Positions 1-64,000 of a stretch of DNA of 64,000 nucleotides are shown here, one piece after another. The position numbers and the translations under genes were made by a program. The stretch is from contig JAYWIR010000094.1 in assembly GCA_036172245.1 (NCBI GenBank), forward strand, positions 62,001-126,000. Reading direction: 5' to 3'. Within the stretch, counting starts at the first letter, position 1. Every line of letters begins with the position of its first letter. The notes under the pieces are model-generated. The model had not been told where the DNA came from. It did no database searches and worked only from the letters and a program-made list of their open reading frames with translations. This DNA is from Raillietiella orientalis. Its lineage: Eukaryota.

Positions 1-1005
1 AGCTTTGACGCGGAATCTTGCCTCCAAAGAGAGTGACCTTCCGGTAGAGAAAGAAAAGATGATCCTCGGTGAGGAGATTGAGGCTGTTTCGAGCACGCGA
101 TTGACTGGTGGCGACCGACCCTTTCGACTCACTATGCTGCTGAATCACCACTCAGCGAACGGGGCGAGCCTAGCACTGCCGCTTTCCCAGCCATTATGAC
201 TGGATTCGCGTCTTCTCTTCGTCTGTATGAAACGTCGTTGAACGTGAACGGTCTGCAAGAAGACGAGAACAAGAAAGCAGAAGCCATCTCCCTGCGCAGT
301 TTCGACTTGTCGCTACTGCAGGAGATACATAACATGTCCGCTGAGCAGGCAGCCGACATCAAGCAACGCGCAGTTGGTAAGCTTTATTGACAGCGCAGCT
401 CCTCACGCTCGTGGGGGTCTCTTTCCTCGCACGAGGAAAAGTGGAAGGAGCACTGAAGAGAGTTTTAAGCGACAATAACGGACCAGTAGGGCAGCTTGTA
501 GTCAAAGGTTCCGAACCCATGGACCTGTGTACGATTGTCCCAAAATATGTGTACGATTGTCCCAAAATATCGCGCCGATAGAATACGATTCTCCGGAGAA
601 GTGAAGAGCCACTGGCTCAAGATCTCTGGCGCCCATGTGGTACACCTTTTCGCGGGGGAATTTAGTGTCTACCTGTTTTCAGACGTCTGAGAGTGCACGA
701 GTAAGCGATCTCTGGCCGTCGAGATGTGCGTTTCGGTGCACGCTGTCAACTTGTAGGCTAGCAAACCTGAGATGGAAAGCTCGGTCGACTACATTTTTCT
801 TAATGACCACTTTGATTATGGAGCAGGGAGAAGAGGAAGATTGACGTCAGAACTTTCCGACCACCACAGGATAGAGTATGATCTGCTCCTTCCTGGTAAG
901 GCATTCCCGAGAAATGTGTGGAGGATGCCGGCGAACTGGCTAAGCCATTCGGAGGACGTGGAACATCTGCGTCAGCACCTACGGGCTTCATTTCTCAGCT
1001 CGCTT
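1..1005 (+). mobile_element. Segment A: degraded L1/Tx1-like 5' part (ORF1 C-terminus + APE endonuclease), cut by an opposite-strand 3' end
   Basis: Translations LNVNGLQEDE..FDLSLLQEIH, VDYIFL..SELSDH, WRMPANWLSH..EHLRQHL match the APE of the ORF2 at 24099; many stops and frameshifts. Confidence 0.85.
527..570. repeat. Perfect 22-bp tandem duplication (GTGTACGATTGTCCCAAAATAT x2)
   Basis: Read directly: 527-548 = 549-570. Confidence 0.95.
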
Positions 1006-1470
1006 CTCAAACAGGTGCGCCAGGGAGTTTATTCTTTTGAATAAAACATATCGAGAGTCTGTACATTACCCAGTGGTCCAGCCACGTTCGAGAAAACTAT
1101 AGCGAGCCCGCCTGGTTATAGTTTTGCAGACCGGAACGATCCTTCACGTCAGCAGAGAGTGGGGCGACAAAACAAATAGAAAAACAAAAAATTCAAAAAT
1201 TGGTACTTGAAAACAGCTCGGGGCACGCAAAGGGGTCACAATCTACTGCAGGGCTGTTGTATCCTTTCTAGGATTCTGACAAGCTCTTCTCTGATGTGCC
1301 TGTCTAGGTGGGCTCATTCTGTCACCGATCTCATGAATTCGACTGCTCATTGGAAGGCACTCTAATCGCAGAATCCTTTCGTTGCCTTGCTCCAAGCAGA
1401 GACGATCTCGCGCAGGCAGCACAAGTCTGCTAACGCGGCCGCACGCCGGAGGACCTCGCAAAGGAAGTGG
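1006..1470 (-). mobile_element. Segment A': degraded 3' end (ORF2 C-terminus, 3' UTR, decayed AATAAA-hairpin)
   Basis: Minus strand GTTTTATTCAAAAGAATAAACTCCCTGGCGCACCTG resembles the I end at 36440-36480; left boundary clear, right boundary vague. Confidence 0.65.
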
Positions 1471-4400
1471 TTTTTAATTTCGTCGCTGGGGTTGCCGCAG
1501 GGGATCCCTATAGCCGCTCAAAGAGGTTCCAGAGGGTCAGAAGAGCTACACAAACAACCTACAAGTGAAAGAGGGACTCACACTTGCCACAACGTAAACA
1601 GTTTAGGTACGCTCCCAATGTCCAATGGTGCCGAAGGGCTTTGCATGAATGTCCCCAGTGCAGCACTATGAGCGCGCACTCTGGTCACTAGAATGGAGGG
1701 GTACGTGTGTCCGTCATTACCGATGAGCACTTCAAATTTTCCTGAACAACATCCATCAGCTCGCCTCTAGAAACAAATCCAACAGTGGTGGTAATTTAGG
1801 TGGCAGCACTGCAGAGTCTGCAAGTTTTCCACTCAGAGATACTCTTCTCCGCACCATAGATTTAGGCGATAACCTCCTATGCCGCCGCGGTGTTGCTGCG
1901 AAAATAGCCCATGAGCAAAAACAGCATTCCGGGGAAAGGAGTTCTTTCTGCCCACGCTCTTTTTGGGGGGTTCTCTAGCACTTACCGGAGCTTGAGGTGG
2001 TCGGTGCGCGCAAACAGCTTTCTTCGACCTCGTTCGGCGCGTTGCTCGTTGCTTGGAATCTTCACCACCTTCCAGTCTTGGTCATCACCGGCGTTGCCAC
2101 TACTTGACTCCTTACACGTCTGCTGGCTAGGTTAGAAATCCTGCATTTTCGATTTCCCGTTTTTATATATATTTCGTTGTTTTCAATTTAGCACGTCAAC
2201 TAAATAGAATTATCACTCAGGAACGGGCTGATGGCATGACTTGTGGAGGAAGTAAAGTAGCCTTCAGACTTTTGCAACAGTGGCATTCTTCCCACGAACC
2301 GGCAAAAGTTAATGGAGGGTGATCTCAAATACAGTACGCGACCATTATTGTACACAGGATAGCGTCGATGCAATTTCCCAAGTGAGAAGAGAACAAAACA
2401 TTCCGGTGCCTTCTAGTAGAGTGTTTTGCGTTTCTTCCTTTTCTCGGATCGTTTGCCGACGATCCTAGGAACTTGGACGGCTAATCCAGGAACTGATTCA
2501 GGCACTTTTGAAAGCGTGACTCTTTGACATCAACCGCAGATCTGCACTGTTTCCCTAATTTGATGACAGCCTAGAACGCGGAAAGTAGAAGCCCAAATAG
2601 TAGGAAAGCTATCTTGGTGACAGATACTTTTAAATATGTCTTAAAAGATGCCCTTTCTGGGCACCATCCAAGCATAATTTGTCAGCATTCTGTATGGAAT
2701 GCCAAGGAGGGATGCATGCGTAATGTGATATCGGTCATGGCATCCCGAGCACATGGTTCAAACAAGTGTTCCACCACTTATTGACTTCTATAGTACGAAT
2801 TTGTCATTATTTTGTTCACTAAGAAATGCCGAAGAAAAAGAATGCGATAAATGAGAGTCGGAGTTCTCAAAGGAGGACTAGAGTCCTTCATGATGCCTGA
2901 GGGAAACGAAGCCTCACGAATGACCTACAAAGATGCAGATCTCAGAAAACTGCTTCCCTGCACATCATCAATCGATGAAGAACAAAAAAAAAAGCTTTTT
3001 TCCGTGGAGAACGCAGTTTTCGTCTTCCATCTGTTATTAGTCTCCTTTTCTTTTTGGCACAGTCATTGGTGCGTTTTTGTTCAGCTTCTCCGTATGTAGA
3101 ATCATGACACTGAACAGCACCGGTGTCATGAGCTGTTTAGCGTAATCCTCCTGTTAGTTGAGTTGGTCTTTTTCTACACGCTGATAGCGCCTCTAAATGT
3201 AATTTCGGTTGTCTTACCTAATGTCATGTATTCTTTAGCGCTCTTCACGTGAAAATTGACTAACTTGTCTGCAAAGTTTCTGTCTAAAACCTGTTCCAGA
3301 ACTTTTCATGTCACTCTCACTAAATTCTTCCCATTTATTGAAAAACAATTGCGGGAATAGGAGTAATCACAATAACAAGAACTCCACGAGGACCACCACG
3401 TTTGAGAAAATCGTGCAAACATCGTTCAACGGACAAATGAAATGAACACTTACACGTGAAAAACAAGATTCCCGAGTTCCACGTAAGCAAATGAAAAAAA
3501 TTTAGTTCCGTCAAATCATTTCAGTTAGTCATATAGTGATGAAGTTTGCAACAGTTTCTCTGTATAGCAATACGATATTCGAGAAAATGTATTCTTTTGG
3601 TGAAGTATATGTGGTTGCAAATGAATATCAGTATGTATCTGAGAATAACTCAAGCAAGCCACTTGTTCTAAATGTTCTTGATAAATGTAAGTATCAATTG
3701 AGGGACTATGAGCGTTTTAACTTAGCTGTAGATTCCTGCAAATAGTTTCCATTCTCAGCGAAGTTTTGTATTAAAATAATGACAGTCATCGTGTAGTGCT
3801 TCCTTATGTGATTGATGATTTCATCATCGGAGCACGCAAATGCTTTGTTATGTTAACAAAATCCATCCCTCATTCTCTTTGTAAATTGCAATGGTAAGAG
3901 GGTCACGTATGACGTATGAGCATTCTGCTCTGATCAGAAAATAAAAAACGTAGTCAGATGATAGGTCATATGCAACTCAAAACTCAGAATAGCATACTCG
4001 TGATGCTTTGAATGAATCTCTAAAATTAATTCAATTCCAAATTTTAGTGTCTTCTGTCCTGCTAACGTGGATTATTTAAGATCTTTAGTGTGTTTTATAT
4101 CCAACAGCGAGGAAAATTCAATTAAGAAAGTTCTAAATAGAGTGCAAATACTTTATATTGTTATCAATCAATGATGTGACCGAATCTTCCAATATACGTG
4201 AGAGAATACTGTCTTCACGGAGTTGGACTCCTCAATACAACTACAAAATCCTTATTTTGGGGAGGTTTCCATCTGCACTTCAGTGTGCTCGAAACATATC
4301 CCAGATTTATTCCAGTGACAAGCCTGAAGCATATTTAAAGTTCAATGCGTCATCAAGAGATGCAACACACACGATGGACCCGTGTATTCAAACTTTCAAA

Positions 4401-7400
4401 GCGTATTTACTAATGATAATCGCGATTCTTTTACTTGTGTAACTCGAACATCTTAATATGAAATAAAGAGTGAAAAAATGCGAAATACCTTTAGGAAAAT
4501 TTTTCGACTATGAACAAATTAAAACATTGAAACAAGAGTTCTCCAAACATGCACGTTTACACATCCTTCATGATTCAAACAGTACAAAGCAGTCATTTTT
4601 AAATAATTGAGGGAAAGCCACCCTTTTCCATGGATTTGAGAAAGCTCTCATGAAATAAGGTAAAAAGAGACACTGCTGTTTAAGGCGCAGCGCATTCAAA
4701 CACACAAAAAGAAACGTACCTTCGTGATTTATCCGCTGCAAGTTGTAGGTAGCAATCCCCATTGAATGCATTCACAGTGAATTCCACAATCATACTTCCT
4801 TCGAGGTCTAGCGGCCGAAACTCTGCTAAGTCCTATCATATTGCAAACATGGGCTTACAAAAAGAGACAGGGAACACGAGCCACGTTGCAATTGAACTCG
4901 CAAGCTATTGAACGACAGTTCACACGTTCCAAAATCGTTGGCGAAAGCAGAAATACATGGCCCTCACTTGTCCTCTACGCCAATGACGTGTGTGAGCGAT
5001 CTACAGAATAAAATCGTAGTGTTTTCCGTATCAGAAGATTCTGCAGAAAGGGCAGCATAGCTGAACAGCCTACAAAGAAAAAGGATTCGGTGACACTTTA
5101 GCATCCGAAAGTACACATTGAGAACAAAGCTTCACAGTGACGCAAAATTGCTGCCAACAATTTCCTTACGATCAAAGGAAAGCTTGCAAGAACAAATGTA
5201 CACAAAATAAGTGTGTTAAGCAGTATACACAGCTATAACAAAAAGGTTTTCGCACGCCACTCGCAGATTCCTTAACAGTAAAGTCTTCAATTCGGTTGAG
5301 CACCATCAGTCCTCATGGAGAGGAGGCCTGTGTTCGACGCTGTCGTCAAGCAGCCAGTTTCTCTCGAATCCTCAGCCACAATAAAAGACCTGAAACATCA
5401 CCGGGGACATTTACGGAAAATAGAAACACTAGCATCAGTAACCACGAAGTGCACGTAATTGAAAGAAGCATTAAGGCAAAATCAGAAACAGAGTATCCAG
5501 AAAAGGAAAAGGGCAAAGGAATCATCCCATTACAACTGGAATGCACCTTCACGCTATGCCAAGCACTTTTGCAAATTGCACGCTCGACAGACCGAGCGTC
5601 TTTCTCCAAAGACAACATCAAGCACCACTCGGCTCACAGACGTTCCTTCCATATACATTGAACTGCTTGCGTACGGCAGAGAGATGGAAATACGCATCAA
5701 ACATTGCGAAGAACGCGAAATTGAACATATGAAAGACCACACAGTGAGCGAAATCAATATGTCAGAACTACTTTGCAAAAATCAATGGACTTCTAACGCC
5801 AACACAAAGCGAACCCTTCTAGGGAACATCCAACAAAATTGAATGAGCCATTTAAGCAAAACCGTCCGTTTAGCACCAAAGCAGTACCCTTGAAGTAAAC
5901 TTTGTAAAGCCAGGAACCAAACACGCTGCAAACAATCTCACTATTCAAGAAAACACACAGAGAAATAGTGCAGACACACTGGAATAACATAGGTCCACTT
6001 GTCGGTCCAAGCACGCTCGAGAAAAAAATTCGAAGCCAAAAAAAAACTACACCTTTCCCTTACTTGCGCCTAGAAGATTAAAAGTGCGCCACATAAGGCA
6101 ACTCCTAACAGAAGGAAGAAAGATTAAAGAAGCGGTATGCCGAAATACAGATGAATTTCCTTACAACGGTGAAGAGTAGTCGCCACAGCATCCTGCCTTC
6201 CAAAACTTCACACGGGATGAGACATAATAAGGAATGCCGCGTTCGAACGAAACTCACCATGGCTTCTACAGAAATGAGGAATTGCGCACACTGCAAACCA
6301 ATAAGAACCGTGATCAACACTTGCAACGACATGAGTGAAACATGTCCAGCGTCCACAGCTTTCGAAATCGTTACACTTCAACACACGTGATCCGGGAATC
6401 CCAGCTGTAGGAAAGTTTGCTGCCAGACGGAGAAGCAAAGCGGATGAAGACCAGAAACCACAAGCTGCCAACAGCTCGTCGAGAGAAAGTTGTGAAAGCA
6501 ATTTACCACTCCAATTGGCCACACGGCGAAGAACTTCATGCAACTACTTCAAACGCCTTAAACTCTGAGTTCTTGTGACGGTTTCCACTTACGAGACGTG
6601 CAAGAAGAAATCAGAATGCTCGGAATATGATCTCCATGTCAAAAAAAAAAAGATATGGCAAGCTGATAAATCCGAAACGTTAGGTCCACAGCAAGAGGCG
6701 AAATTGAAAAGACAATGGAAAGCAATAGGAATTCGATGCAGTTTCTCCGCTAGAATCAGTTGCAGCTCGTTGCAATATAGTGGACAGCACGAAGCAACAC
6801 GACGGAAGATGTCCTTCAGCTCAAACATCACGACAGACTTATCTAACACTCCAAATCACTTTTCCCCCTTGCGTGCCTCGTTTCGTGTTTCAAACGCTGT
6901 TCACCCACTATCCAGCAGTAGGGATACCATAACGCTTACTTGCAGGATAGGTGGAAAGCGTACCGTTTTTCTCCCAAAATCTCAGCATTCGTTCCCACTG
7001 CAAGCATCTGCTGTGTGTACGCGCATGCCATATACATTTCCCGAGAGAAGAAGGCGATAGTCAAGCTTCCGGCTATTTATCGCCACTTTGCTGAATTCTT
7101 TGTGCTGGTGAAGCAGTCATGAGCGAAGCGGGTCTCCTCCGAAGATGGTCCTGGAAACATCCGCAAGATTCGCCATAAACCGGGCACTCGTTGTCTTTGC
7201 CTCTAATGTCTGTGTAGTTCGCAAAGCCGTAAAGGGAAAACATGCGCCCATAGGTGAGCCATTTAAGTGGTGCCGTGGTTGCAGTCAGTGCAGAGTTGTC
7301 GTCGTCTGCCGCTCCGGGAAAAAATATTCTGCACATCGTACAGTGACCGCGTTTGATTTTTGAAAAGCAAACCATAGGATAGCAATGCATCGTAATGCCT

Positions 7401-10400
7401 TTATGAAAAGTCGATTTCATTGCTCACTCCTGGCACACAAGAAAACATGAAGGAAATCAACTCCGGAATGAGAGTTTAACAATTTTGACGCATGACGAGC
7501 TTCATCCAGTTTTCGAATGAAGATCGGGAACTCTGCTGCAAAATCTGCAAAATTCTGCTAGCTCCAGTCGACATTGCTCGTCACATCTGTGTCTTTAAAC
7601 TTGCAGGGGGCACTCAAGAAATTCCAAACAACCTTCGATTTCTCACAATTGCGGTGGCACTTAAAGTGGCAACAAAAAGACGCTCTCGTGATCTCAGCAT
7701 TGGGTGCTTTTCTGATGGTTCCCACCATACCTCGTAAATTTCAGCTGGAGAAGAGTGCACGTGTCATGCTTCAGCTGCTCCGTCCCTCCAGGAATGCCAA
7801 ATGGCTTTCAGCGCACAGATTGCGATTTGGCTAGACGTGCTCTTGTAAGCAACGTGTTTCGCATCTCGTAAGGTCTATTGATCTCGCAGGATATTTCATG
7901 GACTTTCAGCCTAGGAACTCCATACTAAAAGAACAACTTGCCCTTGATTGCTTCTCACTGGAAATATCTTCATCATGATGGAGCGTGGAGGCTTTTCACC
8001 AAAATGGGTATTCTCACTTGGTCATGTCGGAGAACTCTTTGTGGAAACAAAAAATAAATGGTAAGAGAAAATTCAACAGGAAAATCTAAGTCTTCTTGCG
8101 CTTACAGAATTCAGTTCTGCTGATTGAGCGCGCTACGGATCATGTCTTAGCTGGAAACCATTCGGCAGAGAAACCAACTCATTTAGAGAAAATCAAAGGA
8201 AAAAATGTAATAGGAAAAAATGAATCAAACACAAGCCGATAGTTTTGAATATTTGAGAAGTTGGAGCTGGCGAATCGCAGAATTTTTCGTTTCTATTTTC
8301 TCAGGGGTGCTTGCGAACTCCTCCTAGTTGCGTCAAAAAAAGTTTATTGCGATACGGCTCCTCTGCAGAAAAAGATACCGCTCAGGATGCATCTGAATCT
8401 ATCTTCGGGATTCACTGCCAGCAGACGAGTAACAGAGACGAAATCGCCTCGTCAGGTGACATGAGTTACGGGCGAAGAGGCTCCTGGATAATTTCTTCCA
8501 GCTGTTTACTGGTGAAAGGAGGAACGCTTTTAACCGCTGATCGCGCACAACGGAAGAAAACGCTTTCGAAATTTAAGTGGCACTTGGCTTTCCGAGCCTA
8601 AAGTATGGAAAACATGCGGAAGAGGAGATTGCTTTCCATCGATGACCGCAATCCCTATGGAGCGTTGGATCCTTCTCGTTCTGGTGTCCCTTATGAAGAC
8701 AGCGCCACGTGCTTATCCTGGCAATCGCGAGCGCGAACGCATCTTTCGTCTGCTGCGTACCATTCAATACGAAGAGGCACGCCTGACGGGATGCTTCGGA
8801 GAGCCCTCTCGACCTATGCTGCGAATGCTTGGAATGAATGAGTTCCATGCTGCTTTTCGAATCCAAACAAAGAAACAGAGAAGAAGACAGACGGAAAGGA
8901 TAGAAAGCTCTTAATTCTCGGTGCCTTATGGAGAAAGCATTAGGGTGGTGCGGGTGGACAAATGAGAACTGACAAGCAGGAGGAGAAAATGGAACGAGGC
9001 AACAGCGTTCACGTGGATTGTACGGTACCATCGTGGACGACAAAGGTAAGAAAGTTTGGGCAAGACAATTTTAGCGACGCCATGCAGACATGCAGTCAAA
9101 TGATAAAATTTCTACAGCTCGCACCATCTCTCCTCCTGGCAGCACTGGGCAACGCCTTTGAGTTATGTGCCGCGAATGCGAGGCAAAACTGAGACGTGAG
9201 GCTGCTGAGAATGTTGATTTCTGCATGACAGTCGAGCGCTTCGGACCCTTCTCTGTTGCGAGGTGTTTCTTGAATGCGATGCGCTGGGAAAAATAAAGAA
9301 AGATTCTAAAATGAAGAGACCCTAAGTGATCACGAGATTTTGTTGCTGTGGAACTTTTTGTTTCTACATGGCACGATCTAAATTCCCTTTTATTCTGCAC
9401 CTTTCCTGCTGGCGTGAGTAAAACCGCATGCTTTAGAACGGCTTTGCTCTGTTGCATGGTTACACTCGACTAAAACTGCGAATCTAATCGAATTCAGATC
9501 TCCAAAAATCGCTACTCCATCTCACTAAACCCCAAGGCTATTTACACAGCGAGGAATTTCTTTACTGGAGGCGGCGAGAATGGAAGCGTCACGCTGCTAT
9601 CCCTTTGAGCAACCATTCTATGGATTTTTATCCGTCATGAGAGACGCTGTGTATTTTTAGCATCAGAAGTTTTATGCCTGCGTAATACCTAGTGACCATC
9701 ACACTTCGGTTTTACGAGATGAACCCCTTATGACCACGCTTTGCTGGAATGCAAGCTCTTTGCTGTTGGATCGTCATTGACGAAGCTGGGGCATCTGACC
9801 TTGTGCTGCATAAATCTCCTTTGCAATCATTTCCTTTTCACTTGGATCTTTAGTTTCCCTTTCCACGGAGCAACTTCCTGCCTCCTAAGAGCGGCTGTCG
9901 TCGGTCTAGAAGAGTTCAGCTGTAGAAGAGTTACTAGCATATCCGGAGAAACCTTTTGAATTCGGATCCGGCCTCTGATTAGTGGTGCCATTTTTAGATC
10001 TTCGCTGCAGGGATGGGTCGAATAAGATGCGAAAGCATCATCAGGCACTCTCGACTCTACATTCAAGTGGTCTCTATCGTAGCTTTGAGCTTCTTGTTTA
10101 TTTCCGTGTTGAGGAACACTTTGCTTTCCTCACTTTCTTTATTTTTGTTCGATAAGCCCCCCGTTGTCGTGAATGTTTATTTGCTTTTCTTTTTAGATTG
10201 CTTCTTGCTTCTTGTTTTGTACTTTGACGCTGTGAGCTAACGCTATCTCTAAAGTTGCATTGGGTTCTCTTACGGTTTGTCCGCCTGAAACAGTGGTTCC
10301 TGAATCTTCGGTTGATGCTGGAGACTTTCAATGTGTGGGTTTAAATGATGCTGTAAAAACTGAGAATGTGAAGGCTGAGAATATGAGATTGAGGGGAGGC

Positions 10401-10439
10401 CGTAATATTCAGCCAGTTTCGAAAAGCCTAAGATGCAGT

Positions 10440-10544
10440 TGGTCCTCAGGAACAGGTGTGACCTTGCGCTGCTGCAGAAGATCCACGTGATCTCTGCAGA
10501 ACAAGCGTAAAAGATCGAACAATTCTCCGAAGGGCGGCTATTTA
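10440..10544 (+). mobile_element. Short APE N-terminal fragment (outer nest layer, 5' part)
   Basis: Encodes DLALLQKIHVISAEQA*KIEQFSEGRLF, homologous to DLTLLQEIHVISAEQA in F and V. Confidence 0.75.
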
Positions 10545-12625
10545 TCACCCGGGTGCGCCGAGGCGTTTATTAAAAACTATCGGGGAACAGAGTTCCTGGA
10601 CAACGGGGAAAACAAGATACAAAGGGGGTGGGATCCCCGACACGCAGGTCGGTATGGCTAAAGTCCGGAACGAGAGGAAAACGACCACAAATACACTACT
10701 ATGAAAAATTAAAATAAAAAAAAATATGGTGTGCGGGGGACAGGGGTCTTTGGTGAGTCCGTTCCTTCCTTTGAAAACCGGCGATGGATGATAGCGATAT
10801 CTCTCCTTACGTCCTGTGGCAGATGGGCCCACTCGGTAGCCGACGACATGCTTGCGCTGGCTATTCCGGTGGGCTGACGAACGATGGCCAGCTTCTTCAA
10901 CTCTCGGTGGGCCTTGTCGATGGCGCGGGTGCAACACACGGTTGCAACGAAAGCACACAAAGACAGGCCGCCTGGCGTGAAGAAGCGACGCATCAAGTCC
11001 CTCGCGAAGTCCATCTGGTGCAGGAGAGCTGAGGCCAGCCTCCGCCAAAGTCCCAGAAGGGCACCGCAGTCCAAGAGCAGGTGCGGGAGCGTTTCCACTT
11101 CGCCGCACCGCTTGCAGTTTGGGGAGACAACTCCCCCGGAAACACAGTTCGTCCGCTGGCTGGAGTGAAAACCCCAATGCACCAGCATGATGACGTCCTG
11201 CTTCCACGAAAAAGGGAACACAGGAGTGTTCAAAGAGGTGGGAGGGACCACAAGTTCTTCGAAGGACACACTTAAGTGTTCACTCCACCGAAGGAGTCCC
11301 TTCGAGATGTGGCGAGGCGTGGCGGAGTCTGCCAGCTCGCAAGTCCTAAAGCTGCCAATAGGTCGTGTTGTTCCTGCGATGGTGCAGGAGACCTCCCATC
11401 TCGCTGGTTCGCAGCTGTCATCCCTTGCCCTGAGGGCAGACAGTGCGTCGACGAGAGGGGTGAGGGCAAGGCCGGTCCACTTCTAGCTGCTGCAGACCTC
11501 ATCCACCGTGCAGTACGGGGAGAGGTGAACGCAACGGAGTTCCAGGAGGGAAACATCCTGGTGCTTTGCCCAGCCATGCAACGGTTCCTGCCGCCAGGCT
11601 TGAAAGTTCGTTGGGCGGCAGGAGATCCATTCTTGGGCTGCCAGGAACCGGTAGAGGGGTTTCAAGGGGAAACCGAAACTTGTCGTGGGGTGCTTCGTGT
11701 GCGGACGCAGCGACAGAAGTCCGTCGCTGCAAACGCAGCGCCGCAGGAGCAGGCGCGCAGGAGTGCACCACGGAGTGGACCAAAGGTTGGCGCACATGGC
11801 CAACATCCGAAGCTGCACCTGCAGCTCGATTCTCTCCAGCGCCAGGATGTCTAGGCCAGCATCCCGACGCGGAGCCACCAAGTCTTTCAGGCGGATCCTG
11901 GACCTCGCAGGACCCCACATAGCGTTCCTCAACAGGCTGTGCGACTGGAGCTTCGCCGAGAAGGCGGACGGGCAAACAAAAAACAGGGAACGCAAGAGGG
12001 GGGCAACGAAGTTGTTCCATATCGCGGCCCGCTCCGACAGAAGGAACCTACCATGGTGGAACGGGCTCAGGGCATTCGAAGCCTTCCGAAGGCAGTCCGA
12101 CCACACTTCCACTGGACTGATGTTCCCCAGCGGAACGCCCAGAATTTGGGTGGACGAAGCGGCGGAGATCCCCAGGCGGATCCAGTCGGACTGCCCCTCC
12201 CACGCCGCACCAATAGGTACGACCACGCTCTTGCTCCTGTTTACGCTCATGCTTGCTCCCTGGCAACCATCTCGAAGAAATCCTGAAGACTAGACGCCGG
12301 GTTTGTCATGGGTAAGAGGAGAAGCAGGTCGTTAGCATAGGTCGCGACGGACGGCGTTCCTGGACAAAGGCTCGGCAGGTTGGACAGCGTCAGCTTGTAC
12401 GCCCTCATCACCGACTCAAAGAAGATGCTGAAGAGCAACGGGCTTAAGCTGTCGCCCTGCCTGATGCCCTGCCGCACCGGCACGCCATACACGTGGCAGC
12501 CTCTAAATGGTACGGAAATGAGCGCGTGGCGCCAGCAAGCGCGCAAAAAAGCCACGAGGTGCACCGGGAGTCCGAGCCGTTCCAGGAGCTCCAGCAAGAG
12601 ATCCTGATTTACGCAGTCGACCGCC
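10545..12625 (-). mobile_element. Segment B: 3' half of ORF2 (RT from KAVDCV to C-terminal Cys motif), 3' UTR and AATAAA-hairpin end
   Basis: ORFs 12247-12657, 11483-12250 and 10709-11269: GIRQGDSLSPLLF, YANDLL, CKRCGEVETLPHLLLDC; end motif at 10545-10571. Confidence 0.92.
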
Positions 12626-13869
12626 TTGCGTGCTCCAGGGTGGACGTGTTTTCTCAATGCTTCTCGTGCCAGGAAGTTTCCCCCAGTGCAAGCGTCGTGT
12701 GGTTCGGTGGTCGATCAGGCAGCGATGCCTGACGCGACCACCAGGGATGGCCAGAAGGCAGCGACAACGCCGCCCCCAGAGGCGATGGAGAGCCAAAGGG
12801 CGGCGGCAACGTCGTCCCCAGAGGCGATAGGGCGCCAGGGGGCAGCGGCAACGTCGCTTCAAGAGGCGGTGAAGGTGGAAGCATCCGCCCCCACAGAAAC
12901 GGTCCACGCTGCAGCGCGGGCGTGGAGCGCCGTTGTGTCGGCGCCATCGCCTGCAGCCGCGGCGGAATTGTCAGCCTATGTGGAGGAGGGGTATAACCCC
13001 TCATTGTTCTACAAGGTAGGCAATCTCTATTCTTTAGAGAGCGCGCGCACCTTCTGGAAGGGCATGCGCGCTCTCGATGTGAAAGAGGAGGAGCTCAGCG
13101 CTATGACCATCCGCAGCGGGGGTCAGTACCTTGAGGTCATCTGCAAACAAGCAGAGCTGGCCCAACGACAGCTTAAAACCCCCGTGGTGATGGGGACGCG
13201 CAGACTCCTCCTCACTACGGCGGACCTCATCATGGTGGTCCACCTGTTAGGTGTTACCGAGCGGATGCGCAAGGAACAGGTTCGCGCCGCGCTGGAACAA
13301 TTTGGAACGGTCCACGCGCAGTGGACGAAAGTTAGTCCTTTCGAGGACTACACGGGGCTGTAACACGGTCTCACGGCTGCGCGCGTGACCGTTCGGGAGA
13401 ACTGCACACTTCCCCACAAAGTGGTAGTCGAAGGCGAAACCGTCGACCTCTGGTATGTGGGGAAGCCGAAATACTGTGGCTTCTGCAATACGTCGGGTCA
13501 CTTTAAAAAGAGGTGTCCCAACGTGCAGTGACAAGTATGCGGCACAATGGGTCACACGAGGGAAGTGTGCCTAAAAGCAGCAGTGCGGGTGGTTTCCAAG
13601 AGAAACCTTAAAAAACGTACCCGGCTTCTGCAGAAAAGGCTGGCGGCCAAAGCTGCTGCGAAGGCTGTGCCACCCGCGCCCAAGGCCCAGGCCGCACCCA
13701 AGACTTCGGCGAACAACGCCGAACAAGTCGAGGGAACAAGCCAGGAGCCTGGATGGCAGGTGGCTACGGCCAAAAAATCAAAGAAGGAAAGGAGGATGGA
13801 GAAAAAGCTCGCTTGCCGCCAGAAAAAACAGCAGGCAAGCGAGCAAATTAAAGAATGCAGCGTTCTCGT
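12626..13869 (+). mobile_element. Segment B': 5' UTR and ORF1 (H-type gag-like, two CCHC knuckles, disrupted), 3'-truncated
   Basis: Very close paralogue of H (34370-33170); CGFCNTSGHFKKRC and a second knuckle; in-frame stops; probable ATG at 12725. Confidence 0.9.
12757..12880 (+). repeat. Imperfect 42-bp (14-codon) tandem repeat x3 in the ORF1 N-terminus
   Basis: AATTPPPEAMESQR / AAATSSPEAIGRQG / AAATSLQEAVKVEA; only two units in H. Confidence 0.8.
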
Positions 13870-16312
13870 TTATTACCCGGTTGCGCCGGGACGTTTATTA
13901 TAATATCAACTGGGAACTGTGTTCCCAGGCAAGAAGAACACAAAATGTGAAGTAGATTTCCCGGAACGCAAATCAAGTACACTGAGATTTCGGAACGGGA
14001 GGGGGTGGGACAATAAATAACTAAATTGGGTGGGAGGGCGGGGATAGGGGTATACAGTCTAACTGTTCCTATTCTCAGAACCGGCGGTGAATGCCGCCGA
14101 TCTCCATCCTCACTTCTGCTCCAAGATGTGGCCACCCGGCAGCCATTTGCAGGTTGCAGGCTGCGGTGTCGGGGACCGATGTTGGGACTGCTCGCGTCTG
14201 CAATACGTGACGAGCTCTGACAATGGCCCGGACGCAGCAGATGATTGCGACGACCGCTCCAAGAGAAAGATCGCCACGCGTGTGGAAGCGGCGCATCCAA
14301 TCCAGTGCGGTGTGTCCAGGGTGCAGGAGCGCTGAAGACAGCCGCTGCCACAGATCCTGGAGGACATTGCACTTAAACAGCAAATGCGAAAGCGAATCCA
14401 CCGCTCCGCATTGGGCACAGTTCGGGGAAGCAACTCTCCCGGAAATCAGGTGCGCTTGCTGGTTGCAGTACAAACCCCAATGCAACAGCAGAAAAGCGTC
14501 CTGTTTCCATCGAAGGGGAAAGAGAGTCGCGTCCAAACACGCAGAAGGGACCACAAGTTCATCGGTGGGCACCACGAGGAGCTCACTCCACCGGAGAAGT
14601 CCCTTGGCCCGAAGGCGAGGAGTGGCAGCGTCTGCCACTTCGCAATTCCGCCAGCCGCCCAGCAGTCGGGTTTCGCTTGAGATTTCGCAAGCAATCTCCC
14701 ACCTCGCAGGCAGGTCACTGTCGTCTCGCACCATCAGTGCACACAGTGCTTCGGCGAGTTGCGTAGCAACTAGGCGTGTCCACTGGTCCTGGTCTTCCAG
14801 CACCTCCCCCACAAGACAGTATGGGTAAAGGTTCACGCAACGGAGTTCCAAACGGGACACATCCTGTTGCGCAGCCCATGACGATAAGGCTTCTTTCCTC
14901 CAGGCGTTCAAGTTCGTCGGCCGGCAGGAGATCCACTCATGATTTCCCAGAAGCGTGGCGAGCTGCTTCAAAGGGAAGCCGAATCCTCTCCGTGCGCGCT
15001 CCGTGCGCAGATGCAACGAACGTAGTCCGTCGCCACCCGTGCAGCGCTGCAGCAGCAGCCGCGCTGAAGCACACCAGGGAGTAGTCCAGAGATGCGCACA
15101 AAGTGCCAGCATGCGGAACTGCACTAGAAGTCCGATCCGCTCCAGCGTCAGGATGCCCAATCCTGCATCCCGTCGAGGAGCCGTTAAGTCCTTCAGGCGT
15201 ATCCTGGACCTCGCCGGTCCCCACTGGGCGTTACGCAACAGGCGTTGCGCCCGGCGCTTAGACGAGTAGGAAGGGGGACAAACAAAAAAGAGGGGACGGA
15301 GGTGGGGGGCAGCGAAAATGTTCCACACGAAGGACGGTTCCTACAGGAGAAACCTGCCGCCTTGGAACGGGCCCAGAGCAGTCTCGGCCTTGTGAAGGCA
15401 GTCCGACCACGCTTCTGCTGGACAGAAGGCGCCCAATGGAACGCCGAGGTACTTCAAGCACCTGCCCGTGGGGTTCCCCAGGCGGATCCAGTCGGAATGC
15501 CCCTCCCACGTAGAGCCAACCGGTACAACGGATTTTGTCCCGTTGACGCTCAGGCCCGCTCCCCGACGAATGAGCTCCAAGAAGTCCTCGAGCCTGGACG
15601 CCGGGATGGACATGGGCAGCAGCAGGAGAAGCTCGTTAGCATAGGCGGCCACAGCCGGTGTTCCCGGGCAGGAGCTAAGCAGGCTGGCCAGCGTCAGCCT
15701 ATACACCCTCAGCACTAACTTAAAGAAGATGCTGAAGAGCAGGGAGCTTAAGCTGTCTCCCTGCCTGATACCCCGCCGTATGGGAATGCCGTACACGTGG
15801 CGCCCGCTGAAAGAGATACAGCATAACGCGTGGCGCCAGCAGGAGCGCAAGTAGGCAATGAGGTGCGTCGGGAGGCCTAGGAGTCCCAGAAGCTCCAGAT
15901 GGAGGTCCTGGTTTACGCTGTCGAACGCTTTACAGAGATCGACGGGGACCGCTAAGGCTCCCGGCGTTCCATCGTGCCTTGAACACCGCCGCTTACCTTT
16001 GTAAGCGACGATTTCGGCTGCCTAATTCTGCTGCGCCACGCGCTGCTGCAACTGGAACCATGTTCGCGCGAAGAAGAGTTTCGCGTCCATGGACCGCCCC
16101 GGAACAGCATACGTCTGCTCCGGACTTATCAAGGACTCCGCGATTCTTCCCAGGCGCGCGACCCACAGCTTGGAGAACAACTTGACGTCCGAACTCACCA
16201 AGGTGTTTGGACGTCAGTTGCTAACGAGGCGCAAATCGCCGCCTTACGGCAGCAGCCGCACCTTTGCTGAGCGGAAAGAAGCGGGAACATCTCCCGTCTC
16301 ACGCATCAGCGT
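13870..16312 (-). mobile_element. Segment C: 3' part of ORF2 (RT from LMRETGDVPASF), 3' UTR and AATAAA-hairpin end
   Basis: ORFs 15341-15850 and 14075-15328 (GIRQGDSLS, YANE, CAQCGAVDSLSHLLFKC); end AATAAACGTCCCGGCGCAACCGGGTAA at 13873-13899. Confidence 0.92.
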
Positions 16313-16450
16313 CGGTCGCGTACGGATGTGCTTTTGCGTCGCTCCGCGGTAGATTGGCTCTTGTGTGTTTTTGTTCTGCTGTGCTTCTGTGCTGCAATAA
16401 GAGCAAAGAAGAACATCAGCCGCAAGAAGGGAACCCCACCTGCTCCTGAG

Positions 16451-17805
16451 ATGGCTGCTTCGGCTGCTAGCAAGAAGCCTCTGTGTTCGCCGACGGCGAG
16501 GACATTCGCCCAGGTCGCTGCCCTCGCGGCTACGATGGGACCTTCGCCCGACAGCCCTGAGCTTCAGCCGTATGTAGCAAATGGCTACACGCCTGCACCC
16601 AGGTATAAGGTAAGTGTCCTTATGCCTGAGGGGGATGGGCGCGAGTTTGGCCAGGAACTCCAACGGATTGGAGTTCAAAAAGTCCAACTTGAGTCCATGA
16701 TGCCCATGAGTGGGTGCAGCTACTAAGAGGTGTCCAGTAAGGACGCTCTCCTTACGCAGCGTTTGCTGCACACGCCGCTGCTCATTCGTGGGCAGGAAAT
16801 ACTCCCTGTCACAACAGACCAGTCGTTCGGTGTCCGGCACAGTGGAGTGTGTAAGGGCCTTTCGGACCGCCAGGTCGTGGAGGCCCTTGAAAAATTCGCT
16901 ACCGTTCACGCGCTTTGGAGGCTGCCAAACCCTGCTGAAGGGTTCGAAGACCACCACAGCGGGCTCGCGCAAGTGCGAGTGACGATGACGGATCGCCGTG
17001 CAATGCCCACGCGACTGCAGGTGGATGGAATGACCGTCCGCCTGTGGTTTGCCAGGCAAACGCTTGCGTGCGCGGAATGCGGGCAGGAGGGTCACCGCAT
17101 TACGATGTATCCCTCGGCCGCCTGCCGTTACTGCCACGAGCACGGGCACAGTAAAAGAACGTGCCCGGAGCTCCTTTTAAAAAACGAAAAGCGCAGAAAC
17201 GAATCGCGTTCCGCACTGCGGAATAATCGCCGCGAATCGAGAGAAAGAAACATCAAAGCTCCGAAAAGCGTTACGAAAACCGCGACCACGTACGTGCAGA
17301 AAACTGTTTCTCGCTTCCACAAAGAAGGGGTGGAAAAAACACAAAAAAACTCGTCGCGGCAAAGGCTCCGGCTATCGACCCGAAGGAAGCTCGCGAAGAA
17401 TGCGACCTTTCTACGAGACCTCGCAGCCAATTGTTGAATGCAGGAGACATTGCGCCGGAGGTCAAAAAGCCTCCTACTGTCGGCATCACGACCGCGAAGC
17501 CTCGTACCAAGGCCTCGACGAGCGCCGCGGAATGCGGTCGGTCGCCCGAAACGGGAAAAACGAGCCCGCGGGCAAAGAACACCGCGCCGTCTGAAGCTAC
17601 CGCGGCCAAGGAGCCCCAAGCGCCGAGTGCCGCGAAGAATCAGCCGGCAAACCCGCAGTCCTCGCAAGCGGACGCAGCGCCTACTGCGGCCAAGGAAGAA
17701 ACTGCTAGGGAGAGCACAACCGCTACAGCAGTGCCCCCAGCGGTCGCAAAGGCAACGCGCGAACCCTCCGATCTGGAAGAGGCAGCGCCTCTCGCGATCG
17801 CTAGG
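16451..17805 (+). pseudogene. E ORF1, N-terminal part (gag-like, CCHC knuckles)
   Basis: RTFAQVAA, VHALWRLPN, CAECGQEGH, CRYCHEHGHSKRTC; stop near 16724 and a frameshift near 17.3-17.4 kb. Confidence 0.85.
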
Positions 17806-17939
17806 TTTCCCCAAGTCCCACAGGGGGTAAGGTAAGTTTATTTTTCTATAAAAATGCAAAATTTACATTCGCACTCTCATTCACTGAATACAAACATTTT
17901 GCATTTGGGGGTCCTTGGGTTGCACTAGAGTTCTGCTTT

Positions 17940-20900
17940 TCAGAGGGGAATTCCAGCTGGATGGTCCCGGGCGTCGTCCTGGATCCTCTTCAGGATGAAT
18001 CGGTACGTCCAGGCGTGGATCTTCCCGCAGTTCCTGATGCCGATTTCCCTCTTCAAGAGCCCTTGTAGGATCTCCATCGGTGGTGCGGCTCTCCTGGCTT
18101 TCCTCATTTTCCACCACCGCACAAGTATGGCGGTGATGAAGAGGGCTATTGTCGTCCTCACCATGGGATTGTAACAGGGAACATTACCATCCCCATGAAA
18201 CATCCCGGCGAGGATCTCCATAACGGACTTGTTGGTAAGTCCTATGATCCTTTTCAGGATCAGCCAGTCATGCAGCAGTGTGGGACACGTCAAGACGTGA
18301 AGTCTCGTGTCGTCGTCTCCACATGCTGCGCAGTCTCGGTCTTCCCGTCTTCCTGTGAAGTGCTGCAATCGGGACCCACTCTGGATTCCTCCGTGATAAA
18401 ACATCAGGAGGTCATCCTGGGTGCCCATCGGAAGGTCACTCCTCCAGAGCGTCGTGCCGATCGCTAACAGGTTGAACCGTTCACTCCCGTAGCGTTCGGT
18501 GGCTTCCTGGAGGGCACTGGTGTCACGGTCGTTTTCTTGGATAAGCCTTCGGAGGTTTGTTCTGGTTACCCTCGACCATGCGAAGTCGTTGTGGTTGAAC
18601 CACACTTCGCGGGTCCTGTGGGTAAACCTTCCTAACATCATCTCTGTATACCGAAGTATACGTGTTTGATGTAGGTAGCCTCCTCGCCTCCACTCCTGGA
18701 TTTGCAGTAGGGTAACTCTGGACCGCTGGTTGATCCAGCTTCTCGTGTCCGGCGGGACAGGAAGCAACCAAGGGATCACCAGGATGGACTCGTCCTGCCA
18801 GAGTTCCCTGCTTCGCGGCACGATCTTGATTTGGTGCTTCCGCACCAGCCGTTGCTTCCTCCTCCAGGTCGGGTCGATTGTTATGCATTCCCCTACTTTG
18901 CCTAGCAGCGCAGTCATCAGGCCTTTCGAGTTGTTAAGCAACAACGCGTAGGCCCTGTGCGCCGCATACGGCCAGTCATCCCAGTAAGTGGCCATGTCCA
19001 GGATGTGTCGGGTATCCATGATTTCCATGGAATGTGCAAGCGACTTCATCCCGGAACCGCCTTCTTCCCTGGGACGACACAGGGGTTTCAGTCTTACTCT
19101 TGGACGATAGTGGCCCCAGAGTGTTTTTCTTTGCAGCTTGTCGAACTCCCTAGTAGTGTCCTTGTTCATCCTCGCGAAGGCCGCCCCGAAGAGCACTTTC
19201 GGAAGGGGTACTCCGTTCCATATGTTGGCCTTTCGCTTCATCCCAAGGTTCGTTCGGGTGTACTTGGCTGCTTCCTTGGCCGTTTTCCCCAGGATTTCCT
19301 TCCACAGCAGCTTCGACGCAGAGCCGTCGCCGATGTAGACTCCCAGGTACTTGGCCGTGTCCACCGTACGGAATCCACTACCCGTTAGAGTGGAGAGATC
19401 CAGTATTCCGACGGGCAAAAGCTGGCTCTTCTGGGAATTGATTTTTAAGCCCAAGCCCTGTTCCATCTGGTCCACCATATCCAGAAACGCACGCTGATTT
19501 TTCTCTCCCTTGATGAAGAAGAGTAGATCATCAACGTATGCCAGATGAGTAAGACGCTGGCTATCGATGGTAATCCCGCTTAGTCGTCCGCTCTTCTCGA
19601 TAAAGGACGACAACGCCTCCATATAGATGACGAACAGCATCGGACTTAGCGAGTCGCCCTGTCGGACTCCTTGTTCCATCCTGATTGCTGCCGTCTCCTG
19701 GCCGTTGATTTTGATCCGGCAGTACTGGTTCTGGAGTACCGCCCTCACGAAGTTGCTGAAGTGTTCCGGAAGCCCTATCTTCTCCAGAACCTTCAGCAGC
19801 ATCCCGTGGTCGATGGAGTCGAAGGCCTTCTCCATGTCAGTGAACACCAGCACCAGGTTCTCGCCGACGTATCGACTGAGTTCAACAGTGGCCTGGGCAC
19901 ACTTGACATTGTCCGACATGTGTCGTCCTGGGACTGCACATGTCTGGACCGGAGAGATCAGCCTCGACATGACCTTGCCTAAGCGGTTGGACCAGATCTT
20001 CGCCAACCACTTGGCATCGGAGTTTAGAATCGAGATTGGCATCCATTGGGCGATCTGGGTAGAGTCGCCTCCTTTCGGCAGCAATCTCATCCGACTCTCG
20101 TAGAAGGACTGAGGTAGTCTGCCTTCTTCCCGGATGCAGAGGGTCAACTAGTGGAACAAGCGCAGGTAGGCGTTCAGGTACCGCTGATAGTGCGTGATGG
20201 GTACACTGTCAGGGCCCGCTGCCACGTCCTTGCGAAGTTGCCCAAACGCAGTCTTCACCTCTTCTTCGGAGAACTCCTCCTCCAGTCTGTTCCGCTGGAG
20301 GTCGTCGATCCTCTTCTCAAGATAGCTCAAGAAGGCCTGTTGACTAGAGCGACACAGCTGTTGTCGCCTGAAGTGTTTCGTGTAATGCCTGTGAAAGGCA
20401 TCCACGATGTCCTCAGACGACTGTCGCTTTTGGCCGTCGTACTGGATGCAGAAGATATCTGTTGCCAGATTTCTCTTCTCCAGCACGCCGACTTCCCCTT
20501 TCATGTTATTGAGGACGTACCGACTCTCGTACTGATCGAAGTACTTTGAGAGGGAGCGATCTTGGATGTTCAGCTCCCGGTACGCCTCTTGCCTCAAGCG
20601 CCTATCCCCGAACTGCATGTTTGCAAACAGGTGTATCCTGTGTTTCAGGCTGTCTCAGTCGGCGACTCTTCGGATTGTTGTTGCCCTCAGAATCGCCTCC
20701 AGGACAGCCTGATGTCCGGGATGGGTTTCGAACCAGGCGGGCATGCTGATGAGCGCTGCCCTGGTGCCTTGCCTCCGCCGAGGATTCTCCGTTCTTAGGG
20801 AAAACCGCACCAGGGGGTGATCGGACACCGTAGTCATAGTGTCGCGAAACCCCTGGATACGGTTCCTAAGTTCGGTGCTGTGCAGGACGTGATCGAATGG

Positions 20901-21457
20901 CTTGTGGCTTGCTGTTCGCAGACCAGTCCGAACTCCTCGGATAGCCGTCGATACGCCGTCCTTCCTCTGGCGTCTTCCGAATGAATGATCTCATCCAAGA
21001 TGTTGAGATCGCCAGCAACAATCACGACGTCCTTAGGGGCGACCTTTTGCCGGAGTGTTGCATGCAACGCCTCCGCACAACGATGTTTTAGCCTGAACGG
21101 CCCGTACAAGTTCACCAGGATAAGGTGAACAGTCGCGGACCAGGCCAGTCGCACGCCGATGATTCGTCCGGGTTGGGGACAGAACACTTCCAGAATAGTG
21201 GGGGCTAAGTGGTTCTTTATTAGCACCGCCACACCCTTCGTGTTCCGTTCCCCTTCGTTGACGAACATCTGCCCGTTGAATCGCCGTTCCATTCGTTGGC
21301 TTATCTCCAGACCCATCCTGTGGGACTCCTGCAGGCACACGATGTCTTGTTGTGCGATGGTCCGCACAATCCTTCTTCTTTTTTCCTGGTCGACCACACC
21401 GTTTACGTTCCAGGAGGCGATATTAATCCTCCTGGCGGTCGATAGGGAAGAGGCCAT
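17940..21457 (-). pseudogene. D ORF2: APE endonuclease-reverse transcriptase, a few lesions
   Basis: IASWNVNG, IVCLQESH, AGDLN, SDH, DMEKAFDSIDH, GVRQGDSLSPMLF, AYVDD, KYLGV, CAACGDDDTRLHVLTC; stop at 20148 and frame disruption near 20.6-20.85 kb. Confidence 0.93.
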
Positions 21458-21470
21458 AAAAGGGGAAGAC

Positions 21471-23258
21471 CTATTTTTTGGCCTTCCTGAGCTTCTTCTG
21501 TCTGAGAGAGCGTGCTCTTCCAGACAATGAAGAAGCAGCGGGTTTCTCGCTGCAGGCGTCACTCTCTGTACCTGTGAGGTCGGTAATTTCCGCCTCCTCC
21601 GTAGAGTGTTCCGCCTGCGCGATCAATTTTCGAGATAGCGCCTCTATCTCGACCTTGGCGCAGAAGTTCGCCTTCACGTCGAGAAGCTGTTCCTCTAACT
21701 TCTCGCGTTCAGCGACCTCCACCACCTGGTTGATGTTCTCTTGTGCAGTGCAGATCTTCTGCAAGATTTTCTCTTGCTGAGGACCGCTCTGCACCTCCAT
21801 GATCTCCTCCGCCAGTGTTGCCAACTCCTCCGTAGTCTGCAGAGCCTCCTGCGACACTTTAGTGGCTTCCTGTCTCTGTTCCTTCGCGCCTTCCTGCGCT
21901 ACCTCCATCTTCTCGCCTTCCTGCTCTGCTGCTTCCAGGATTTGAGGAGTTCCTTGCTCCTTGACGAGCATCCTCCTCTTTCCCTTCTTTCCCACTTCTA
22001 TGAAGCCGTCCGCCGACACCGGGACAGCTTCTTTCACTTTTTTCTGCCTTCCTGCCTTCTGAGGCTGTTCGGCCTCCTTGATGTTTCTCTCTCTTACGGG
22101 AGAGAGACCTCGAATCCTTCTGCAGTTTTCAAACTCCGGACAGCTCCATTTCGCATGTCCGTGTTTCTTGCAGAAGGAGCACACCTCCGGATGCGGGCAG
22201 TTTCGGACTTGATGTCCTACTTCGCCGCAGCGGAAACAACGACACGTTGGGCAAGAGCCGGCCCTGTGACCGAACTGCTTGCACCCGGTGCATAATACCG
22301 GTTGTTGCCGGTAACGCACATTCACTCCCTGGGATTGTTCGTCAATAACGGCCAATCCAGGGATCACCGCTCCCTCCCTCAACTTCATCTTGGCGATCAT
22401 GTCGCCAGAAAATATGTTTCCAGAGAAGTTCTGGAAATCAAGGTCCAGAACTTCCCCAAACTGCTCCAAGTAATTCCACACCGCTAGTTGCGGTGTGAGG
22501 ATGAAGATGCCGTTTAAAAAGACAGTTGTGTATGGCATCTCGCCAATACCACAAACCATCCGTCCTTGTATATTGATCCCCTTCTGGATCAATCGCTCTC
22601 TAATGTTTTCACAGTCTGTAAAGACTGTGAACCCGTTGTTTGATGGAATGTTCGCCTTAATGCGATCAAAGTCTATGTCCGTCTTGTCGAGGGACAAATA
22701 GACCTCCCTGATGTTATTAAATTTTATTAGCCCCGTCTTGAAGATAATGGGCTTCACGTTGGGGCCTATTTCGACTAGTGGTCGGTCCACTTTTAGTACT
22801 TTTCCGCTAAGCGGCTTACCGAATTTCCTAGGTGGGTGGACACTCGCCTGTCCAGCCGCCACCGACGCATAAGAAAAGGGCTGCGACGCCGCAGCCGAAC
22901 AAGATGGCGTCGCGCCCTGCACCGCGTGGACGCCCGCGGGTCCCGCCTGGGACGCCACCGCCGCGGGCGCAAACCTCGACGTTGCCGCCGTTACCGCCGC
23001 GGGCGGCACCCTCGGCATCGCCGCCGCAGGCGCGACCTTCCCCGCCGCGGGCACGATCCTCGGCGTCGCCGCCGCGGGCACGACCTCCGCCGTCGTCGCC
23101 GCGGGCACGATCCTTGGCATCGCCGCCGCCGGCGCAGCAAAGCCCGCCGCGGGCGCGATCCTCGGCATGCCTGCCACCGCCTCGCCGTTGCTGCACGTTA
23201 CCTCCATGGCTTCCATGGGGGACGACGGTCTCTCCACTCCTCTTCTAGGTGCCTGCAT
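21471..23258 (-). CDS. D ORF1: intact gag-like nucleic-acid-binding protein with three CCHC knuckles and a predicted C-terminal coiled coil
   Basis: CTGCKQFGHRAGSC, CFRCGEVGHQVRNC, CSFCKKHGHAKWSC; E/Q/K-rich C-terminus; start ATG uncertain. Confidence 0.9.
   Translation of the reverse strand: MQAPRRGVERPSSPMEAMEVTCSNGEAVAGMPRIAPAAGFAAPAAAMPRIVPAATTAEVVPAAATPRIVPAAGKVAPAAAMPRVPPAAVTAATSRFAPAAVASQAGPAGVHAVQGATPSCSAAASQPFSYASVAAGQASVHPPRKFGKPLSGKVLKVDRPLVEIGPNVKPIIFKTGLIKFNNIREVYLSLDKTDIDFDRIKANIPSNNGFTVFTDCENIRERLIQKGINIQGRMVCGIGEMPYTTVFLNGIFILTPQLAVWNYLEQFGEVLDLDFQNFSGNIFSGDMIAKMKLREGAVIPGLAVIDEQSQGVNVRYRQQPVLCTGCKQFGHRAGSCPTCRCFRCGEVGHQVRNCPHPEVCSFCKKHGHAKWSCPEFENCRRIRGLSPVRERNIKEAEQPQKAGRQKKVKEAVPVSADGFIEVGKKGKRRMLVKEQGTPQILEAAEQEGEKMEVAQEGAKEQRQEATKVSQEALQTTEELATLAEEIMEVQSGPQQEKILQKICTAQENINQVVEVAEREKLEEQLLDVKANFCAKVEIEALSRKLIAQAEHSTEEAEITDLTGTESDACSEKPAASSLSGRARSLRQKKLRKAKK
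22955..23180 (-). repeat. GC-rich coding minisatellite in D ORF1 (A-M/T-P-R-I-V-P-A-A units)
   Basis: Repeated GCCGCGGGCACGATCCTCGGC; MPRIAPAA / MPRIVPAA / TPRIVPAA / MPRVPPAA. Confidence 0.85.
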
Positions 23259-23392
23259 CCTGGCAGCTGGTCTTGCTGCACGGGACCACTGCAGGTCTTT
23301 TGCCGCGATCTCCTCGCCGCTTCTTTTTTTTTGTTTCTTCTGGAAAACTTCCCCTCTCCGGGCACACACGAGCACAATTAACTAATAAAGTT

Positions 23393-24099
23393 GTCGAGCG
23401 CACAATACTTTGAGCCGCGGAGCAAGTTCACCGACTCTGCAGGAGAGGAGCGATCTCCCGACTGTCAAGGTGACTCCGTTGCCGCCTTTTAAAGGCGTGG
23501 CGAAAGCAACGCCCCCAGAGAACGCAGCGAAAATCCCGGAGGTTTCCGCAACTACTGTCGCGGAAGCCTTCAAAAATCGCGAAGGCGAATGGAAGGTTGT
23601 AAAGAGGAGCAAAGAAAAATCTCCAAAAAAAGCTCCGCAACCTCCATCCATGAGCTCTTTTAAAGGAAAAAGCAGTCGCGGGAATACGAAAATACGCGCG
23701 GCTTTTGACTCTTCCAAGGAAAAAGCCATGGCCTTCAACGCGTGAAAGTCCGCTTCTGTGACCGCCGAGAAGACCATTCCGGTGCAATCGGAAGGATGCA
23801 AGCGCACGTCTATCGTGCGAGCATGAGACTCCACAAAGGAGTCCGATAACGCAGCTGAACGACGCGTAACTCGCGCGGGAGCGAGCGCCCGCAGGGCTGA
23901 AGCCCTGAGGCGTAACACACTCGCCGCGGAACAAGGAGTGCTCACACCGGAACCCACAGGTTCTGCACCCGGGGAGGAGCACCCGATTACGTGCAGCACA
24001 GTTGAGGCCGGTGGCGACTGCGCCCTCCAGCCCGTCGTGCTGCTTACTGCCCGCTCGCCGGGTGAGGCGAGCACCACTGCCTCGCTTTCTCAGCCGTGA
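23393..24099 (+). pseudogene. E ORF1, C-terminal low-complexity part
   Basis: A/P/K-rich, EGEWKVVKRSK motif, ends SLSQP* overlapping the ORF2 ATG; internal stops. Confidence 0.75.
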
Positions 24100-27000
24100 T
24101 GAGGGCAATCGCGTCTTCTCGTCGTGTTGCCGTAACGTCTTGGAACGTCAACGGGCTCCAACACGAGGAGAAGAGGCGACTAGTGGCTCACGCTCTGCGC
24201 GCTTTCGACTTGACGCTCCTGCAGGAGATTCACAGCATCTCCGGAGAGCAGGCTGCCAAAATCGAACGGCGCGCGGGCGGAACGCTACTTTATAGGTGCG
24301 GCGTTGCACGTACGTGCGGTGTCGCTTTCCTCGTACGAGGAACTTTGGCGGGAGCGGTGCGCAGCGTTCGTTTCGACACGGAAGTCCGAGTGGGACTGTT
24401 TGTACTCAAGTGGTCCGACTCGATCGACCTTGTCGTAACCAACGTGTACGCGCCGAGCGGTGCTGGACGATGGGCCGAAAGGATTGAGTTCTTCGGTACC
24501 CTTCAAGGCCACTGGCTCACTCGATCTCACCCTACTGTGGTCCATCTCATTGCGGGGGACTTTAACGTCCACCTGCTTTCCGAGAATAGATCCCACAAAA
24601 GGGAAAAGTTGCTAGCGGAAGAGATGTGCGCGTCCGTGCACGCGTGCAACTTGTTCGCTAGCGACCCTGTTATCGCAGCAACGCCGGACCACGTATACCT
24701 GGATAAACACTTGCTCTGTCGAGTGGGTCGGAGAGGTCCCGTGCCGTCCGTGCTTTCAGACCACAACAGGCTCGAGTTCGAGTTGCTCCCGCCAGGGAAG
24801 GGGCCTCCAAACTGTTTTTGGAGGATGCCAGGAGACTGGCTAAGCCACCCGGAGGCGGCTGAGCATCTTCGCCAGTACCTCCTCGGCTTTGCCATAAGTG
24901 AGCTCGAGGACTGGAACGATCTGAAAAGATCGGTCCACGAGTTCTGCTGCCGGTTTCCCTTGCACCAGCTTCCGCGCGGCTTCGGAGAGGGTGTAGCAAA
25001 CAGCAGAGATTTTCTGCAGGCCCGCTCCTTTTCCAGGCGCGCGGACGTTGGTCGATTATCCGAGTACAAGGCCAAGGCCGAGCGCCAGGTCTGGCAGTCA
25101 GGGGCGACAGTTCTGCTCGACGACCAGGACCGGGAATGCTCGGCTCCAGCCGACGTGCGACGGATAGTAAGGCGCTATTACCCTTCTCTGTTTGCGGAGG
25201 CATCGACGGAACGCAGCCTCTCCCGGCTGCTTCTGTCGATTGATGCACCTGTTGTGGACGAGGAGGAACGGGCGCGTCTTGATGAGCCCTTCACGGCAGA
25301 GGAAATTTCCTCGGCCATCTCGGGGCTCAAGAGACATAAAGCTCCAGGCGAAGATGGGCTCCCCGCGGAATTCTTTCATTGTTTTGCGGCGGAGCTCATC
25401 CCCCTGGTGCTCCAACTCTCGTCGCTGATGCGAGACTCGGGCGATGTCCCCGCCTCGTTTCGCTCAGCGAAGGTGCGTCTACTGCCGAAAGGCGGAGATT
25501 TGCGCCAACTGAACAACTGGCGTCCGATCACATTAGTGAATTCGGACGTCAAGTTTTTCTCGAAACTTTGGGTGGCGCGGATGGGTAGGATCGCGAAATC
25601 CTTGGTAAGTCCGGAGCAGACGTACGCTGTTCCTGGGCGGTCCATGGACGCAAATCTCTTGTTCATCCGCACATGGCTGCAATTGCAGCATCGTGTAGCG
25701 GTGAATCGTCGTGCGGGGGCGACGCCTTCGATCTCTCACCGACGGAGGCGCGGGACGCGAAGGGAGACACCGGGAGCATTGGCGGTTGCAGTCGATCTGC
25801 ACAAAGCTTTCGATTGCGTGAACCAAAAGCTTCTTCTTGAGCTTTTGGAACGTCTGGGTCTTCCGGCATCCCTGTTGGCGTACTTGCGCTCCTGCTGGCG
25901 CCACGCGATTACATCCATTGTTTTCAGTGGCTGTCGCGTGTACGGCGTGCCGGTACGACGAGGAATTAGGCAGGGTGAAAGCTTAAGCCTGCTGCTCTTA
26001 AGCATCTATTTTGAAATGGTGCTGGAGGCTTACAGGCTGACGCTAGCCAACCTGTCGAGCTCCTGTCTAGGTGCGCCAGCCGTGCCAGCCTATGCCGATG
26101 ACCTGCTTCTCCTGTTGCCCATGTCCACCCAGGCGGCGTCGCTTGAAGACTTCTTTGAGTGGATTCGTCGCGGTGCGGGCGTGAGCGTTAACAGGAGTAA
26201 GTGTATGGTTGTTCCGGTTGGTGCGACGTGGGAGGGGCAGTCCGACTGGATCGACCTGAGGATCCCCACGGGCAGGTACCTCAGGCACCTTGGCGTGCCG
26301 CTGGGCGACTTCTGCATCTCAGAAGCGTGGTCGGACTGCCTTCGGAAGGCAGAGCGTGCACTTGGTCCGTTTTCAGGAGGCGAGTTCGTCTTGCCGGAAC
26401 GGGCCTGCATCTGGAACACCTTCGTTGCCTTCCTCCTCCGCCCCCTGTTTTTTGTTTGTCCACCCCCCCAGGAAGTCAAAGTCTGGGCGCAGCGCCTTCT
26501 ACGCAAAGCGTTGTGGGGCGCTGCAAGATCCCGTGTTAGACTTAAAGACTTGGTGGCGCCGCGTCAGGATGCAGGCTTGGGCATCCTCGACTTAAACAGC
26601 ATCGGACTGCAGGTGCAGTTCCGCATGCTGCGGCTCTGTGCCAAGCTGTGGTGTACGCCGTGGTGCTTACCCGCACGCCTTATACTGAGGCGCTGCACGG
26701 GAAGCAAGGGACTGCTTTCGTTGCTACCCCACTTTCGGCACACCAGAATAGGGTTTGGCTTCCCGCTGAGGCAGCTGTCCTCACTGCTGCAATCCCAAAG
26801 CTGGATCTCCTGCCGCCCCATGAACATTAATGCATGGCGGCAGGAATCTTTTTCATCGTGGGCAGCTTCCGAAGGAACGCGCCCGGAAGATCTTCGACGT
26901 CTGCGTCTTCTCCTCAGTCATCAAATGGACGAAGTCATGCAGGACAAGAAGTTGTCGGATCGTCTGACCGCCACACCACTCGCCGCAGCGCTGTCTGCCC

Positions 27001-27654
27001 TCAAAGCAAGCAACGACGGTTGCCTACCGGCGGAATGGGAGTTCTCCTGCAAAATAGCGGGAGTCAGTAAGCTCCTCGGCAGCTGGACGACAAAGGAGCT
27101 GGTGCAAGCCGCCACACCTCGGAATCGGGCGAAGGGACTGCTTCGGTGGAGCGAACATTTAAGTGTGCCCCCCGGAGAGATAGTGGTTCCCCCCGTTTGC
27201 TTGGACAGCTCCGTGTTCCCCCTTAAGTGGAAACAAGATGTGCTGCTCTTTTTACATTGTGCATTTCACTGTAATAGGCAGCGAAGCATCGTTTCCGGGG
27301 GAGCTGCTTTGCCAAACTGTTTAAGGTGCGGAGAGATCGAGTCTTTTCCGCACCTTTTGCTGGACTGCGGTGACCTCCGTGAACTGTGGCGAAGGCTCAC
27401 TTCGGCCATCATGCCACAAGGAGGCACTGCCATCGAGATGCAGAAATGGACTTTCGGTTGGCGCGATTGTCGCAACCATGTGTTGCGTTCGCGCCATCGT
27501 GAAGGCCCGCTACAACCTGGAGTTGTCATCGCAGCGAAAGGAGGCTCACCTGCTTGCAGCTCAATTCATGGAGAAGGCTTCAAGGTGGTCTCATCTTCGT
27601 GACAAGGTGAATGAGGACATCACCGGCATACATCGCTGGTTTACACACCTTTGA
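24099..27654 (+). CDS. E ORF2: APE endonuclease + reverse transcriptase + C-terminal Cys/His motif; open for about 1,120 codons, frameshift near 27450
   Basis: SWNVNG, LLQEIH, NVYAP, AGDFN, DHVYL, SDH, KAPGEDG, WRPITLVN, DLHKAFD, GIRQG, YADD (26091), HLGV, CLRCGEIESFPHLLLDC. Confidence 0.95.
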
Positions 27655-27977
27655 GAACGGCGTAATCCGGTGATCCCTTCGACCTCTCGCCCACCCATAA
27701 CCCGTCCCCGTTCGCTCGGTAAAATTTCCGGTGCCCATGCTTTTATCCCCGTGTATTCCAGAGCGATCCCAAAGACTCTTATCCCGTCCTCCTTATTCAT
27801 TGTTTTTATTTTATTTTGGTTTCTTTGTGTTTCCCGCCCCCCCAAACCGTTCACAAATCTGTTACTCTGGCCTGCGTGCCAGCAATATTCTCTTCATTCT
27901 TATTCAGTCGTCGGTTGAGAGTTTGGTTCCCAACTGGCTTATTTTGTATAATTGCTTTTTTTGGTTATGTTATATGG

Positions 27978-28004
27978 AATAAACGCCCCGGCGTGACCGG
28001 GTGA
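27978..28004 (+). terminator. Conserved element 3'-end signal: AATAAA + CCCGG-N5-CCGGG hairpin (type example)
   Basis: Homologous motifs at 1006-1033, 10545-10571, 13873-13899, 28554-28584, 36454-36484, 40873-40903, 43858-43882, 45439-45469, 46232-46264, 49931-49959, 51458-51488, 54118-54146, 61696-61725; some are decayed. Confidence 0.85.
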
Positions 28005-28008
28005 GAAA

Positions 28009-28553
28009 TCTCTTGGGCTTGTTCTGCAGAGATCACGTGGATCTCCTGCAGCAGCGTAAGGTCGCAGGACTCGAGAAGGGCGGCCACGTCTCGTCTCCTG
28101 CCGGCGTCTGTCATGCCGTTCACGTTCCAAACAGCGATGCGCAGACGACGGCGGGAGGAGATTCCCGGCATTACTGCAGGGAAGATTAAGGTGTGGAGGA
28201 GCCCTCCTCTTGCGAGGCGGGCGGGATGTTTATGGGGGTTTCGGCCTTCTCAGGCACCTGAGGCACCTGTTCGGCCTCCACCCCCTCCATCCCCTCCGTG
28301 TCCGCGCGTGGGAGTCTCTCGGGCGACGGGTCCCGAGTGTTTCCCACGCTCATGGCATTCTCGCTTGCGGAAGCCATCTCTTCCCCTTCGACGAGGGAGA
28401 CGAGCTTCCTTGGCTTTGTGGACCTACGTCCAGCCTTCTTGCGCGGTGCCGCGGAAACGGAGGCTGCGCTTCCGGCCTCCACCTCGGGGTCGGAAGTGGG
28501 GGACTCCTGAGGGGAGGCCGGACGCCTTACGGCTTTCTTGCCAGCCTTGGAGG
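28009..28553 (-). mobile_element. Segment F: ORF1 C-terminus + APE N-terminus; continuation of H beyond the G insertion
   Basis: SKAGKKAVRRPASP...; MPGISSRRRLRIAVWNVNG..LLQEIHVISAEQA; H+F are contiguous in the uninterrupted copy V (about 52740-52800). Confidence 0.88.
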
Positions 28554-28785
28554 TTTACACCCGGGTACGCCCGGGGCGTTTATTTTTTAAAAAAAAGAAA
28601 AAAAAAAAAACAACTCTACATCCGCGGTACAAGGCCCCGCTCACGGCCATATGCACTGGACCTGCCGGGACGCCGGGACGCAGCCCAGCGTAGCGTTCCT
28701 CAGCAGCGAAGGGGGATGGGGATAAAACCAAAAGAAAAATAAAAAACATAAACAGACAAAAAGAAGTTGGAGGGCAGGGAAGGGA

Positions 28786-31700
28786 TCACTGAACGCTGTG
28801 AGGAGGGCCCATCCGTTGAAGGAAGCCCTTGAAGTCCGTCCGTATATTCCCCAGTTGGGGCCATCCGGCAGCTCTCCGCATGAAGCGTTGGGCGTATGGG
28901 ACGACATCCCTCGCGTGTGGACCCACTCCTTCGGTATTGGCGTCGCTCCATGCCGCCACGATGCCACGGACACAGCACAAGGCTGCGATGGCTGCGGCTG
29001 GCTGCAGTGCGTCCTTCACGAAGAGGGGCCGAAGAACGTCTCTGGGGGTGCTGCCCGTAGGGAGCCCTCGGGTCGCCCCGAACCGTTCCCAGAGGGGTCG
29101 GATGGCAGCACAATCCACAATAAGGTGGGGAAGCGACTCCCGCTCCCCGCACCTGGCACACGCAGGATCCACAGCTCCCCTCGTCCAGTGGAAGCGGCGC
29201 GCGTTGCAGGGTAGACCCCAGTGCAACAACAGCAACGCCGACTCTTGCCACTTAAGGGGCAGGATCCTGGATTCCTTTAATACCGGGGGCCACTTCAGCA
29301 CATCCGTAGGGATGGCGAGCAGCTCGCCCCATCTCATTAGTCCACGCGGCTGGACGCTCGGGGTCGTGGCGTCCGCCAGTTCTCCTGTGGTCCAGCCGCT
29401 TAACATCTTCTCCCTGCCTGCGATCTGGCAGGTGACTTTCCACCTCGGCTTCTGGCAATCCTGAAGCGCCCTCAGGAGGTAGGGCATCGCCGTAGCAAGG
29501 AGGGTCGTCAACGCCCACCTGCGACTCCGAGGAAATTCGAGTATTTCCCGCAGGGTGCGGTTGGCGTATGGGCCGATTCGCAGGCAGTTCATGTGGTTTT
29601 CGCTCCTCCGGTTCAGCTTAGCCCATGTGCCAGCAGACTCCACTAACCAGGCGGAGGAGTTGGCAAGGCCACAAACCATCCAACCGTTCGTCTTCGCCAA
29701 GGTTGCTATGCGTCCGAGCATAAGGCCGCATCTTCGGATCTTCCGGCCAGGGCACAGAAGAAACGACGTGAGTCCTTCGCATCGGGACACACGCCTGGCG
29801 AGGTGGCGGGCCGGAACGCACCAAGGGGTGCTCCACATCTTCGCTGCGATGGCGAGGGTTCGCCACCGCAAGCTGGATTTCCACGCGCTCCAGCGTCAGG
29901 AGGCCAAGGCCGCCGTCCCGACGCGGAGCGCACAAGTCCTGCAGAGGGAATCGGGGCCTCCCCTTGCCCCAAAGGGCGATGCGGAGGAGGTCTTTCGTCC
30001 TCTTTTTAACTACTCTTGGGGCGGGGCAAACAAGAAGCAAGGGGCGGAGGATGGGGGCCGCGAAGGCGTTCCAAACCGCGGCCCGTTCCGGCAAGTGAAA
30101 CTTGCCTTCCAGGAACGGGCCGATCGCCGTCTCGACTTTTTGAAGACAGCTGGACCACGCTTCCGCAGGGGAGTAGTCACCCAACGGCACACCAAGGTAC
30201 TTGAGGCACCTCGCCGTGGGGATCCCCAGACGGACCCAGTCCTGCTGCCCTGCCCACGCCGCACCTACTGGCACCACCGACGACTTCGCCCTGTTGACCT
30301 GCAGTCCGGTCCCACGGCTGAGCAGATCGAAGAAGTCTCCGACCGCCTTCGCCGGGGTGGACATAGGTAACAGGAGCAGAAGGTCGTTGGCATAGGCTGC
30401 TACGGCGGGCGTGCCGGGACACGAGCTAGGTAAGGAGGCCAAAGTCACCCTGTAGGCTCTCAGCACCAACTCAAAGTAGGTGCTGAAGAGCAGGGGACTC
30501 AGCCTATCTCCCTGCCTGATGCCCCGCCGCACCGGCACGCCATGCACCTTCTGACCGCTGAAACAGACGGAAATTATCGCATGGCGCCAGCAGGAGCGCA
30601 GGTAGTTGATCAAGGAGGGTGGGAAGCCCATGCGACCCAGGAGCTCCAACAAAAGCCCCTGGTCAACACAGTCGAACGCCTTATGGAGATCGACTGCGAG
30701 CGCTAAGGCCCCCTTCCCCGCCCGGGAGTCCATTCCCTGCCCTGCTGGCGGCCCTAAAGTGGGGTTGCCGATTTTTCCTTTCCCTTCCTTTTGACACCTC
30801 TGCGCGTGCATCCACGTGCTCGCGAAGAAGAGGTTGGCATCCATACTTCGCCCGGGAACAGCATATGTCTGCTCCGGGCTAATAATGGATTCTGCCACCT
30901 GCCCCAGACGCGAAGCCCATAGCCCGGCAACCAACTTGGCGTCCGTATTCACAATCGTGATCGGACGCCAGTTGTTCAAATTCCTAAGGTCTCCCCCTGT
31001 CGGAAGGAGCCTCACTCTGGCTGACCGAAACGAGGCGGGAACATCGCCTTCGTCTCGGATCAGCCTTGTCAGCTGAAGCAGCAGGGGTGCCAGCTCTTCC
31101 GCGAAGCTCTGATAGAACTCCGCGGGCAAGCCGTCTTCCCCTGGAGCTTTCCGACTCTTGAGCCTTTTGATACCGGCGAGAATTTCGCCGGTGGTAAAAG
31201 GCTCATCGAGGCTTAACGACTCCTCCTCCTCTATTGCCGGGGCACCATCCGGAAGCAAGAGCCGAGAGGCATCTTGATCCGGGGGCGCCCTGGCGTAAAG
31301 GGAGGAATAATAACTCCGCACGAGATGCCGTACCGACGCCGGGGACGAACATTCCCGTCCCTGGTCGTCCAGCAAGCTGGCCGACCCGGATTGCCAGGCT
31401 TGGCGTTCGGCCCCGGCGCGGTACTCGGCCAGGCGACGGACATTAGGGGTTCGCTCGTACCTACGGGCCTGTAAATAGGCCCGATGGTTGCGAGGACCCT
31501 CGCCGAATCCGGAGGGCAGGCGGTCCAGGGGGAACTGCTCGCAGAATGTTCGGACCGATTCCTTAAAAAGGTCCCAGTCTTGGAGATTCCGGAGCGTGAC
31601 GCCTCTCAGGTATTCGCGAAGGTGTTCCTTCGCACCTGAGAGTCGCGTCCGGTCCCCCGGCAGACGCCAGTCTGTGGATGGCGGTCCTTTGTCGCGAGGC

Positions 31701-31925
31701 CCCATCTCGAAAATTAACCGGGAATGGTCCGACAACGTTGACGCAACCCTCCCCCGTTTGCCGACCCGTGAACACAGGTCAGCGTCGAGGAAGACGTGGT
31801 CGATGCTGCGGACCATTCCCCTCTCACCTGCGAACAAGCTGCGCGCACGCATGGCGGCGCACAACTCGTTCATCGCGTTCACCTGTGTTTCCGGCTCACC
31901 TGTCAGCAGGCGGAGATTGAAATCC
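28786..31925 (-). pseudogene. G ORF2 lacking the APE N-half; frameshift near 29875; YAND instead of YADD
   Basis: ORFs 29618-31930 and 28786-29871 with all RT motifs and CARCGERESLPHLIVDC. Confidence 0.92.
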
Positions 31926-31940
31926 CTCAAGCTGCCATCC

Positions 31941-32876
31941 CTATTCGCCTTCCACCGTTTCAGAAGGTTTATCCTCCGGCTTACGCGCCGGAGGTTGAGG
32001 TGTTGGCAGCTTGTGCTGGCTCTTTTCTACTTTAGGTCTAGAGACCTTTGAAGCACGTTTCCCCTGCGCTTTTTTCGCGGCAGGGGGAACCGGGGTGGGG
32101 CGTTTGGGACACACGCGCCGAACGTGGCCCCGCTCCCCGCACAAATGGCATTGTATATTGGGACACCTTTTACGTAAGTGTCCCACGGTATCACAATGCC
32201 CGCAATACCGGGGCTTCCCTACATACCACAGGTCGACGTTTTCTTGCGCCACCTGTAGTTTGTGGGGAAGCCCACAATTCTCCCGTACGGTCACCCGCGC
32301 TGCAGCCTGCCCACCAAAAAGGCTATCGAAGCCGTCGAAAATGGAGGGTTTCGGCCACAGTGCGTGCACCTCACCGTACTTTCTTAATTCCTCACCAACC
32401 GCTGACCGCGTCATGCGGCTGGTGATGCCAGTCATGTGGACCACCACGGAGCGGTCCATTGATACTGGCAGGATCTTTCGGCCGTCTACGTTCAGCGGCG
32501 CATGGATTAGGCGGTGAGCCAAGGTGACATCTTTGCAGACCACCTCGACCCGCTGCCCGCCGCTGAGGACGGAGAGGCCGTCCAGATCCTTCTCAGTAAC
32601 GTTCGCGTCCTTCAACGCTTTGCTGAAGGCGCGCGCTGTCCGGCCGTCGAACAAGTTGCCTACCTGGTAGACAAGCGATGGCTTGTACCCGGAGGCCTTG
32701 TATGCGGCCATCTCCGCCATGGCTTCTGCGCTGGGCGCGGCCACCATGGCGCTCCATGTCCTCGGCGTGGCCGGGGATGATTCCGGGGCGGCTGCCCCTG
32801 CTCCAGTAGGCTGTGGGGGCGAACTAGCCTCCCCCACTCCCACCTCCATCGCGGTGTCCTCTGGCGTCGTGGCCAT
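31941..32876 (-). pseudogene. G ORF1 (gag-like, two CCHC knuckles), C-terminally truncated
   Basis: MATTPEDTAMEV.., CGHCDTVGHLRKRC, CHLCGERGHVRRVC. Confidence 0.9.
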
Positions 32877-32951
32877 TGGACACCGACGATGTACACAAAA
32901 CACCACACAGAAGAAGAAGCGCTTTCCTACTACTCTTTGGGGAGTGAAGGA

Positions 32952-32962
32952 AAAACACGTCC
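32952..32962 (-). promoter_or_regulatory. Conserved 5'-terminal motif GGACGTGTTTT (putative internal promoter element; type example)
   Basis: About 13 nt inside the TSD-defined 5' end of G; variants at 12642, 16324, 34357, 43245, 54095, 56415, 63670, 63948. Confidence 0.6.
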
Positions 32963-32975
32963 TCCTACTGGCCGC

Positions 32976-34370
32976 GGAGGGGGCTGGCTGCAACGAGGCT
33001 GGCAGCTCCTCCGCGGCTCGCGCGAAGGCTACGTCATCGATGGTGGTGTCGATGACGGACGCCGCCGCCGGCTTGCTCCCCTCGCTGTTGACTGTGTCAA
33101 CAGAGATGAGGTCGTCGGTAGCGGCGAGTTGTTTCCGGCAGCGTTCGACAACATCGAGAACGCGTTCGACAACGACGCTGCATTCTTTAATTATTGCGCT
33201 ATCCTGCTCTTTCTTCTTCTGTTGGTAGGCGATTTTCTTTTTCATCCTCCTCTCCTTCTTTGATTTTTTGGCCTTTGTCACTTTCCACCCAGTCTCCTGT
33301 TCGGCTCCCTCAACTTTTTCTGCGTTGGTCGCCGGGGTCTCGGGTGCGGCCTGGGTCTTGGGCGCGGGTGGCACTGCCTTCGAGGCAGCTTTCGCCGCCT
33401 GCCTTTTCTGCAGAAGCCGGGCGCGTTTTTTAAGGTTTCTCTTGGAAACCACCCGCACTGCTGCTTTCGGGCACACCTCCCTCGTGTGGCCCATTGTGCC
33501 GCATACTTGGCATTGCACATTGGGACACCTCTTTTTGAGGTGGCCCGACGTATTGCAGAAGCCACAGTATTTCGGCTCCCCCATATACCAGAGGTCGACG
33601 GTTCCGCCTTCTACCACGAGTTTGTGGGGAAGAGTGCAGCCCTCCCGAACGTTCACGCGCGCAGCAGTGAGGCCGTGTGGCAGCCCCGTGTAGTCCTCGG
33701 AAGGACTTACTTTCGTCCACTGCGCGTGGACCGTTCCGAACTGTTCCAAAGCGGCGCGAACCTGTTCTTTGCGCATTCGCGCGGTTACGCCTAACAGGTG
33801 GACCACCATGCTGCGGTCCGCCGTAGTGGGGAGGAGCCTGCGCGTCGGCATCACAACGGGGGCTCTAAGCTGTCGTTGGGCCTGCTCTGCATGTTTGCAG
33901 ATGACCTCAACGTACTGACCCCCGCTGCGGATGGTCATAGCGCTGAGCTCTTCCTCTTTCACATTGAGAGCGCGCATGCCCTTCGAGAAGGCGCGCGCGC
34001 TCTCTAAAGAATATAAATTGCCTACCTTGTAGAACAATGAGGGGTTGTACCCCTCCTCTACATAGGCCGACAATTCCGCCGAGGTTGCAGGCGATGGCGC
34101 CGACACAACGGCGCTCCACGCCCGCGCTGCAGCGGGGACCGATTCTGTGGGGGTGGATGCCCCCACCTCCATCGTTTCTGGGAGCGACGTTGCCGCCGCT
34201 CCCTGGCTCTCCATCGCCTCTGGGGGTGACGTTTCCGCTGCTCCCTGTCCATCCCTGGTGGTCGCGTCAGGCATCGCTGCCTGATCGACCACCGAACCAC
34301 ACGACGCTTGCACTGGGAAAGACTTACTGGCACGAGGAGCACTGAGAAAACACGTCCACCCTGGAGCACG
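32976..34370 (-). mobile_element. Segment H: 5' UTR and uninterrupted ORF1 N-terminal two-thirds
   Basis: First half of the 810-aa ORF: RAWSAVV, YNPSLFYKVGNL, CGFCNTSGHLKKRC, CQVCGTMGHTREVC. Confidence 0.9.
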
Positions 34371-36484
34371 CAAGGCGGTCGACTGCGTGGACCAGGAGCT
34401 CCTACTGAAGCTCCTGGAACGCTTGGGATTCCCGGTCTATTTGCTGACCTACCTGCGATCCTGCTAGCGCGACGCGCTCATCCAGATGTTTTTTGGTGGA
34501 CACACCGTGCACGGCGTACCAGTGCGACGCGGCATACGGCAGGGAGACAGCCTGAGTCCCTTGCTCTTCAGTACCTGCTTCGAGTTGGTACTGAGAGAGT
34601 ACAGGGAAACTCAAGCACACCTGCCTCGAGAATATCCCGGTATGCCCGCGGTGACAGCATATGCGGACGACCTACTGCTGCTGCTCTTTATGTCCATTCC
34701 GGCATCGGCGGCCGAGGAGTTCCTCGACCTGTTAAGTCGGGGAACCGGACTTGAAGTGAACAGGGCGAAGTCGTCCGTCATGCCAATCGGTGCGGCGTGG
34801 GCAGGGCAGCCGGACTGGGTCCGCTTGGGTATCCCCACGATACGGTACTTCAGGTACCTCGGTGTACCAATGGGTGATTATCTCCCTTCGGAAGGGTGGT
34901 CCAGGTGCCTTCAAAAGGTAGAGACGGCGATCGGCCCGTTCCAAGGCGGTAGGTTTTTCCTGCCAGAACGGGCCGTGGTGTGGAACGCAATCGCAACGCG
35001 CCTCCTCCGTACCCTGCTTTTTGTTTGTCCTACCACCACAGAAACTAAAAAGCAGACGAAGAACTTACTAAGGATTGCCCTGTGGGGAAATGGGTGGGCC
35101 GGATTCCGGCTTGAGGACTTGAGCGCTCCGCATAGGGATGCCGATCTCGGCCTCCTGATGCTAGAGTGGCTGGCGCTCCAGCTCCAGTTTCGGTTACTCG
35201 CCCTAGTGGCGAAATATTGGAGTAGCAGTTGGTGCGAGCCCGCACGTCTCCTCGTCGTGCAGGCTACAGGCACGGTGGGACTGTCATCCTACTTTGCGCT
35301 CCTTCGTCGCCGCCAAGTCGGTCACTGCGGGCTGCAGCTGCGAAGAGTGGCTGACCAGATCAGGAAGAACGCGGAATTGCTTTGCTGTCGCCAGGTTAAC
35401 GGACCTACATGGCTGCAGGAATCGGTTCAGACGTGGGCAAAAAGCAACCAGCAACGCACCGAAGAAGGGCAGAGACAATTCTTCGCCCGTAATGACCGCC
35501 TGACCCTACGGGAGGTCCTATACAACCCCCAAAAACAGGCGTGGGCAAGAAAAACTCCCCTCGCTGCAATGCTTATTCCGCTCACGGAACATTTAAAAGC
35601 AACACTGCTGCGAAATTGGATGTTTACGTTAAAATCTCCGTACGGAGAAAAAGATCGGGGAATGGAAAACGGGAATTCTCTGCGATGCTGCGGCCCGGAT
35701 TACCACCCCTATTGGACTTTCGCGCTGGGGCGAGCTGCTGAATGTTCCGCTGGAACAATTAAAGTGGCCCTCGGTGCTGATGAACCCTCCACCCATCCCT
35801 TAAAATGGCAGGAGTCGGCGCTATTGTTGCTGCATTGGGGACTCCCCTGCAACGCCCGCCGACACCATTGGACCTGGGGAGCGGTGAGTCCTAATTGTGC
35901 GAGGTGTGGATAACGGGACTCACTCACTCACGTCCTTTTGGATTGTGTGGCTCTCCGGCCCCTTTGGAACCGTTTTGCCGCGGCATTCGGTAACCCCTGT
36001 GGCAACCCCAGAGACGCAATCAGATCCCTCTTCGTTTGCGACGCCCTTCGGCCCTCGGCCTCGTTAGCAGCTCTGTGCTGCTTTCGCGGGATCGTCGCTG
36101 CATGGAGCAAGGCAACGAGAGGACCACGCGATAGAGGTGCCGTCCAGTGCGCAGCCGAATTTATGAGGACGGCGACAGGATAGACCCATCTGGATTTAAA
36201 CATCCAAAAAGAGCTTGCCGGCATCCTGCAAAGGATGTAACCGTCCCACAGCAGACTGTGATCCCTTCTCGTGCCCCCCAGATCTTGATTTTATATATTT
36301 CTTTTTGTTTTATATTTTGTTTTGTCCTTGGCCCCTCTGCTGTCGTGATGGACCGTTCCGCAATACGAACCGATGACCCGGCAGATTTAATTTTGTATAC
36401 CAGTGCGTGAACGGACCACCTGGTCAGATACCAACGTTTGTTTTATTCGAAAGAATAATAGCCCCGGCGCAACCGGGTGAAAAA
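34369..36484 (+). mobile_element. Segment I: 3' half of ORF2 from KAVDCV, 3' UTR, hairpin end
   Basis: ORF 34486-35913 (GIRQGDSLSPLLF, YADDLL, CARCG); end at 36454-36484. Confidence 0.92.
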
Positions 36485-38928
36485 CGAGCTCCCGAACAAT
36501 TAAGGTCTGGAGATGCTGCCGGTGGTGCTCCGCAGCCACCGCATTCCTCAACCAGTCGGCCGGCAACCTCCAGACGTGCGTCAGAAGGCCCTTGCCTGGC
36601 GGGAGCAACTCGAACTCGAGCCTTTAGTGGTCGGAAAGCTCGGACGGCACAAAACCTCTTCGACCCACCCGACAATGCAGATGATCGTCGAGGCACACAT
36701 GGTCCGGCAAAGCAAGCATTTCGGGATGGTCGGCTAGCAAATTCAAGGCGTGCACGGACGCGCACACCTCGTTCACCAGCCGTTTCTCCCGCCGACGGCG
36801 AGACTCCTCGGATAGCGCGTGGACGTTGAAGTCCTTGGCTACGAGGTGAGCCACGTCGGGGCCGTAGTTGCTGAGCCAGCGGTCGCGCAGTCTCTCGGAA
36901 AACTCCAGTTTCTCGGTTTGACGCGTGGAACCGCACAGCGCGTACACGTTCGTGACGACAAAGTTGATCGATACGGACCACTTCAGGACAAGTTGGCCCA
37001 CACGATTTTCCTCGTCGAAACAAACGCTCCGCACCGCTCCTGTCACCCTGCCCCGGTCAAAGAATGCGACTCCGCAGGTATTCTGGGAACCCGACATCCA
37101 ATGGAGCGTCCCGCCTGCGCGAACTCGCAGATGGGCCGCTTTCTGCTCAAAGAGTGCGTGAATCTCCAGCAGCAGGGCCAGATCAAAGTCGCGCAAGACG
37201 TTGACAACCAATCGCCTCTTCTCGTTGTCCTGCAGCCCGTTGACGTTCCAACATGCCACTCGGACGCGACGGAAACAACCGAGACCGCGCATTGCTGCTA
37301 CGGACATGGAGATGCGTTCCTTGCCCCTTCCGGCGAGGCATCAGCCGGGAGCGCGGCGGATGAGGTAGCGCAAGCGCTTCCTGTCGCCGCCGCGCCGCTC
37401 GCGGCTGGCTCGGTGGAGTCGAGGACCATTGCCTCGGGCTCCGAGGAGCATCAGGAACCGTTCGCAGCATCAGGCTCTTGCCTGGCAAGTTTTGGGTTGC
37501 GCGCAGCCCTGGCCTTGACCGGGGCTTGGCGAGCCTTAGCGCTGCCGTCGGACTCCACCTCGGAGTCCGAATTCCGCGCGCGCGGCGGGCGTTTCGCCTG
37601 CCTCTTTTTTTGCTGGCAGCCCGGAGCTGGTGCAGCACTCTTAGAGGGTGCCTTCGTCGCCGATCCCCCTTTCGGGGTCACGGCTTCGGCAGCTCCCCTC
37701 TTGCCTCGGTTGTTTGCGACGGCGCGCGCGGCGGCAGCAGAGGCTTTTTCTTGCGCCTTCCTTGGCGCGCGTGGCTGCCTCTTCACCCGCCTACCTTCTT
37801 GATCGGGAAGTGGAAAGGATGGCGCGGTTTGCGCTCCTTTCTCCCGACGAAGGTCCAGCCATCCTCTCCGCTTTCAGGGTTTCCACGGTTGGGCGCGAGG
37901 GCTTCCAGGGTCCTTCGCATCCTTTCCAAGGCCTCGGATACGGCGATGGAGGCCAGTGTCTCCTTCGCCACTTCTGCCTTCGGCACCTGCTTACCGGAAG
38001 GTGCGGGCAGAGTAACGGGATTCTCGGGGGTCGCGCGTGGCTTTGCAGCCTTTGCTGGCGTTCGGCCTGCAGTGGCCAACTTGCTTGTCGCGGGGAAAGG
38101 GGCGCGCGACTTCTTTTCGGACGCTCCGGTGGACTTCCCGGGCGTGCCACCGCTATTTCTCTCCGGAGCGAGAGCAAACGGAAGCGGCGGTTTTGCAGCC
38201 TGCCCGATGTTATCGGCGGGCTGGGTCGCTCGAGGCTTTACGGAAGCAGCTTTCTGAAGCTTCTTGTCCTTTCGCGCGGGTGTTTGTGGAGCATTGCTCC
38301 GGGAATCGCCCGCGCAAGCGGACTTTTCACTTCTTCGCTGCGAATCCTCGTTCGCGCCGAATTTCTTCCTTGACGACGAGGTGGATGGAATCCGCGCGGA
38401 CGGCGATGTTTTGGGGAGCTTTCTCGCCCTCCTTTTTCGTTTTAGCTCGGCGCACTCGTTAATCGAGTGGCGCAGCAGCTTACAGTGTCGGCAACTGCGT
38501 GTTGGGCACTTCCGCGAACGGTGGCTCTCCTTCTTGCAGTTGCCGCAAGCAGGGGTTGGCCCGGCAAACCGGAGAGAAACGACGACGTCACCGAGGAGGA
38601 TTTGCGAAGGCATAAGCCTCCGGTCGTCCATGGTGACGCGCGCAGTTTCGAGTCCGCAAGAGAGGTGCGCGACTTTATTGATCAAATTCGCGCGCCTCCA
38701 CATTGCGTGCACTGTGGCGAACGCCTCGAGTTCAACAATGATGTCGCGGTCCGTGATTCTCGGCCGAATGCCCGGGAGCTGTACTACAAACGATTGGTCC
38801 AGGGCCGACCGGACGATCTTCTTATCCTTGATTTTCAGGGGCGCTCGCAGTAGGCGCTAGACGAGGGCTGCATCCTTGCAGTGCACCTCTCAATGGCCTA
38901 CCGCGCTCACTGGCATAAGTGCCAGGAG
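36485..38928 (-). mobile_element. Segment J: 5'-truncated E-type ORF1 + APE
   Basis: ORF 37783-38712 (CGNCKKESHRSRKC, CRHCKLLRHSINEC) and ORF 36624-37307 (CWNVNG, DFN, DHV, SDH). Confidence 0.9.
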
Positions 38929-40903
38929 ATCGTCCCTGCTCTTTAGCGCCTTTTTCGAATTAATGCTGAGAGAGTACAGGGAGACTGGCGCATCTGCCGC
39001 GCGATTGTCCCGGTACGCCTGCGGTTTTGGGCATACGCGGACGATCTTCTGCTGCTGCTCCCTATGTCCTCCACGGCTTCGGCGGACGTGGAGTTCTTCG
39101 ACCTGCTGCATCAGGGAGCCGGACTTACGGTGAACAGAGCGAAGTCGTCCGTGATGCCAGTTGGTGCGGCGTGGGCAGGGAAGCAGGACTGGGTCCGTTT
39201 GAAAATCTTCACGGTGAGGTAATCTAATTACCTTGGTGTGCCGTTGGGAAACTACCTCCTGCAGAAGCGTGGTCCGGCTGCCCCCAGAAAGTAGAAACGG
39301 CGATCGGCCGGTACCGAGGTGGCAGGTTTTTCCTTCCTGAACGAACCGCGGTTTAGAACACGTTCGCGGCTCCTTTCCTCGGCCCATTGCTTTTTATTTG
39401 CCCCCTCACAGAGAGGATTAAAATGCGGAAAAAGAACCTCCTCTGTATCGCCCTTTGTGGCAAAGGGAGGGCCCGAGTCCGGCTTGAAGACTTGTGCGCT
39501 CCACGCAGGGACGGTGGACTTGGTCTCCTGACGTTGGAGCGCATGGAGCGACAGCTCCAATTCAGAAAACTTGCCCTTGTGGCAAAGTTTTGGACAGCAC
39601 CCTGGTGTGCAACTGCAAGACTCCTTGCTCACAGGGCAACCGGCTGCTTCGGATTGACTTCAATCCTGGTAGCCAACGAACGCAGCCTGAACCATTGTGG
39701 TTATCAGCTGCGGGATTTGGTTGCCCTGATGAGAGACAACCGTTGGATCTCCTGCATCCCAGCGGACTGGACTACCTGGCTTCAGGAGTCCGTTTCCGCA
39801 TGGCCGAAGATCAATGGCACCAGCGATGAGGACTTCTCCCGCCTCCGCAAAGGGAGGCACGCTGGTCAGCCACTCCAGGAGATCGCCTCCAACCCACGGA
39901 ATCTTCTGTGGGCTTTCTTTACCTCCCTTGCCCCTGTGCTGCCCTCCCTCAGGAAAGTTCAAGACAGCCACCAAAAGGCTTCGTAGTTAGTGTCCTGCCT
40001 CATCGGAGGCAGGAAAAATTCACTGAAGGCGTGGACGCCGATGGAACTAGCGGACGCTAGTACCCCGAGTGTCCCTCCGAACGGACGTTCACGCTGGGGC
40101 GCGCTGCTCGGTATACCTCCAAAGGAGGTGGAGTGGCCCCCAGCGTCATGATACAACGGCACCCTTCCCCTGCAGTGGCAGGAGACGGCGTTGCTTCTGC
40201 TCCACTGGGGACTTTTAAGCAGAGCACGCCTGTTTCCCTGGACAACGGGAAATGTGGATGCTAGTTGTGCAGAGTGCGGGGAAAGGGAGACCTTCCCTCA
40301 CTTGATTCTGGAGTGTGTTGCCCTCCGCGAAATGTAAGACAGACTCTCGTCGATCCTCAACATTCCTGAGGGTGACCCGAAAAATTTATTCAGACGCCTC
40401 CTGACGCAAGACGGCTTGCCAGCCTCCGCGAGCGTAGCAGTGCTCTACTGCATACGCGGTATCCTGGAGAAGTGGACCGCGTCTAGGAGAGGAAGGACCA
40501 GCCGGAATGCCATCCACTGGGCTGCGATCTCCTTGGAGAAAGCGTGCCGTTGGCGCCGACTTCGAAAACATTTGCCTGCACTTGTTCGCATCCGTGACCG
40601 GATGCAAAGGCCTGCTCACGGCGCACCGTGATCCCCTCCCTCCCTCTTCCTCCCCAAAAACATTGCCGTCCAGACGTTTTTCTTTTTTTTGTTTTGTTTT
40701 CTTTTTATTCTTCCCGCCTCGGCGCCAGTAAAGGACCTTATCGGCCTCCGGGTCGGTAAGGACAAGTGCTACTGAACTTCTCTACTGAACTTCTGACGTC
40801 CTAAAAAAAAAAAAAAAAAAATTTTAACAACAAAGACCTTATTACAACATTTTGTAATCTCAAAATTTTAGTAATAAAAGCCCCGGCTTACCCGGGTTAA
40901 AAA
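38929..40903 (+). mobile_element. Segment K: degraded 3' half of ORF2, 3' UTR (13-bp tandem duplication 40769-40794, A-run near 40803-40820), hairpin end
   Basis: LLFSAFFEL, YADDLL near 39033, CAPRRDGGLG, CAECGERET; end at 40873-40903. Confidence 0.9.
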
Positions 40904-43249
40904 CCTTGCGCATTTCTGCATCTGTCAGCCAGTCGCGCTTTAGGTACTGGAAGAACTGAGTTCTTTCCGCGTACCCTTTGCTACCGCTCGGAGCATACGC
41001 ATTGGTAACGAAGAGATCGATCGTGTGAGACTAGCATAGAATCATCTGTCCAACACGACCGTTGTCATCGGAGCGTACGTTTCTCACAGAGGCCTTCACA
41101 GCTGGCTTTAGGAAGAACGCGACACCGCAGGAGTTGCGGTCGCCGCATCGCCAATACAACCGACCACCTGCGATCCTTTCGATCTCCTCGACGTCTCTTG
41201 CAGTGATCACGTGGATCTCCTGCAGGAGCGCCAGGTCGAATTCTCGCAAGGTGTCGGCTCTTTCTCACCTGTTGCCGTCATCGCGCAGCCCATTGACATT
41301 TTAACAGGTCACGCGGATCTGTCGGCGACAGGCGAGCCCAGAGGGTTATTCCTGGGAACGTGGCAGTGCGGCTTCCGCTACCGTATCGGGAGGGACGTAT
41401 GGAGAAGGAAATACATCGTGCACCGGTTCTCCCTCCTCAATGGAGGCCGATTCCAATACAGGCCTCATCGGAATGGGCAGGCAGGTATCTCCTACCTGCA
41501 CTTCCAACTCCATAAGGTCCGATTCGCCGGCTGGGCCGGTCGGTGGAAGGGGGAGGTTGAAACCTACCTGCTCCACCTCCTCCAACGGGGTTGACAGCTG
41601 CTCTGTCGCGGGGAATGGGATATTTCCTTTCTCCGTTCCCACGCTGATGGCTTCCCTTCCGGCTGCCGGTGCGTCCCCATCCTCCTTCTTGGTCGAGAGT
41701 CGCCTGCTAGGATTCTTGGATTCGCGTTCCGTCTACTTTGGAGGCGCCTTCTCGGAGGAGGACGCACAAATGGCATCCGGATCAGTATTTCCTTCTTTGG
41801 GTGCCTTCACCGCGGCCGGCCTCCTCAAGGATTTTCGCGCCGGGATCTCGCGGCCGACGAGTTCAGCTTCGAGCTGTAACAGTGCCTGCTCGAAGGTGGC
41901 GTCCTCGATTACGGACAGCGCGTCGTAAGGCTCCTCCTCTGCTTTCAGAGAAAGTTCTTCTTAGGAGATCGCGGCTTCCACGCAAACGAGGTAAGGGATA
42001 TTTCCTCTAGTGGCGACCTCTATGACCACCACGCGCTTCAAAGTGACCGAGCTTTCACGGAGTAGTGCGCGGCGCTCTCTCCTATTAAAAGGTTTCGCCG
42101 CTGGTTCCGATTCCGTGGCTTCGGTTTTCTTCGGTTTCTTTGGCTTGACCGTCCGCCAGCTTTCCTCACGGTTGCCTGTCCAGCGCCGTCGGAAGTTTTC
42201 TCGACCGGCATTTGTTGAGAGGGTTCGGAGTCTGGCTTCTGGGTACGCTTTGCAGTAGCCTCCTTGGAATTCGACATTTTTTCCGCGCGTTTTCCCTGAG
42301 CTTTTTTCAAAGCGGGGCGATCCGGAGTTACGCGCTTTGAGCACACTTTCCGGAGGTGGCCCTTCTCTCCGCATGAGAAAAACTCGATGTGGGGGAACCG
42401 TTTTCTCTGGTGTCCTATGGCATCGCAGTGTCCGCAGTACTTGGGTTTCCCCACGTACCAGACATCGACCTTTTCGTTGACGCCGTCTAGCTTGTGGGGT
42501 AACACTGTTTTCATTCACGGTTACACGCGCTGCGGCCATGCCACTAAACAGCCTCCCATAGGATTGTAACACGTTAGGCTTGCTCCAGAGCGCGTGAACC
42601 GTGCCGAACTTGCTGAGTTCCTCCTGCACGCCCTTCGTCGACATGCGGAGGGTAACTCCCGCGAGGTGCGCTACTACCGAGCAATCCTCAGTTACAGGGT
42701 TCTGCCTTCCAACGTAATGGGGGCGTTCAGCAGACGGTGAGCAAGGCTTGCATCCTTGCAACTCAACTCCACCCGCTGAATCCCGCTCAACGCTAAAAGA
42801 CCTTCCATCTCTTCTTTTTTAACATTAAGCCGCTGTTACTCCCTCTCGAAGTTGCGAGCGGTATTTACAAGAAGGATATTGCCTGACTTTTAGAATAGGG
42901 ACGGCTTGTACCCTTGTTCTTTATAGGCTGTTGGTTCGTTCATGGCAGCTGCGGATGGTGCTGCAGCCACGGCGCTCCAAGTCCTCGTCGTTGGCGAGGA
43001 TGGCTCCGAGGACACGGTTGCACCCTTTTTCAAGGGTACCAATGCCCTTGCCTCCGTGGGGGCGATCGCCCCTACCACCATGGGTTGGGGAGCGGAACTG
43101 GCCTCTCCCACTCCAATCTCCATCGCGATGTCCGCTGGCATTTCTTCCATGGGGCACCGACGATGCGCCACACACTCTAACAAACGAAAGGAAATAAAAG
43201 AAACTTCCCAAGCTGGAGCTGTAGGAGTGCAGGAAACACACGTCTGCTA
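40904..43249 (-). mobile_element. Segment L: 5' UTR, frameshifted G-type ORF1 and APE N-terminus
   Basis: MEEMPADIAMEIGVGEASS.., WYVGKPKYCGHC, FDLALLQEIH. Confidence 0.88.
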
Positions 43250-43857
43250 TTCTTCGACGAGGAAGAACGAGTTGGCCAACTTGTCCTCAAGTGGTTCGAA
43301 TCGATCGACCTAGTGGTAACGAACGTGTTCGCGCCCAGCAGCAGCCACAGGCGCGGAGAACGCACTGCGTTCTTCGAAGCCCTGCGGCGACACTGGCTGG
43401 CCGAAGCAGAAGTGCGGCGGGCGCAACTGATAGCGCGAGACCTCAAAGTCCGCCTGCTGTCGGAAGCGCACGACATAAGAGCACAACTGGTGAACGAGTT
43501 GTGTGCGGCGATGCACGCGTGCAATTTGTTGGCCGATGGAGCCGACGTAAGAAGCAGAATCGACCACGTGTTCCTCGATAACCACTTGTGTACGCGGGTG
43601 GGGACACGAGGGGCACTCGCGTCAGAGCTGTCCGATCACCCTCGGCTAGTGTTCACCATCTATCCGCGCGACCGAGGTCCACCCTCCGAAGCGTGGCGCC
43701 TGCCTGGAGACTGGTTGCGACTCGCAGAAGCGTGCGAACATCTGCGTGCATTCCTGCGTGGAAGCGAACTGCAGACTCTCGCTGACTGGGATAAAATAAA
43801 ACGCTCAGTCCGAGAGTTCTGCGAACAGTTTCCCTCGATCTACTTCCCTTAGGTTTC
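43250..43857 (+). mobile_element. Segment M: internal APE fragment
   Basis: ORF 43313-43852: TNVFAP, SRIDHVFLD, LSDH, WRLPGDW. Confidence 0.9.
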
Positions 43858-44802
43858 CTCCATGCCATCCGGGACGTTTATTAAAAAACGTTTCAATTGT
43901 CATTACAGTACGTGGTACAAGGTCTCACTAACGGCCACGTAATGCCGGGACACCGGGACGCAGCTCGGCGTGATTCTCCTCGTCAGTGGAAAAATATGGA
44001 AGGAAAAACAAAAAGAATAATAAACCAGAAAACAAAGAGAAAAAAAAGGTTTTGGGGGGAAAGGAAGGGATCACAGTCCACTGGGATTAGGGCCATTATT
44101 ATCAGGATACCCTCGAGGTACTCCGTCAAGCTTTCCAGCTGGGGCCATTCAATAGCTCTCCGCAGGGAGCGAACAGCATATGGGATGACAGCTATTCCGT
44201 TTGAATCCAGTCTCTCCTCGCTGGTATCGCTCCAGGCCGCCACGATGCCTTGGATACAGCAGAGTGCTGCCACGGCTGCAACTGGCTGAAGGGCAACCTG
44301 CACGAAGAAAAGACGGAGAACTTCGCCGGGTTGGCTACCCACCTGGAGACCGAGGGTCATCCCAAACCGTTCCCAGAGGAAACGGAGGGCAGAAAAGTCA
44401 ACAAGTAGGTGGTAGTGCGATTTTGGCTCTCCGCACCTGGCACAATGAGGATTTACCGTTCCCCTTGTCCAGTGGAAGCGGCCTGCGTTGCAGGGTAAAC
44501 CCCAATGCAACAGTAGCAGCGCCGATTCGTGCCACTTACATGGCAGCATCCTTGATTCAAGCAGCACCAAGAGCCACTTCAGCACATCCATGCGGATAGC
44601 GAGCAGCTCGCTCCATCGCAAAAGTCCTCTCGGCTGGACTCTCGGGGTCGTGGCGTCCTCCAGTTCTCCTGTGGTCCTGCCGCCTAACACCTTCTCCCTA
44701 CCTGCGACTCACCAGGAGACTAGCCACCACGGCTTGCGGCTGCCGTTAAGCGCCCTCCGGAGGTAAGGCATCACCGTAGCAAGGGGGGCAGTCTCTGCCC
44801 AG
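43858..44802 (-). mobile_element. Segment N: ORF2 C-terminus, 3' UTR, partly decayed hairpin end
   Basis: ORF 43983-44690 (CARCGEPKSHYHLL); AATAAACGTCCCGG at 43869-43882. Confidence 0.88.
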
Positions 44803-45469
44803 GTGCTGGACTGCGCTCAATTCCGTTACCTGTGGCGAAGGCTGATATCAGAATTTCTGCCGCAGGGAGGCACATCCATTGATGTGCTGCGACGCTTGTT
44901 CAGCAGGAATGGACTTGCGTTAGGATCAATTGTCGCACCATGTGTTGCATTCGCGCCCTCGTGAAGGCCCGCTACGTCCTGGAGTTGTCAGCGCAGCGAA
45001 GGGAGGCTCACCGGTTTGCAGCAGAATACATGGAAAAGGCTACTAAGTGACCTCATCTTCATGACGAGTTCAAAGAGGACATCGCCGGCATCCTTCGCCG
45101 GTTTACAGACTTTCAAGAACGGCGTAATCCTTTGACCATTGTGACCTGTAGCCCACCCATCGCACTTCCACACTCGCTCTGCAAAAATGACGGAGCCATA
45201 ACTTTTATCGCGGTGAGAACAAAAGGGTTCCAAAAGACTCTTGTCTTGGCGTCTTCCATTGTTTCCTTTTCCTTATTTTTTTTTCGCTTGCATTCCTTGT
45301 CTCCAAACTCCTTTTCAGAAGAGTGTTATTCTGGCCTGCCTGCCAGCAATCTTCTCTTGATCCTTGTGCGGTCGTCGGTTTGGAGCATGGTTCCCAAATG
45401 GTTTATTATATATAATTGTTTTTGTTTATGTTATATGAAACAGACGCCCCGGCGGGAACGGGTAAGAAA
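44803..45469 (+). mobile_element. Segment O: degraded copy of the E-type 3' end
   Basis: Colinear with about 27358-28008. Confidence 0.85.
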
Positions 45470-45965
45470 TATCCTGCGCCTGTTCTGCAGAGATCACATG
45501 GATCTCCTACATCAGCGCAAGGTCGAAGGAATCCAGAAGGGGGTCACCTCTCGTCTCCTGCGAGTGTCTGTCATGCCGTTCACGTTCCAAACAGCGATGC
45601 GCAGACCACGGCGGGAGGAGATTCCCGGCATTACTGCCGGTAAGATAAAGTTGTGGGAGAGCCCGCCTCTTGCGAGGCGGGCGGGATGTCCATGGGGGTT
45701 ATGGCCTCATCAGGCACCTGAAGCACCTGTTCGGCCTCCATCTCTCCATCCCCTCCGTGTACGGGCGTGGAATAATCTCGGACGACAAGTAGCGAGATTT
45801 TCCAACGCTCATGGCGTCCTCGCTACCAGAACCCAACTCTCCCCCTTCGTCAAGGGAGACGATCTTCCGTGAATTTGTGAACTTTCGTTCAACCTTCTTG
45901 CGTAGTGTTGTGTAAACGGAGGATGCGCTTCCGGTCTCCATCACAAAGTCGGAAGTGGGGGCATC
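45470..45965 (-). mobile_element. Segment P: F-like ORF1 C-terminus + APE start
   Basis: Colinear with about 28009-28500. Confidence 0.85.
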
Positions 45966-46231
45966 TCCATCCGTAAACTCGAGGACTGGGACGATCTGAA
46001 AAGATCCGTCCGCCAGTACTGCTGCCGGTTCCCCTTGCACCTGCTTCCCCGCAGCTTCGGAGAGGGTGTCGCGAACAGCAGATCCTTTCTGCAGGCGCGT
46101 ACCTTCTCCTGATGCCCGGAACTCTGGCGTCTGGCGGAGTACAAGGCCAGGGCGGAGCGCCAGGTTTGGCAGTCTGGAGCGGTTTGTCTGCTCGATGACG
46201 CTGCCCAGGGATGCTTGGCGGCAGCCGACGT
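45966..46231 (+). mobile_element. Segment Q: post-endonuclease ORF2 fragment (E-type)
   Basis: Colinear with about 24892-25156 (LEDWDDLKRSV...AADV). Confidence 0.85.
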
Positions 46232-49022
46232 TTTTTGCCACCCGGATATGCCATGGCATTTATTATTCTAATTTTTTACGAAAATCAGATAATAAAGTCT
46301 TTAAAAACATGTTTTCTGTGGGAAATACACTGGGTTTCCCCACCTTGCTCGACGTATCGGTTGGCGGTGCATAGACCGGTTAGGTCCATTCCCGAGGCGC
46401 ATGAGAAGGGAAAACTAGAACAAAAACAAACAAAAAGAGAGATAACGAGGAAGGAAACAGTTATATGGGGAGAAGGGAGGGCAGAGAAGGGAACACTGGA
46501 AGCCTGGGTAGGTCCTCCGCATCCTGTTGAGGATGCAGTCAAGTTCAGCTTTTATTGTGAAAGGTAGACGCTCCCTTGTCGCCGTCTCTAAAGAGATCGT
46601 CGTCCAGTGGATGGCGTCCCTGCATCTTGGGCCTCTTCTTCTGGCATGCCACCTTTGCACAATGCCGCGCACGCAGCAGAGGACTGCTACAGACGCAGCG
46701 GGGCGCAGGCCATCACTCAGAAAGAGGCGACGTTAAATTTCCTTAGGGTCGGCTACTGGAAGATGGAGGATTGGGGCGATTCGACTCCAGAGTCCATCCA
46801 GGGCGACACATTCGAGGATGAGATGCGACAAGGTTTCTCTTTCTCCGCACTCGACACAGCGGGCATCCACATTCCCCAGTGTCCAGTGAGACAGGCGAGC
46901 TCTGCTTAACAGTCCCCAGTGCAGAAATAGCAACGCCGTCTCCTGCCACTTCAACGGCAGTGTTCCGCAATCCCAACACACTGGGGGCCATCTCACCTCC
47001 TCCGGAGGTATTGCGAGCAGCTCTCCCCAGCGCGCAAGTCCGTGAGGCGGGACGCTCGGGATGGAAGCGTCCGTGAGCTCCCGAGTCGTCCACGCCTTTA
47101 AAGGTTTTTTCCTGCCTCGGATGAGGCAGGACACTTCCTACGATGCCCGCTCGTTAATGCTCCTAGTGTTTTTAAGGGAGGACAGAACGGGGGCAAGGAG
47201 GCTGAAAGTAGCCCACAGAAACTTCCGGGGCGTGTTGTTAATATCCTGCAGCGGCTGTCAACGTACGGTCCTCGTCGTAGGCAGTTGTATTCCGCCTCGC
47301 TCGTGCCGTTGATCTTAGCCCACGCGGAAGCTGACTCCTGAAGCCAGGCAGTGCAGTTCGCGGGGAGGCAGGAGATCCAGGTATTCTTCGTCATTAGGGC
47401 GACCATCTGGCGCAAATCGGGGCCACAGTTGGAGAGGCTGCGCAGGTAGGCCACGAGGATCGAGGGCAATCCTTCGCAGCCGGTCGCAGTTCTGGCGAGG
47501 AGCCGTGCCGGATCGCACCATGGCGTCAGTCATAAACAAGCCGCAAGGGCTAACTTTCGAATTGTTGTTTGAAGTTGGATGCGCTCCAACGTGAGGAGGC
47601 CCAAGCCACCATCTCTGCGTGGAGCGCACACGTCTTTCAATCGGACTCGCGACCTCGCTGTGCCCCAAAGGGCAGTCCTCAAGAGGGCTTTGGTCCGTCT
47701 CGGTATGATGGGAGGGGCGGGGCAAACAAAAAGTAAGGGGCGAAGGAGGAGGGCCGCAAACGCGTTCCACACCGCGGCCCGCTCCTGCAAGTAAAACTTG
47801 CCGTTCCGAAACGGGGCGATCGCCAACTCCACCTTTTGGTAACGGTCGGACCAGGCTTCTGCAACGCAGAAGTCCCCCAACGGAATGCTAAGGTACTTGA
47901 AGCACCTGCCCGTGGGGATCCCCAAGCGGATCCAGTCCGGCCGTCGTGCCCACGCCGTATTGTTTGAAACTAGTGGTGATGTAGGAACGATTGTGGATTT
48001 CTCTCTGTTCACCTCGAGGCCCGTCCCGCGCCGCAGCAACTCAAAGAAATCTTCGAGCGCCGATGCCGGGGTGGACCCGGGGAGCAGGAGCAGAAGGTCG
48101 TCGGCGTAGGCCGACACGGCAGGCGTGCCGGCACACGAGCTTGGCAGGGTTGCCAGAGTCTCCCTGTATGCCTTCAGCACCAGCTCGAAGTAGATGCTGA
48201 AGAGCAAGGGGCTCAGACTGTCACCCTGCCTTATGCCACGCCAAACCGGCACGCCGAAAACGTGCCGGCCGCTAAAAGAGATGTTTATTACAGCGAAGCG
48301 TTAGCCGAACCGTTGGTAAGCCCGGAAGACGGCCGGGAATACCAAGCGTTCCAGGAGCTCCAGAAGGAGTTCCTGGTCGACGCAATCGTACGCTTTACGC
48401 AGATCGGCTGCGACCGCAAGGGCACCGGGCGCGGCTCTTCCATGAAGGGCGTCCCCTCCATGGTCAGAGGAGAATCTAGGATTCTCTTGACCTCCCTGGT
48501 GTTCGCTTTGTTGAAACTGTCACCATGTACTGGCGTGGAAAAGGTTGGCCTCCATGCTTCGCCGGGAACAGCGTATGTCTGCTCCGGACTCACCACGGAT
48601 CCCGCCACCCGTCCCAGTCGCTCAGCTCAAAGCTTGGCAAGCAACTTCGCATCTGCATTCACTACTGTGATTGGACGCCAGTTGCCTACGTTGCGATTGT
48701 CTCTTCCTTCCGGCAGGAGACGTACTCTAGCTGACCGGCACGATTTAAGGACGTCCCGTTGTTCTCGGATCAGCATGCAAAGCCGATGCACCAGGGGGGC
48801 CAGCTCCGCCACGAAGCCTTGATAGAACTCCGCGGGCAGACCGTCTTCCCCTGGTGCTTTCCTCTTTCTGAGCTTCCGGATGGCGAAGACGATCTCCGCC
48901 ATCGAGAAAGGCTCCTCGAGTTGATGTGTCTGCTCCTCTTGTAGCGCGGGGGCGCCATGCGGCAGCAAGCGCTGCGCCACGGTGCGCTCTGTTGTTCTAC
49001 GCGCGTACAAGGAGAAGTAATA
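46232..49022 (-). mobile_element. Segment R: 5'-truncated element (RT, C-terminus, 3' UTR, hairpin end)
   Basis: KAPGEDG, WRPITVVN, GIRQGDSLSPLLF, YADD, CVECGERETLSHLILEC. Confidence 0.92.
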
Positions 49023-49959
49023 GAGGACTTGTTACGGCGATGCCCTTCCTCCAGAGGGCGCTTAACGAAAGCTGGCAGCCAAGGTGGCAAGACTGCTGCC
49101 GTATCGCAGGCAGAGAGAAGATGATGAGCGGCTGGACCATGGGAGAGTTGACAGATGCAACGACCCCTATTCTCCAGCCGCGTGGATTAGGAAAATGGAG
49201 CGAGCTGCTCGGCATTCGATTGGATGACCTGAAGTGCCCCTCGGTTCTACATGAATCCAGGATTCTTCCTAAGAAGTGGCAAGAATCGGCGCTTCTGTGG
49301 CTGCATTAGGGTGTACCCTGCAACGCGCGCCGCTTCCACTAGACGCGGGGAAGAGTAAATCCTGCATGTGCCAGGTGTGGGAAGCGCGAGTCGCTCCCCC
49401 ACCACTTAGTTAAATGCCCTGCCGTCGAGATTCTTTGGGATCGTCTCAAAACGACCCTTCGGATACCGGATGGTGGCAATGTTGTGTGTGTCTTCAGTCT
49501 TGTCTTCGTGCGGGACGCCCTCATTCCAGCCGCAGCCCTGGCAGCACTTTGCTGCATTCGTGGTGTCGTGGCGGCCTGGAGTGATGCCGAAGATGAAGAC
49601 TGCATCGTGAGGGACGTCATCGATTATGCTTCTTGCTTCCTGCAGAGAGCTACCCGATGGCATCATCTAGGGAAACTGAAAATAGAACTAGAAATCATCC
49701 TGCAAAGGATGGGCGCTCCCAGCAGTTTTCTGTGATCCCTTCTCATCCCTTCAAACTTTTTTTTGTGGTTTCTTTTTCTCTTTTATTTTATTTTTGTTTT
49801 GTCCCCCATCCCCCTCCACTGCCGAGCAGAGCCACACCGGGCTGCGTCCCGGTGTCCCGGCAGTTCCGGTATTGCGTGGCCGTCAGTGCGGCCTTGTACC
49901 ACGTTCTGTATTGACAGTCGAAATCTTTTTAATAAACGTCCCGGCGTATCCGGGTGGAA
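49023..49959 (+). mobile_element. Segment S: ORF2 C-terminus, 3' UTR, hairpin end (N-like)
   Basis: KWQESALL, CARCGKRESLPH; end at 49931-49959. Confidence 0.88.
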
Positions 49960-51130
49960 TCGTCGAAACCTGGAGGGAGACGGTTCAGGGGAAACTGGTC
50001 GCAGAACTCGCGGACTGAGCTCTTCAAGTCGTCCCAGTCCGCGAGCGACTGCAGATGGAAGCTTTGCAGGAACGAGCGAAGATGTTGCGCTGCTCCTGCG
50101 AGGCGCAACCAGTCCCCTGGCAAACGCCACGCTGTGGAGGGTGGACCTCTACCGCGCGGGTGTATTTCTAGCACGAGCCGGGGATGGTCGGAAAGTACGG
50201 GTGGCACTGCCCCTCGATTTCCCACCCGCGAACACAGGTGGTTGTCGAGAAACATGTGGTCGATCCTCGTCTCTGTTCCGGCGTCACCGGCCAACAAGTT
50301 GCGCGCGTGCATGGCAGCGCACATCTCGTTGACCAGCTGTGCGCGAATGTCGGGCGCACCTGCCAGCAGGCGGACGTTAAAGTTCCCGGCAATGAGGTGC
50401 GCCTTTCGCATGTCTGCTTCGGCCAGCCAATCTCGCCGCAGGCCTTCGAAGAACGCAGTGCGTTCTTCGCGCCTGTGGCTCGTGTCGGGCGCGTACACGG
50501 TGTTGGGCTTTCTCCACATCGAGAAAACGCTAGAGAATTTTTCGAGTTCAGCGCGGATGGCGTTCTCATCCATCCGCACTGTTGTCCCTGTTAGGTGGAC
50601 CACATTGGAGTGGTCCACCGTGTGTGGGAGTAAATTCCTGCCCTCAAATTGTACGGGCGTGCAGAGCATCTTGTGGGTAAGAGCTGCATCCTTGCAGATG
50701 AGCTCTGCCAACTGCCCTCCGCTCCGTATTGAGAGGCAAAGAATTTCATGGTCGGCAATGCCCATCTTTTTGAAGGCATTACCGAACTTTCGCGCCCTTA
50801 ACGGGGAATATAAATTTCCTACCTTGTACAGTAGGGCCGGATTGTAGCCCTTCCGGATGTAGGATTGTTTTTCGGCGGCGACATCGGGCGTTTCCGCCGC
50901 TGTCACGGCGCTCCAGGCCCTCGCCGTAGTGACGGGGGAAGGTGAAGAAGTAGTGGAGGGGCGTGATCCCACCTCCTTTGGCTTGGCAGACGCGGTCTTT
51001 TCGCCTCCCTCACCTGAAACTGCGGCGTCCACAGGCATTTCTGCCTGTCAACGGCCGCGAAACACACACGAAACACCAGAAAAGAAAAACACCCTATGCA
51101 CGGAGCGCACAACAATTGCGTCCGCCGTTC
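49960..51130 (-). mobile_element. Segment T: 5' UTR + ORF1 N-half fused in frame by deletion to the APE C-half
   Basis: ORF 49929-51038: RAWSAVT..YNPALLYKVGNL..MWRKPNT|VYAPDTSH..GNFN..RIDH..SDH. Confidence 0.88.
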
Positions 51131-51139
51131 GCCGCCTCC

Positions 51140-51488
51140 GAAGGCGCTACGTGAGGGACTTCATCCCTTACGCTGCTTGCTTCTTGAGGAGAGCTACTGG
51201 ATGGCCCCAGCTGGGAAATATTTGGTAGGACTTCAAGGACATCATTTGAAGGATGGGTTTTCCTCCCGGTGACTAGTGATGCCTTCCCTGCCCTCCAACT
51301 TCTTTTGGTTTTTCTTATTTTTTATTTTTTTTTGGTTTTCTCACCCATCCCCATTTACTGCCGAGGAGAGACACGCCAGGCAGTGTCTTGGCGTCCCGGC
51401 AAATCCTGTGTATATGGCCGTGAGAGGGGCCTTATACCGCAGATATAGAGTTTAATCAATAAGCGCCCAGGGCGTACCCTGGTGACAA
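51140..51488 (+). mobile_element. Segment U: short G-type 3' end
   Basis: VRDFIPYAACFLRRATGWPQLGNI; 3' UTR resembles G; hairpin CCAGGG-CGTA-CCCTGG. Confidence 0.85.
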
Positions 51489-54117
51489 CCCTAAATCGCT
51501 CAGGTAGGCGATGGGAAGAAAACTGTTCTCCGAACTCCTGGACCGATTGCTTAAAGCGGTCCCAGTGCTGAAGAGTCCGAATGCTGAAGCTCCGTATGAA
51601 TTGGCGGAGATGTTCCGCCGCGTCAGGGAGCTTCATCCAGTCGAATGGCAGACGCCACGCTGACGAGGGAGGGCGCTTGTCGCGCGGATGCACTTCGAAC
51701 AAGATCCGGTCATGGTCGGACAGCTTGGACGATAACTTGCCGCGCCTGCTCACATGAAGGTGCTGGGTGAGCTAAGGGGCTGGTCGAGGAACACGTGATC
51801 GATGCTGCGTTCCATGTCCGTATCTCCAGCCAACAAGTTGCATGTGTGCATTTCTGCGCACAACTCGTTGACGCGGTCGTTCAGTGTATCCGGCGCACCT
51901 GACAGCAGGCGCAGGTTGAAATCACCTGCGATCAGGTGCGCTTTGCGAACCATTTCTTCGGTCACGCAATCATGTCTCAGGTCAAGGTAGAATTCCCTTC
52001 TTGCCTTGATCATCAACGCGGAGTTTCCGCTAGGAGCGTACAGGTTGGTGACGACCAGGACGATGGAGTCGGGCCAGCTGAGAGTCAGCTGACCGACGCG
52101 ACCGGCATCATCAAACCGTACGTTTTTTATTGCGGCCTCGATGGCTGGCCGGAGCAGGAAGGCGACACCGCTTGATTTCGTGGTGCCGCAGCGCCACAGC
52201 AGCCTTCCTCCCGCGATCCGTTTGATATCCCGGGCTTGATCTGCGGAGATCACGTGGATCTCCTGCAGCAGCACCAGGTCGAAGGATAGAAGGGTGGCGG
52301 CCACGTCACGCCTCTTGCCGTCGTCGCTTAGCCCGTTGACGTTCCAGCAGGCGATCAGCAGACGACGACGGGAGGAGATTCCCGGCATTACTGCTGGGAA
52401 GGTGGCGCTGCAGCATCTGCCGCGGGGCAGGTGTTCGGGATGTCCATGGGGACGAAGACCTCTTTAGGCACCAGGGGCACCAGTTCGTCCTTCACCCCCT
52501 AGGTTCCATCCGTGGCGAAGCGTGGGATTCTCTCGGGCGAAGGGTCCCGGGATTTTCCCACGCTCACCGCAATGTTGCTAGCGGAAGCCATCTCTGCAAT
52601 TTCGTCGGGGTTGACGAACTTCCGGGGCTTTGTGGACTTCCGTCCAGCCTTTTTGCGGGGTGCGGTTTAGATGGAGGCTGTGCTTTGGGCCTCCACTTTA
52701 TGGTGGGAAGTGGTTGACTTCTCAGGGGAAGCCGGACGCCTTACGGCTTTCTTGCCAGCCTTCGAGGGGGCCGGCTGCAATGAGGCAGCCATCTTCTCCG
52801 CAGCGCGCTCGAAGGCGACGTCATCGAGCGTGGGCTCGATGACGGACGCCGCCGCCTTTCTCCTCTATTAGTTGACTTTGTCAACGGAGGGTTGAGCAAG
52901 GGCAGCAGCGAGTTCTATAGTGTCGAATTCGTCGATGGCGAGAATCCTCTCCACGATGACGCAGCAACTTTTCGTTGCATGGCGGCGCGGTGCAGTTTGG
53001 CTCCGTTTGGCGATTTTCTGTGCCTTTATGGTACTTCTCTTTTCAGAGTTGACTTCTGCCAGCCCGGCTCTTGGCTGTGTCCCTCAATCTATTCGGTGTT
53101 TCTTCCGTGGTAACGGGGCTGACTTTCGCCTTGGTGGCGGAGGTTACTTCTTTCGCTGCAGCTCGCGCTGCCAGCTTCTTTCATATCTTCGCCGCGCGCT
53201 TTCTCCCATTTTTTGCAGACGTGACGCGGACTGAGTTTCTGGGGACTGCTCTTGGCACTTGTTGCTTGTTGGCACTGCTCGAACTGCACGCTAGGACACC
53301 TCATTTTGGGGTGTCTAAAGCTGCTGCAGCAGCCTCAGAACTTGGGTTTCCCTATGTGCCACATGTCCACGGATTCACCGTGGACGATGAGTTTGTAAAG
53401 AAACACACTGATCGCGAAGCGTGTTGACTCACGATGCACCCAAGCCGCCAAGCACCTCGTCGTAGTTTACCAACGGAGTGGGCTTGCCCTTGGGCGCGTG
53501 CACGATTGCAACTTATCCTAGATAGTTCCGGATGGCCTCTGTGGTCATCCAGAACTTAATGCCGGTCATGTTAATAAGCAGCTACTGGTCTTCCGTAACT
53601 GGGAGAAGCCTTCGATTGCCCATTATTACGGGAGTTCGCAAAAGTCTCTGCGCAAGAGTTGCCTCCTTTACAATGACTTCCACAAACTGACCCCCGCTTC
53701 TGATCGACATGGCTAGAAGCTCCTTTTGTACGCCGAGAGTGCGCATTGCCTGCGAGGAGGCACACGCGCTCTGTGGGAAATAAAGATTCTCTTGCTTGTA
53801 TAGGAGGGTTGGGTTGTACACCTACTCCAGGTAGGCGCGCATCGCCGCCATAGCCGCTGACGTACGTGCCGCAGCCTCGGCGTTCCAAGCCCTGGGTAGG
53901 GCTGGGCGCGCATTAGTGTTGGTGGAAGCCCCCTCTGATGCGGGAGCCTCAACCTCCATCACTTTCGGGGGCAATGGGAACGTCGACCCCGGATCCTCAC
54001 CGGTGGTGGCGTCTGCTATTGCTGCCTATTCCACCACAGAAACCATGCCCAACGCAAAGTAAACGCAAACTCAGGAGCAGCGACAATACACGTCCGTTTG
54101 ACGCTTCAGAGTCTCGC
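51489..54117 (-). mobile_element. Segment V: 5' UTR, degraded ORF1 and APE
   Basis: ORFs 53582-53821, 51750-52388 and 51355-51753. Confidence 0.88.
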
Positions 54118-56435
54118 TTTAAACCCGGTTCGCTGGGACGTTTATTTTGTCAACAAACTTAGCTATATTGTGACTGGAACAGTAGTCCAGCCACGTCCTA
54201 GAAAGTAGCAGATTGCCGGGCTACTGGTGCGCAGACCGACGCGGTCGACCTCAGCAGCAGAGGGAAAAGGGAACGAAACAAAAAGAGAACAAAAAGACAC
54301 AGAACTGGGGAGGGAGCGGGAAGGAATCACTGTCTGCTGAAAGGATCCGTCATCCTCTGGAGGATGCCGGCAAGCTGTCGCTGAATGGTGGATGTCAGAT
54401 GGGGCCATCGCGTCGCCATCCGCTAGAAGCAAGCGGCACACACGGTAACATCCCTGTCGCTGGATCCTCCGGTAGCTTTTCTCCATGCCACGACGATCCT
54501 GCGTAGGCAGCACAGTGCTGCAAGTGTGGCCTCTAAAGGCAGAGCATCTCAGACGGAGAGAGGGCACAAAGCGTCCCTACAATTACCTTCAGGGATACTC
54601 AGGGCCGTGACAAAGCGTTTCCACAGGGGACGGAAGGCAAAACAATCCACTAACAGGTGAAGGAGGTAGTCCCTCTCCCCACAGCTGACACAATTGGGGT
54701 TGACACCTTGCGTTCAGCGCTGTCGGCAGGCGTAGTAGTGGAGGCCCCAAGGCAACACCAGCAATTTTGACTGTTTCCATTTCATTGGGAGGGTGTGCGA
54801 GTCCATGAGCACCGGGGGCCACTCGAGATGTTCCTGAGGAACATTTGCGGACAGTTCTTTTGAGATTGTCGCAGTCCGCGAGTTATTGAAAGGCGGAGCC
54901 TCGGAGGTGTTCACGGAGATACTGGGCATCCTCCGGATGGCTAAGCCAATCCGCATGCGTCCTCCAGTTTTGCAACAAAGGCCCCTTGCCTGGCGGAAGG
55001 AGCTCAAACTACAACCTGTGGTGGTCAGAAAGCCTAGTCTACCATCTTCTTCTCCTGCCCACACGTGAATGCATGTTTTCAGTGAAGAAAACGTGATCGA
55101 GCAATCTTTCTATTTCCGGTTCTCTGACCATCAACTTGGAGGCGTACTCCGACGCGCACATCTCGATGGGCAGCGCGCGCTCATAATGGAGGCTCCAATT
55201 GTCGGACAGCAGGCGGAAGTTGAAGTCACCCGCGACGAGGTGCACAACTCGGGGACCGGAGTAGTTGAGTTAGTGGCTTTGCACCTCACCAATGAAATCT
55301 ACTCTTCCATCGAGGTAGTGACAACCACACGGCGCTTAGACGTTCGTAACGACGAGATGGATGGATTCGCACCTCTTCACAACAAGTTGGCCCACCCGTC
55401 CTTCGTCAACAAAACGAACAGCACGCAACCCTTAACGCGACGGACAGACGACGAGAAAACGTGACTCCCCGCAGTACGGCTAGAAACGCGGCGGCATTTT
55501 GCTCGCTTGATCCGGCGAGCGGACGGCGAGCAGCAGGACCGGCTAGAGGGCACGATCGCCACCGTTCCCCTTCGTGCTGCATATATCTCGCATCTCACGC
55601 CAGGTTTAACCTCGTCGTGTTTGGTGGAGAATTGTCTTTGCTTTGCTGTGTGCGTTGCTTATTTCCCTACTTTCAAAGGGCGCGCACACGCTTTCGAACG
55701 AGTTATCCCCATCTCCGCGTTCGTGTCGGCTTCCGGTTCGGAGTCCGACTGGCTGATACTCTATCGGCATTCGGCCTTCCACTAAGAAGTCGCAGGTTCT
55801 GCTGGATTGACAGAGGTCCTTTCGTTATTTTCCGTCATCATAGAGTCGCTCTTAGTGACGGCTGCTTTCCCGGCGCGTGCGCTTTCCGCGTGGTTACGGG
55901 CATTTCCACGAGGAACCTTTGAGGAAGTCTTTTTGACTTCACGGCGGGTTTTCACTTCGCATGGCGCCGTGGATGGACATTGTCCTGCGTTTTTTGGAGC
56001 TTTGTTTATTTTTTCGCTTTTTTTTTGTGAGCTTTTAATTTCCGTTGCCTTTGTTGGATGAGCCGGCGTCTTTAGACGTGGGCACTTCCGATGGCTCCTA
56101 CACGCTCGTCATCGGCGTTGCTTTTGGAAGGACTCTTAAGCCTTTCGTCAGCATCGCATCCGCGTCAGTCCTGAGCTTACTCTCCCACTGAGACAGCGTG
56201 GTATCCCTCTCTGCTTTCTCCGGTTTTATGCGCGGCGCGGATTTTATTTTGCCGACTTTCGCTGAAAGGCGGTCGTCGGTTCCGCAGTTGAAGATCCGGA
56301 TGCTGTTCCTCCAACTTCAGTAGCTTCGGGATGGGAAAGCATCGTTCCCGTAATGCACGACACCAGGATGGAGCGAACTTAAGCTTGGCTACGATAGCGA
56401 GAAAAAAACACGTCCGCACTGCTCGCGGAATCGCC
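54118..56435 (-). mobile_element. Element W: about 2.3 kb internally deleted copy with both termini, lacking the ORF1 core and all of RT
   Basis: 5' motif 56404-56415; APE remnant (HLVAGDFN..DHVF) jumps near 54845 to LEWPPVL..KWKQS; end motif 54118-54146. Confidence 0.7.
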
Positions 56436-58640
56436 GGCAATCAATTGAGCCCTGTGAACGTTTGCTTACGTTCCTGGTACCCAAGAGAACCTCTGGGGGC
56501 GCACACGTTCGTGACGATTAAATCGATCGTCTCCGACATTAAAATCAGTCGGTCGGCTCGACAGGCAACGTCGAATGGCACACCCTTCAGGGCAGCGGTG
56601 ACTACTGGCTTGATGAAAAATGCGACGCCACTGGAACAATGTCTGCGATGGAGCCTCCCATCTGCGCTATCTCCCAAATTGGCCGCTTGCTGTTCTGAGA
56701 AAGCATGAGCAGGGCCAGATCAGAGTCATTCAAGACGTTAGCTATTAATCGCTTCTTCTTGTTGTCCTGCAGCCGGTTGACGTTTCAACAGGCTACACGG
56801 ACGCCACGAGAAAATGCGACGCCGCGCATTACGGCTGAGGATATGGAAGCGCGTTCCTCGCTCCGTCCGACGGAGCATTAGCCGGGAGCACGGCAGGTTG
56901 AGGAGCGGAAGCGCACCTTGTCTCCGCTGCGCAGCACGCGTCTGGCTCAGTAGAGTCGAGGATCATTGCCATGGGCTCCAAGGAGCATTGGAAACTGTTC
57001 CCGGCATCAGATTCTCGTCTGGGAAGTTTCGGCTTGCGCGCAGCTCTGGGTTTACCTGGGGATTGGAGAGCACTTGCTCTGCTCTTGGACTCCACCTCGA
57101 AGTGCGCATTTCGAGCGAACGGCAGGCGTTTTGCCTGTGGTCTCCTTTGCTAGAAGCTTGTTGCTGGTCCAGCATTGGTAGAGGTTGCCTTCGGCATCTA
57201 TCGCTCACTGGTGGTGGCGGCGTTGGCAGCCGTGGCTTTCTCGTACGCCTTCCTTGGCACGTGGTGCTCTTGCTTTATTATATCTATTTAAATGATGGAC
57301 AAGTGCGAAGTATCCCGTGGTTTCCTTTTCTTCTTCTTCCTTCTCTCAACAAAAGTCCATTCAGCCTCGCCCATCTCTGGTATACCTTGTCTGAACGCAA
57401 TTGCCTCCAGGGTTCTCTGCAACATTTCCAAGGCTCTTCGATGGGCAATGCTCGCCAGTTTTGACCTTGCCACATATGCCTTTTGTACCTTCTTGACGAA
57501 AGATGCGAGCAGAGTGGGGGAAGAGACGCGAGAGGCTTTGCAGCCTTTTCCGCAGATCGGCTCGCCGTGGCAGGCTTGCCTTTTGCGGTCGTAGGGGCTC
57601 TTATCCCCTTTTAAAGCTCCATTGGACTTACCGAGCGGGCCACCGCTATTCCGTTCCGGAGCAGGGACAGAACGGATTCGGCGGTTTTGCCGTTTTCACG
57701 ATGTTTTTGGCGGGCTAGGTGGCTCGGGTCTTGCTTTGGGCAGCTTAGACAAGCTTTTTGCCCTTTTGCGCATTTTTTGGGGCAGCTTTGCTCCCAGACA
57801 CGCCCGCGCAAACGGGCTTTGGGATACTCCGCTGCTAAATCTCGTTCGCGCCGGATTTCTTGCCCGACAATGGGATGGATAGAATCTTCGCGGACAGCGA
57901 TGTCGCGGGGACGTTTCTCGCCCGCCATTTTCTTCTTAGCTCGGCGCACTTACTGATTGAGTGATCAAGCATCTTGCAGTAGTGGCAACTACGTTTGGAG
58001 AACTTCCGCGGACGGTGTCCTTCCTTTCCGCAGTTGCCGCAAGCATGGGTATGTTGGGCAAACAGCAGAAAAATGACGCCGTCACCAAGATGAATCTACA
58101 AAGGCAGCAGTCTCCGGTTGTCCATAGTTATGCGCGCCGCGGCGAGTCCGCAAGAGGGGCGTGAAACCTTCTTGATGGGGTTCACGCGCCTCCATAATAC
58201 GCGCACTGTGGCGAACGCCTCAAGTGCAACAATTGAATCGCGGTCGGCGATTTCCGCCCTAATGCACGAGAGTTGGACCACGAACGACTGCTCGAGGACC
58301 GGAAGGATTACCCCTGATTTTGAGGGGCGTTCGGAGCAGACTCTGGACAAGGGCTGCATCTTAGTAGTGCACCTCCCAATGCCCGAGCGGACTTACTGGC
58401 ATTAGAGCCAGGAGGTGGTCGTCGCGTATTCCGACGCCTTCAAGTTCACCGCAGATTTGGTTACCCGTCTCATGTGTATACAAAGCACTATTACGCTTCT
58501 CTCGTTGCCGACGAGACGTCAGCTGCCGAGATCGGATGTTCTCGTCGGCTATTCCAGTGGCCTTCTGTTGAATCGACTGCTTCTGCAGCTCTGAGTGGCC
58601 ATTGTTGATGGCTCGGGTTCAACAGGCCGTTGCAATAGCA
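56436..58640 (-). mobile_element. Segment Y: degraded J-like ORF1 + APE N-terminus
   Basis: Colinear with J (e.g. 58350-58412 vs 38865-38928); IDLIVTNVCAP. Confidence 0.8.
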
Positions 58641-58649
58641 GCACCTAAG

Positions 58650-59900
58650 GCAGACCGCCTGGCGTGAAGAAGCTAGGCATCAACGAATTGGTCAGCGGTC
58701 GCGTCGGCCAATTGACTCTCACATGGTCGGACGAGGTTCACCTCATCGACGCAAACGTTTACGCTCCTAGCGGCAAGCAGAGTAACCTGCATAGGAATGC
58801 GTTGCAGGAAACCTTGAAGCGCGACTGAATGGTGGACATGTTCGTGCTGAAAACTAGTCTGATAGCTGGAGATTTCAACGTCCATGCTCGAGGATTTCTT
58901 CGGGAACGTGAATTGCGTCCTTATGGGACTATCCTGGATTTGAACAGAACGAAGTCGTGCTTCCTTTCTGTCCACTCGGCGTGTGCTGGACGGCCGGACT
59001 GGATTCGCTTGTGGATCCCCAAGGGCAGGTGCTTCAAGTACCTTGGCGTTCCGTTGGTGGAGTTCTGCGCAGCAGGAGCCTAGCACGACCGTCTCCAAAA
59101 GTCATCGTTGGCGATGGGATGAGTTCCAGGAAGTCTAGTTTTACCTCAGAAACGGGGCCGCGATGCAAATAGCGTTTCCGGCTTCCGTCTTTCGTCTCTC
59201 GCCTTTTGTTTGCTTTGCTCCTGCTTTCATTCGTAAAGAAGCAGCGGGCCTCCTAAGGGCATCTCTGTGAGGCAAAGGGAGATCCCGTGTGCGACTGAAA
59301 GACTTTTGCGCTCCACGAAGGGACGCAAGAATTGGCCTCTTTACTTTGGAGCTCATAGAGCTTCAGCTCCGACTCCAGACACTCGCCCTTGCGGCGGAAT
59401 TCTGGGACACGCCTGAGTGCGCCCAAGCAAGGTTCTTGGCGCAACGAGCCTCAGGATTTGGCGGATTATCGTCGTTTCTGCCGAATCGCTACTGCAGGCT
59501 CACATGATGAAGACTGCAGCTGCGTTGTATGACAGTTGCGGTTCGAAAGAACGCCTGGATCTCCTGCCTCCCCGGACTCTACTCCGCATGACTGTAGAGG
59601 TCAGTCACCACGTGGTAACAGATCTACATCCCAAGCGATACAAGGAACAGTTGCCTGAGAAGACACGCTCGCTAGACGCTGCAGAAGATCCATACCCTGC
59701 AAACTACGCCTCACTCTCTGGGCTCGTGGAAATGTGGATGGCCGTTTTGCCCGGAGCAGAGAGAAGGAGACCATGCCTCACCTTCTTCTGGAATGCATCG
59801 CCTTCCGGCTTTTCTAGGATCGTCTTTCTACGGTTCTAAACATTGCCGGAGGCACACCCAGGGACATGTTTTGGCGATGCTCTACGTGCGCATTCGTGCC
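58650..59900 (+). mobile_element. Segment Z: heavily degraded, internally deleted ORF2
   Basis: RVGQLTLTWSD, LIAGDFNVH, CFKYLGVP, RLKDFCAPRRD; right boundary vague. Confidence 0.75.
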
Positions 59901-61629
59901 TTCTTGCAAATCCGAAACATGAAATCTGATACATAAAATTTCGCGGCTTTCCATCACACAGCGAATCTTTTAGAATTTCAGAGAAATCGATTGCCCCAAT
60001 AAATCCAGTAAACTTATTCAACGATCAATTGAGTTCAAAAGCGGATCGCATTCATACACAAGTGTCACAACGAAATACATTTTCAATTCCACTATAATAC
60101 TTTTTAGTGTGTGATAAGCTCTTTTTTGAGGGAGCCGTTTGATGATTGATCATTGCGTGCGCAACGCTTATGCTTTAGAAACATCGACTTCTGTAAGAGA
60201 CTTCTTTAGGCGAAACCCTTATCTCTGCTTAGGTGGCACCTAACTTTTCCAGTGACTTACTAAGATTCGATCACTTTACTGTAGGCATCCCTTGGGTAAA
60301 CACTATCGTAGTCGCGTTTGGAAAGCAGTGATATCTTTATGAAAAGAAAGGGTTGGATTTCATACTATTCCAGCAACACTTGAATTTTCATATCGCCTTT
60401 GTGTTGCGAATTCAGAAATTGGTAATTGCACTGGAAAAATTGAATTCTTTCTTTTGTAAACGAGTATTTCAAAGGTTCCGATTTTTACTGTATCTTACTG
60501 GCAAAAGTATGAGTCATCGTTAAATTGTCATCTTCCACAGCGATTAATGACTGCTTCATTCATCCGCACAGCACAAGCAGGAAGTAAATAAGAATCCTAG
60601 CAGTATATATATTTTCACTTTAATTCTTCACTACTAGCGAATACGCAGGAGAGGCTACTTCCGCTACAGGTGGTGAGAGTTTTCTTGGATCTCACTAGTT
60701 TTCAGAAATTCCAAAAGGCATACGGAATATTTTCCAAACGTGCAATTCACATTAAATGGGGTTTCTAGCAAGGCGGCCAATGTACTTTCTCCCTCACTGA
60801 AAGATTGTATTTGAGAAAAAGATTTCCTTGCGATTGAAAATTGGTTGCGCACTACTAATGTTGATCACATTTCTAAAGACTCGTTGGATCCTTCTTGTGA
60901 GAAGATTGCCCAAGCCTTCTCATAGGTGTGCGCATTTTGGACGCGAAGTACTAGGGTTTTGCCCAGAAAACTGACAATTTCGAGAGACTAAGTTCGGTAC
61001 CGCTGGTAATTTAAAAAATCTCAAAAAGTTCGATTAATTCCCAGTTTTGATGTTAGATGATGCAACTACGACCTCACGTTGCAACCGAGAGCATTGCTTT
61101 CATGCCTAATCAATTTGCTGCAGATGGTTGTAACCCTGCTGGCGACTATGTCGTCATGCAGAGCGCAGCAGGGGGAAAAGCGCAAGTGCAGAGGATAAGG
61201 GCATGTCCAAATCATAAGGGAACACGGATGCGTTATTCATGCGAAAGGGAAGCTGGTGCTTGGTAGCTTAATTAGGAAGGTGTCTTACTCGATATTCGGT
61301 GAAACTGAGCACTGACAAGGTCCTTTTACGAAGTTAGCAAAGACTGATACATTCACCGCAAGGTCGAAAAAAGTCTAAGAAAAACGATTTAATCTTACTG
61401 CATGTGCACTTCCTCCTTACCGTCACCACCACTGAACAAGTTTCCTTCCGAGGTGTAAAAAGCTGATTCGCAGTCCATGCTACCGAGCACGGTTCCCATG
61501 GTTCCTCAGGAGGTGGCGTCACAAGAATAGAAGAGCACTTTCCTTTGGAATTCTCAAACTTGATGTCGCCATAAGTCTGTCGGAACTGCAAGAAATTGCG
61601 CTCGACGCTGTTTATTTCGAGGCTTACAA

Positions 61630-61695
61630 CTGGCAGTCAGGAGCGGCTTGTCAGCTCGACGACCAGGGCCTGAAGTGCTCGGGCGCGGCCGACGT
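61630..61695 (+). mobile_element. Segment AA: short ORF2 fragment
   Basis: WQSGAACQLDDQGLKCSGAADV. Confidence 0.7.
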
Positions 61696-63627
61696 TTGTT
61701 ACCCGGATATGCCGGAGAATTTATCAATATAATCCTTACAGAATTAGTCAATAAAGTCTTTGAAAAGTTTGTTGTAGGGAAACACTTGCTTTTCCTACCT
61801 TGGTTGACGTGTCGGTTGCCGGTGCATAGACCGGTTAGGTTGATTCCCGAGGCGCATAGGAAGGGAAAACTAGAACAAAAAGAAACAAAAAGAAAAATAA
61901 CGGGGGCATAAACAGTTATATGGGAGAGTGGGGGGGGGCAGGGTAGGGATCACTGGGCGCCTGGGTGGGTCCTCTGCATCCTGTTTAGGATGCAGTCAAG
62001 TTCCGCTTTCATCGTTGGAGGTAGACGCCACCTTGTCGCCGTCTCTAAAGAGATCGTCGTCCAGTGGATGGCGTCCCTGCATCTTGGGCCTCTTCTTCTA
62101 ACGTGCCACCTTTGCACAATGTCGCGCACGCTGCAATGGACTGCTAGAGACGCAGCAAAGCGCAGGCCGTCACGCAGAAAGAGGCGAAGGAAAATTTCCT
62201 TAGGGTCGCCTACTGGAAGATGGAGGATTGCGGCGATTCGACTCCAGAGTCCAACCAGGGCGACACACTCGAGGATGAGATGAGGGATGGTTTCCCTTTT
62301 ATTGCACTCGACACAGCGTGCATCCACATTTCCCAGTGTCCAGTGAGATAGGCGTGCTCTGCTTAACAGTACCCAGTGCAGAAATAGCAACGCTGTCTCC
62401 TACCACTTTAATGGAAGGGTGACGCTTTCCCAACACGCTGCGGGCCACTTCACCTCCTCCGGAGGTATAGCGAGCAGCTCTTTCCAGCGCGAAACCCCTT
62501 GAGACGGGACGCTCGGGGTGACAGCGTCTGCTGGTTCCCGAGTCGTCCACGTTCTTAAAGGTTTTCTCCTGCCTCGGATGAGGCAGCACACTTCTTACGA
62601 TGCCCGCTCTTTGCTGCTCCTAATGTTTTTCAGGGAGGACAGAACGGGGGCAAGAGGGGTGAAAGAATTCCACAGAAAATTCCGGGGCGTGTTGATAATC
62701 TCCTTCAGCGGCTGTCGAGCGTACGGTCCTTGACGTAACCAGTTGTATTCCGCCTGGCTCGTGCCGTTGATCTTAGCCCAAGCGGAGACTGACTCCTGAA
62801 GCCAGGTAGTGCAGTTCACGGGGAGGCAGGAGATCCAAATATTCTCCCTCTGCAAATCAGGGCGATTATCTGGCGCAGATCGAAGCCACAGTTGTTGCAG
62901 AGGCTGCGCTGGTAGGCCATGAGGATCGAGGACAATCCTTCGCAGCCGGTCATTCTTCTGGCGAGAAGCCGTGTCGGTTTGCACCATGGCGTCATCCATA
63001 AGCTAGCCGCAAGGGGTAACTTGCGAAGTGTAGTTTGCAGTTCGATGCGCTCCACCGTGAGGAGGCTCAATCCACCGTCGCTGCGTGGAGCGCACAAGTC
63101 TTTCAATCAGACTCGCGACCTCGCTGTGCCCCAAAAGGCAGTCCTGGAGAGGACTTTAGTCCGTGTCTGTATGATGGAAGGGGCGGGGCAAACAAAAAGT
63201 AACAGGCGAAGGAAGGGGGCCGCGAACGCGTTCCACACCGCGGCCCGGTCCTGCAAGTAAAACTTGCCGTTCCGGAACAGGCCGATCGCCATCTCCACCT
63301 TTTGGAGGGAGTCGGACCAGGCTTCTGCAGCGCAGAAGTCTTCCAACCGAACGCCAAGGTACTTGAAGCAACTGCCCGTGGGAATCCTTAAGCGGATCCA
63401 GTCCGGCCGGCCGTCCCAAGCCGTAGTCGAAGATGTCGGAAGAATCATGGATTTCACTCTGTTTACCTCGAAACCCGTCCCACGGTTCAGCAACTGAAAG
63501 AAATCTTCGAACGTCGATGCCGGGATGGACCCGGGAAGCAGAAGCAGAAGGTCGTCGGCATAGGCCCACACGGGAGGCGTACCTGGACACGAGCTCGGCA
63601 GGGTTGCCAGAGTCTCCCTGTATGCCC
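61696..63627 (-). mobile_element. Segment AB: R-like 3' half of ORF2 with 3' UTR and hairpin end
   Basis: Colinear with about 46232-48171; YADD near 63551-63562. Confidence 0.9.
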
Positions 63628-63649
63628 ATGTGGTCGTAGGCAATTACAA

Positions 63650-63885
63650 CGTTCGCTTTCATGAGAAACGGACGTGATTTCGTGTCGCTTCGTTTATCCG
63701 CTGTTTGGTTGTTTGTGCGTCCCACTGCACTTCTCTACGGATGAGCAGTGAACAGCGCAACGTGGAAGACCTCTAGCCTGTGGTTCAGAAACTTCCCGCA
63801 GCTGGAGCGATTGCGACAACCTGTGCGAGCGCCGCGCCACCGGTCAGGAGCTTCGCGGACATGGCCACATCTGAGGCCGTGCAAG
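63650..63885 (+). mobile_element. Segment AC: probable 5' UTR and ORF1 start
   Basis: GGACGTGATTT at 63670, T-rich leader, ASRTWPHL resembling the RTWSA motif. Confidence 0.55.
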
Positions 63886-63894
63886 GATGCCTCC

Positions 63895-63955
63895 CCAACC
63901 AGATGCCAATTTCGTTTCTGGCATGAGGAGCACCGAGGAAACACGTCCTGATAAG
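63895..63955 (-). mobile_element. Segment AD: H-type 5' end
   Basis: GCATGAGGAGCACCGAGGAAACACGTCC matches H GCACGAGGAGCACTGAGAAAACACGTCC. Confidence 0.7.
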
Positions 63956-64000
63956 CGTAAAGCATTCGAATGCGTTGATGAGGAAGTGCATGTTGAGATT
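63956..64000 (+). mobile_element. Segment AE: start of a degraded RT 3' half running off the window
   Basis: Encodes RKAFECVDEEVHVEI, homologous to KAFDCVDQELLLEL. Confidence 0.65.

Follow-up and report, generated by a model that had tools for sequence, protein, structure and literature searches.

In some algae, LINE clusters that target themselves are believed to form centromere-like regions; Zepp elements carry poly(A) tails and are characterised by a single cluster on each chromosome. As far as we are aware, the target choice of such clusters and its effect on the resident copies are poorly known. In cell-culture and genome surveys, deletion of target DNA upon L1 insertion is a minority outcome that affects arbitrary targets, and independent insertions of the site-specific LINEs (R2, R1 and Tx1-type) are known to reuse exact target positions.

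In the portions of the literature on which we draw, Zepp and ZeppL are L1-clade LINEs that form self-insertion clusters in green algae, with tandem arrays made mostly of 3' ends and a Zepp GC content of 61% versus 53% in Coccomyxa (PMC3446292, PMC8226300). For L1, the parts used here of a preprint (PMC11702581) present twin priming as established and report that target-site deletions occur at 5'-truncated insertions. Human TE-in-TE insertions display hotspots and an orientation bias that are attributed to intrinsic sequence features, and L1-into-L1 insertions a 2.2-fold sense bias (21,559 vs 9,899; Table 3), in the sections of Levy, Schwartz & Ast (2010, PMC2836564) considered here.

We describe a locus of Raillietiella orientalis (assembly GCA_036172245.1) where nested members of one LINE family span ~50 kb of a 64,000-nt window, the window being the whole stretch analysed (contig JAYWIR010000094.1, positions 62,001 to 126,000, forward strand). 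Like Zepp and ZeppL as portrayed in the portions cited, this LINE accumulates in its own copies, in a GC-rich cluster of tens of kb within a lower-GC genome (here 55-61% vs ~42% GC). Unlike Zepp in those same portions, the strands alternate, 5' and 3' parts are equally common, no tandem array is formed, and the elements finish in a hairpin and a short A-rich tail. The likeness to Zepp is one of arrangement, the sequence link being a weak match (28% identity, covering 31% of ORF2) to an RT protein of Chlamydomonas, which is the best named protein match of the intact ORF2 described below.

As in L1 insertion-mediated deletion, target DNA would be lost at the 5' junction of target-primed reverse transcription (TPRT), apparently with no target-site duplication (TSD) and with filler or microhomology at the 5' junction, but here the loss would be the rule for antisense insertion into relatives, full-length guests included, and would recur at repeated codons. 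Hotspots along the target element and an orientation bias recall the human TE-in-TE insertions of the sections cited, whereas the bias here is ~6.5-fold antisense (13 vs 2) and goes together with a gap in the host. Identical target positions are reused by independent insertions, as in the R2, R1 and Tx1-type LINEs; unlike these, at least 7 sites are used, no motif common to them was recognised, and the target is the family's own coding sequence. Self-nesting LINE clusters as such are already known (Zepp), and it is the antisense polarity and the junction hotspots that look to be new. In the literature searched we found no report of antisense self-nesting LINEs with host deletion, which may still exist elsewhere.

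Coding content and natural ends of the elements

Element E carries an intact ORF2 of 1178 aa (24066-27602), with Pfam matches to Exo_endo_phos (residues 25-233, E = 3e-11) and RVT_1 (residues 474-716, E = 7e-17), and RVT_1, Exo_endo_phos and zf-RVT are all present in the Atlas clusters nearest to it. An ORF1 with CCHC zinc knuckles sits 5' of ORF2 (zf-CCHC matches with E = 2.6e-4 for the G/H ORF1s and E = 2.3e-4 for the D ORF1), and ORF1 homologues were mapped across the window. By these predicted domains the cluster elements are APE-type, L1-like LINEs, combining a CCHC ORF1 with a putative APE endonuclease (EN) and reverse transcriptase (RT). A protein search with E ORF2 returned 11 matches, all 23-28% identical, and a metagenome scan with the same query gave 92 pattern matches, none of which was confirmed.

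The natural 3' end of the family consists of AATAAA, the hairpin CCCCGG..CCGGGT and 4-7 A-rich nt, and is matched at 10 sites in the window with two or fewer mismatches, with degenerate copies at N, O, V and A1. The natural 5' end is GGACGTG, present at 7 sites in the window. Both motifs define the element ends independently of the nest model. The 3' poly(A) tail of an L1-like LINE is absent from these ends, and the A runs at 28589-28611 and 40803-40821 lie inside 3'UTRs rather than at element termini. By eye, degenerate 13-19-nt repeats that may be TSDs flank H and D and none flank E, the ends being blurred by divergence.

Order, relatedness and decay of the fragments

Fragments were located by tblastn with E ORF2 and ORF1 queries, which reproduced the positions and strands of a preliminary description of this DNA. 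Between 10434 and 40902 their order is f+ B- B'+ C- E5'+ D- E3'+ F- H- G- I+ J- K+, followed by L and a further chain (aa positions are ORF2 residues unless stated):

10434-10544, plus strand: f, EN fragment aa 38-75, the outermost 5' piece (tblastn aa 48-74, 1 stop)
10545-12627, minus strand: B, 3' segment from RT aa 580 to the natural 3' end (tblastn aa 580-1130; 3' motif 10548-10570)
12628-13870, plus strand: B', 14-nt filler, GGACGTG at 12642, 5'UTR and ORF1 up to the ORF1 tail (junctions aligned)
13871-16312, minus strand: C, 3' segment from RT aa 453 to the natural 3' end (tblastn aa 453-1156; 3' motif 13876-13898)
16324-17802, plus strand: E5', 5' motif at 16324, 5'UTR and ORF1 (by ORF1 similarity), preceded by an 11-nt filler at 16313-16323
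17803 to ~23455, minus strand: D, LINE of another family, almost full-length, lodged within the E ORF1 tail (right boundary approximate)
~23455-28005, plus strand: E3', remaining ORF1 tail, intact ORF2, 3'UTR and natural 3' end (3' motif 27978-28001)
28006-28555, minus strand: F, part of the G/F element comprising the ORF1 tail and ORF2 aa 1-66, interrupted by the 3' end of E
28556-32965, minus strand: H, separate element with ORF1 and an ORF2 lacking EN aa 1 to ~158 (3' motif 28560-28584, 5' motif 32962)
32966-34371, minus strand: G, GGACGTG at 34357, 5'UTR, ORF1 and tail, with a 14-nt filler at 34358-34371
34372-36483, plus strand: I, 3' segment from RT aa 580 to the natural 3' end (tblastn aa 580-1115; 3' motif 36454-36477)
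36484 to ~38905, minus strand: J, 5' segment with part of ORF1 and EN aa 10-280, where the 3' end of I interrupts it at aa 280
~38906-40902, plus strand: K, 3' segment from ~aa 633 to the natural 3' end (3' motif 40873-40896)
40903-43250, minus strand: L, EN aa 15-152, ORF1 and 5' end, antisense host of the 3' end of K
43229-54105, alternating strands: chain M+ N- O+ P- Q+ R- S+ T- V+ U-, in which junction sites aa 66, 308 and 364 recur

The foreign element D has an ORF1 of 636 aa and an ORF2 28% identical to E ORF2, and its left end at 17803 was taken from the loose end of a D-family contig in sequencing run X1. In the relative U (52232-52972), the counterparts of the G tail and F are contiguous, with ~19 nt of overlap. 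A shared 5' truncation of S and N was considered and rejected, their truncation points differing by ~18 nt.

Two features of the preliminary description do not hold. The nested series had been closed at 40903, but the 3' end of K sits in antisense L and the chain runs on to ~54.1 kb, and the DNA left of f at 10434 is non-TE sequence (with only short stop-to-stop ORFs in the ORF list over 1900-10450) and not the 3' part of L, so that the outermost layer is unclosed. H, which had been read as the 5' half of C, is a separate element with 3' and 5' ends of its own, lying same-strand in the ORF1 tail of G/F.

As had been proposed, the fragments are nested consistently, with the younger elements inside. 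Stops and frameshifts rise outward from 0 per kb in E ORF2, H, G and F, through 1.2-1.9 in B, B', C, I and J, to 4.2 in K and 7.2 in L, and E ORF2 differs from the middle layers (p = 0.013). The decay of paired halves is compatible for B'/I (p = 1.0) and B/J (p = 0.68), and the alternative pairing B/L is rejected (p = 0.01). The halves of three layers had further been said to match in subfamily; paired halves never overlap, and one of the layers does not pass the single indirect test. In ORF1, B' and G share 89% identity (dS 0.24; 81% aa identity), whereas I and C, their assumed 3' halves (I for B', C for G/F), are 54% identical over 530 codons and ~69% in the best blastn stretch, so that, mosaic elements aside, B'/I or G/F/C (or both) must combine pieces of different elements. 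The disruption counts of G plus F (0 in 1.5 kb) and C (4 in 2.1 kb) are a weak contrast (p = 0.15), but likewise speak against the G/F-C pairing.

Junction sites, host gaps and competing explanations

Antisense insertion into relatives, as proposed at the outset, is well supported. An antisense relative adjoins 13 of the 15 elements with a natural 3' end (p = 0.0037), and the strand flips at 21 of 23 neighbour boundaries (one-sided p = 3e-5). Guest 3' junctions lie in the host ORF1 tail and at aa 66, 66, 75, 152, 280, 281, 308, 308, 308, 364 and 364, comprising 6 close pairs (P = 0.0006 under random placement). The 5' junctions of antisense guests are found at host aa 371, 453, 580, 580, 580, 633 and 654 (P = 0.002 for the triple at 580), and three B'/G-type 5' ends (12642+, 34357- and ~63955-) are located 10-14 nt from the K of KAFDCV. 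All antisense same-family guests share one polarity, the 3' junction falling in the host ORF1 tail or at aa 66-364 and the 5' junction at aa 371-654 or later. A filler of 10-14 nt is common where a guest 5' end meets the host RT region, and the GGACGTG end is retained by B', E5' and G and, close to the end of the window, by the guests at 63670 and ~63955. Inspection by eye of 13 junctions gave no convincing common nick motif.

Hosts that share a junction site gave dN/dS values of 0.34 (T-M), 0.30 (T-U), 0.31 (M-U) and 0.21 (J-A0), and the endonuclease parts of T, M and U contain no stops. Because of these low ratios and the lack of stops in T, M and U, we regard such hosts as independent copies rather than duplicates of dead DNA, that is, as separate insertions of live lineages.

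Recomputed against E ORF2, the host gaps amount to 386 codons (1.16 kb), ~2.28 kb, 299 codons (0.90 kb) and 557 codons (1.67 kb), in agreement with the ~1.2, 2.3, 0.9 and 1.7 kb reported before. The accompanying statement that every host layer suffers such a loss was too broad: D, a guest of a foreign family, cost E nothing, the E ORF1 tail resuming beyond it, and H, a same-strand guest, left the ORF1 tail of G/F without loss. As to the proposal that guests remove the catalytic region, the junction polarity and the lossless entry of D and H favour it, while the contradicted pairing and four copies with precise internal deletions of similar extent (H, T, X/W at aa 290/1029 and AA/AB at aa 168/691) weaken it. 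Since these four have no guest at the junction, core loss is possible without insertion. From the arrangement of the fragments we infer that the EN-to-RT core of an antisense host was lost at guest integration.

In our preferred reading, to which we give roughly even odds (a probability of about 0.5) on the strength of this one assembled window, the nest is a true one and antisense entry into a relative would remove the host DNA that lies between two distinct sites of junction. The cluster would represent a single, diverse L1-like LINE family expanding by nearly always antisense insertion into older copies of itself. As the junctions show, the guest 3' end lies in the ORF1 tail, endonuclease or linker of the antisense host at a few preferred sites, and the 5' end is joined to the host RT, three guests of one lineage joining their hosts at the identical codon. 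Both junctions would be made during TPRT, with a first nick on the host sense strand in the host 5' third, a second-strand junction in the host RT 0.2-2.7 kb away, and loss at integration of the core between them. Strand asymmetry is a possible cause: along the sense strand, A prevails over T in ORF1/EN and T over A in RT/3', the AT skew reaching +0.13 to +0.20 in long 5' segments (B', E5', F, G, J, L and U), with smaller values for short ones (M +0.07, T +0.05), and ranging from -0.03 to -0.16 across RT/3' segments. An endonuclease that prefers a given strand or sequence might then meet its two sites in separate regions of a relative lying antisense, and homology of the new cDNA to the host may also open the duplex.

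A more specific version, which we offer tentatively and with considerable doubt, is an integration mode reserved for relatives, in which the newcomer would enter backward, nick at a few ORF1-tail/EN sites, make its second junction at fixed RT positions and excise the core each time. One lineage would always use the K of the KAFDCV active-site motif for the second-strand junction, and the guest-free deletions could be traces of attempts that failed, or copies that arose from gapped hosts.

Rather unlikely, though best placed among the rivals, is a nest that is only partly real, with gaps that stem from a tendency to internal deletion plus later rearrangement; the flanks of a guest would often be different elements, same-strand neighbours would collapse by recombination, and inverted ones would survive. 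The guest-free deletions span a similar extent, the G/F-C and B'/I pairings are incoherent with each other, the chain is far longer rightward than leftward with many fragments partnerless within the window, and a hand-made non-crossing alternative (f/M, B/L, B'/K, C/J) is equally good geometrically, its C/J pair also being compatible on decay (p = 1.0). However, such an origin leaves unexplained why host DNA stops exactly at natural guest termini, why 3' junctions are all in the host 5' third and 5' junctions all in the RT, why guest flanks are always same-strand and in 3'-part/5'-part order, and why identical codons are reused in independent hosts. Nor would deletion after insertion be expected to spare the guest 5' end, which the guests listed above have kept.

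Twin priming we judge improbable. The head-to-head junctions would be 5' inversions produced by a single retrotransposition event from one RNA, with far less host loss, possibly helped by pairing of the host top strand with the RNA. Its geometry fits (a natural 5' end, a short filler, and an opposite-strand 3' segment starting in the RT), as it does for twin-primed L1 with its head-to-head opposite-strand pieces and its filler or microhomology at the junction, and recurrence at one RT codon is as expected of a pause site. Yet a one-RNA origin of both B-B' and I-G predicts that B and I should be about as similar as B' and G, and the observed values are 53% vs 89%. The joined pieces are thus of different lineages, and their breakpoints would lie kb apart, whereas internal breakpoints were within 1-10 bp in 32 of 32 L1 inversions in the parts of the preprint used here (PMC11702581). 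A repeated-event version, worked through by hand, makes E ORF2 the oldest piece, yet it is the best preserved one (0 disruptions over 3.5 kb), and places C in the element of L, which decay rejects (p = 0.018). A homology-assisted twin-priming model needing no deletions, also built by hand, was rejected on decay order.

Copying of composite junctions by descent, through segmental or inverted duplication of already nested blocks, appears very improbable. It draws on 7 junction pairs that align through the junction without offset, on the similar divergence of both sides between the E-F and O-P junctions (75%, 84%), and on R and Z (86%, dN/dS 0.56), but it conflicts with the purifying selection and stop-free endonuclease parts noted above, with the sharp difference between the two sides of B-B' vs I-G (62% vs 89%, breaking at the junction), and with E, which has an intact 3.5-kb ORF and yet differs by ~25% from O. 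A single palindrome or inverted duplication relating 10.5-13.9 kb to 33.2-36.5 kb was rejected, as identity jumps from ~62% to ~89% at the junction. An assembly artefact of this repeat-rich region is equally hard to credit: the only matching sequencing run found (X1, with 16% of the window's words, compared over 10300-20200 through 30200 and 90-99% alike) consists of short-read contigs of a related strain, and no RNA run was among the matches listed, but the copies differ mutually by 10-45%, far too much for collapse or mis-joining, the junctions coincide with natural element ends, and one X1 contig (519 nt, 24 differences) covers 23137-23649, across the D-E junction.

Implications for the family

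If the gaps are unrelated deletions, the locus would amount to an old TE accumulation of the ordinary kind, apart from its unusual bias in orientation. If, as in our preferred reading, antisense entry with core loss is the rule, it would connect the choice of target with strand asymmetry and with the second-strand cleavage of TPRT, would account for the scarcity of intact copies in such clusters, and would provide a case of competition among related elements. Should the mode reserved for relatives prove true, every insertion would put an older competitor out of action and at the same time enlarge the cluster.

Element family and extent of the nest

The sole intact long ORF of the window (24066-27602, 1178 aa), ORF2 of the innermost same-family element E, encodes an apurinic-type endonuclease (EN) and a reverse transcriptase (RT). 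Its nearest language-model clusters carry RVT_1, Exo_endo_phos and zf-RVT, and its closest database proteins share just 23-28% identity with it. Since CCHC knuckles are present in the ORF1s alongside this endonuclease/RT ORF2, the elements are, on sequence grounds, an L1-like LINE family. The DNA has a eukaryotic character. GC content is 54-61% in the TE-rich DNA from 10.4 to ~59.9 kb and again from 61.6 kb, and ~42% in the DNA flanking the cluster; CpG observed/expected over fragments and flanks is 0.75-1.21, mostly ~1. The flanks at 2100-10400 and 59950-61600 (41-43% GC, the latter splitting the cluster at 59.9-61.6 kb) gave no TE protein matches, and no gene was recognised in a plain listing of the short ORFs of the flank.

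A preliminary description had reported an alternating 'Russian doll' of LINEs at 10440..40903, with hosts (the older copies into which guests are inserted) missing part of their ORF1/EN-to-RT region. Searches by tblastn with E ORF2 and ORF1 queries reproduced its fragments, strands and order, and its four gaps were recomputed as 1.16, 2.28, 0.90 and 1.67 kb; this observation is largely right and statistically solid. To it we added two landmarks. The natural 3' end consists of AATAAA, a CCCCGG..CCGGGT hairpin and 4-7 A-rich bases rather than a poly(A) tail; at up to 2 mismatches the motif occurs 10 times, each at the end of a 3' segment, with degenerate copies at the ends of copies N, O, V and A1. 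The natural 5' end of full-length copies is GGACGTG followed by a T-rich run, found at 7 sites by pattern, plus a variant at L. The centre of the nest reads as follows:

16324-17802, plus, 5' part of E
17803 to ~23455, minus, D, an element of another family
23456-28005, plus, 3' part of E
28556-32965, minus, H

D is inserted in the ORF1 tail of E, whose lysine-rich ORF1-tail sequence starts again at ~23470. H, formerly taken for the 5' half of C, is instead a separate complete insertion on the same strand as G and F, which form a single element interrupted by it; in the relative U the G-tail-like and F-like stretches are contiguous, with an overlap of ~19 nt. Nor does the nest end at 40903. 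From a left edge of non-TE DNA at 10434, the chain continues past K as L- M+ N- O+ P- Q+ R- S+ T- V+ U- to ~54.1 kb, after which strict alternation ends (U, W, X and Y are all on the minus strand). The supposed outermost layer, f with K, is not closed, because the 3' end of K lies in L, and L has no 3' partner on the left.

Orientation, gap polarity and junction positions

Strand flips at 21 of the 23 neighbour boundaries between 10434 and 54105 (p = 3e-5). With each natural 3' end in the window taken as one event, there are 15 guests, 13 of which adjoin an antisense relative (B, C, D, E, I, K, N, O, R, S, V, Z and A1; p = 0.0037) and two a sense relative (H and W); when each shared junction is counted once, the antisense share is 8/10 (p = 0.055). 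W and U, which share a strand, stand head to tail at 54095-54146, with ~20 nt separating W's 3' terminus from the 5' terminus of U, an arrangement that sets them apart from the rest of the chain.

All antisense same-family guests have their 3' junction in the 5' third of the host and their 5' junction further 3' in the host, with implied host gaps from 0.19 kb (S in R/T) up to ~2.7 kb. At E, no short duplication of the target can be seen. Neither H, a same-strand guest, nor D, an other-family guest (28% aa identity), is accompanied by evident host loss, and by eye the flanks of each carry a degenerate 13-19-nt repeat.

Junction positions in hosts, in residues of E ORF2

Guest 3' junctions:
C in B': host ORF1 tail
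E in F; O in P: aa 66
B in f: aa 75
K in L: aa 152
I in J; A1 in A0 near 1005: aa 280-281
S in T; N in M; V in U: aa 308
R in Q; Z at 61.7 kb: aa 364

Host starts beside the guest 5' side:
R, beside S: aa 371
C, beside E5': aa 453
B, beside B': aa 580
I, beside G: aa 580
K, beside J: aa 633
Z (minus-strand RT), beside the plus-strand 5' end at 63670: ~aa 654
Window end, B'/G-like minus-strand 5' end at ~63955, 10 nt from plus-strand RT starting at KAFECV: aa 580

The twelve 3' junctions include six close pairs (P = 0.0006 for random placement in that region), and one codon, aa 580, was used by three of the seven 5'-side events (P = 0.002). B|B' and I|G match exactly across 14 nt of filler plus 17 nt of antisense RT, a stretch that includes an F-to-V change seen in no other copy; outside it B and I are only ~62% alike and B' and G 89%, with the change in identity located at the junction. 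No nick motif common to the junctions was found. A0 (plus strand, EN aa 1 to ~281) belongs to a separate small nest at the window start (163-2054); the 3' terminus of minus-strand A1 interrupts it near 1005, at the host position of the I|J junction. At 63670-64000 the minus-strand 5' end (~63955) lies ~285 nt beyond the plus-strand one (63670).

Relative age, pairing of halves and deletions without guests

Decay (combined count of stop codons and frame changes per aligned coding kb)

E ORF2, H, G, F: 0
E5': 1.0
B, B', C, I, J: 1.2-1.9
K: 4.2
L: 7.2

Decay rises outward, so that, as nesting would predict, the inner elements are the younger ones; E ORF2 can be told apart from the middle layers (p = 0.013), although the proposed age gradient does not extend to a resolvable order among the three middle layers. 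Of the paired halves, which are expected to be of like age, B/J (p = 0.68) and B'/I (p = 1.0) are compatible in decay. A pairing of B with L is ruled out by decay (p = 0.01). Relatedness among the halves fits less well: B' and G are 89% identical (dS 0.24), whereas I and C, proposed as their 3' partners, reach 54% over 530 codons, and of the pairs that B, C and I can form none is more than ~71% identical. Therefore either one of the two pairings is wrong or the ORF1 and ORF2 modules are mosaic, in agreement with the doubt already expressed about the C layer.

Clean internal deletions that hold no guest occur in four copies:

31860-32060, minus, H: ORF1 end joined to EN aa ~160
49958-51140, minus, T: ORF1 aa ~200 fused in frame to EN aa 124
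54124-55473, minus, X/W: aa 290 joined to aa 1029, with ~10 nt of filler
58700-59615, plus, AA/AB: aa 168 joined to aa 691

Core loss thus also occurs, or is propagated, without insertion at the junction, and these copies may be non-autonomous deletion derivatives. The earlier interpretation, that antisense insertion removes the catalytic region of hosts, has antisense nesting, preferred junction positions and gap polarity in its favour, and against it the incoherent pairing, these four deletions and the failure to find a common nick motif. We infer that the host gaps arise during integration, a reading that is plausible and partly supported but unproven; deletions unrelated to insertion, combined with survivorship bias, are the strongest competing account, though an unlikely one.

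Several repeats were also seen. A stop-free frame of 831 aa (31941-34436, minus) runs through G ORF1, the G tail, the H 5'UTR and H ORF1 and comprises two tandem ORF1 copies that share ~47% identity. The N-terminal part of ORF1 holds a 42-nt tandem repeat (2.8 copies in B', 12750-12868; 1.9 in G, 34167-34247), and D ORF1 holds 27/36/48-nt repeats at 22957-23168.

Comparison with known systems and a possible integration scheme

All mapping and statistics come from one window. Self-nesting LINE clusters, as seen here, are known from Zepp and Zepp-like elements, which PMC3446292 and PMC8226300 describe as tandem arrays of 3' ends. For human nested insertions, PMC2836564 gives hotspots and orientation bias, with a sense bias for L1-into-L1 (21,559 vs 9,899; Table 3). 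Our full-text literature search returned nothing on LINEs that nest obligately in antisense within their own kind and cost the host its core, though such a report may exist. L1 integration is known to result in target-site deletions and in twin priming (PMC11702581); inversions of the twin-priming type seem to us a distinctly improbable source of the present pattern.

Block duplication has very little probability. Repeated junctions as copies by descent are rejected for the hosts T, M, U, J and A0, where pairwise dN/dS is 0.21-0.34 (dS 0.7-2.7) and the endonuclease parts of T, M and U contain no stop codons; they thus represent separate insertions, whose source lineages were still coding as they diverged. 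For E|F versus O|P, and for R versus Z, dN/dS is 0.5-0.8 on 59-433 codons, data too thin for the descent question. Misassembly is just as hard to credit. In short-read contigs of a related strain (run X1), one contig spans 23137-23649, across the D|E junction, at ~95% identity. Summed X1 contig depth is 31-59 over D (17604-22915), versus 2-30 over other elements, and 0 over 16940-17603 (E ORF1); the D family seems more abundant in that strain, and E ORF1 has no relative there with an identity of at least 90%.

In the simplest scheme of target-primed reverse transcription (TPRT), the host would first be nicked in its 5' third, on the sense strand; the second-strand junction would lie within the host RT region, on the other strand, and the host DNA between the two would be lost. 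Sense-strand AT skew changes sign along the element, from +0.13 to +0.20 over 5'UTR/ORF1/EN in long 5' segments (lower in M and T) to -0.03 to -0.16 in RT/C-terminal/3'UTR segments. The sense strand being A-rich in ORF1/EN and T-rich in RT/3', both junctions in an antisense host hence fall on whichever strand is A-rich at that point. In addition, new cDNA, being complementary to the host sense strand, could open the duplex. As hypotheses, these two features may explain why the gaps are restricted to antisense relatives.

Follow-up and report, generated by a model that had tools for sequence, protein, structure and literature searches.

A LINE lineage with an identical 20-nt copy of an RT motif at two 5' junctions in Raillietiella orientalis

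Results

The analysed DNA (hereafter the window) is a 64,000-nt stretch of a Raillietiella orientalis contig. It contains a LINE-rich repeat island with a GC content of 0.54-0.62, and the pieces of this island that matter here are listed in Table 1. The elements form a guild of APE-type LINEs, as judged by the endonuclease and RT domains in the ORF2 of element E (24096-27602; Pfam Exo_endo_phos, 3.2e-11, and RVT_1, 7.2e-17). The lineage of main interest, H, retains only aa 1-56 of its own ORF2 in the window, and that ORF2 is known here from those residues alone. A protein search with E ORF2 returned 27 distant matches (19-30 per cent identical), all of them unnamed but for two called 'hypothetical protein' and one with an unrelated NCBI name.

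Table 1. Coordinates of the H copies, their hosts, and neighbouring features (positions are those of the window).
Feature	Position	Strand	Remarks
J1host: RT and C-terminal part of ORF2	10541..12610	-	From the codon after the tag to its own 3' hairpin
H-J1 tag, 20 nt	12611..12630	+	Antisense on the H strand to codons R-K-A-(F>V)-D-C-V
H-J1 linker, 13 nt (tgctccagggtgg)	12631..12643	+	Between the tag and the start motif GGACGTGT...
H-J1 5'UTR (to 12724) and ORF1	12644..13864	+	ATG at 12725
Element C: ORF2 aa 443-1146 and 3'UTR	13865..16312	-	Tail cuts H-J1
H-J2 continuation: ORF1 tail and ORF2 aa 1-56	28007..28553	-	Beyond the inserted element G
Element G	28554..32959	-	Same-orientation insertion in the H-J2 ORF1 tail
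H-J2 linker, 5'UTR, and ORF1	32960..34368	-	Extends past the point where H-J1 is cut
H-J2 tag, 20 nt	34369..34388	-	Same 20 nt as 12611-12630
J2host: RT, C-terminal part of ORF2, and 3'UTR	34389..36488	+	G/K clade
J3-type 5'UTR, different family	63627..63955	-	Head-to-head on the third junction
Third junction (J3)	63956..63975	+	Same RT codons, read R-K-A-F-E-C-V

Two copies of the H 5'UTR and ORF1, H-J1 and H-J2, lie 21 kb apart as inverted repeats. They are interrupted by different elements at different points: the 3' end of element C interrupts H-J1 near nt 1250, and the continuation of H-J2 beyond element G terminates at the 3' end of element E. The ORF1 of H-J1 is decayed, with a stop at 13363. 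No H 3' junction lies within the window, where the 3' parts of both copies are missing, possibly through a single later deletion that removed both. Reading the translation by eye, we found two C-x2-C-x4-H-x4-C knuckles in H ORF1. The H-J1 fragment alone gave no Pfam match, and the zf-CCHC match in an 810-aa frame falls within the G part of that frame and not within H.

On the H side the two copies are identical at 1060 of 1191 aligned columns (0.89), in agreement with the first-pass annotation, which had called the attached ORF1s very similar. The 94-nt 5'UTR contains 6 mismatches (hand count). Over 372 codons of ORF1, dS is 0.279 (62.2 substitutions over 266.5 synonymous sites) and dN is 0.098 (77.8 over 849.5 nonsynonymous sites), for a dN/dS of 0.35. 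This ratio indicates that the copies come from diverged active lineages and are not one duplicated dead junction.

The outermost 5' end common to both copies is a 20-nt sequence, here called the tag. On the RT strand it reads CGCAAGGCGGTCGACTGCGT, which occurs exactly twice in the window, at 12611-12630 (-) and 34369-34388 (+), as had been claimed; with up to 3 mismatches allowed, there is no further match in the window and 0 are expected (100 shuffles). Translated in frame at both sites, CGCAAGGCGGTCGACTGCGT gives R-K-A-V-D-C-V and continues into RT, with a frame that is unbroken across the tag at the H-J1 and H-J2 sites alike. Both H modules run away from the RT on the opposite strand, which is the head-to-head layout originally described. 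The base behind the F-to-V change (G) was found in 0 of the 5 other RT copies read at the motif (C, E, G, K, and the J3 host), and the statement that intact RTs lack it is correct, as is the sequence quoted for E at 25800-25819. Among the other RT copies, pairs differ at 4-6 of the 20 positions (hand count); J1 and J2 differ at 0.

The linker between the tag and the start motif is likewise without difference between H-J1 and H-J2, and the full 33-nt 5' extension (20-nt tag plus 13-nt linker) has 0 differences. The start motif GGACGTGT... is common to five families, among which the sequence upstream of it is unrelated, and the 33 nt are therefore an addition specific to H. A perfect run of 46 nt at the H tip was considered as a sign of selection and dropped, with perfect runs of 69 and 49 nt found elsewhere inside H.

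Immediately past the tag, the two loci part. Identity between J1 and J2 is 20/20 in the tag, 0.67 over the next 100 nt, and 0.63 over the next 800 nt, and the hosts already show their clade signatures at the first full codon past the 20-mer, with N in J1host, C, and E and with D in J2host, G, and K. Over roughly 900 nt of RT flank, perfect runs reach 13 at most. A break placed ahead of the 20-mer costs 6.8 log-likelihood units relative to one placed after it; likelihood alone allows any position from +0 to +48 past the tag, because the adjacent RT stretch is conserved. The two hosts are 0.55-0.62 identical, which makes them the most distant of all pairs among the six RTs. J1host belongs to the E/C clade (0.66-0.73 identity to C and E), and J2host is nearest to G and K (0.60-0.73). 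The RT tree separates {J1host, C, E} from {J2host, G, K, D} in 77 per cent of 200 bootstraps, with a path of about 0.94 substitutions per site from J1host to J2host. Both earlier statements about the hosts, namely that they diverge from the base after the 20-mer and that they represent different subfamilies, were thus confirmed. H has reused the same codons in two unrelated hosts and is joined to them in frame, with a single copy of the motif at each joint. At the far ends, the J1host tail adjoins an ORF2 N-terminus in antisense (at about aa 65), and the J2host tail adjoins the antisense of the ORF2 of element M at aa ~270.

Head-to-head joints that connect a full 5' end to an internal point of ORF2 are a product of twin priming, known from the L1 literature, and several such joints are present in the window. 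We find it extremely improbable that a twin-priming-type inversion, in which an inverted 5' module and the 3' half of an RT derive from one RNA and are joined in a single insertion, produced the two H junctions. The 5' modules are 89 per cent alike and the RT halves 55-63 per cent alike, so that in neither case can module and RT half stem from a single RNA of one family, and an identical joint would be needed twice at the same base.

The loci are also mirror images of each other (RT tail, H head / H head, RT tail) in a region full of RT copies able to recombine. One ancestral H/RT junction could accordingly have been duplicated as DNA, with one flank later swapped by recombination that happened to fall just after the 20-mer. 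That history is disfavoured, and we consider it very unlikely: a dN/dS of 0.35 in ORF1 is unlike the decay that follows DNA duplication, the flanks differ throughout (0.63 over 800 nt) and belong to different clades, and the interruptions of H-J1 and H-J2 involve different elements and positions. Co-divergence of the flanking RTs with ORF1, the pattern named in the first-pass annotation as the one that would count against a travelling 20-mer, is rejected.

A third H-type end had been reported on the same codons at 63956. The claim of three such ends holds at 12611 and 34369 and fails at 63956, where the element belongs to another family: of its 329 nt, it matches H over 34 nt at the 5' terminus (88 per cent) and nowhere else. 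Its linker measures 9 nt versus 13 nt in H, it has no attached ORF1, and its 5'UTR gives way at 63626 to an RT fragment beginning near aa 645. The 20-mer at this junction differs from the H tag at 5 of 20 bases, and the host RT leaves the window after 25 nt. The third junction is a different family and is unusable for the argument about the tag.

Across the two H heads and the J3-type head, in three different hosts, homology to RT begins at one and the same base (+/-1), as a fixed cleavage site would give. An ordinary endonuclease-defined insertion at KAFD would then be enough if the 20 nt were host flank or a target duplication, identical by chance or through a short patch of gene conversion. 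The motif is conserved, with 20-mer identity across RT copies already at 70-80 per cent (hand count), and inverted H copies could swap patches. Chance identity is nevertheless hard to maintain. Other RT pairs have 4-6 differences in 20 (mean about 5), from which we estimate the chance of 0 at below 1 per cent, and J1 and J2 also have the base that is absent from every other copy. Gene conversion meets a different difficulty: with 131 mismatches in 1211 aligned columns and a dN/dS of 0.35, the H copies have not been homogenised, and a patch restricted to the tip is ad hoc. The identical 13-nt linker means, moreover, that sequence beyond the common start motif is inherited in any case. We regard this alternative as doubtful, though it deserves to be kept in mind.

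The first-pass annotation proposed that the 20-mer travels with the element, and our results support this. The 20-mer is identical across hosts about 0.94 substitutions per site apart and includes a private base (n = 2), and it lies inside a 33-nt extension with 0 differences despite an ORF1 dS of 0.28 and purifying selection. On this evidence (n = 2) it acts as a component of the element: a target tag that is inherited and joins in register. Because only two H copies are present, a tag common to the two could still be a local event.

We looked for a self-cleaving ribozyme of the R2 type at the 5' end. No Rfam family reached its gathering score anywhere in the window, and at E<=10 the region 12400-13100 gave chance-level matches only, with no known ribozyme at the H 5' end. 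The folding energy of the two H tips is no better than that of shuffles (z 0.05 and 0.24).

Other elements in the island were considered as carriers of tags. The M-type heads at 38933 and 58420 (70 per cent alike) were rejected as a second case, as they do not sit on the same host site, and at the element E head at 16313 no shared tag is visible. Element G is flanked by two unlike 20-nt target copies and may carry a tag of its own. Between its 5' target copy and that of the host, about 8 of 20 positions differ.

With regard to tails, 0 of the 9 element tails located in the window sit at KAFD, and the window holds no ORF2 fragment ending at about aa 569; both H copies are without their 3' part there. 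The island can be parsed as a nest, Z( J1host( H-J1( C( E )H-J2 )J2host )M )Q, in which the orientations agree at each level. This Russian-doll parse was set aside as a proof of differing head and tail sites: it pairs near-identical H modules with RTs of different clades, and one central deletion at the E insertion gives the same picture. It is not relied on here.

Beyond the window, exact-pattern scans for the H linker plus start motif returned 0 hits in metagenome_contigs and 0 in genome_contigs. A protein search with H ORF1 found 0 of 8000 scored candidates at E <= 1e-5, and the H head and H module have no look-alike by sequence among the other indexed windows. Contigs of one DNA run (6 per cent of sampled words) gave 89 short pieces against 11500-14000, mostly less than 90 per cent alike. 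Among the 8 DNA-run pieces listed, none spans 12611-12652, and the runs listed as sharing sequence with the window include no RNA run.

Discussion

The explanation we favour, with a confidence only slightly better than even, is that H retrotransposed twice onto the RT codons and carried an inherited target tag that anneals for 5' joining. H would be one lineage in a guild of APE-type LINEs nested in each other within a GC-rich repeat island. Two separate H retrotranspositions would have inserted the element in reverse at the R/H-K-A-F-D-C-V codons in RT genes from two different LINE clades, with J1 the older event and J2 the younger, to judge by ORF decay. The lineage would carry its own 33-nt 5' extension upstream of GGACGTGT..., made up of an outer 20 nt antisense to the RT codons and then the linker.

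The tag is probably transcribed as part of the H RNA. An RNA that includes the tag would yield a completed cDNA whose 3' end is sense to the target. This end could anneal in register to the cleaved target and prime or seal the second strand, after which the element's copy of the codons would replace that of the host. The same course of events has been proposed for R2 RNAs that are cleaved upstream in 28S and for melanogaster-type R1. The in-register, in-frame replacement of host codons at both sites is the outcome that would be expected from annealing, and annealing of the tag would in that case make the 5' junction. The first-pass annotation held that the 20-mer directs 5' joining by homology; from the two junctions this can only be inferred. 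The endonuclease presumably picks the same site each time. Alternatively, the endonuclease may fix the landing site and the tag only sharpen the junction, by analogy with R1 and R2.

LINEs that home to other mobile elements are already known. Members of the Tx1 group are APE-type and, like H, have a fixed target inside another mobile element. Their targets are DNA transposons or small RNA genes, unlike the catalytic RT motif of sister LINEs used by H, and we know of no report of a 5' target tag in this group.

The nearest known mechanism is the upstream-28S tag of R2 and melanogaster-type R1. In R2 elements whose ribozyme cleaves upstream in the 28S rRNA, up to 36 nt of the target's upstream sequence are described as remaining on the RNA (Eickbush, Burke and Eickbush 2013, PMC3774820). 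H resembles R2, as described there, in the 20-nt target copy at its outer 5' end and in the uniform, in-register junction seen in 2 of 2 copies. According to the same description, R2 differs in having a restriction-like endonuclease and a single ORF, in inserting in the sense orientation into rDNA, and in being co-transcribed with its target, whereas H is an APE-type, two-ORF LINE that sits antisense in the RT gene of another LINE. A 5' HDV-like ribozyme is also described as setting the end of the R2 RNA; in H no ribozyme was detected.

For melanogaster-type R1 of Drosophila, full-length transcripts have been inferred to carry 6-27 nt of upstream target, which by annealing to the target yields 5' junctions of high precision, and the ancestral R1 is reported to make a 14-bp target duplication (Stage and Eickbush 2009, PMC2718515). 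In that account R1 shares with H the combination of an APE-type, site-specific LINE and an upstream-target tag. It differs in its 28S rDNA target and sense orientation, and its tag was demonstrated through off-target and rearranged junctions. The 13-nt linker between the tag and the body of H has no counterpart in the R1 and R2 models.

Nested LINEs in GC-rich clusters have been described for the L1-type Zepp and ZeppL of green algae, where Zepp has a GC content of about 61 per cent (0.54-0.62 here), although the Zepp nests are described as arrays mostly of 3' ends that arise from 5' truncation (PMC3446292, PMC8226300). We liken them to the present island by description only, and the accounts used for this comparison mention neither a fixed target at codon level nor an antisense rule nor an inherited target tag for Zepp (PMC3446292, PMC8226300).

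A stronger version of the favoured explanation, which we think rather unlikely, is that the tag itself chooses where the head is joined, with H cDNA docking in the RT gene of any lineage of the guild. Docking in any lineage would be possible because the tag is antisense to the RT motif-A region (KAFD), which can hardly change without loss of function. Such docking would work even if target-primed reverse transcription began elsewhere in the host, at the cost of the host DNA lying between tail and head (0.9-2 kb on the Russian-doll reading).

The end stage of LINE integration, that is second-strand priming and 5' joining, is still poorly understood, and the best natural clues to 5' joining so far are the R1 and R2 target tags in rDNA. 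If the explanation put forward here is true, H would be a second, unrelated system, and tag-guided 5' joining would be general and not an oddity of rDNA. The target copy in this case is carried by an APE-type LINE, and what this LINE hits, in antisense, is the catalytic motif of rival LINEs. In the literature searched we found no description of LINE-in-LINE homing of this kind. A short RNA-borne homology that fixes the 5' junction would also be of practical interest for gene insertion based on retrotransposons. Should the tag choose the head site as well, H would be an RNA-templated, homology-guided homing device with an inescapable target, which would account for islands built of truncated, alternately oriented LINE pieces. 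For the Raillietiella orientalis genome, the favoured explanation would, if true, provide a concrete mechanism for LINE-in-LINE homing.

Two H copies carry an identical 5′ tag

The LINE family H (5′UTR plus ORF1 modules) is present as two copies, H-J1 and H-J2, which sit antisense on the RT codons of two other ORF2 pieces, J1host and J2host (see table). Exactly two copies of the outer 20-mer of the H 5′ end (the tag) occur in the window. Allowing up to three mismatches gave no third match there, and none is expected by chance. At both sites the 20-mer reads in frame as R-K-A-V-D-C-V and then onward into RT, and 5′UTR and ORF1 lead away from it on the opposite strand. The tag is single-copy at each site, where it stands in for the host codons without a shift of register or frame. 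The two tags differ at 0/20 positions, while other RT copies differ from one another at 4–6/20 (manual count), and the G that causes the F>V change is common to both tags and present in none of five other RT copies. The upstream 33 nt of H (a 13-nt linker plus the 20-mer) are identical in the two copies, and the 94-nt 5′UTR has six mismatches (manual count). Pattern and protein searches found no outside relatives.

The first-pass annotation had claimed that the same 20-mer stands at the first two junctions and travels with the element. The match is exact at both, private F>V base included, and this identity on unrelated hosts agrees with the second claim; judged from two H copies, the 20-mer behaves like element sequence, not host sequence.

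We located the break in similarity on a pairwise alignment of the two H/RT loci. The H side is identical at 1060/1191 columns (0.89) and the 20-mer at 20/20, with identity falling to 0.67 over the first 100 nt past the 20-mer and 0.63 over the next 800 nt. Across this RT flank (~900 nt) the longest perfect run is 13 nt. Placing the change point ahead of the 20-mer costs 6.8 log-likelihood units relative to placing it after. Likelihood by itself does not separate +0 from +48 as the break position, as the RT stretch that follows (ELLER) is conserved. The first full codon past the 20-mer is a host clade marker: N in J1host and the LINE copies C and E, D in J2host, G and K. By these comparisons the break at the 20-mer is real, as expected from the earlier claim that the host RTs diverge right past it.

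Host lineages and independence of the insertions

Among six RT copies compared past the 20-mer, J1host and J2host diverge the most (identity 0.55–0.62); J1host is closest to C and E (0.66–0.73), and J2host to G and K (0.60–0.73). In a maximum-likelihood tree built on the 1 kb past the 20-mer, {J1host, C, E} separate from {J2host, G, K, D} in 77% of 200 bootstraps, with a J1host–J2host path of about 0.94 substitutions per site. Every fork was unsupported in an earlier quick tree. On identity and tree together, the hosts are unrelated lineages, in line with their proposed assignment to different RT subfamilies.

Between H-J1 and H-J2, the 372 codons of ORF1 show 62.2 differences on 266.5 synonymous sites (23%) vs 77.8 on 849.5 nonsynonymous sites (dS 0.279, dN 0.098, dN/dS 0.35). 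This synonymous excess is far from neutral, so most of the divergence arose in active lineages, not after DNA duplication of a dead copy. A single ancestral junction that was later duplicated, the alternative raised in the first-pass annotation, is ruled against by this dN/dS and the flank RT tree. As far as ORF1 and flanks can tell, H-J1 and H-J2 are separate retrotransposition products.

A third junction and a common 5′ start

One 5′-end type had been proposed to occur three times. The same RT codons (R-K-A-F-E-C-V) do adjoin another 5′ end at the third site, and RT homology begins at the same base (±1) as at the first two, but this element (J3-type) resembles H over its first 34 nt only (88%). 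Nothing in its remaining ~295 nt (of 329 nt) matches H. Compared with the H tag, its 20-mer has 5/20 positions changed; the linker measures 9 nt, and the element lacks ORF1, adjoining at 63626 an RT fragment that begins near aa 645; just 25 nt of its host lie inside the window. The third junction is a second lineage at the same spot and contributes nothing to the tag argument.

A 5′-start motif, GGACGTGT..(T)C, is common to five families in the window (H, G, J3-type, H2 and R), whose upstream sequences are unrelated and whose 5′UTRs are otherwise dissimilar. The motif probably represents the guild's ancestral transcription-start region.

Table. Coordinates of features in the window
Feature	Position	Remarks
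20-mer	12611-12630 (-); 34369-34388 (+)	
H-J1	12631-13864	
H-J2	34368 down to 32960; resumed at 28553-28007	
Third-junction RT codons	63956-63975	
5′ starts, GGACGTGT(N)TT(N)C	12642, 32962, 63948, 54094, 43245	at least five families
Element 3′ ends	10547-10563, 13875-13891, 27986-28002, 28559-28576, 36462-36478, 40881-40897, 45447-45463, 49939-49955, 54123-54137	
E ORF2	24096-27602	intact
Nest	10457-40904	
Repeated composite	27358-28502; 44804-45961	78% identity both sides
G	28554-32959	
Target copies around G	28533-28553; 32961-32980	about 8/20 positions differ
Uninterrupted target in H2	52747-52767	
Read-through frame	31941-34373 (-)	810 aa
G ORF2	29618-31930 (-)	
H2 head joint	54099-54137 (-)	

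The LINE island, its tails and its nest

From near 10 kb, after AT-richer DNA, the window is an island (GC 0.54–0.62) made almost entirely of related non-LTR retrotransposons. Their ORF1s have CCHC knuckles, and the intact E ORF2 encodes an apurinic-type endonuclease and a reverse transcriptase. APE LINEs with specific targets are known from R1 and Tx1. Nested LINE clusters are already described for Zepp and ZeppL (PMC3446292 and PMC8226300).

The conserved 3′ hairpin located nine element tails out of 12 regex hits. Each has AATAAACG, a CCCGG(N6-7)CCGGGT hairpin and a short A-rich end without poly(A); this common 3′ end is likely an RT recognition signal. Tails meet ORF2 at about aa 56 (twice), 65, 142, 270 and 305, and elsewhere the H ORF1 tail (twice) and the H2 5′ tip. 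None of the nine lies at KAFD; an H 3′ junction and an ORF2 fragment ending near aa 569 are absent from the window. E and U each join ORF2 at the identical base (about aa 56), with the J1host joint 26 nt off. The same composite occurs twice, an E-type 3′ end joined in antisense to an H-like element at ORF2 aa 56; either one site was hit repeatedly or an old duplication took place.

Within the nest, strand alternates by segment and segments pair like brackets inside brackets. Every tail site falls in ORF1 or the endonuclease half of ORF2; head sites frequently fall in the RT half (aa 443, 570, 645–650). Either head joining took place downstream of the priming site and host DNA was lost, or there were a few large deletions. 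A literal Russian-doll parse, Z( J1host( H-J1( C( E )H-J2 )J2host )M )Q, has different tail and head sites at every level and, if true, would mean heads joined far from the priming site with 0.9–2 kb of host lost. We do not rely on it for two reasons: it would assign RTs of different clades to H modules that are nearly identical, and one deletion where E inserted (E tail meeting H-J2 ORF2 at aa 56, E head meeting C at aa 443) would take away both H tails and leave the same arrangement.

G lies in the H-J2 ORF1 tail, in the same orientation, between two 20-nt target copies. The copy on its 3′ side has one mismatch to H2, an uninterrupted relative, and that on its 5′ side is unique within the window; G, too, may have an inherited target tag. 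An open frame fuses H ORF1 with the ORF1 of the inserted G by read-through. Transcription that starts at the H promoter could take G along, a possible route to chimeric elements. G ORF2 begins at about aa 155 of E ORF2, straight after G ORF1, with no Pfam endonuclease match, and G is either internally deleted or composite. The 3′ hairpin of another element stands 17 nt upstream of the H2 head, both in one orientation; this tandem head-to-tail joint departs from the antisense rule at other joints.

Proposed joining mechanism

H insertions recur on the same codons, and the tag is inherited, adjoins unrelated hosts and is joined in register. We infer its transcription, its annealing and what selects the site, which may be an endonuclease. 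An H RNA beginning with the antisense tag would give a cDNA whose 3′ end is sense RT sequence. The last cDNA bases, TGCGT, match in four of the five other RT copies read, so this end could base-pair with the target after cleavage, then be extended or serve as template.

Target tags are known in both R1 and R2. R2 RNA is cleaved up to 36 nt upstream in the 28S, which places target sequence on the cDNA (PMC3774820), and transcripts of melanogaster-type R1, which is APE-type, are inferred to bear 6–27 nt of upstream 28S sequence, with an equivalent effect (PMC2718515). The R1/R2 mode of tag use is the most likely reading for H. The literature searched, which included few subscription journals, contained no description of antisense homing of LINEs into the RT motif of a sister LINE, or of a tag of that motif. 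What this window adds is an inherited target tag on a LINE homing at KAFD.

Follow-up and report, generated by a model that had tools for sequence, protein, structure and literature searches.

What decides where a LINE lands when most of its neighbourhood consists of other LINEs? In a stretch of the Raillietiella orientalis genome (GCA_036172245.1, contig JAYWIR010000094.1, positions 62,001-126,000, forward strand, 64 kb; hereafter the window), a sequence-only reading had proposed that each 3'-UTR subfamily reuses its own antisense landing site in the ORF2 of a related element, either by subfamily-specific targeting or by amplification of composites of tail and flank. Target-specific LINEs are known that insert into ribosomal genes, into telomeres, into small RNA genes and into a few DNA transposons. 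Our analysis confirms the lineage-specific antisense junctions. The reading that we prefer, with a probability of roughly 0.72, is lineage-specific targeting of sibling ORF2 by TPRT at a lineage-specific nick. The support consists of two to three events per site within one 64-kb window, which is a small number.

The window and its LINE family

ORF2 fragments were mapped by tblastn and by a nucleotide profile derived from the complete copy, and every junction was read directly. Contigs of three DNA sequencing runs, aligned to 32500-52499, yielded short and sparse pieces that span none of the junctions and carry no information on the junctions or on expression. The window is mostly 54-61% GC and forms a LINE island, a dense pile of non-LTR retrotransposon fragments interrupted by two AT-richer blocks of non-LINE DNA:

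2469-10455, 40-46% GC, without LINE similarity and without long frames
59878-61629, 40-46% GC, without LINE similarity and without long frames

Within the window, no repeats common to both blocks, or to a block and the island, were found. Each block has a plus-strand ORF2 cut at about codons 1110-1123, with the UTR missing, at its left edge, and at its right edge a short host stub and then a tail in antisense.

Judged by its predicted domains, the island is composed of L1-superfamily LINEs, with a zinc knuckle in ORF1 and an AP-endonuclease and a reverse transcriptase in ORF2. The sole complete ORF2 lies at 24066-27602 and has 1178 codons. A Pfam search of this 1178-aa ORF found Exo_endo_phos (residues 25-233, E 3e-11) and RVT_1 (residues 474-716, E 7e-17). 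Among solved structures, human LINE-1 ORF2p came closest (E 5e-42); the L1 endonuclease also matched (E 5e-5), and R2 proteins scored far lower. The nearest database relatives in a protein search were 22-25% identical and carried no family name. A zf-CCHC domain was detected in ORFs 5' of ORF2 fragments, and the window has nine places with ORF1 homologues that carry a zinc knuckle. About 17796-24008 on the minus strand is occupied by a second, distant LINE family, with 27-31% amino-acid identity to the main-family ORF2. It has its own ORF1 and a different 3' hairpin. It lies antisense, flanked on one side by an ORF1 fragment and on the other by the 5' end of E, the element with the complete ORF2; no duplication was found around it.

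Fourteen 3' ends share AATAAA, a 5-bp GC stem with a 5-nt loop, and then T-G-A-n-A-A-A. In the 14 aligned tails, 88.6% of the cells of the stem pair, and sliding the partner by 1-3 columns lowers this to 17-67%. A single compensatory change was seen (C-G to A-U in the tail of element U), and the observed pairing was reached by 21 of 500 shuffles. A metagenome scan with a degenerate consensus of the hairpin returned 0 stretches.

Same-strand internal deletions without an insert are common, and were found in g, h and the f8 element. Three such copies were read, and none has an insert at its scars:

55471-54574, minus strand, ORF2 codons 81-287 running directly into 1028-1119
58696-59877, plus strand, ORF2 codons 103-165 running into 688-944 and these into 1062-1123
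50502-51107, minus strand, the middle of ORF1 running into ORF2 codon 122

Tail lineages and their landing sites

BLAST comparison of the last 330 nt of the 14 hairpin-bearing tails gave four multi-copy groups, {E,O}, {I,A',g}, {R,AB} and {N,S,U,F}, and the single tails C, K and D. Nine of these tails and their hosts, in the order of the groups, are as follows.

E: 24066..28007, plus strand, open ORF2 24066-27602 (APE + RT) and 3' UTR; last tail base 28007, adjoining T'
E 3' end: AATAAA 27978-27983, hairpin CCCGG/CCGGG 27987-28001, short A-rich tail
T', host of E: 28008..28553, minus strand, from about 350 nt upstream of ORF2 to codon 65/66, frame intact; colinear with 52767-52232
O: 44803..45468, plus strand, 3' fragment with ORF2 profile codons 1092 to the end and UTR; last tail base 45468, adjoining T
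T, host of O: 45469..45962, minus strand, from about 300 nt upstream of ORF2 to codon 65/66, with stop codons
I: 34369..36485, plus strand, 3' part from the RT K-A-x-D codons to the tail; 5' end adjoining the head of element Xb; last tail base 36485, adjoining Ih
Ih, host of I: 36486..37324, minus strand, ORF2 codons 1 to about 280; upstream ORF1 to about 38982
A': 1006..2052, minus strand, 3' fragment of the I/A'/g tail group; last tail base 1006, adjoining the plus-strand host 163-1005
A2, host of A': 163..1005, plus strand, ORF2 codons 1 to about 280
R: 46233..49025, minus strand, ORF2 codons from about 365 to the end and UTR; last tail base 46233, adjoining f5
f5, host of R: 45959..46232, plus strand, ORF2 codons from about 270 to 364, ending in AADV
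AB: 61696..63627, minus strand, 3' part with profile codons 649 to the end; last tail base 61696, adjoining a 66-nt host stub
Host stub of AB: 61630..61695, plus strand, about 22 codons with an AADV end; AT-richer non-LINE DNA directly to the left
N: 43858..44802, minus strand, profile codons 964 to the end and UTR, degenerate hairpin; last tail base 43858, adjoining f1
f1, host of N: 43231..43857, plus strand, ORF2 codons from about 92 to 303, LPLGF end
S: 49027..49960, plus strand, profile codons 967 to the end and UTR; last tail base 49960, adjoining f8
f8, host of S: 49961..50504, minus strand, ORF2 codons from about 122 to 306 (LPPGFD); ORF1 piece directly upstream, to about 51107
U: 51108..51489 (start approximate), plus strand, 3' UTR fragment with tail; last tail base 51489, adjoining f10
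f10, host of U: 51490..52411, minus strand, ORF2 codons from about 4 to 306 (LPERF); upstream ORF1 to about 54116

Both direct reading and the nucleotide profile map place the E and O tails at the predicted EQAQ(E/D)I, at ORF2 codon 65/66, where the hosts end in EQAQ(E/D) and the two first bases of Ile. The I and A' tails had been placed together at 'EL' codons. The shared position holds, at about codon 280 and at the same aligned nucleotides of both hosts (host-sense AGCTCG^), but these nucleotides translate as E-L only in the host of I and as S-S in that of A'. R and AB meet their hosts at AADV as expected, at codon 364, with host-sense GCCGACGT^ in both. The start of f5, the host of R, precedes the I/A' site by about 20 nt. 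The N, S and U tails had been said to fall within about 5 nt after LPxGF; they end 0-4 nt past the Phe codon of LPxGF or LPERF, at about codons 303-306. Comparison of the site sequences found no consensus common to the four sites, in agreement with the earlier statement. No site is common to two tail lineages, and several intact copies in the window carry unoccupied versions of each site.

All nine junctions are antisense to the host ORF2. The proposal that each subfamily reuses an antisense site of its own is thus upheld at these nine junctions but not for two further group members, F and g, which lie elsewhere and in sense. The group's own site is used by 9 of the 11 tails of the four multi-copy groups, and 13 of the 15 tails adjoining LINE sequence, including the tail of the second family, are antisense (binomial p 0.0037). 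Random landing was simulated on a 6.4-kb element in either orientation with events assumed independent. The six coincident within-group pairs that we observed were reached in 0 of 2,000,000 simulations; the maximum was 4, which occurred once.

It might be asked whether elements choose these places at all. Fragile or nick-prone spots in ORF2, together with rearrangement or assembly error, could gather junctions at which the match to the tail lineage arises by chance. Many junctions in the window are inexplicable as clean insertions, the internal deletions described above are common, and codons 155-165 gather several types of breakpoint. Against this, sites are never common to two lineages while 9 of 11 tails share a within-lineage site, and the clustering lies beyond all 2,000,000 random placements. 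The pairs also differ by 14-40%, hence they are not repeats of one assembly error. We consider this explanation highly improbable.

Separate events or copied composites

The junctions could coincide within a lineage if one chance insertion per lineage had been followed by multiplication of the tail together with its antisense ORF2 piece, by segmental duplication or 3' transduction. Homology crosses the junction unbroken in every pair, as copied composites would have it. A host broken by an insert is dead, and therefore copies of a composite should differ equally at the three codon positions. The hosts of the N/S/U and I/A' tails do not. Their dN/dS is 0.32 for f1/f8, 0.25 for f1/f10, 0.29 for f8/f10 and 0.21 for Ih/A2. 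Third positions show an approximately twofold excess of differences, with chi-square values (2 df) of 17.0, 24.7, 15.4 and 11.2, respectively. The inserts gave dN/dS of 0.39 for N/S and 0.42 for I/A', and E/O is near-neutral with a third-position chi-square of 0.3. Because near-neutral pairs such as E/O lack the third-position excess, a strong bias of mutation towards third positions is not at work. From these codon patterns, the N/S/U hosts and the I/A' hosts are taken to have diverged under purifying selection, which is impossible for dead fragments, so these hosts are not dead composite copies.

Simple duplication would also leave tail and flank equally diverged, and for two pairs the sides of the junction are unequal. 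In E/O the tail side is 75.4% identical and the flank side 84.0% (z 3.5), and in I/A' the order is reversed, with 68.5% on the tail side and 56.0% on the flank side (z 5.5). Ih is closer to E than to A2. The E/O pair differs in age as well. E versus O differ by 25% and T' versus T by 16%. T carries stop codons and T' is without them, and O and T are decayed while the ORF2 of E is open. Among simulated ORF2 copies, the open frame survived 1% neutral change in 265 of 1000, 2% in 63 of 1000 and 5% in 0 of 500. Since E is open despite this divergence of 16-25%, E with T' and O with T are not equally aged copies of one composite. E is young, and its lineage may have been active recently. We had considered that T and T' end on the same 5' base, which would favour duplication, and rejected this. 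T' extends 50 nt beyond T at its 5' side and is colinear with a third element.

The R/AB pair behaves differently. Its dN/dS is 0.60, and its stop codons (5 and 4) are about as many as expected from approximately 7% neutral decay of each, a load compatible with descent from one ancestor. R and AB could, on these values, be a single copied composite. The 66-nt flank of AB is 75% like the flank of R, while the inserts are 86% alike (z 2.4); this lower flank identity is a hint, and the sole one, that R and AB were independent.

Some further observations suit copied composites. The 66-nt stub of AB and the 88-nt stub of another insert, C, adjoin non-LINE DNA, as transduced flanks would. L1 3' transduction yields a tail with a piece of its former flank, and may explain AB and its stub; it leaves unexplained the flanks that diverged under selection, and likewise a young insert whose host is intact beside an old pair. 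N and S start at most 8 nt apart in ORF2 coordinates, but by rough arithmetic a start shared within 8 nt among seven short 3' fragments has about a 10% chance. Closer tails occupy closer hosts, which is the expectation of hitch-hiking and also fits targeting by epoch. Amplification of composites, the second possibility offered by the sequence-only reading, is contradicted for E/O, I/A' and N/S/U by dN/dS, by junction-side identity and by the open frame of E, and is compatible with R/AB. As an account of the whole pattern it is improbable. The first possibility, subfamily-specific targeting, gains support in three of the four groups from selection on the hosts, from unequal identity across the junction and from E being younger than O and T. 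The same evidence shows that the N/S/U, I/A' and E/O junctions are separate events in diverged hosts.

Exceptions and single tails

Two members of multi-copy groups and three single tails lie at other places:

F: 28554..31927, minus strand, tail of the N/S/U group, closest to U; adjoins T' in sense
g: 54117..55471, minus strand, tail of the I/A' group; adjoins the 5' end of the f10 element in sense
C: 10544..12630, minus strand, antisense at about ORF2 codon 75; 88-nt host stub 10456-10543 on the plus strand
K: 38934..40903, plus strand, antisense at about ORF2 codon 155; host Kh 40904-41371 on the minus strand
D: 13869..16314, minus strand, antisense in ORF1 of Xa (12611-13868, plus strand)

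The tail of F lies about 350 nt upstream of the T' ORF2 (junction 28553/28554) and not at LPxGF. We asked whether its 50-nt flank was a short LPxGF host piece; this was rejected, as the flank belongs to T'. The g junction (54116/54117) retains host-sense CTCG^. The same-strand junctions of F and g could result from template jumping or from sense-oriented targeting. For D, an uninterrupted version of the landing site is present in Xb.

A plus-strand run of seven A (56410-56428) without the usual hairpin abuts about codon 162 of ORF2 in the minus-strand element g3, within the breakpoint-rich codons 155-165, and is probably the tail of another LINE type. Just past the 5' end of AB, a plus-strand motif at 63655-63690 resembles the full-length 5' ends of the f10 element, Xa and Xb, which suggests that AB itself was split by a full-length antisense insert extending off the window.

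Insert boundaries and nesting

None of the 14 candidate insert boundaries has a target-site duplication of at least 8 nt. In the window, no host was found to continue colinearly past the 5' end of any insert. Target-specific LINEs usually leave a target that goes on past the insert, with a short duplication or deletion, and the window does not show this pattern. A reading as clean insertions must therefore assume several deletions. Secondary loss is plausible, since same-strand internal deletions are common in the island. Between 28.5 and 54 kb the strands alternate, with a 5' part followed by a 3' part with its tail. The alternation can be read as Russian-doll nests in which one half was lost by deletion, although the parse is partial. 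One partly parsed example is a host made of F and Kh that received K, with the Ih element in K, I in the Ih element and Xb in I, leaving a single scar at 31927-31944. The N/O junction is incompatible with a clean nest.

One type of 5' junction is precise. Two X-type elements (12611, plus strand, and 34436, minus strand) share their 5' end, and in both cases this head joins its host, C or I, at one and the same nucleotide of the RT K-A-x-D codons. Identity is about 86% between the X parts, with the first ~100 nt nearly identical, and about 55-68% between the hosts C and I. This shared junction nucleotide speaks for the targeting reading.

Several ways of joining pieces were considered and set aside. 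The f1 and f5 pieces do not join into a single host around an insert; about 30 codons are present in both, and there the two sequences differ. A single long element running from Xa to E is unsupported, as identity between the ORF1 that follows D and the corresponding part of Xb is only about 35%. Kh and F as halves of one host with a duplication gave, by eye, a match of only 9 of 14 bases. Twin priming yields an inverted 5' segment without a tail, and this topology does not match the head-to-head junctions.

One open frame of 831 codons (31941-34436, minus strand) contains two tandem ORF1-like units (residues 17-423 and 522-778) and runs directly into codon 161 of the F ORF2, with about 160 endonuclease codons missing. 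It is either a chimera or the product of a deletion.

What sets the site

T, T' and f10 are 77-84% alike, and T and T' were hit at codon 65 by O and E while f10 was hit at codon 303 by U. Because one type of host is hit at different sites, and because unoccupied sites are present, the choice of site follows the incoming lineage and not the host. We propose that TPRT would start from a nick in the sense strand of the ORF2 of a sibling LINE, at a short sequence specific to the lineage, the nick probably being made by the lineage's own endonuclease. The new copy would then lie antisense, with its tail against the host codons 5' of the nick. Pairing of 0-4 nt between the last bases of the RNA and the nicked strand may help to fix the spot, as with CGAG and CTCG. 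Within the window, a tail can be linked to its own endonuclease for lineage E only. In I, A', g and D (4 of 4), CGAG directly follows the A-rich tail and stands opposite host-sense CTCG^, and g and D lie at unrelated places. This correspondence points to a short motif that is recognised or paired.

A larger part could be given to the RNA. A read-through or target-like RNA end might pair with the nicked new host, and the site would then be inherited with the 3' end and its flank instead of being set by the endonuclease. The site does track the 3'-UTR lineage, and CGAG stands opposite CTCG^ at three unrelated places. A need for downstream target sequence in R1Bm and possible 3'-end annealing in SART1, both described in passages of PMC7265360, would also agree with such guidance. 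The read-through pairing that the sequence-only reading gave as an example finds no support in the window. No longer piece of older flank appears to have been copied in, and the junction-next 30 nt are no more alike than the flank farther out. In f1/f8 these 30 nt match at 18/30, against 25/30 and 22/30 in the following bins; Ih/A2 match at 16/30, and T'/T are uniform along the flank. At a junction, no more than 4-5 nt can be assigned to tail and host alike. Few bases are common to the host sites of S and U, so a long guide from one would pair poorly with the other. Guidance of this kind is unlikely, and so, to the same degree, is an address that resides in the RNA instead of the protein, inherited with the tail and changeable by mutation of tail or flank. 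If it were true, these LINEs would be naturally re-addressable RNA-guided retrotransposons that build LINE-only islands by mutual hits. In our judgement, nicking by a lineage-specific endonuclease, perhaps sharpened by pairing of 2-4 nt at the RNA end, is the most economical reading.

Comparison with known systems

Insertion of LINEs into other mobile elements is described for the Tx1 clade in the passages of PMC4494074 on target sites. Tx1 lies in Tx1D, Tx1-Mar and SINEU lie in Mariner-N4_AMi, and Tx1-8_Crp and Tx1-4_AMi target LTR elements. Families of Tx1 occupy family-specific positions and orientations in Mariner, at about 240 in the opposite and about 830 in the same direction. The same passages name the endonuclease as the main determinant and raise hitch-hiking as a rival, which was excluded by independent copies (PMC4494074). 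The LINEs of the window resemble the Tx1 clade, as described there, in being APE-type LINEs at fixed spots in another mobile element, with sites that have no shared sequence, and in their family-specific position and fixed orientation; the likeness is one of behaviour (PMC4494074). They differ in that their targets are coding sequences of sibling LINEs of the same superfamily, in that at least four lineages in the window each have a private site inside 300 ORF2 codons, and in that they end in a hairpin and a short A-rich tail.

Nesting and clustering are described for the green-algal L1 clusters Zepp and ZeppL in parts of PMC3446292 and PMC8226300. Compared by the form of the island, these clusters and the window are alike, both being GC-rich L1-type LINEs in nested islands distinct from their surroundings. 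Unlike our description, those parts of the two accounts give no lineage-specific landing nucleotides and no antisense rule (PMC3446292, PMC8226300).

For R1Bm, a passage of PMC7265360 reports that downstream target sequence in the RNA is necessary for accurate initiation, and for SART1 it states that the 3'-end bases may anneal to the target. A site-specific nick, TPRT and recognition of 3' UTR structure are, according to this source, features of R1Bm and SART1Bm (PMC7265360), and the same features are proposed for the window. A few target-like bases at the RNA end may likewise set the start in both cases; in the window this pairing is deduced solely from the ambiguity of the junctions. Unlike the LINEs of the window, R1Bm and SART1Bm, which are APE LINEs specific for rDNA and for telomeres, are described as targeting multicopy genes or repeats of the host (PMC7265360). 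A literal search of open-access text found no published LINE lineages with private antisense sites in sibling ORF2.

Implications

In the window, several sibling lineages seem to find a safe place to insert in the coding sequences of one another, each antisense and at a nucleotide of its own; this would account for the self-assembly of LINE-only islands. These are mobile elements that inactivate their own relatives. They also form a natural series of close relatives with different addresses, in which the determinant of the address can be looked for, either on the surface of the endonuclease or at the 3' end of the RNA. Target choice by LINEs would thereby become testable through swaps of parts between lineages.
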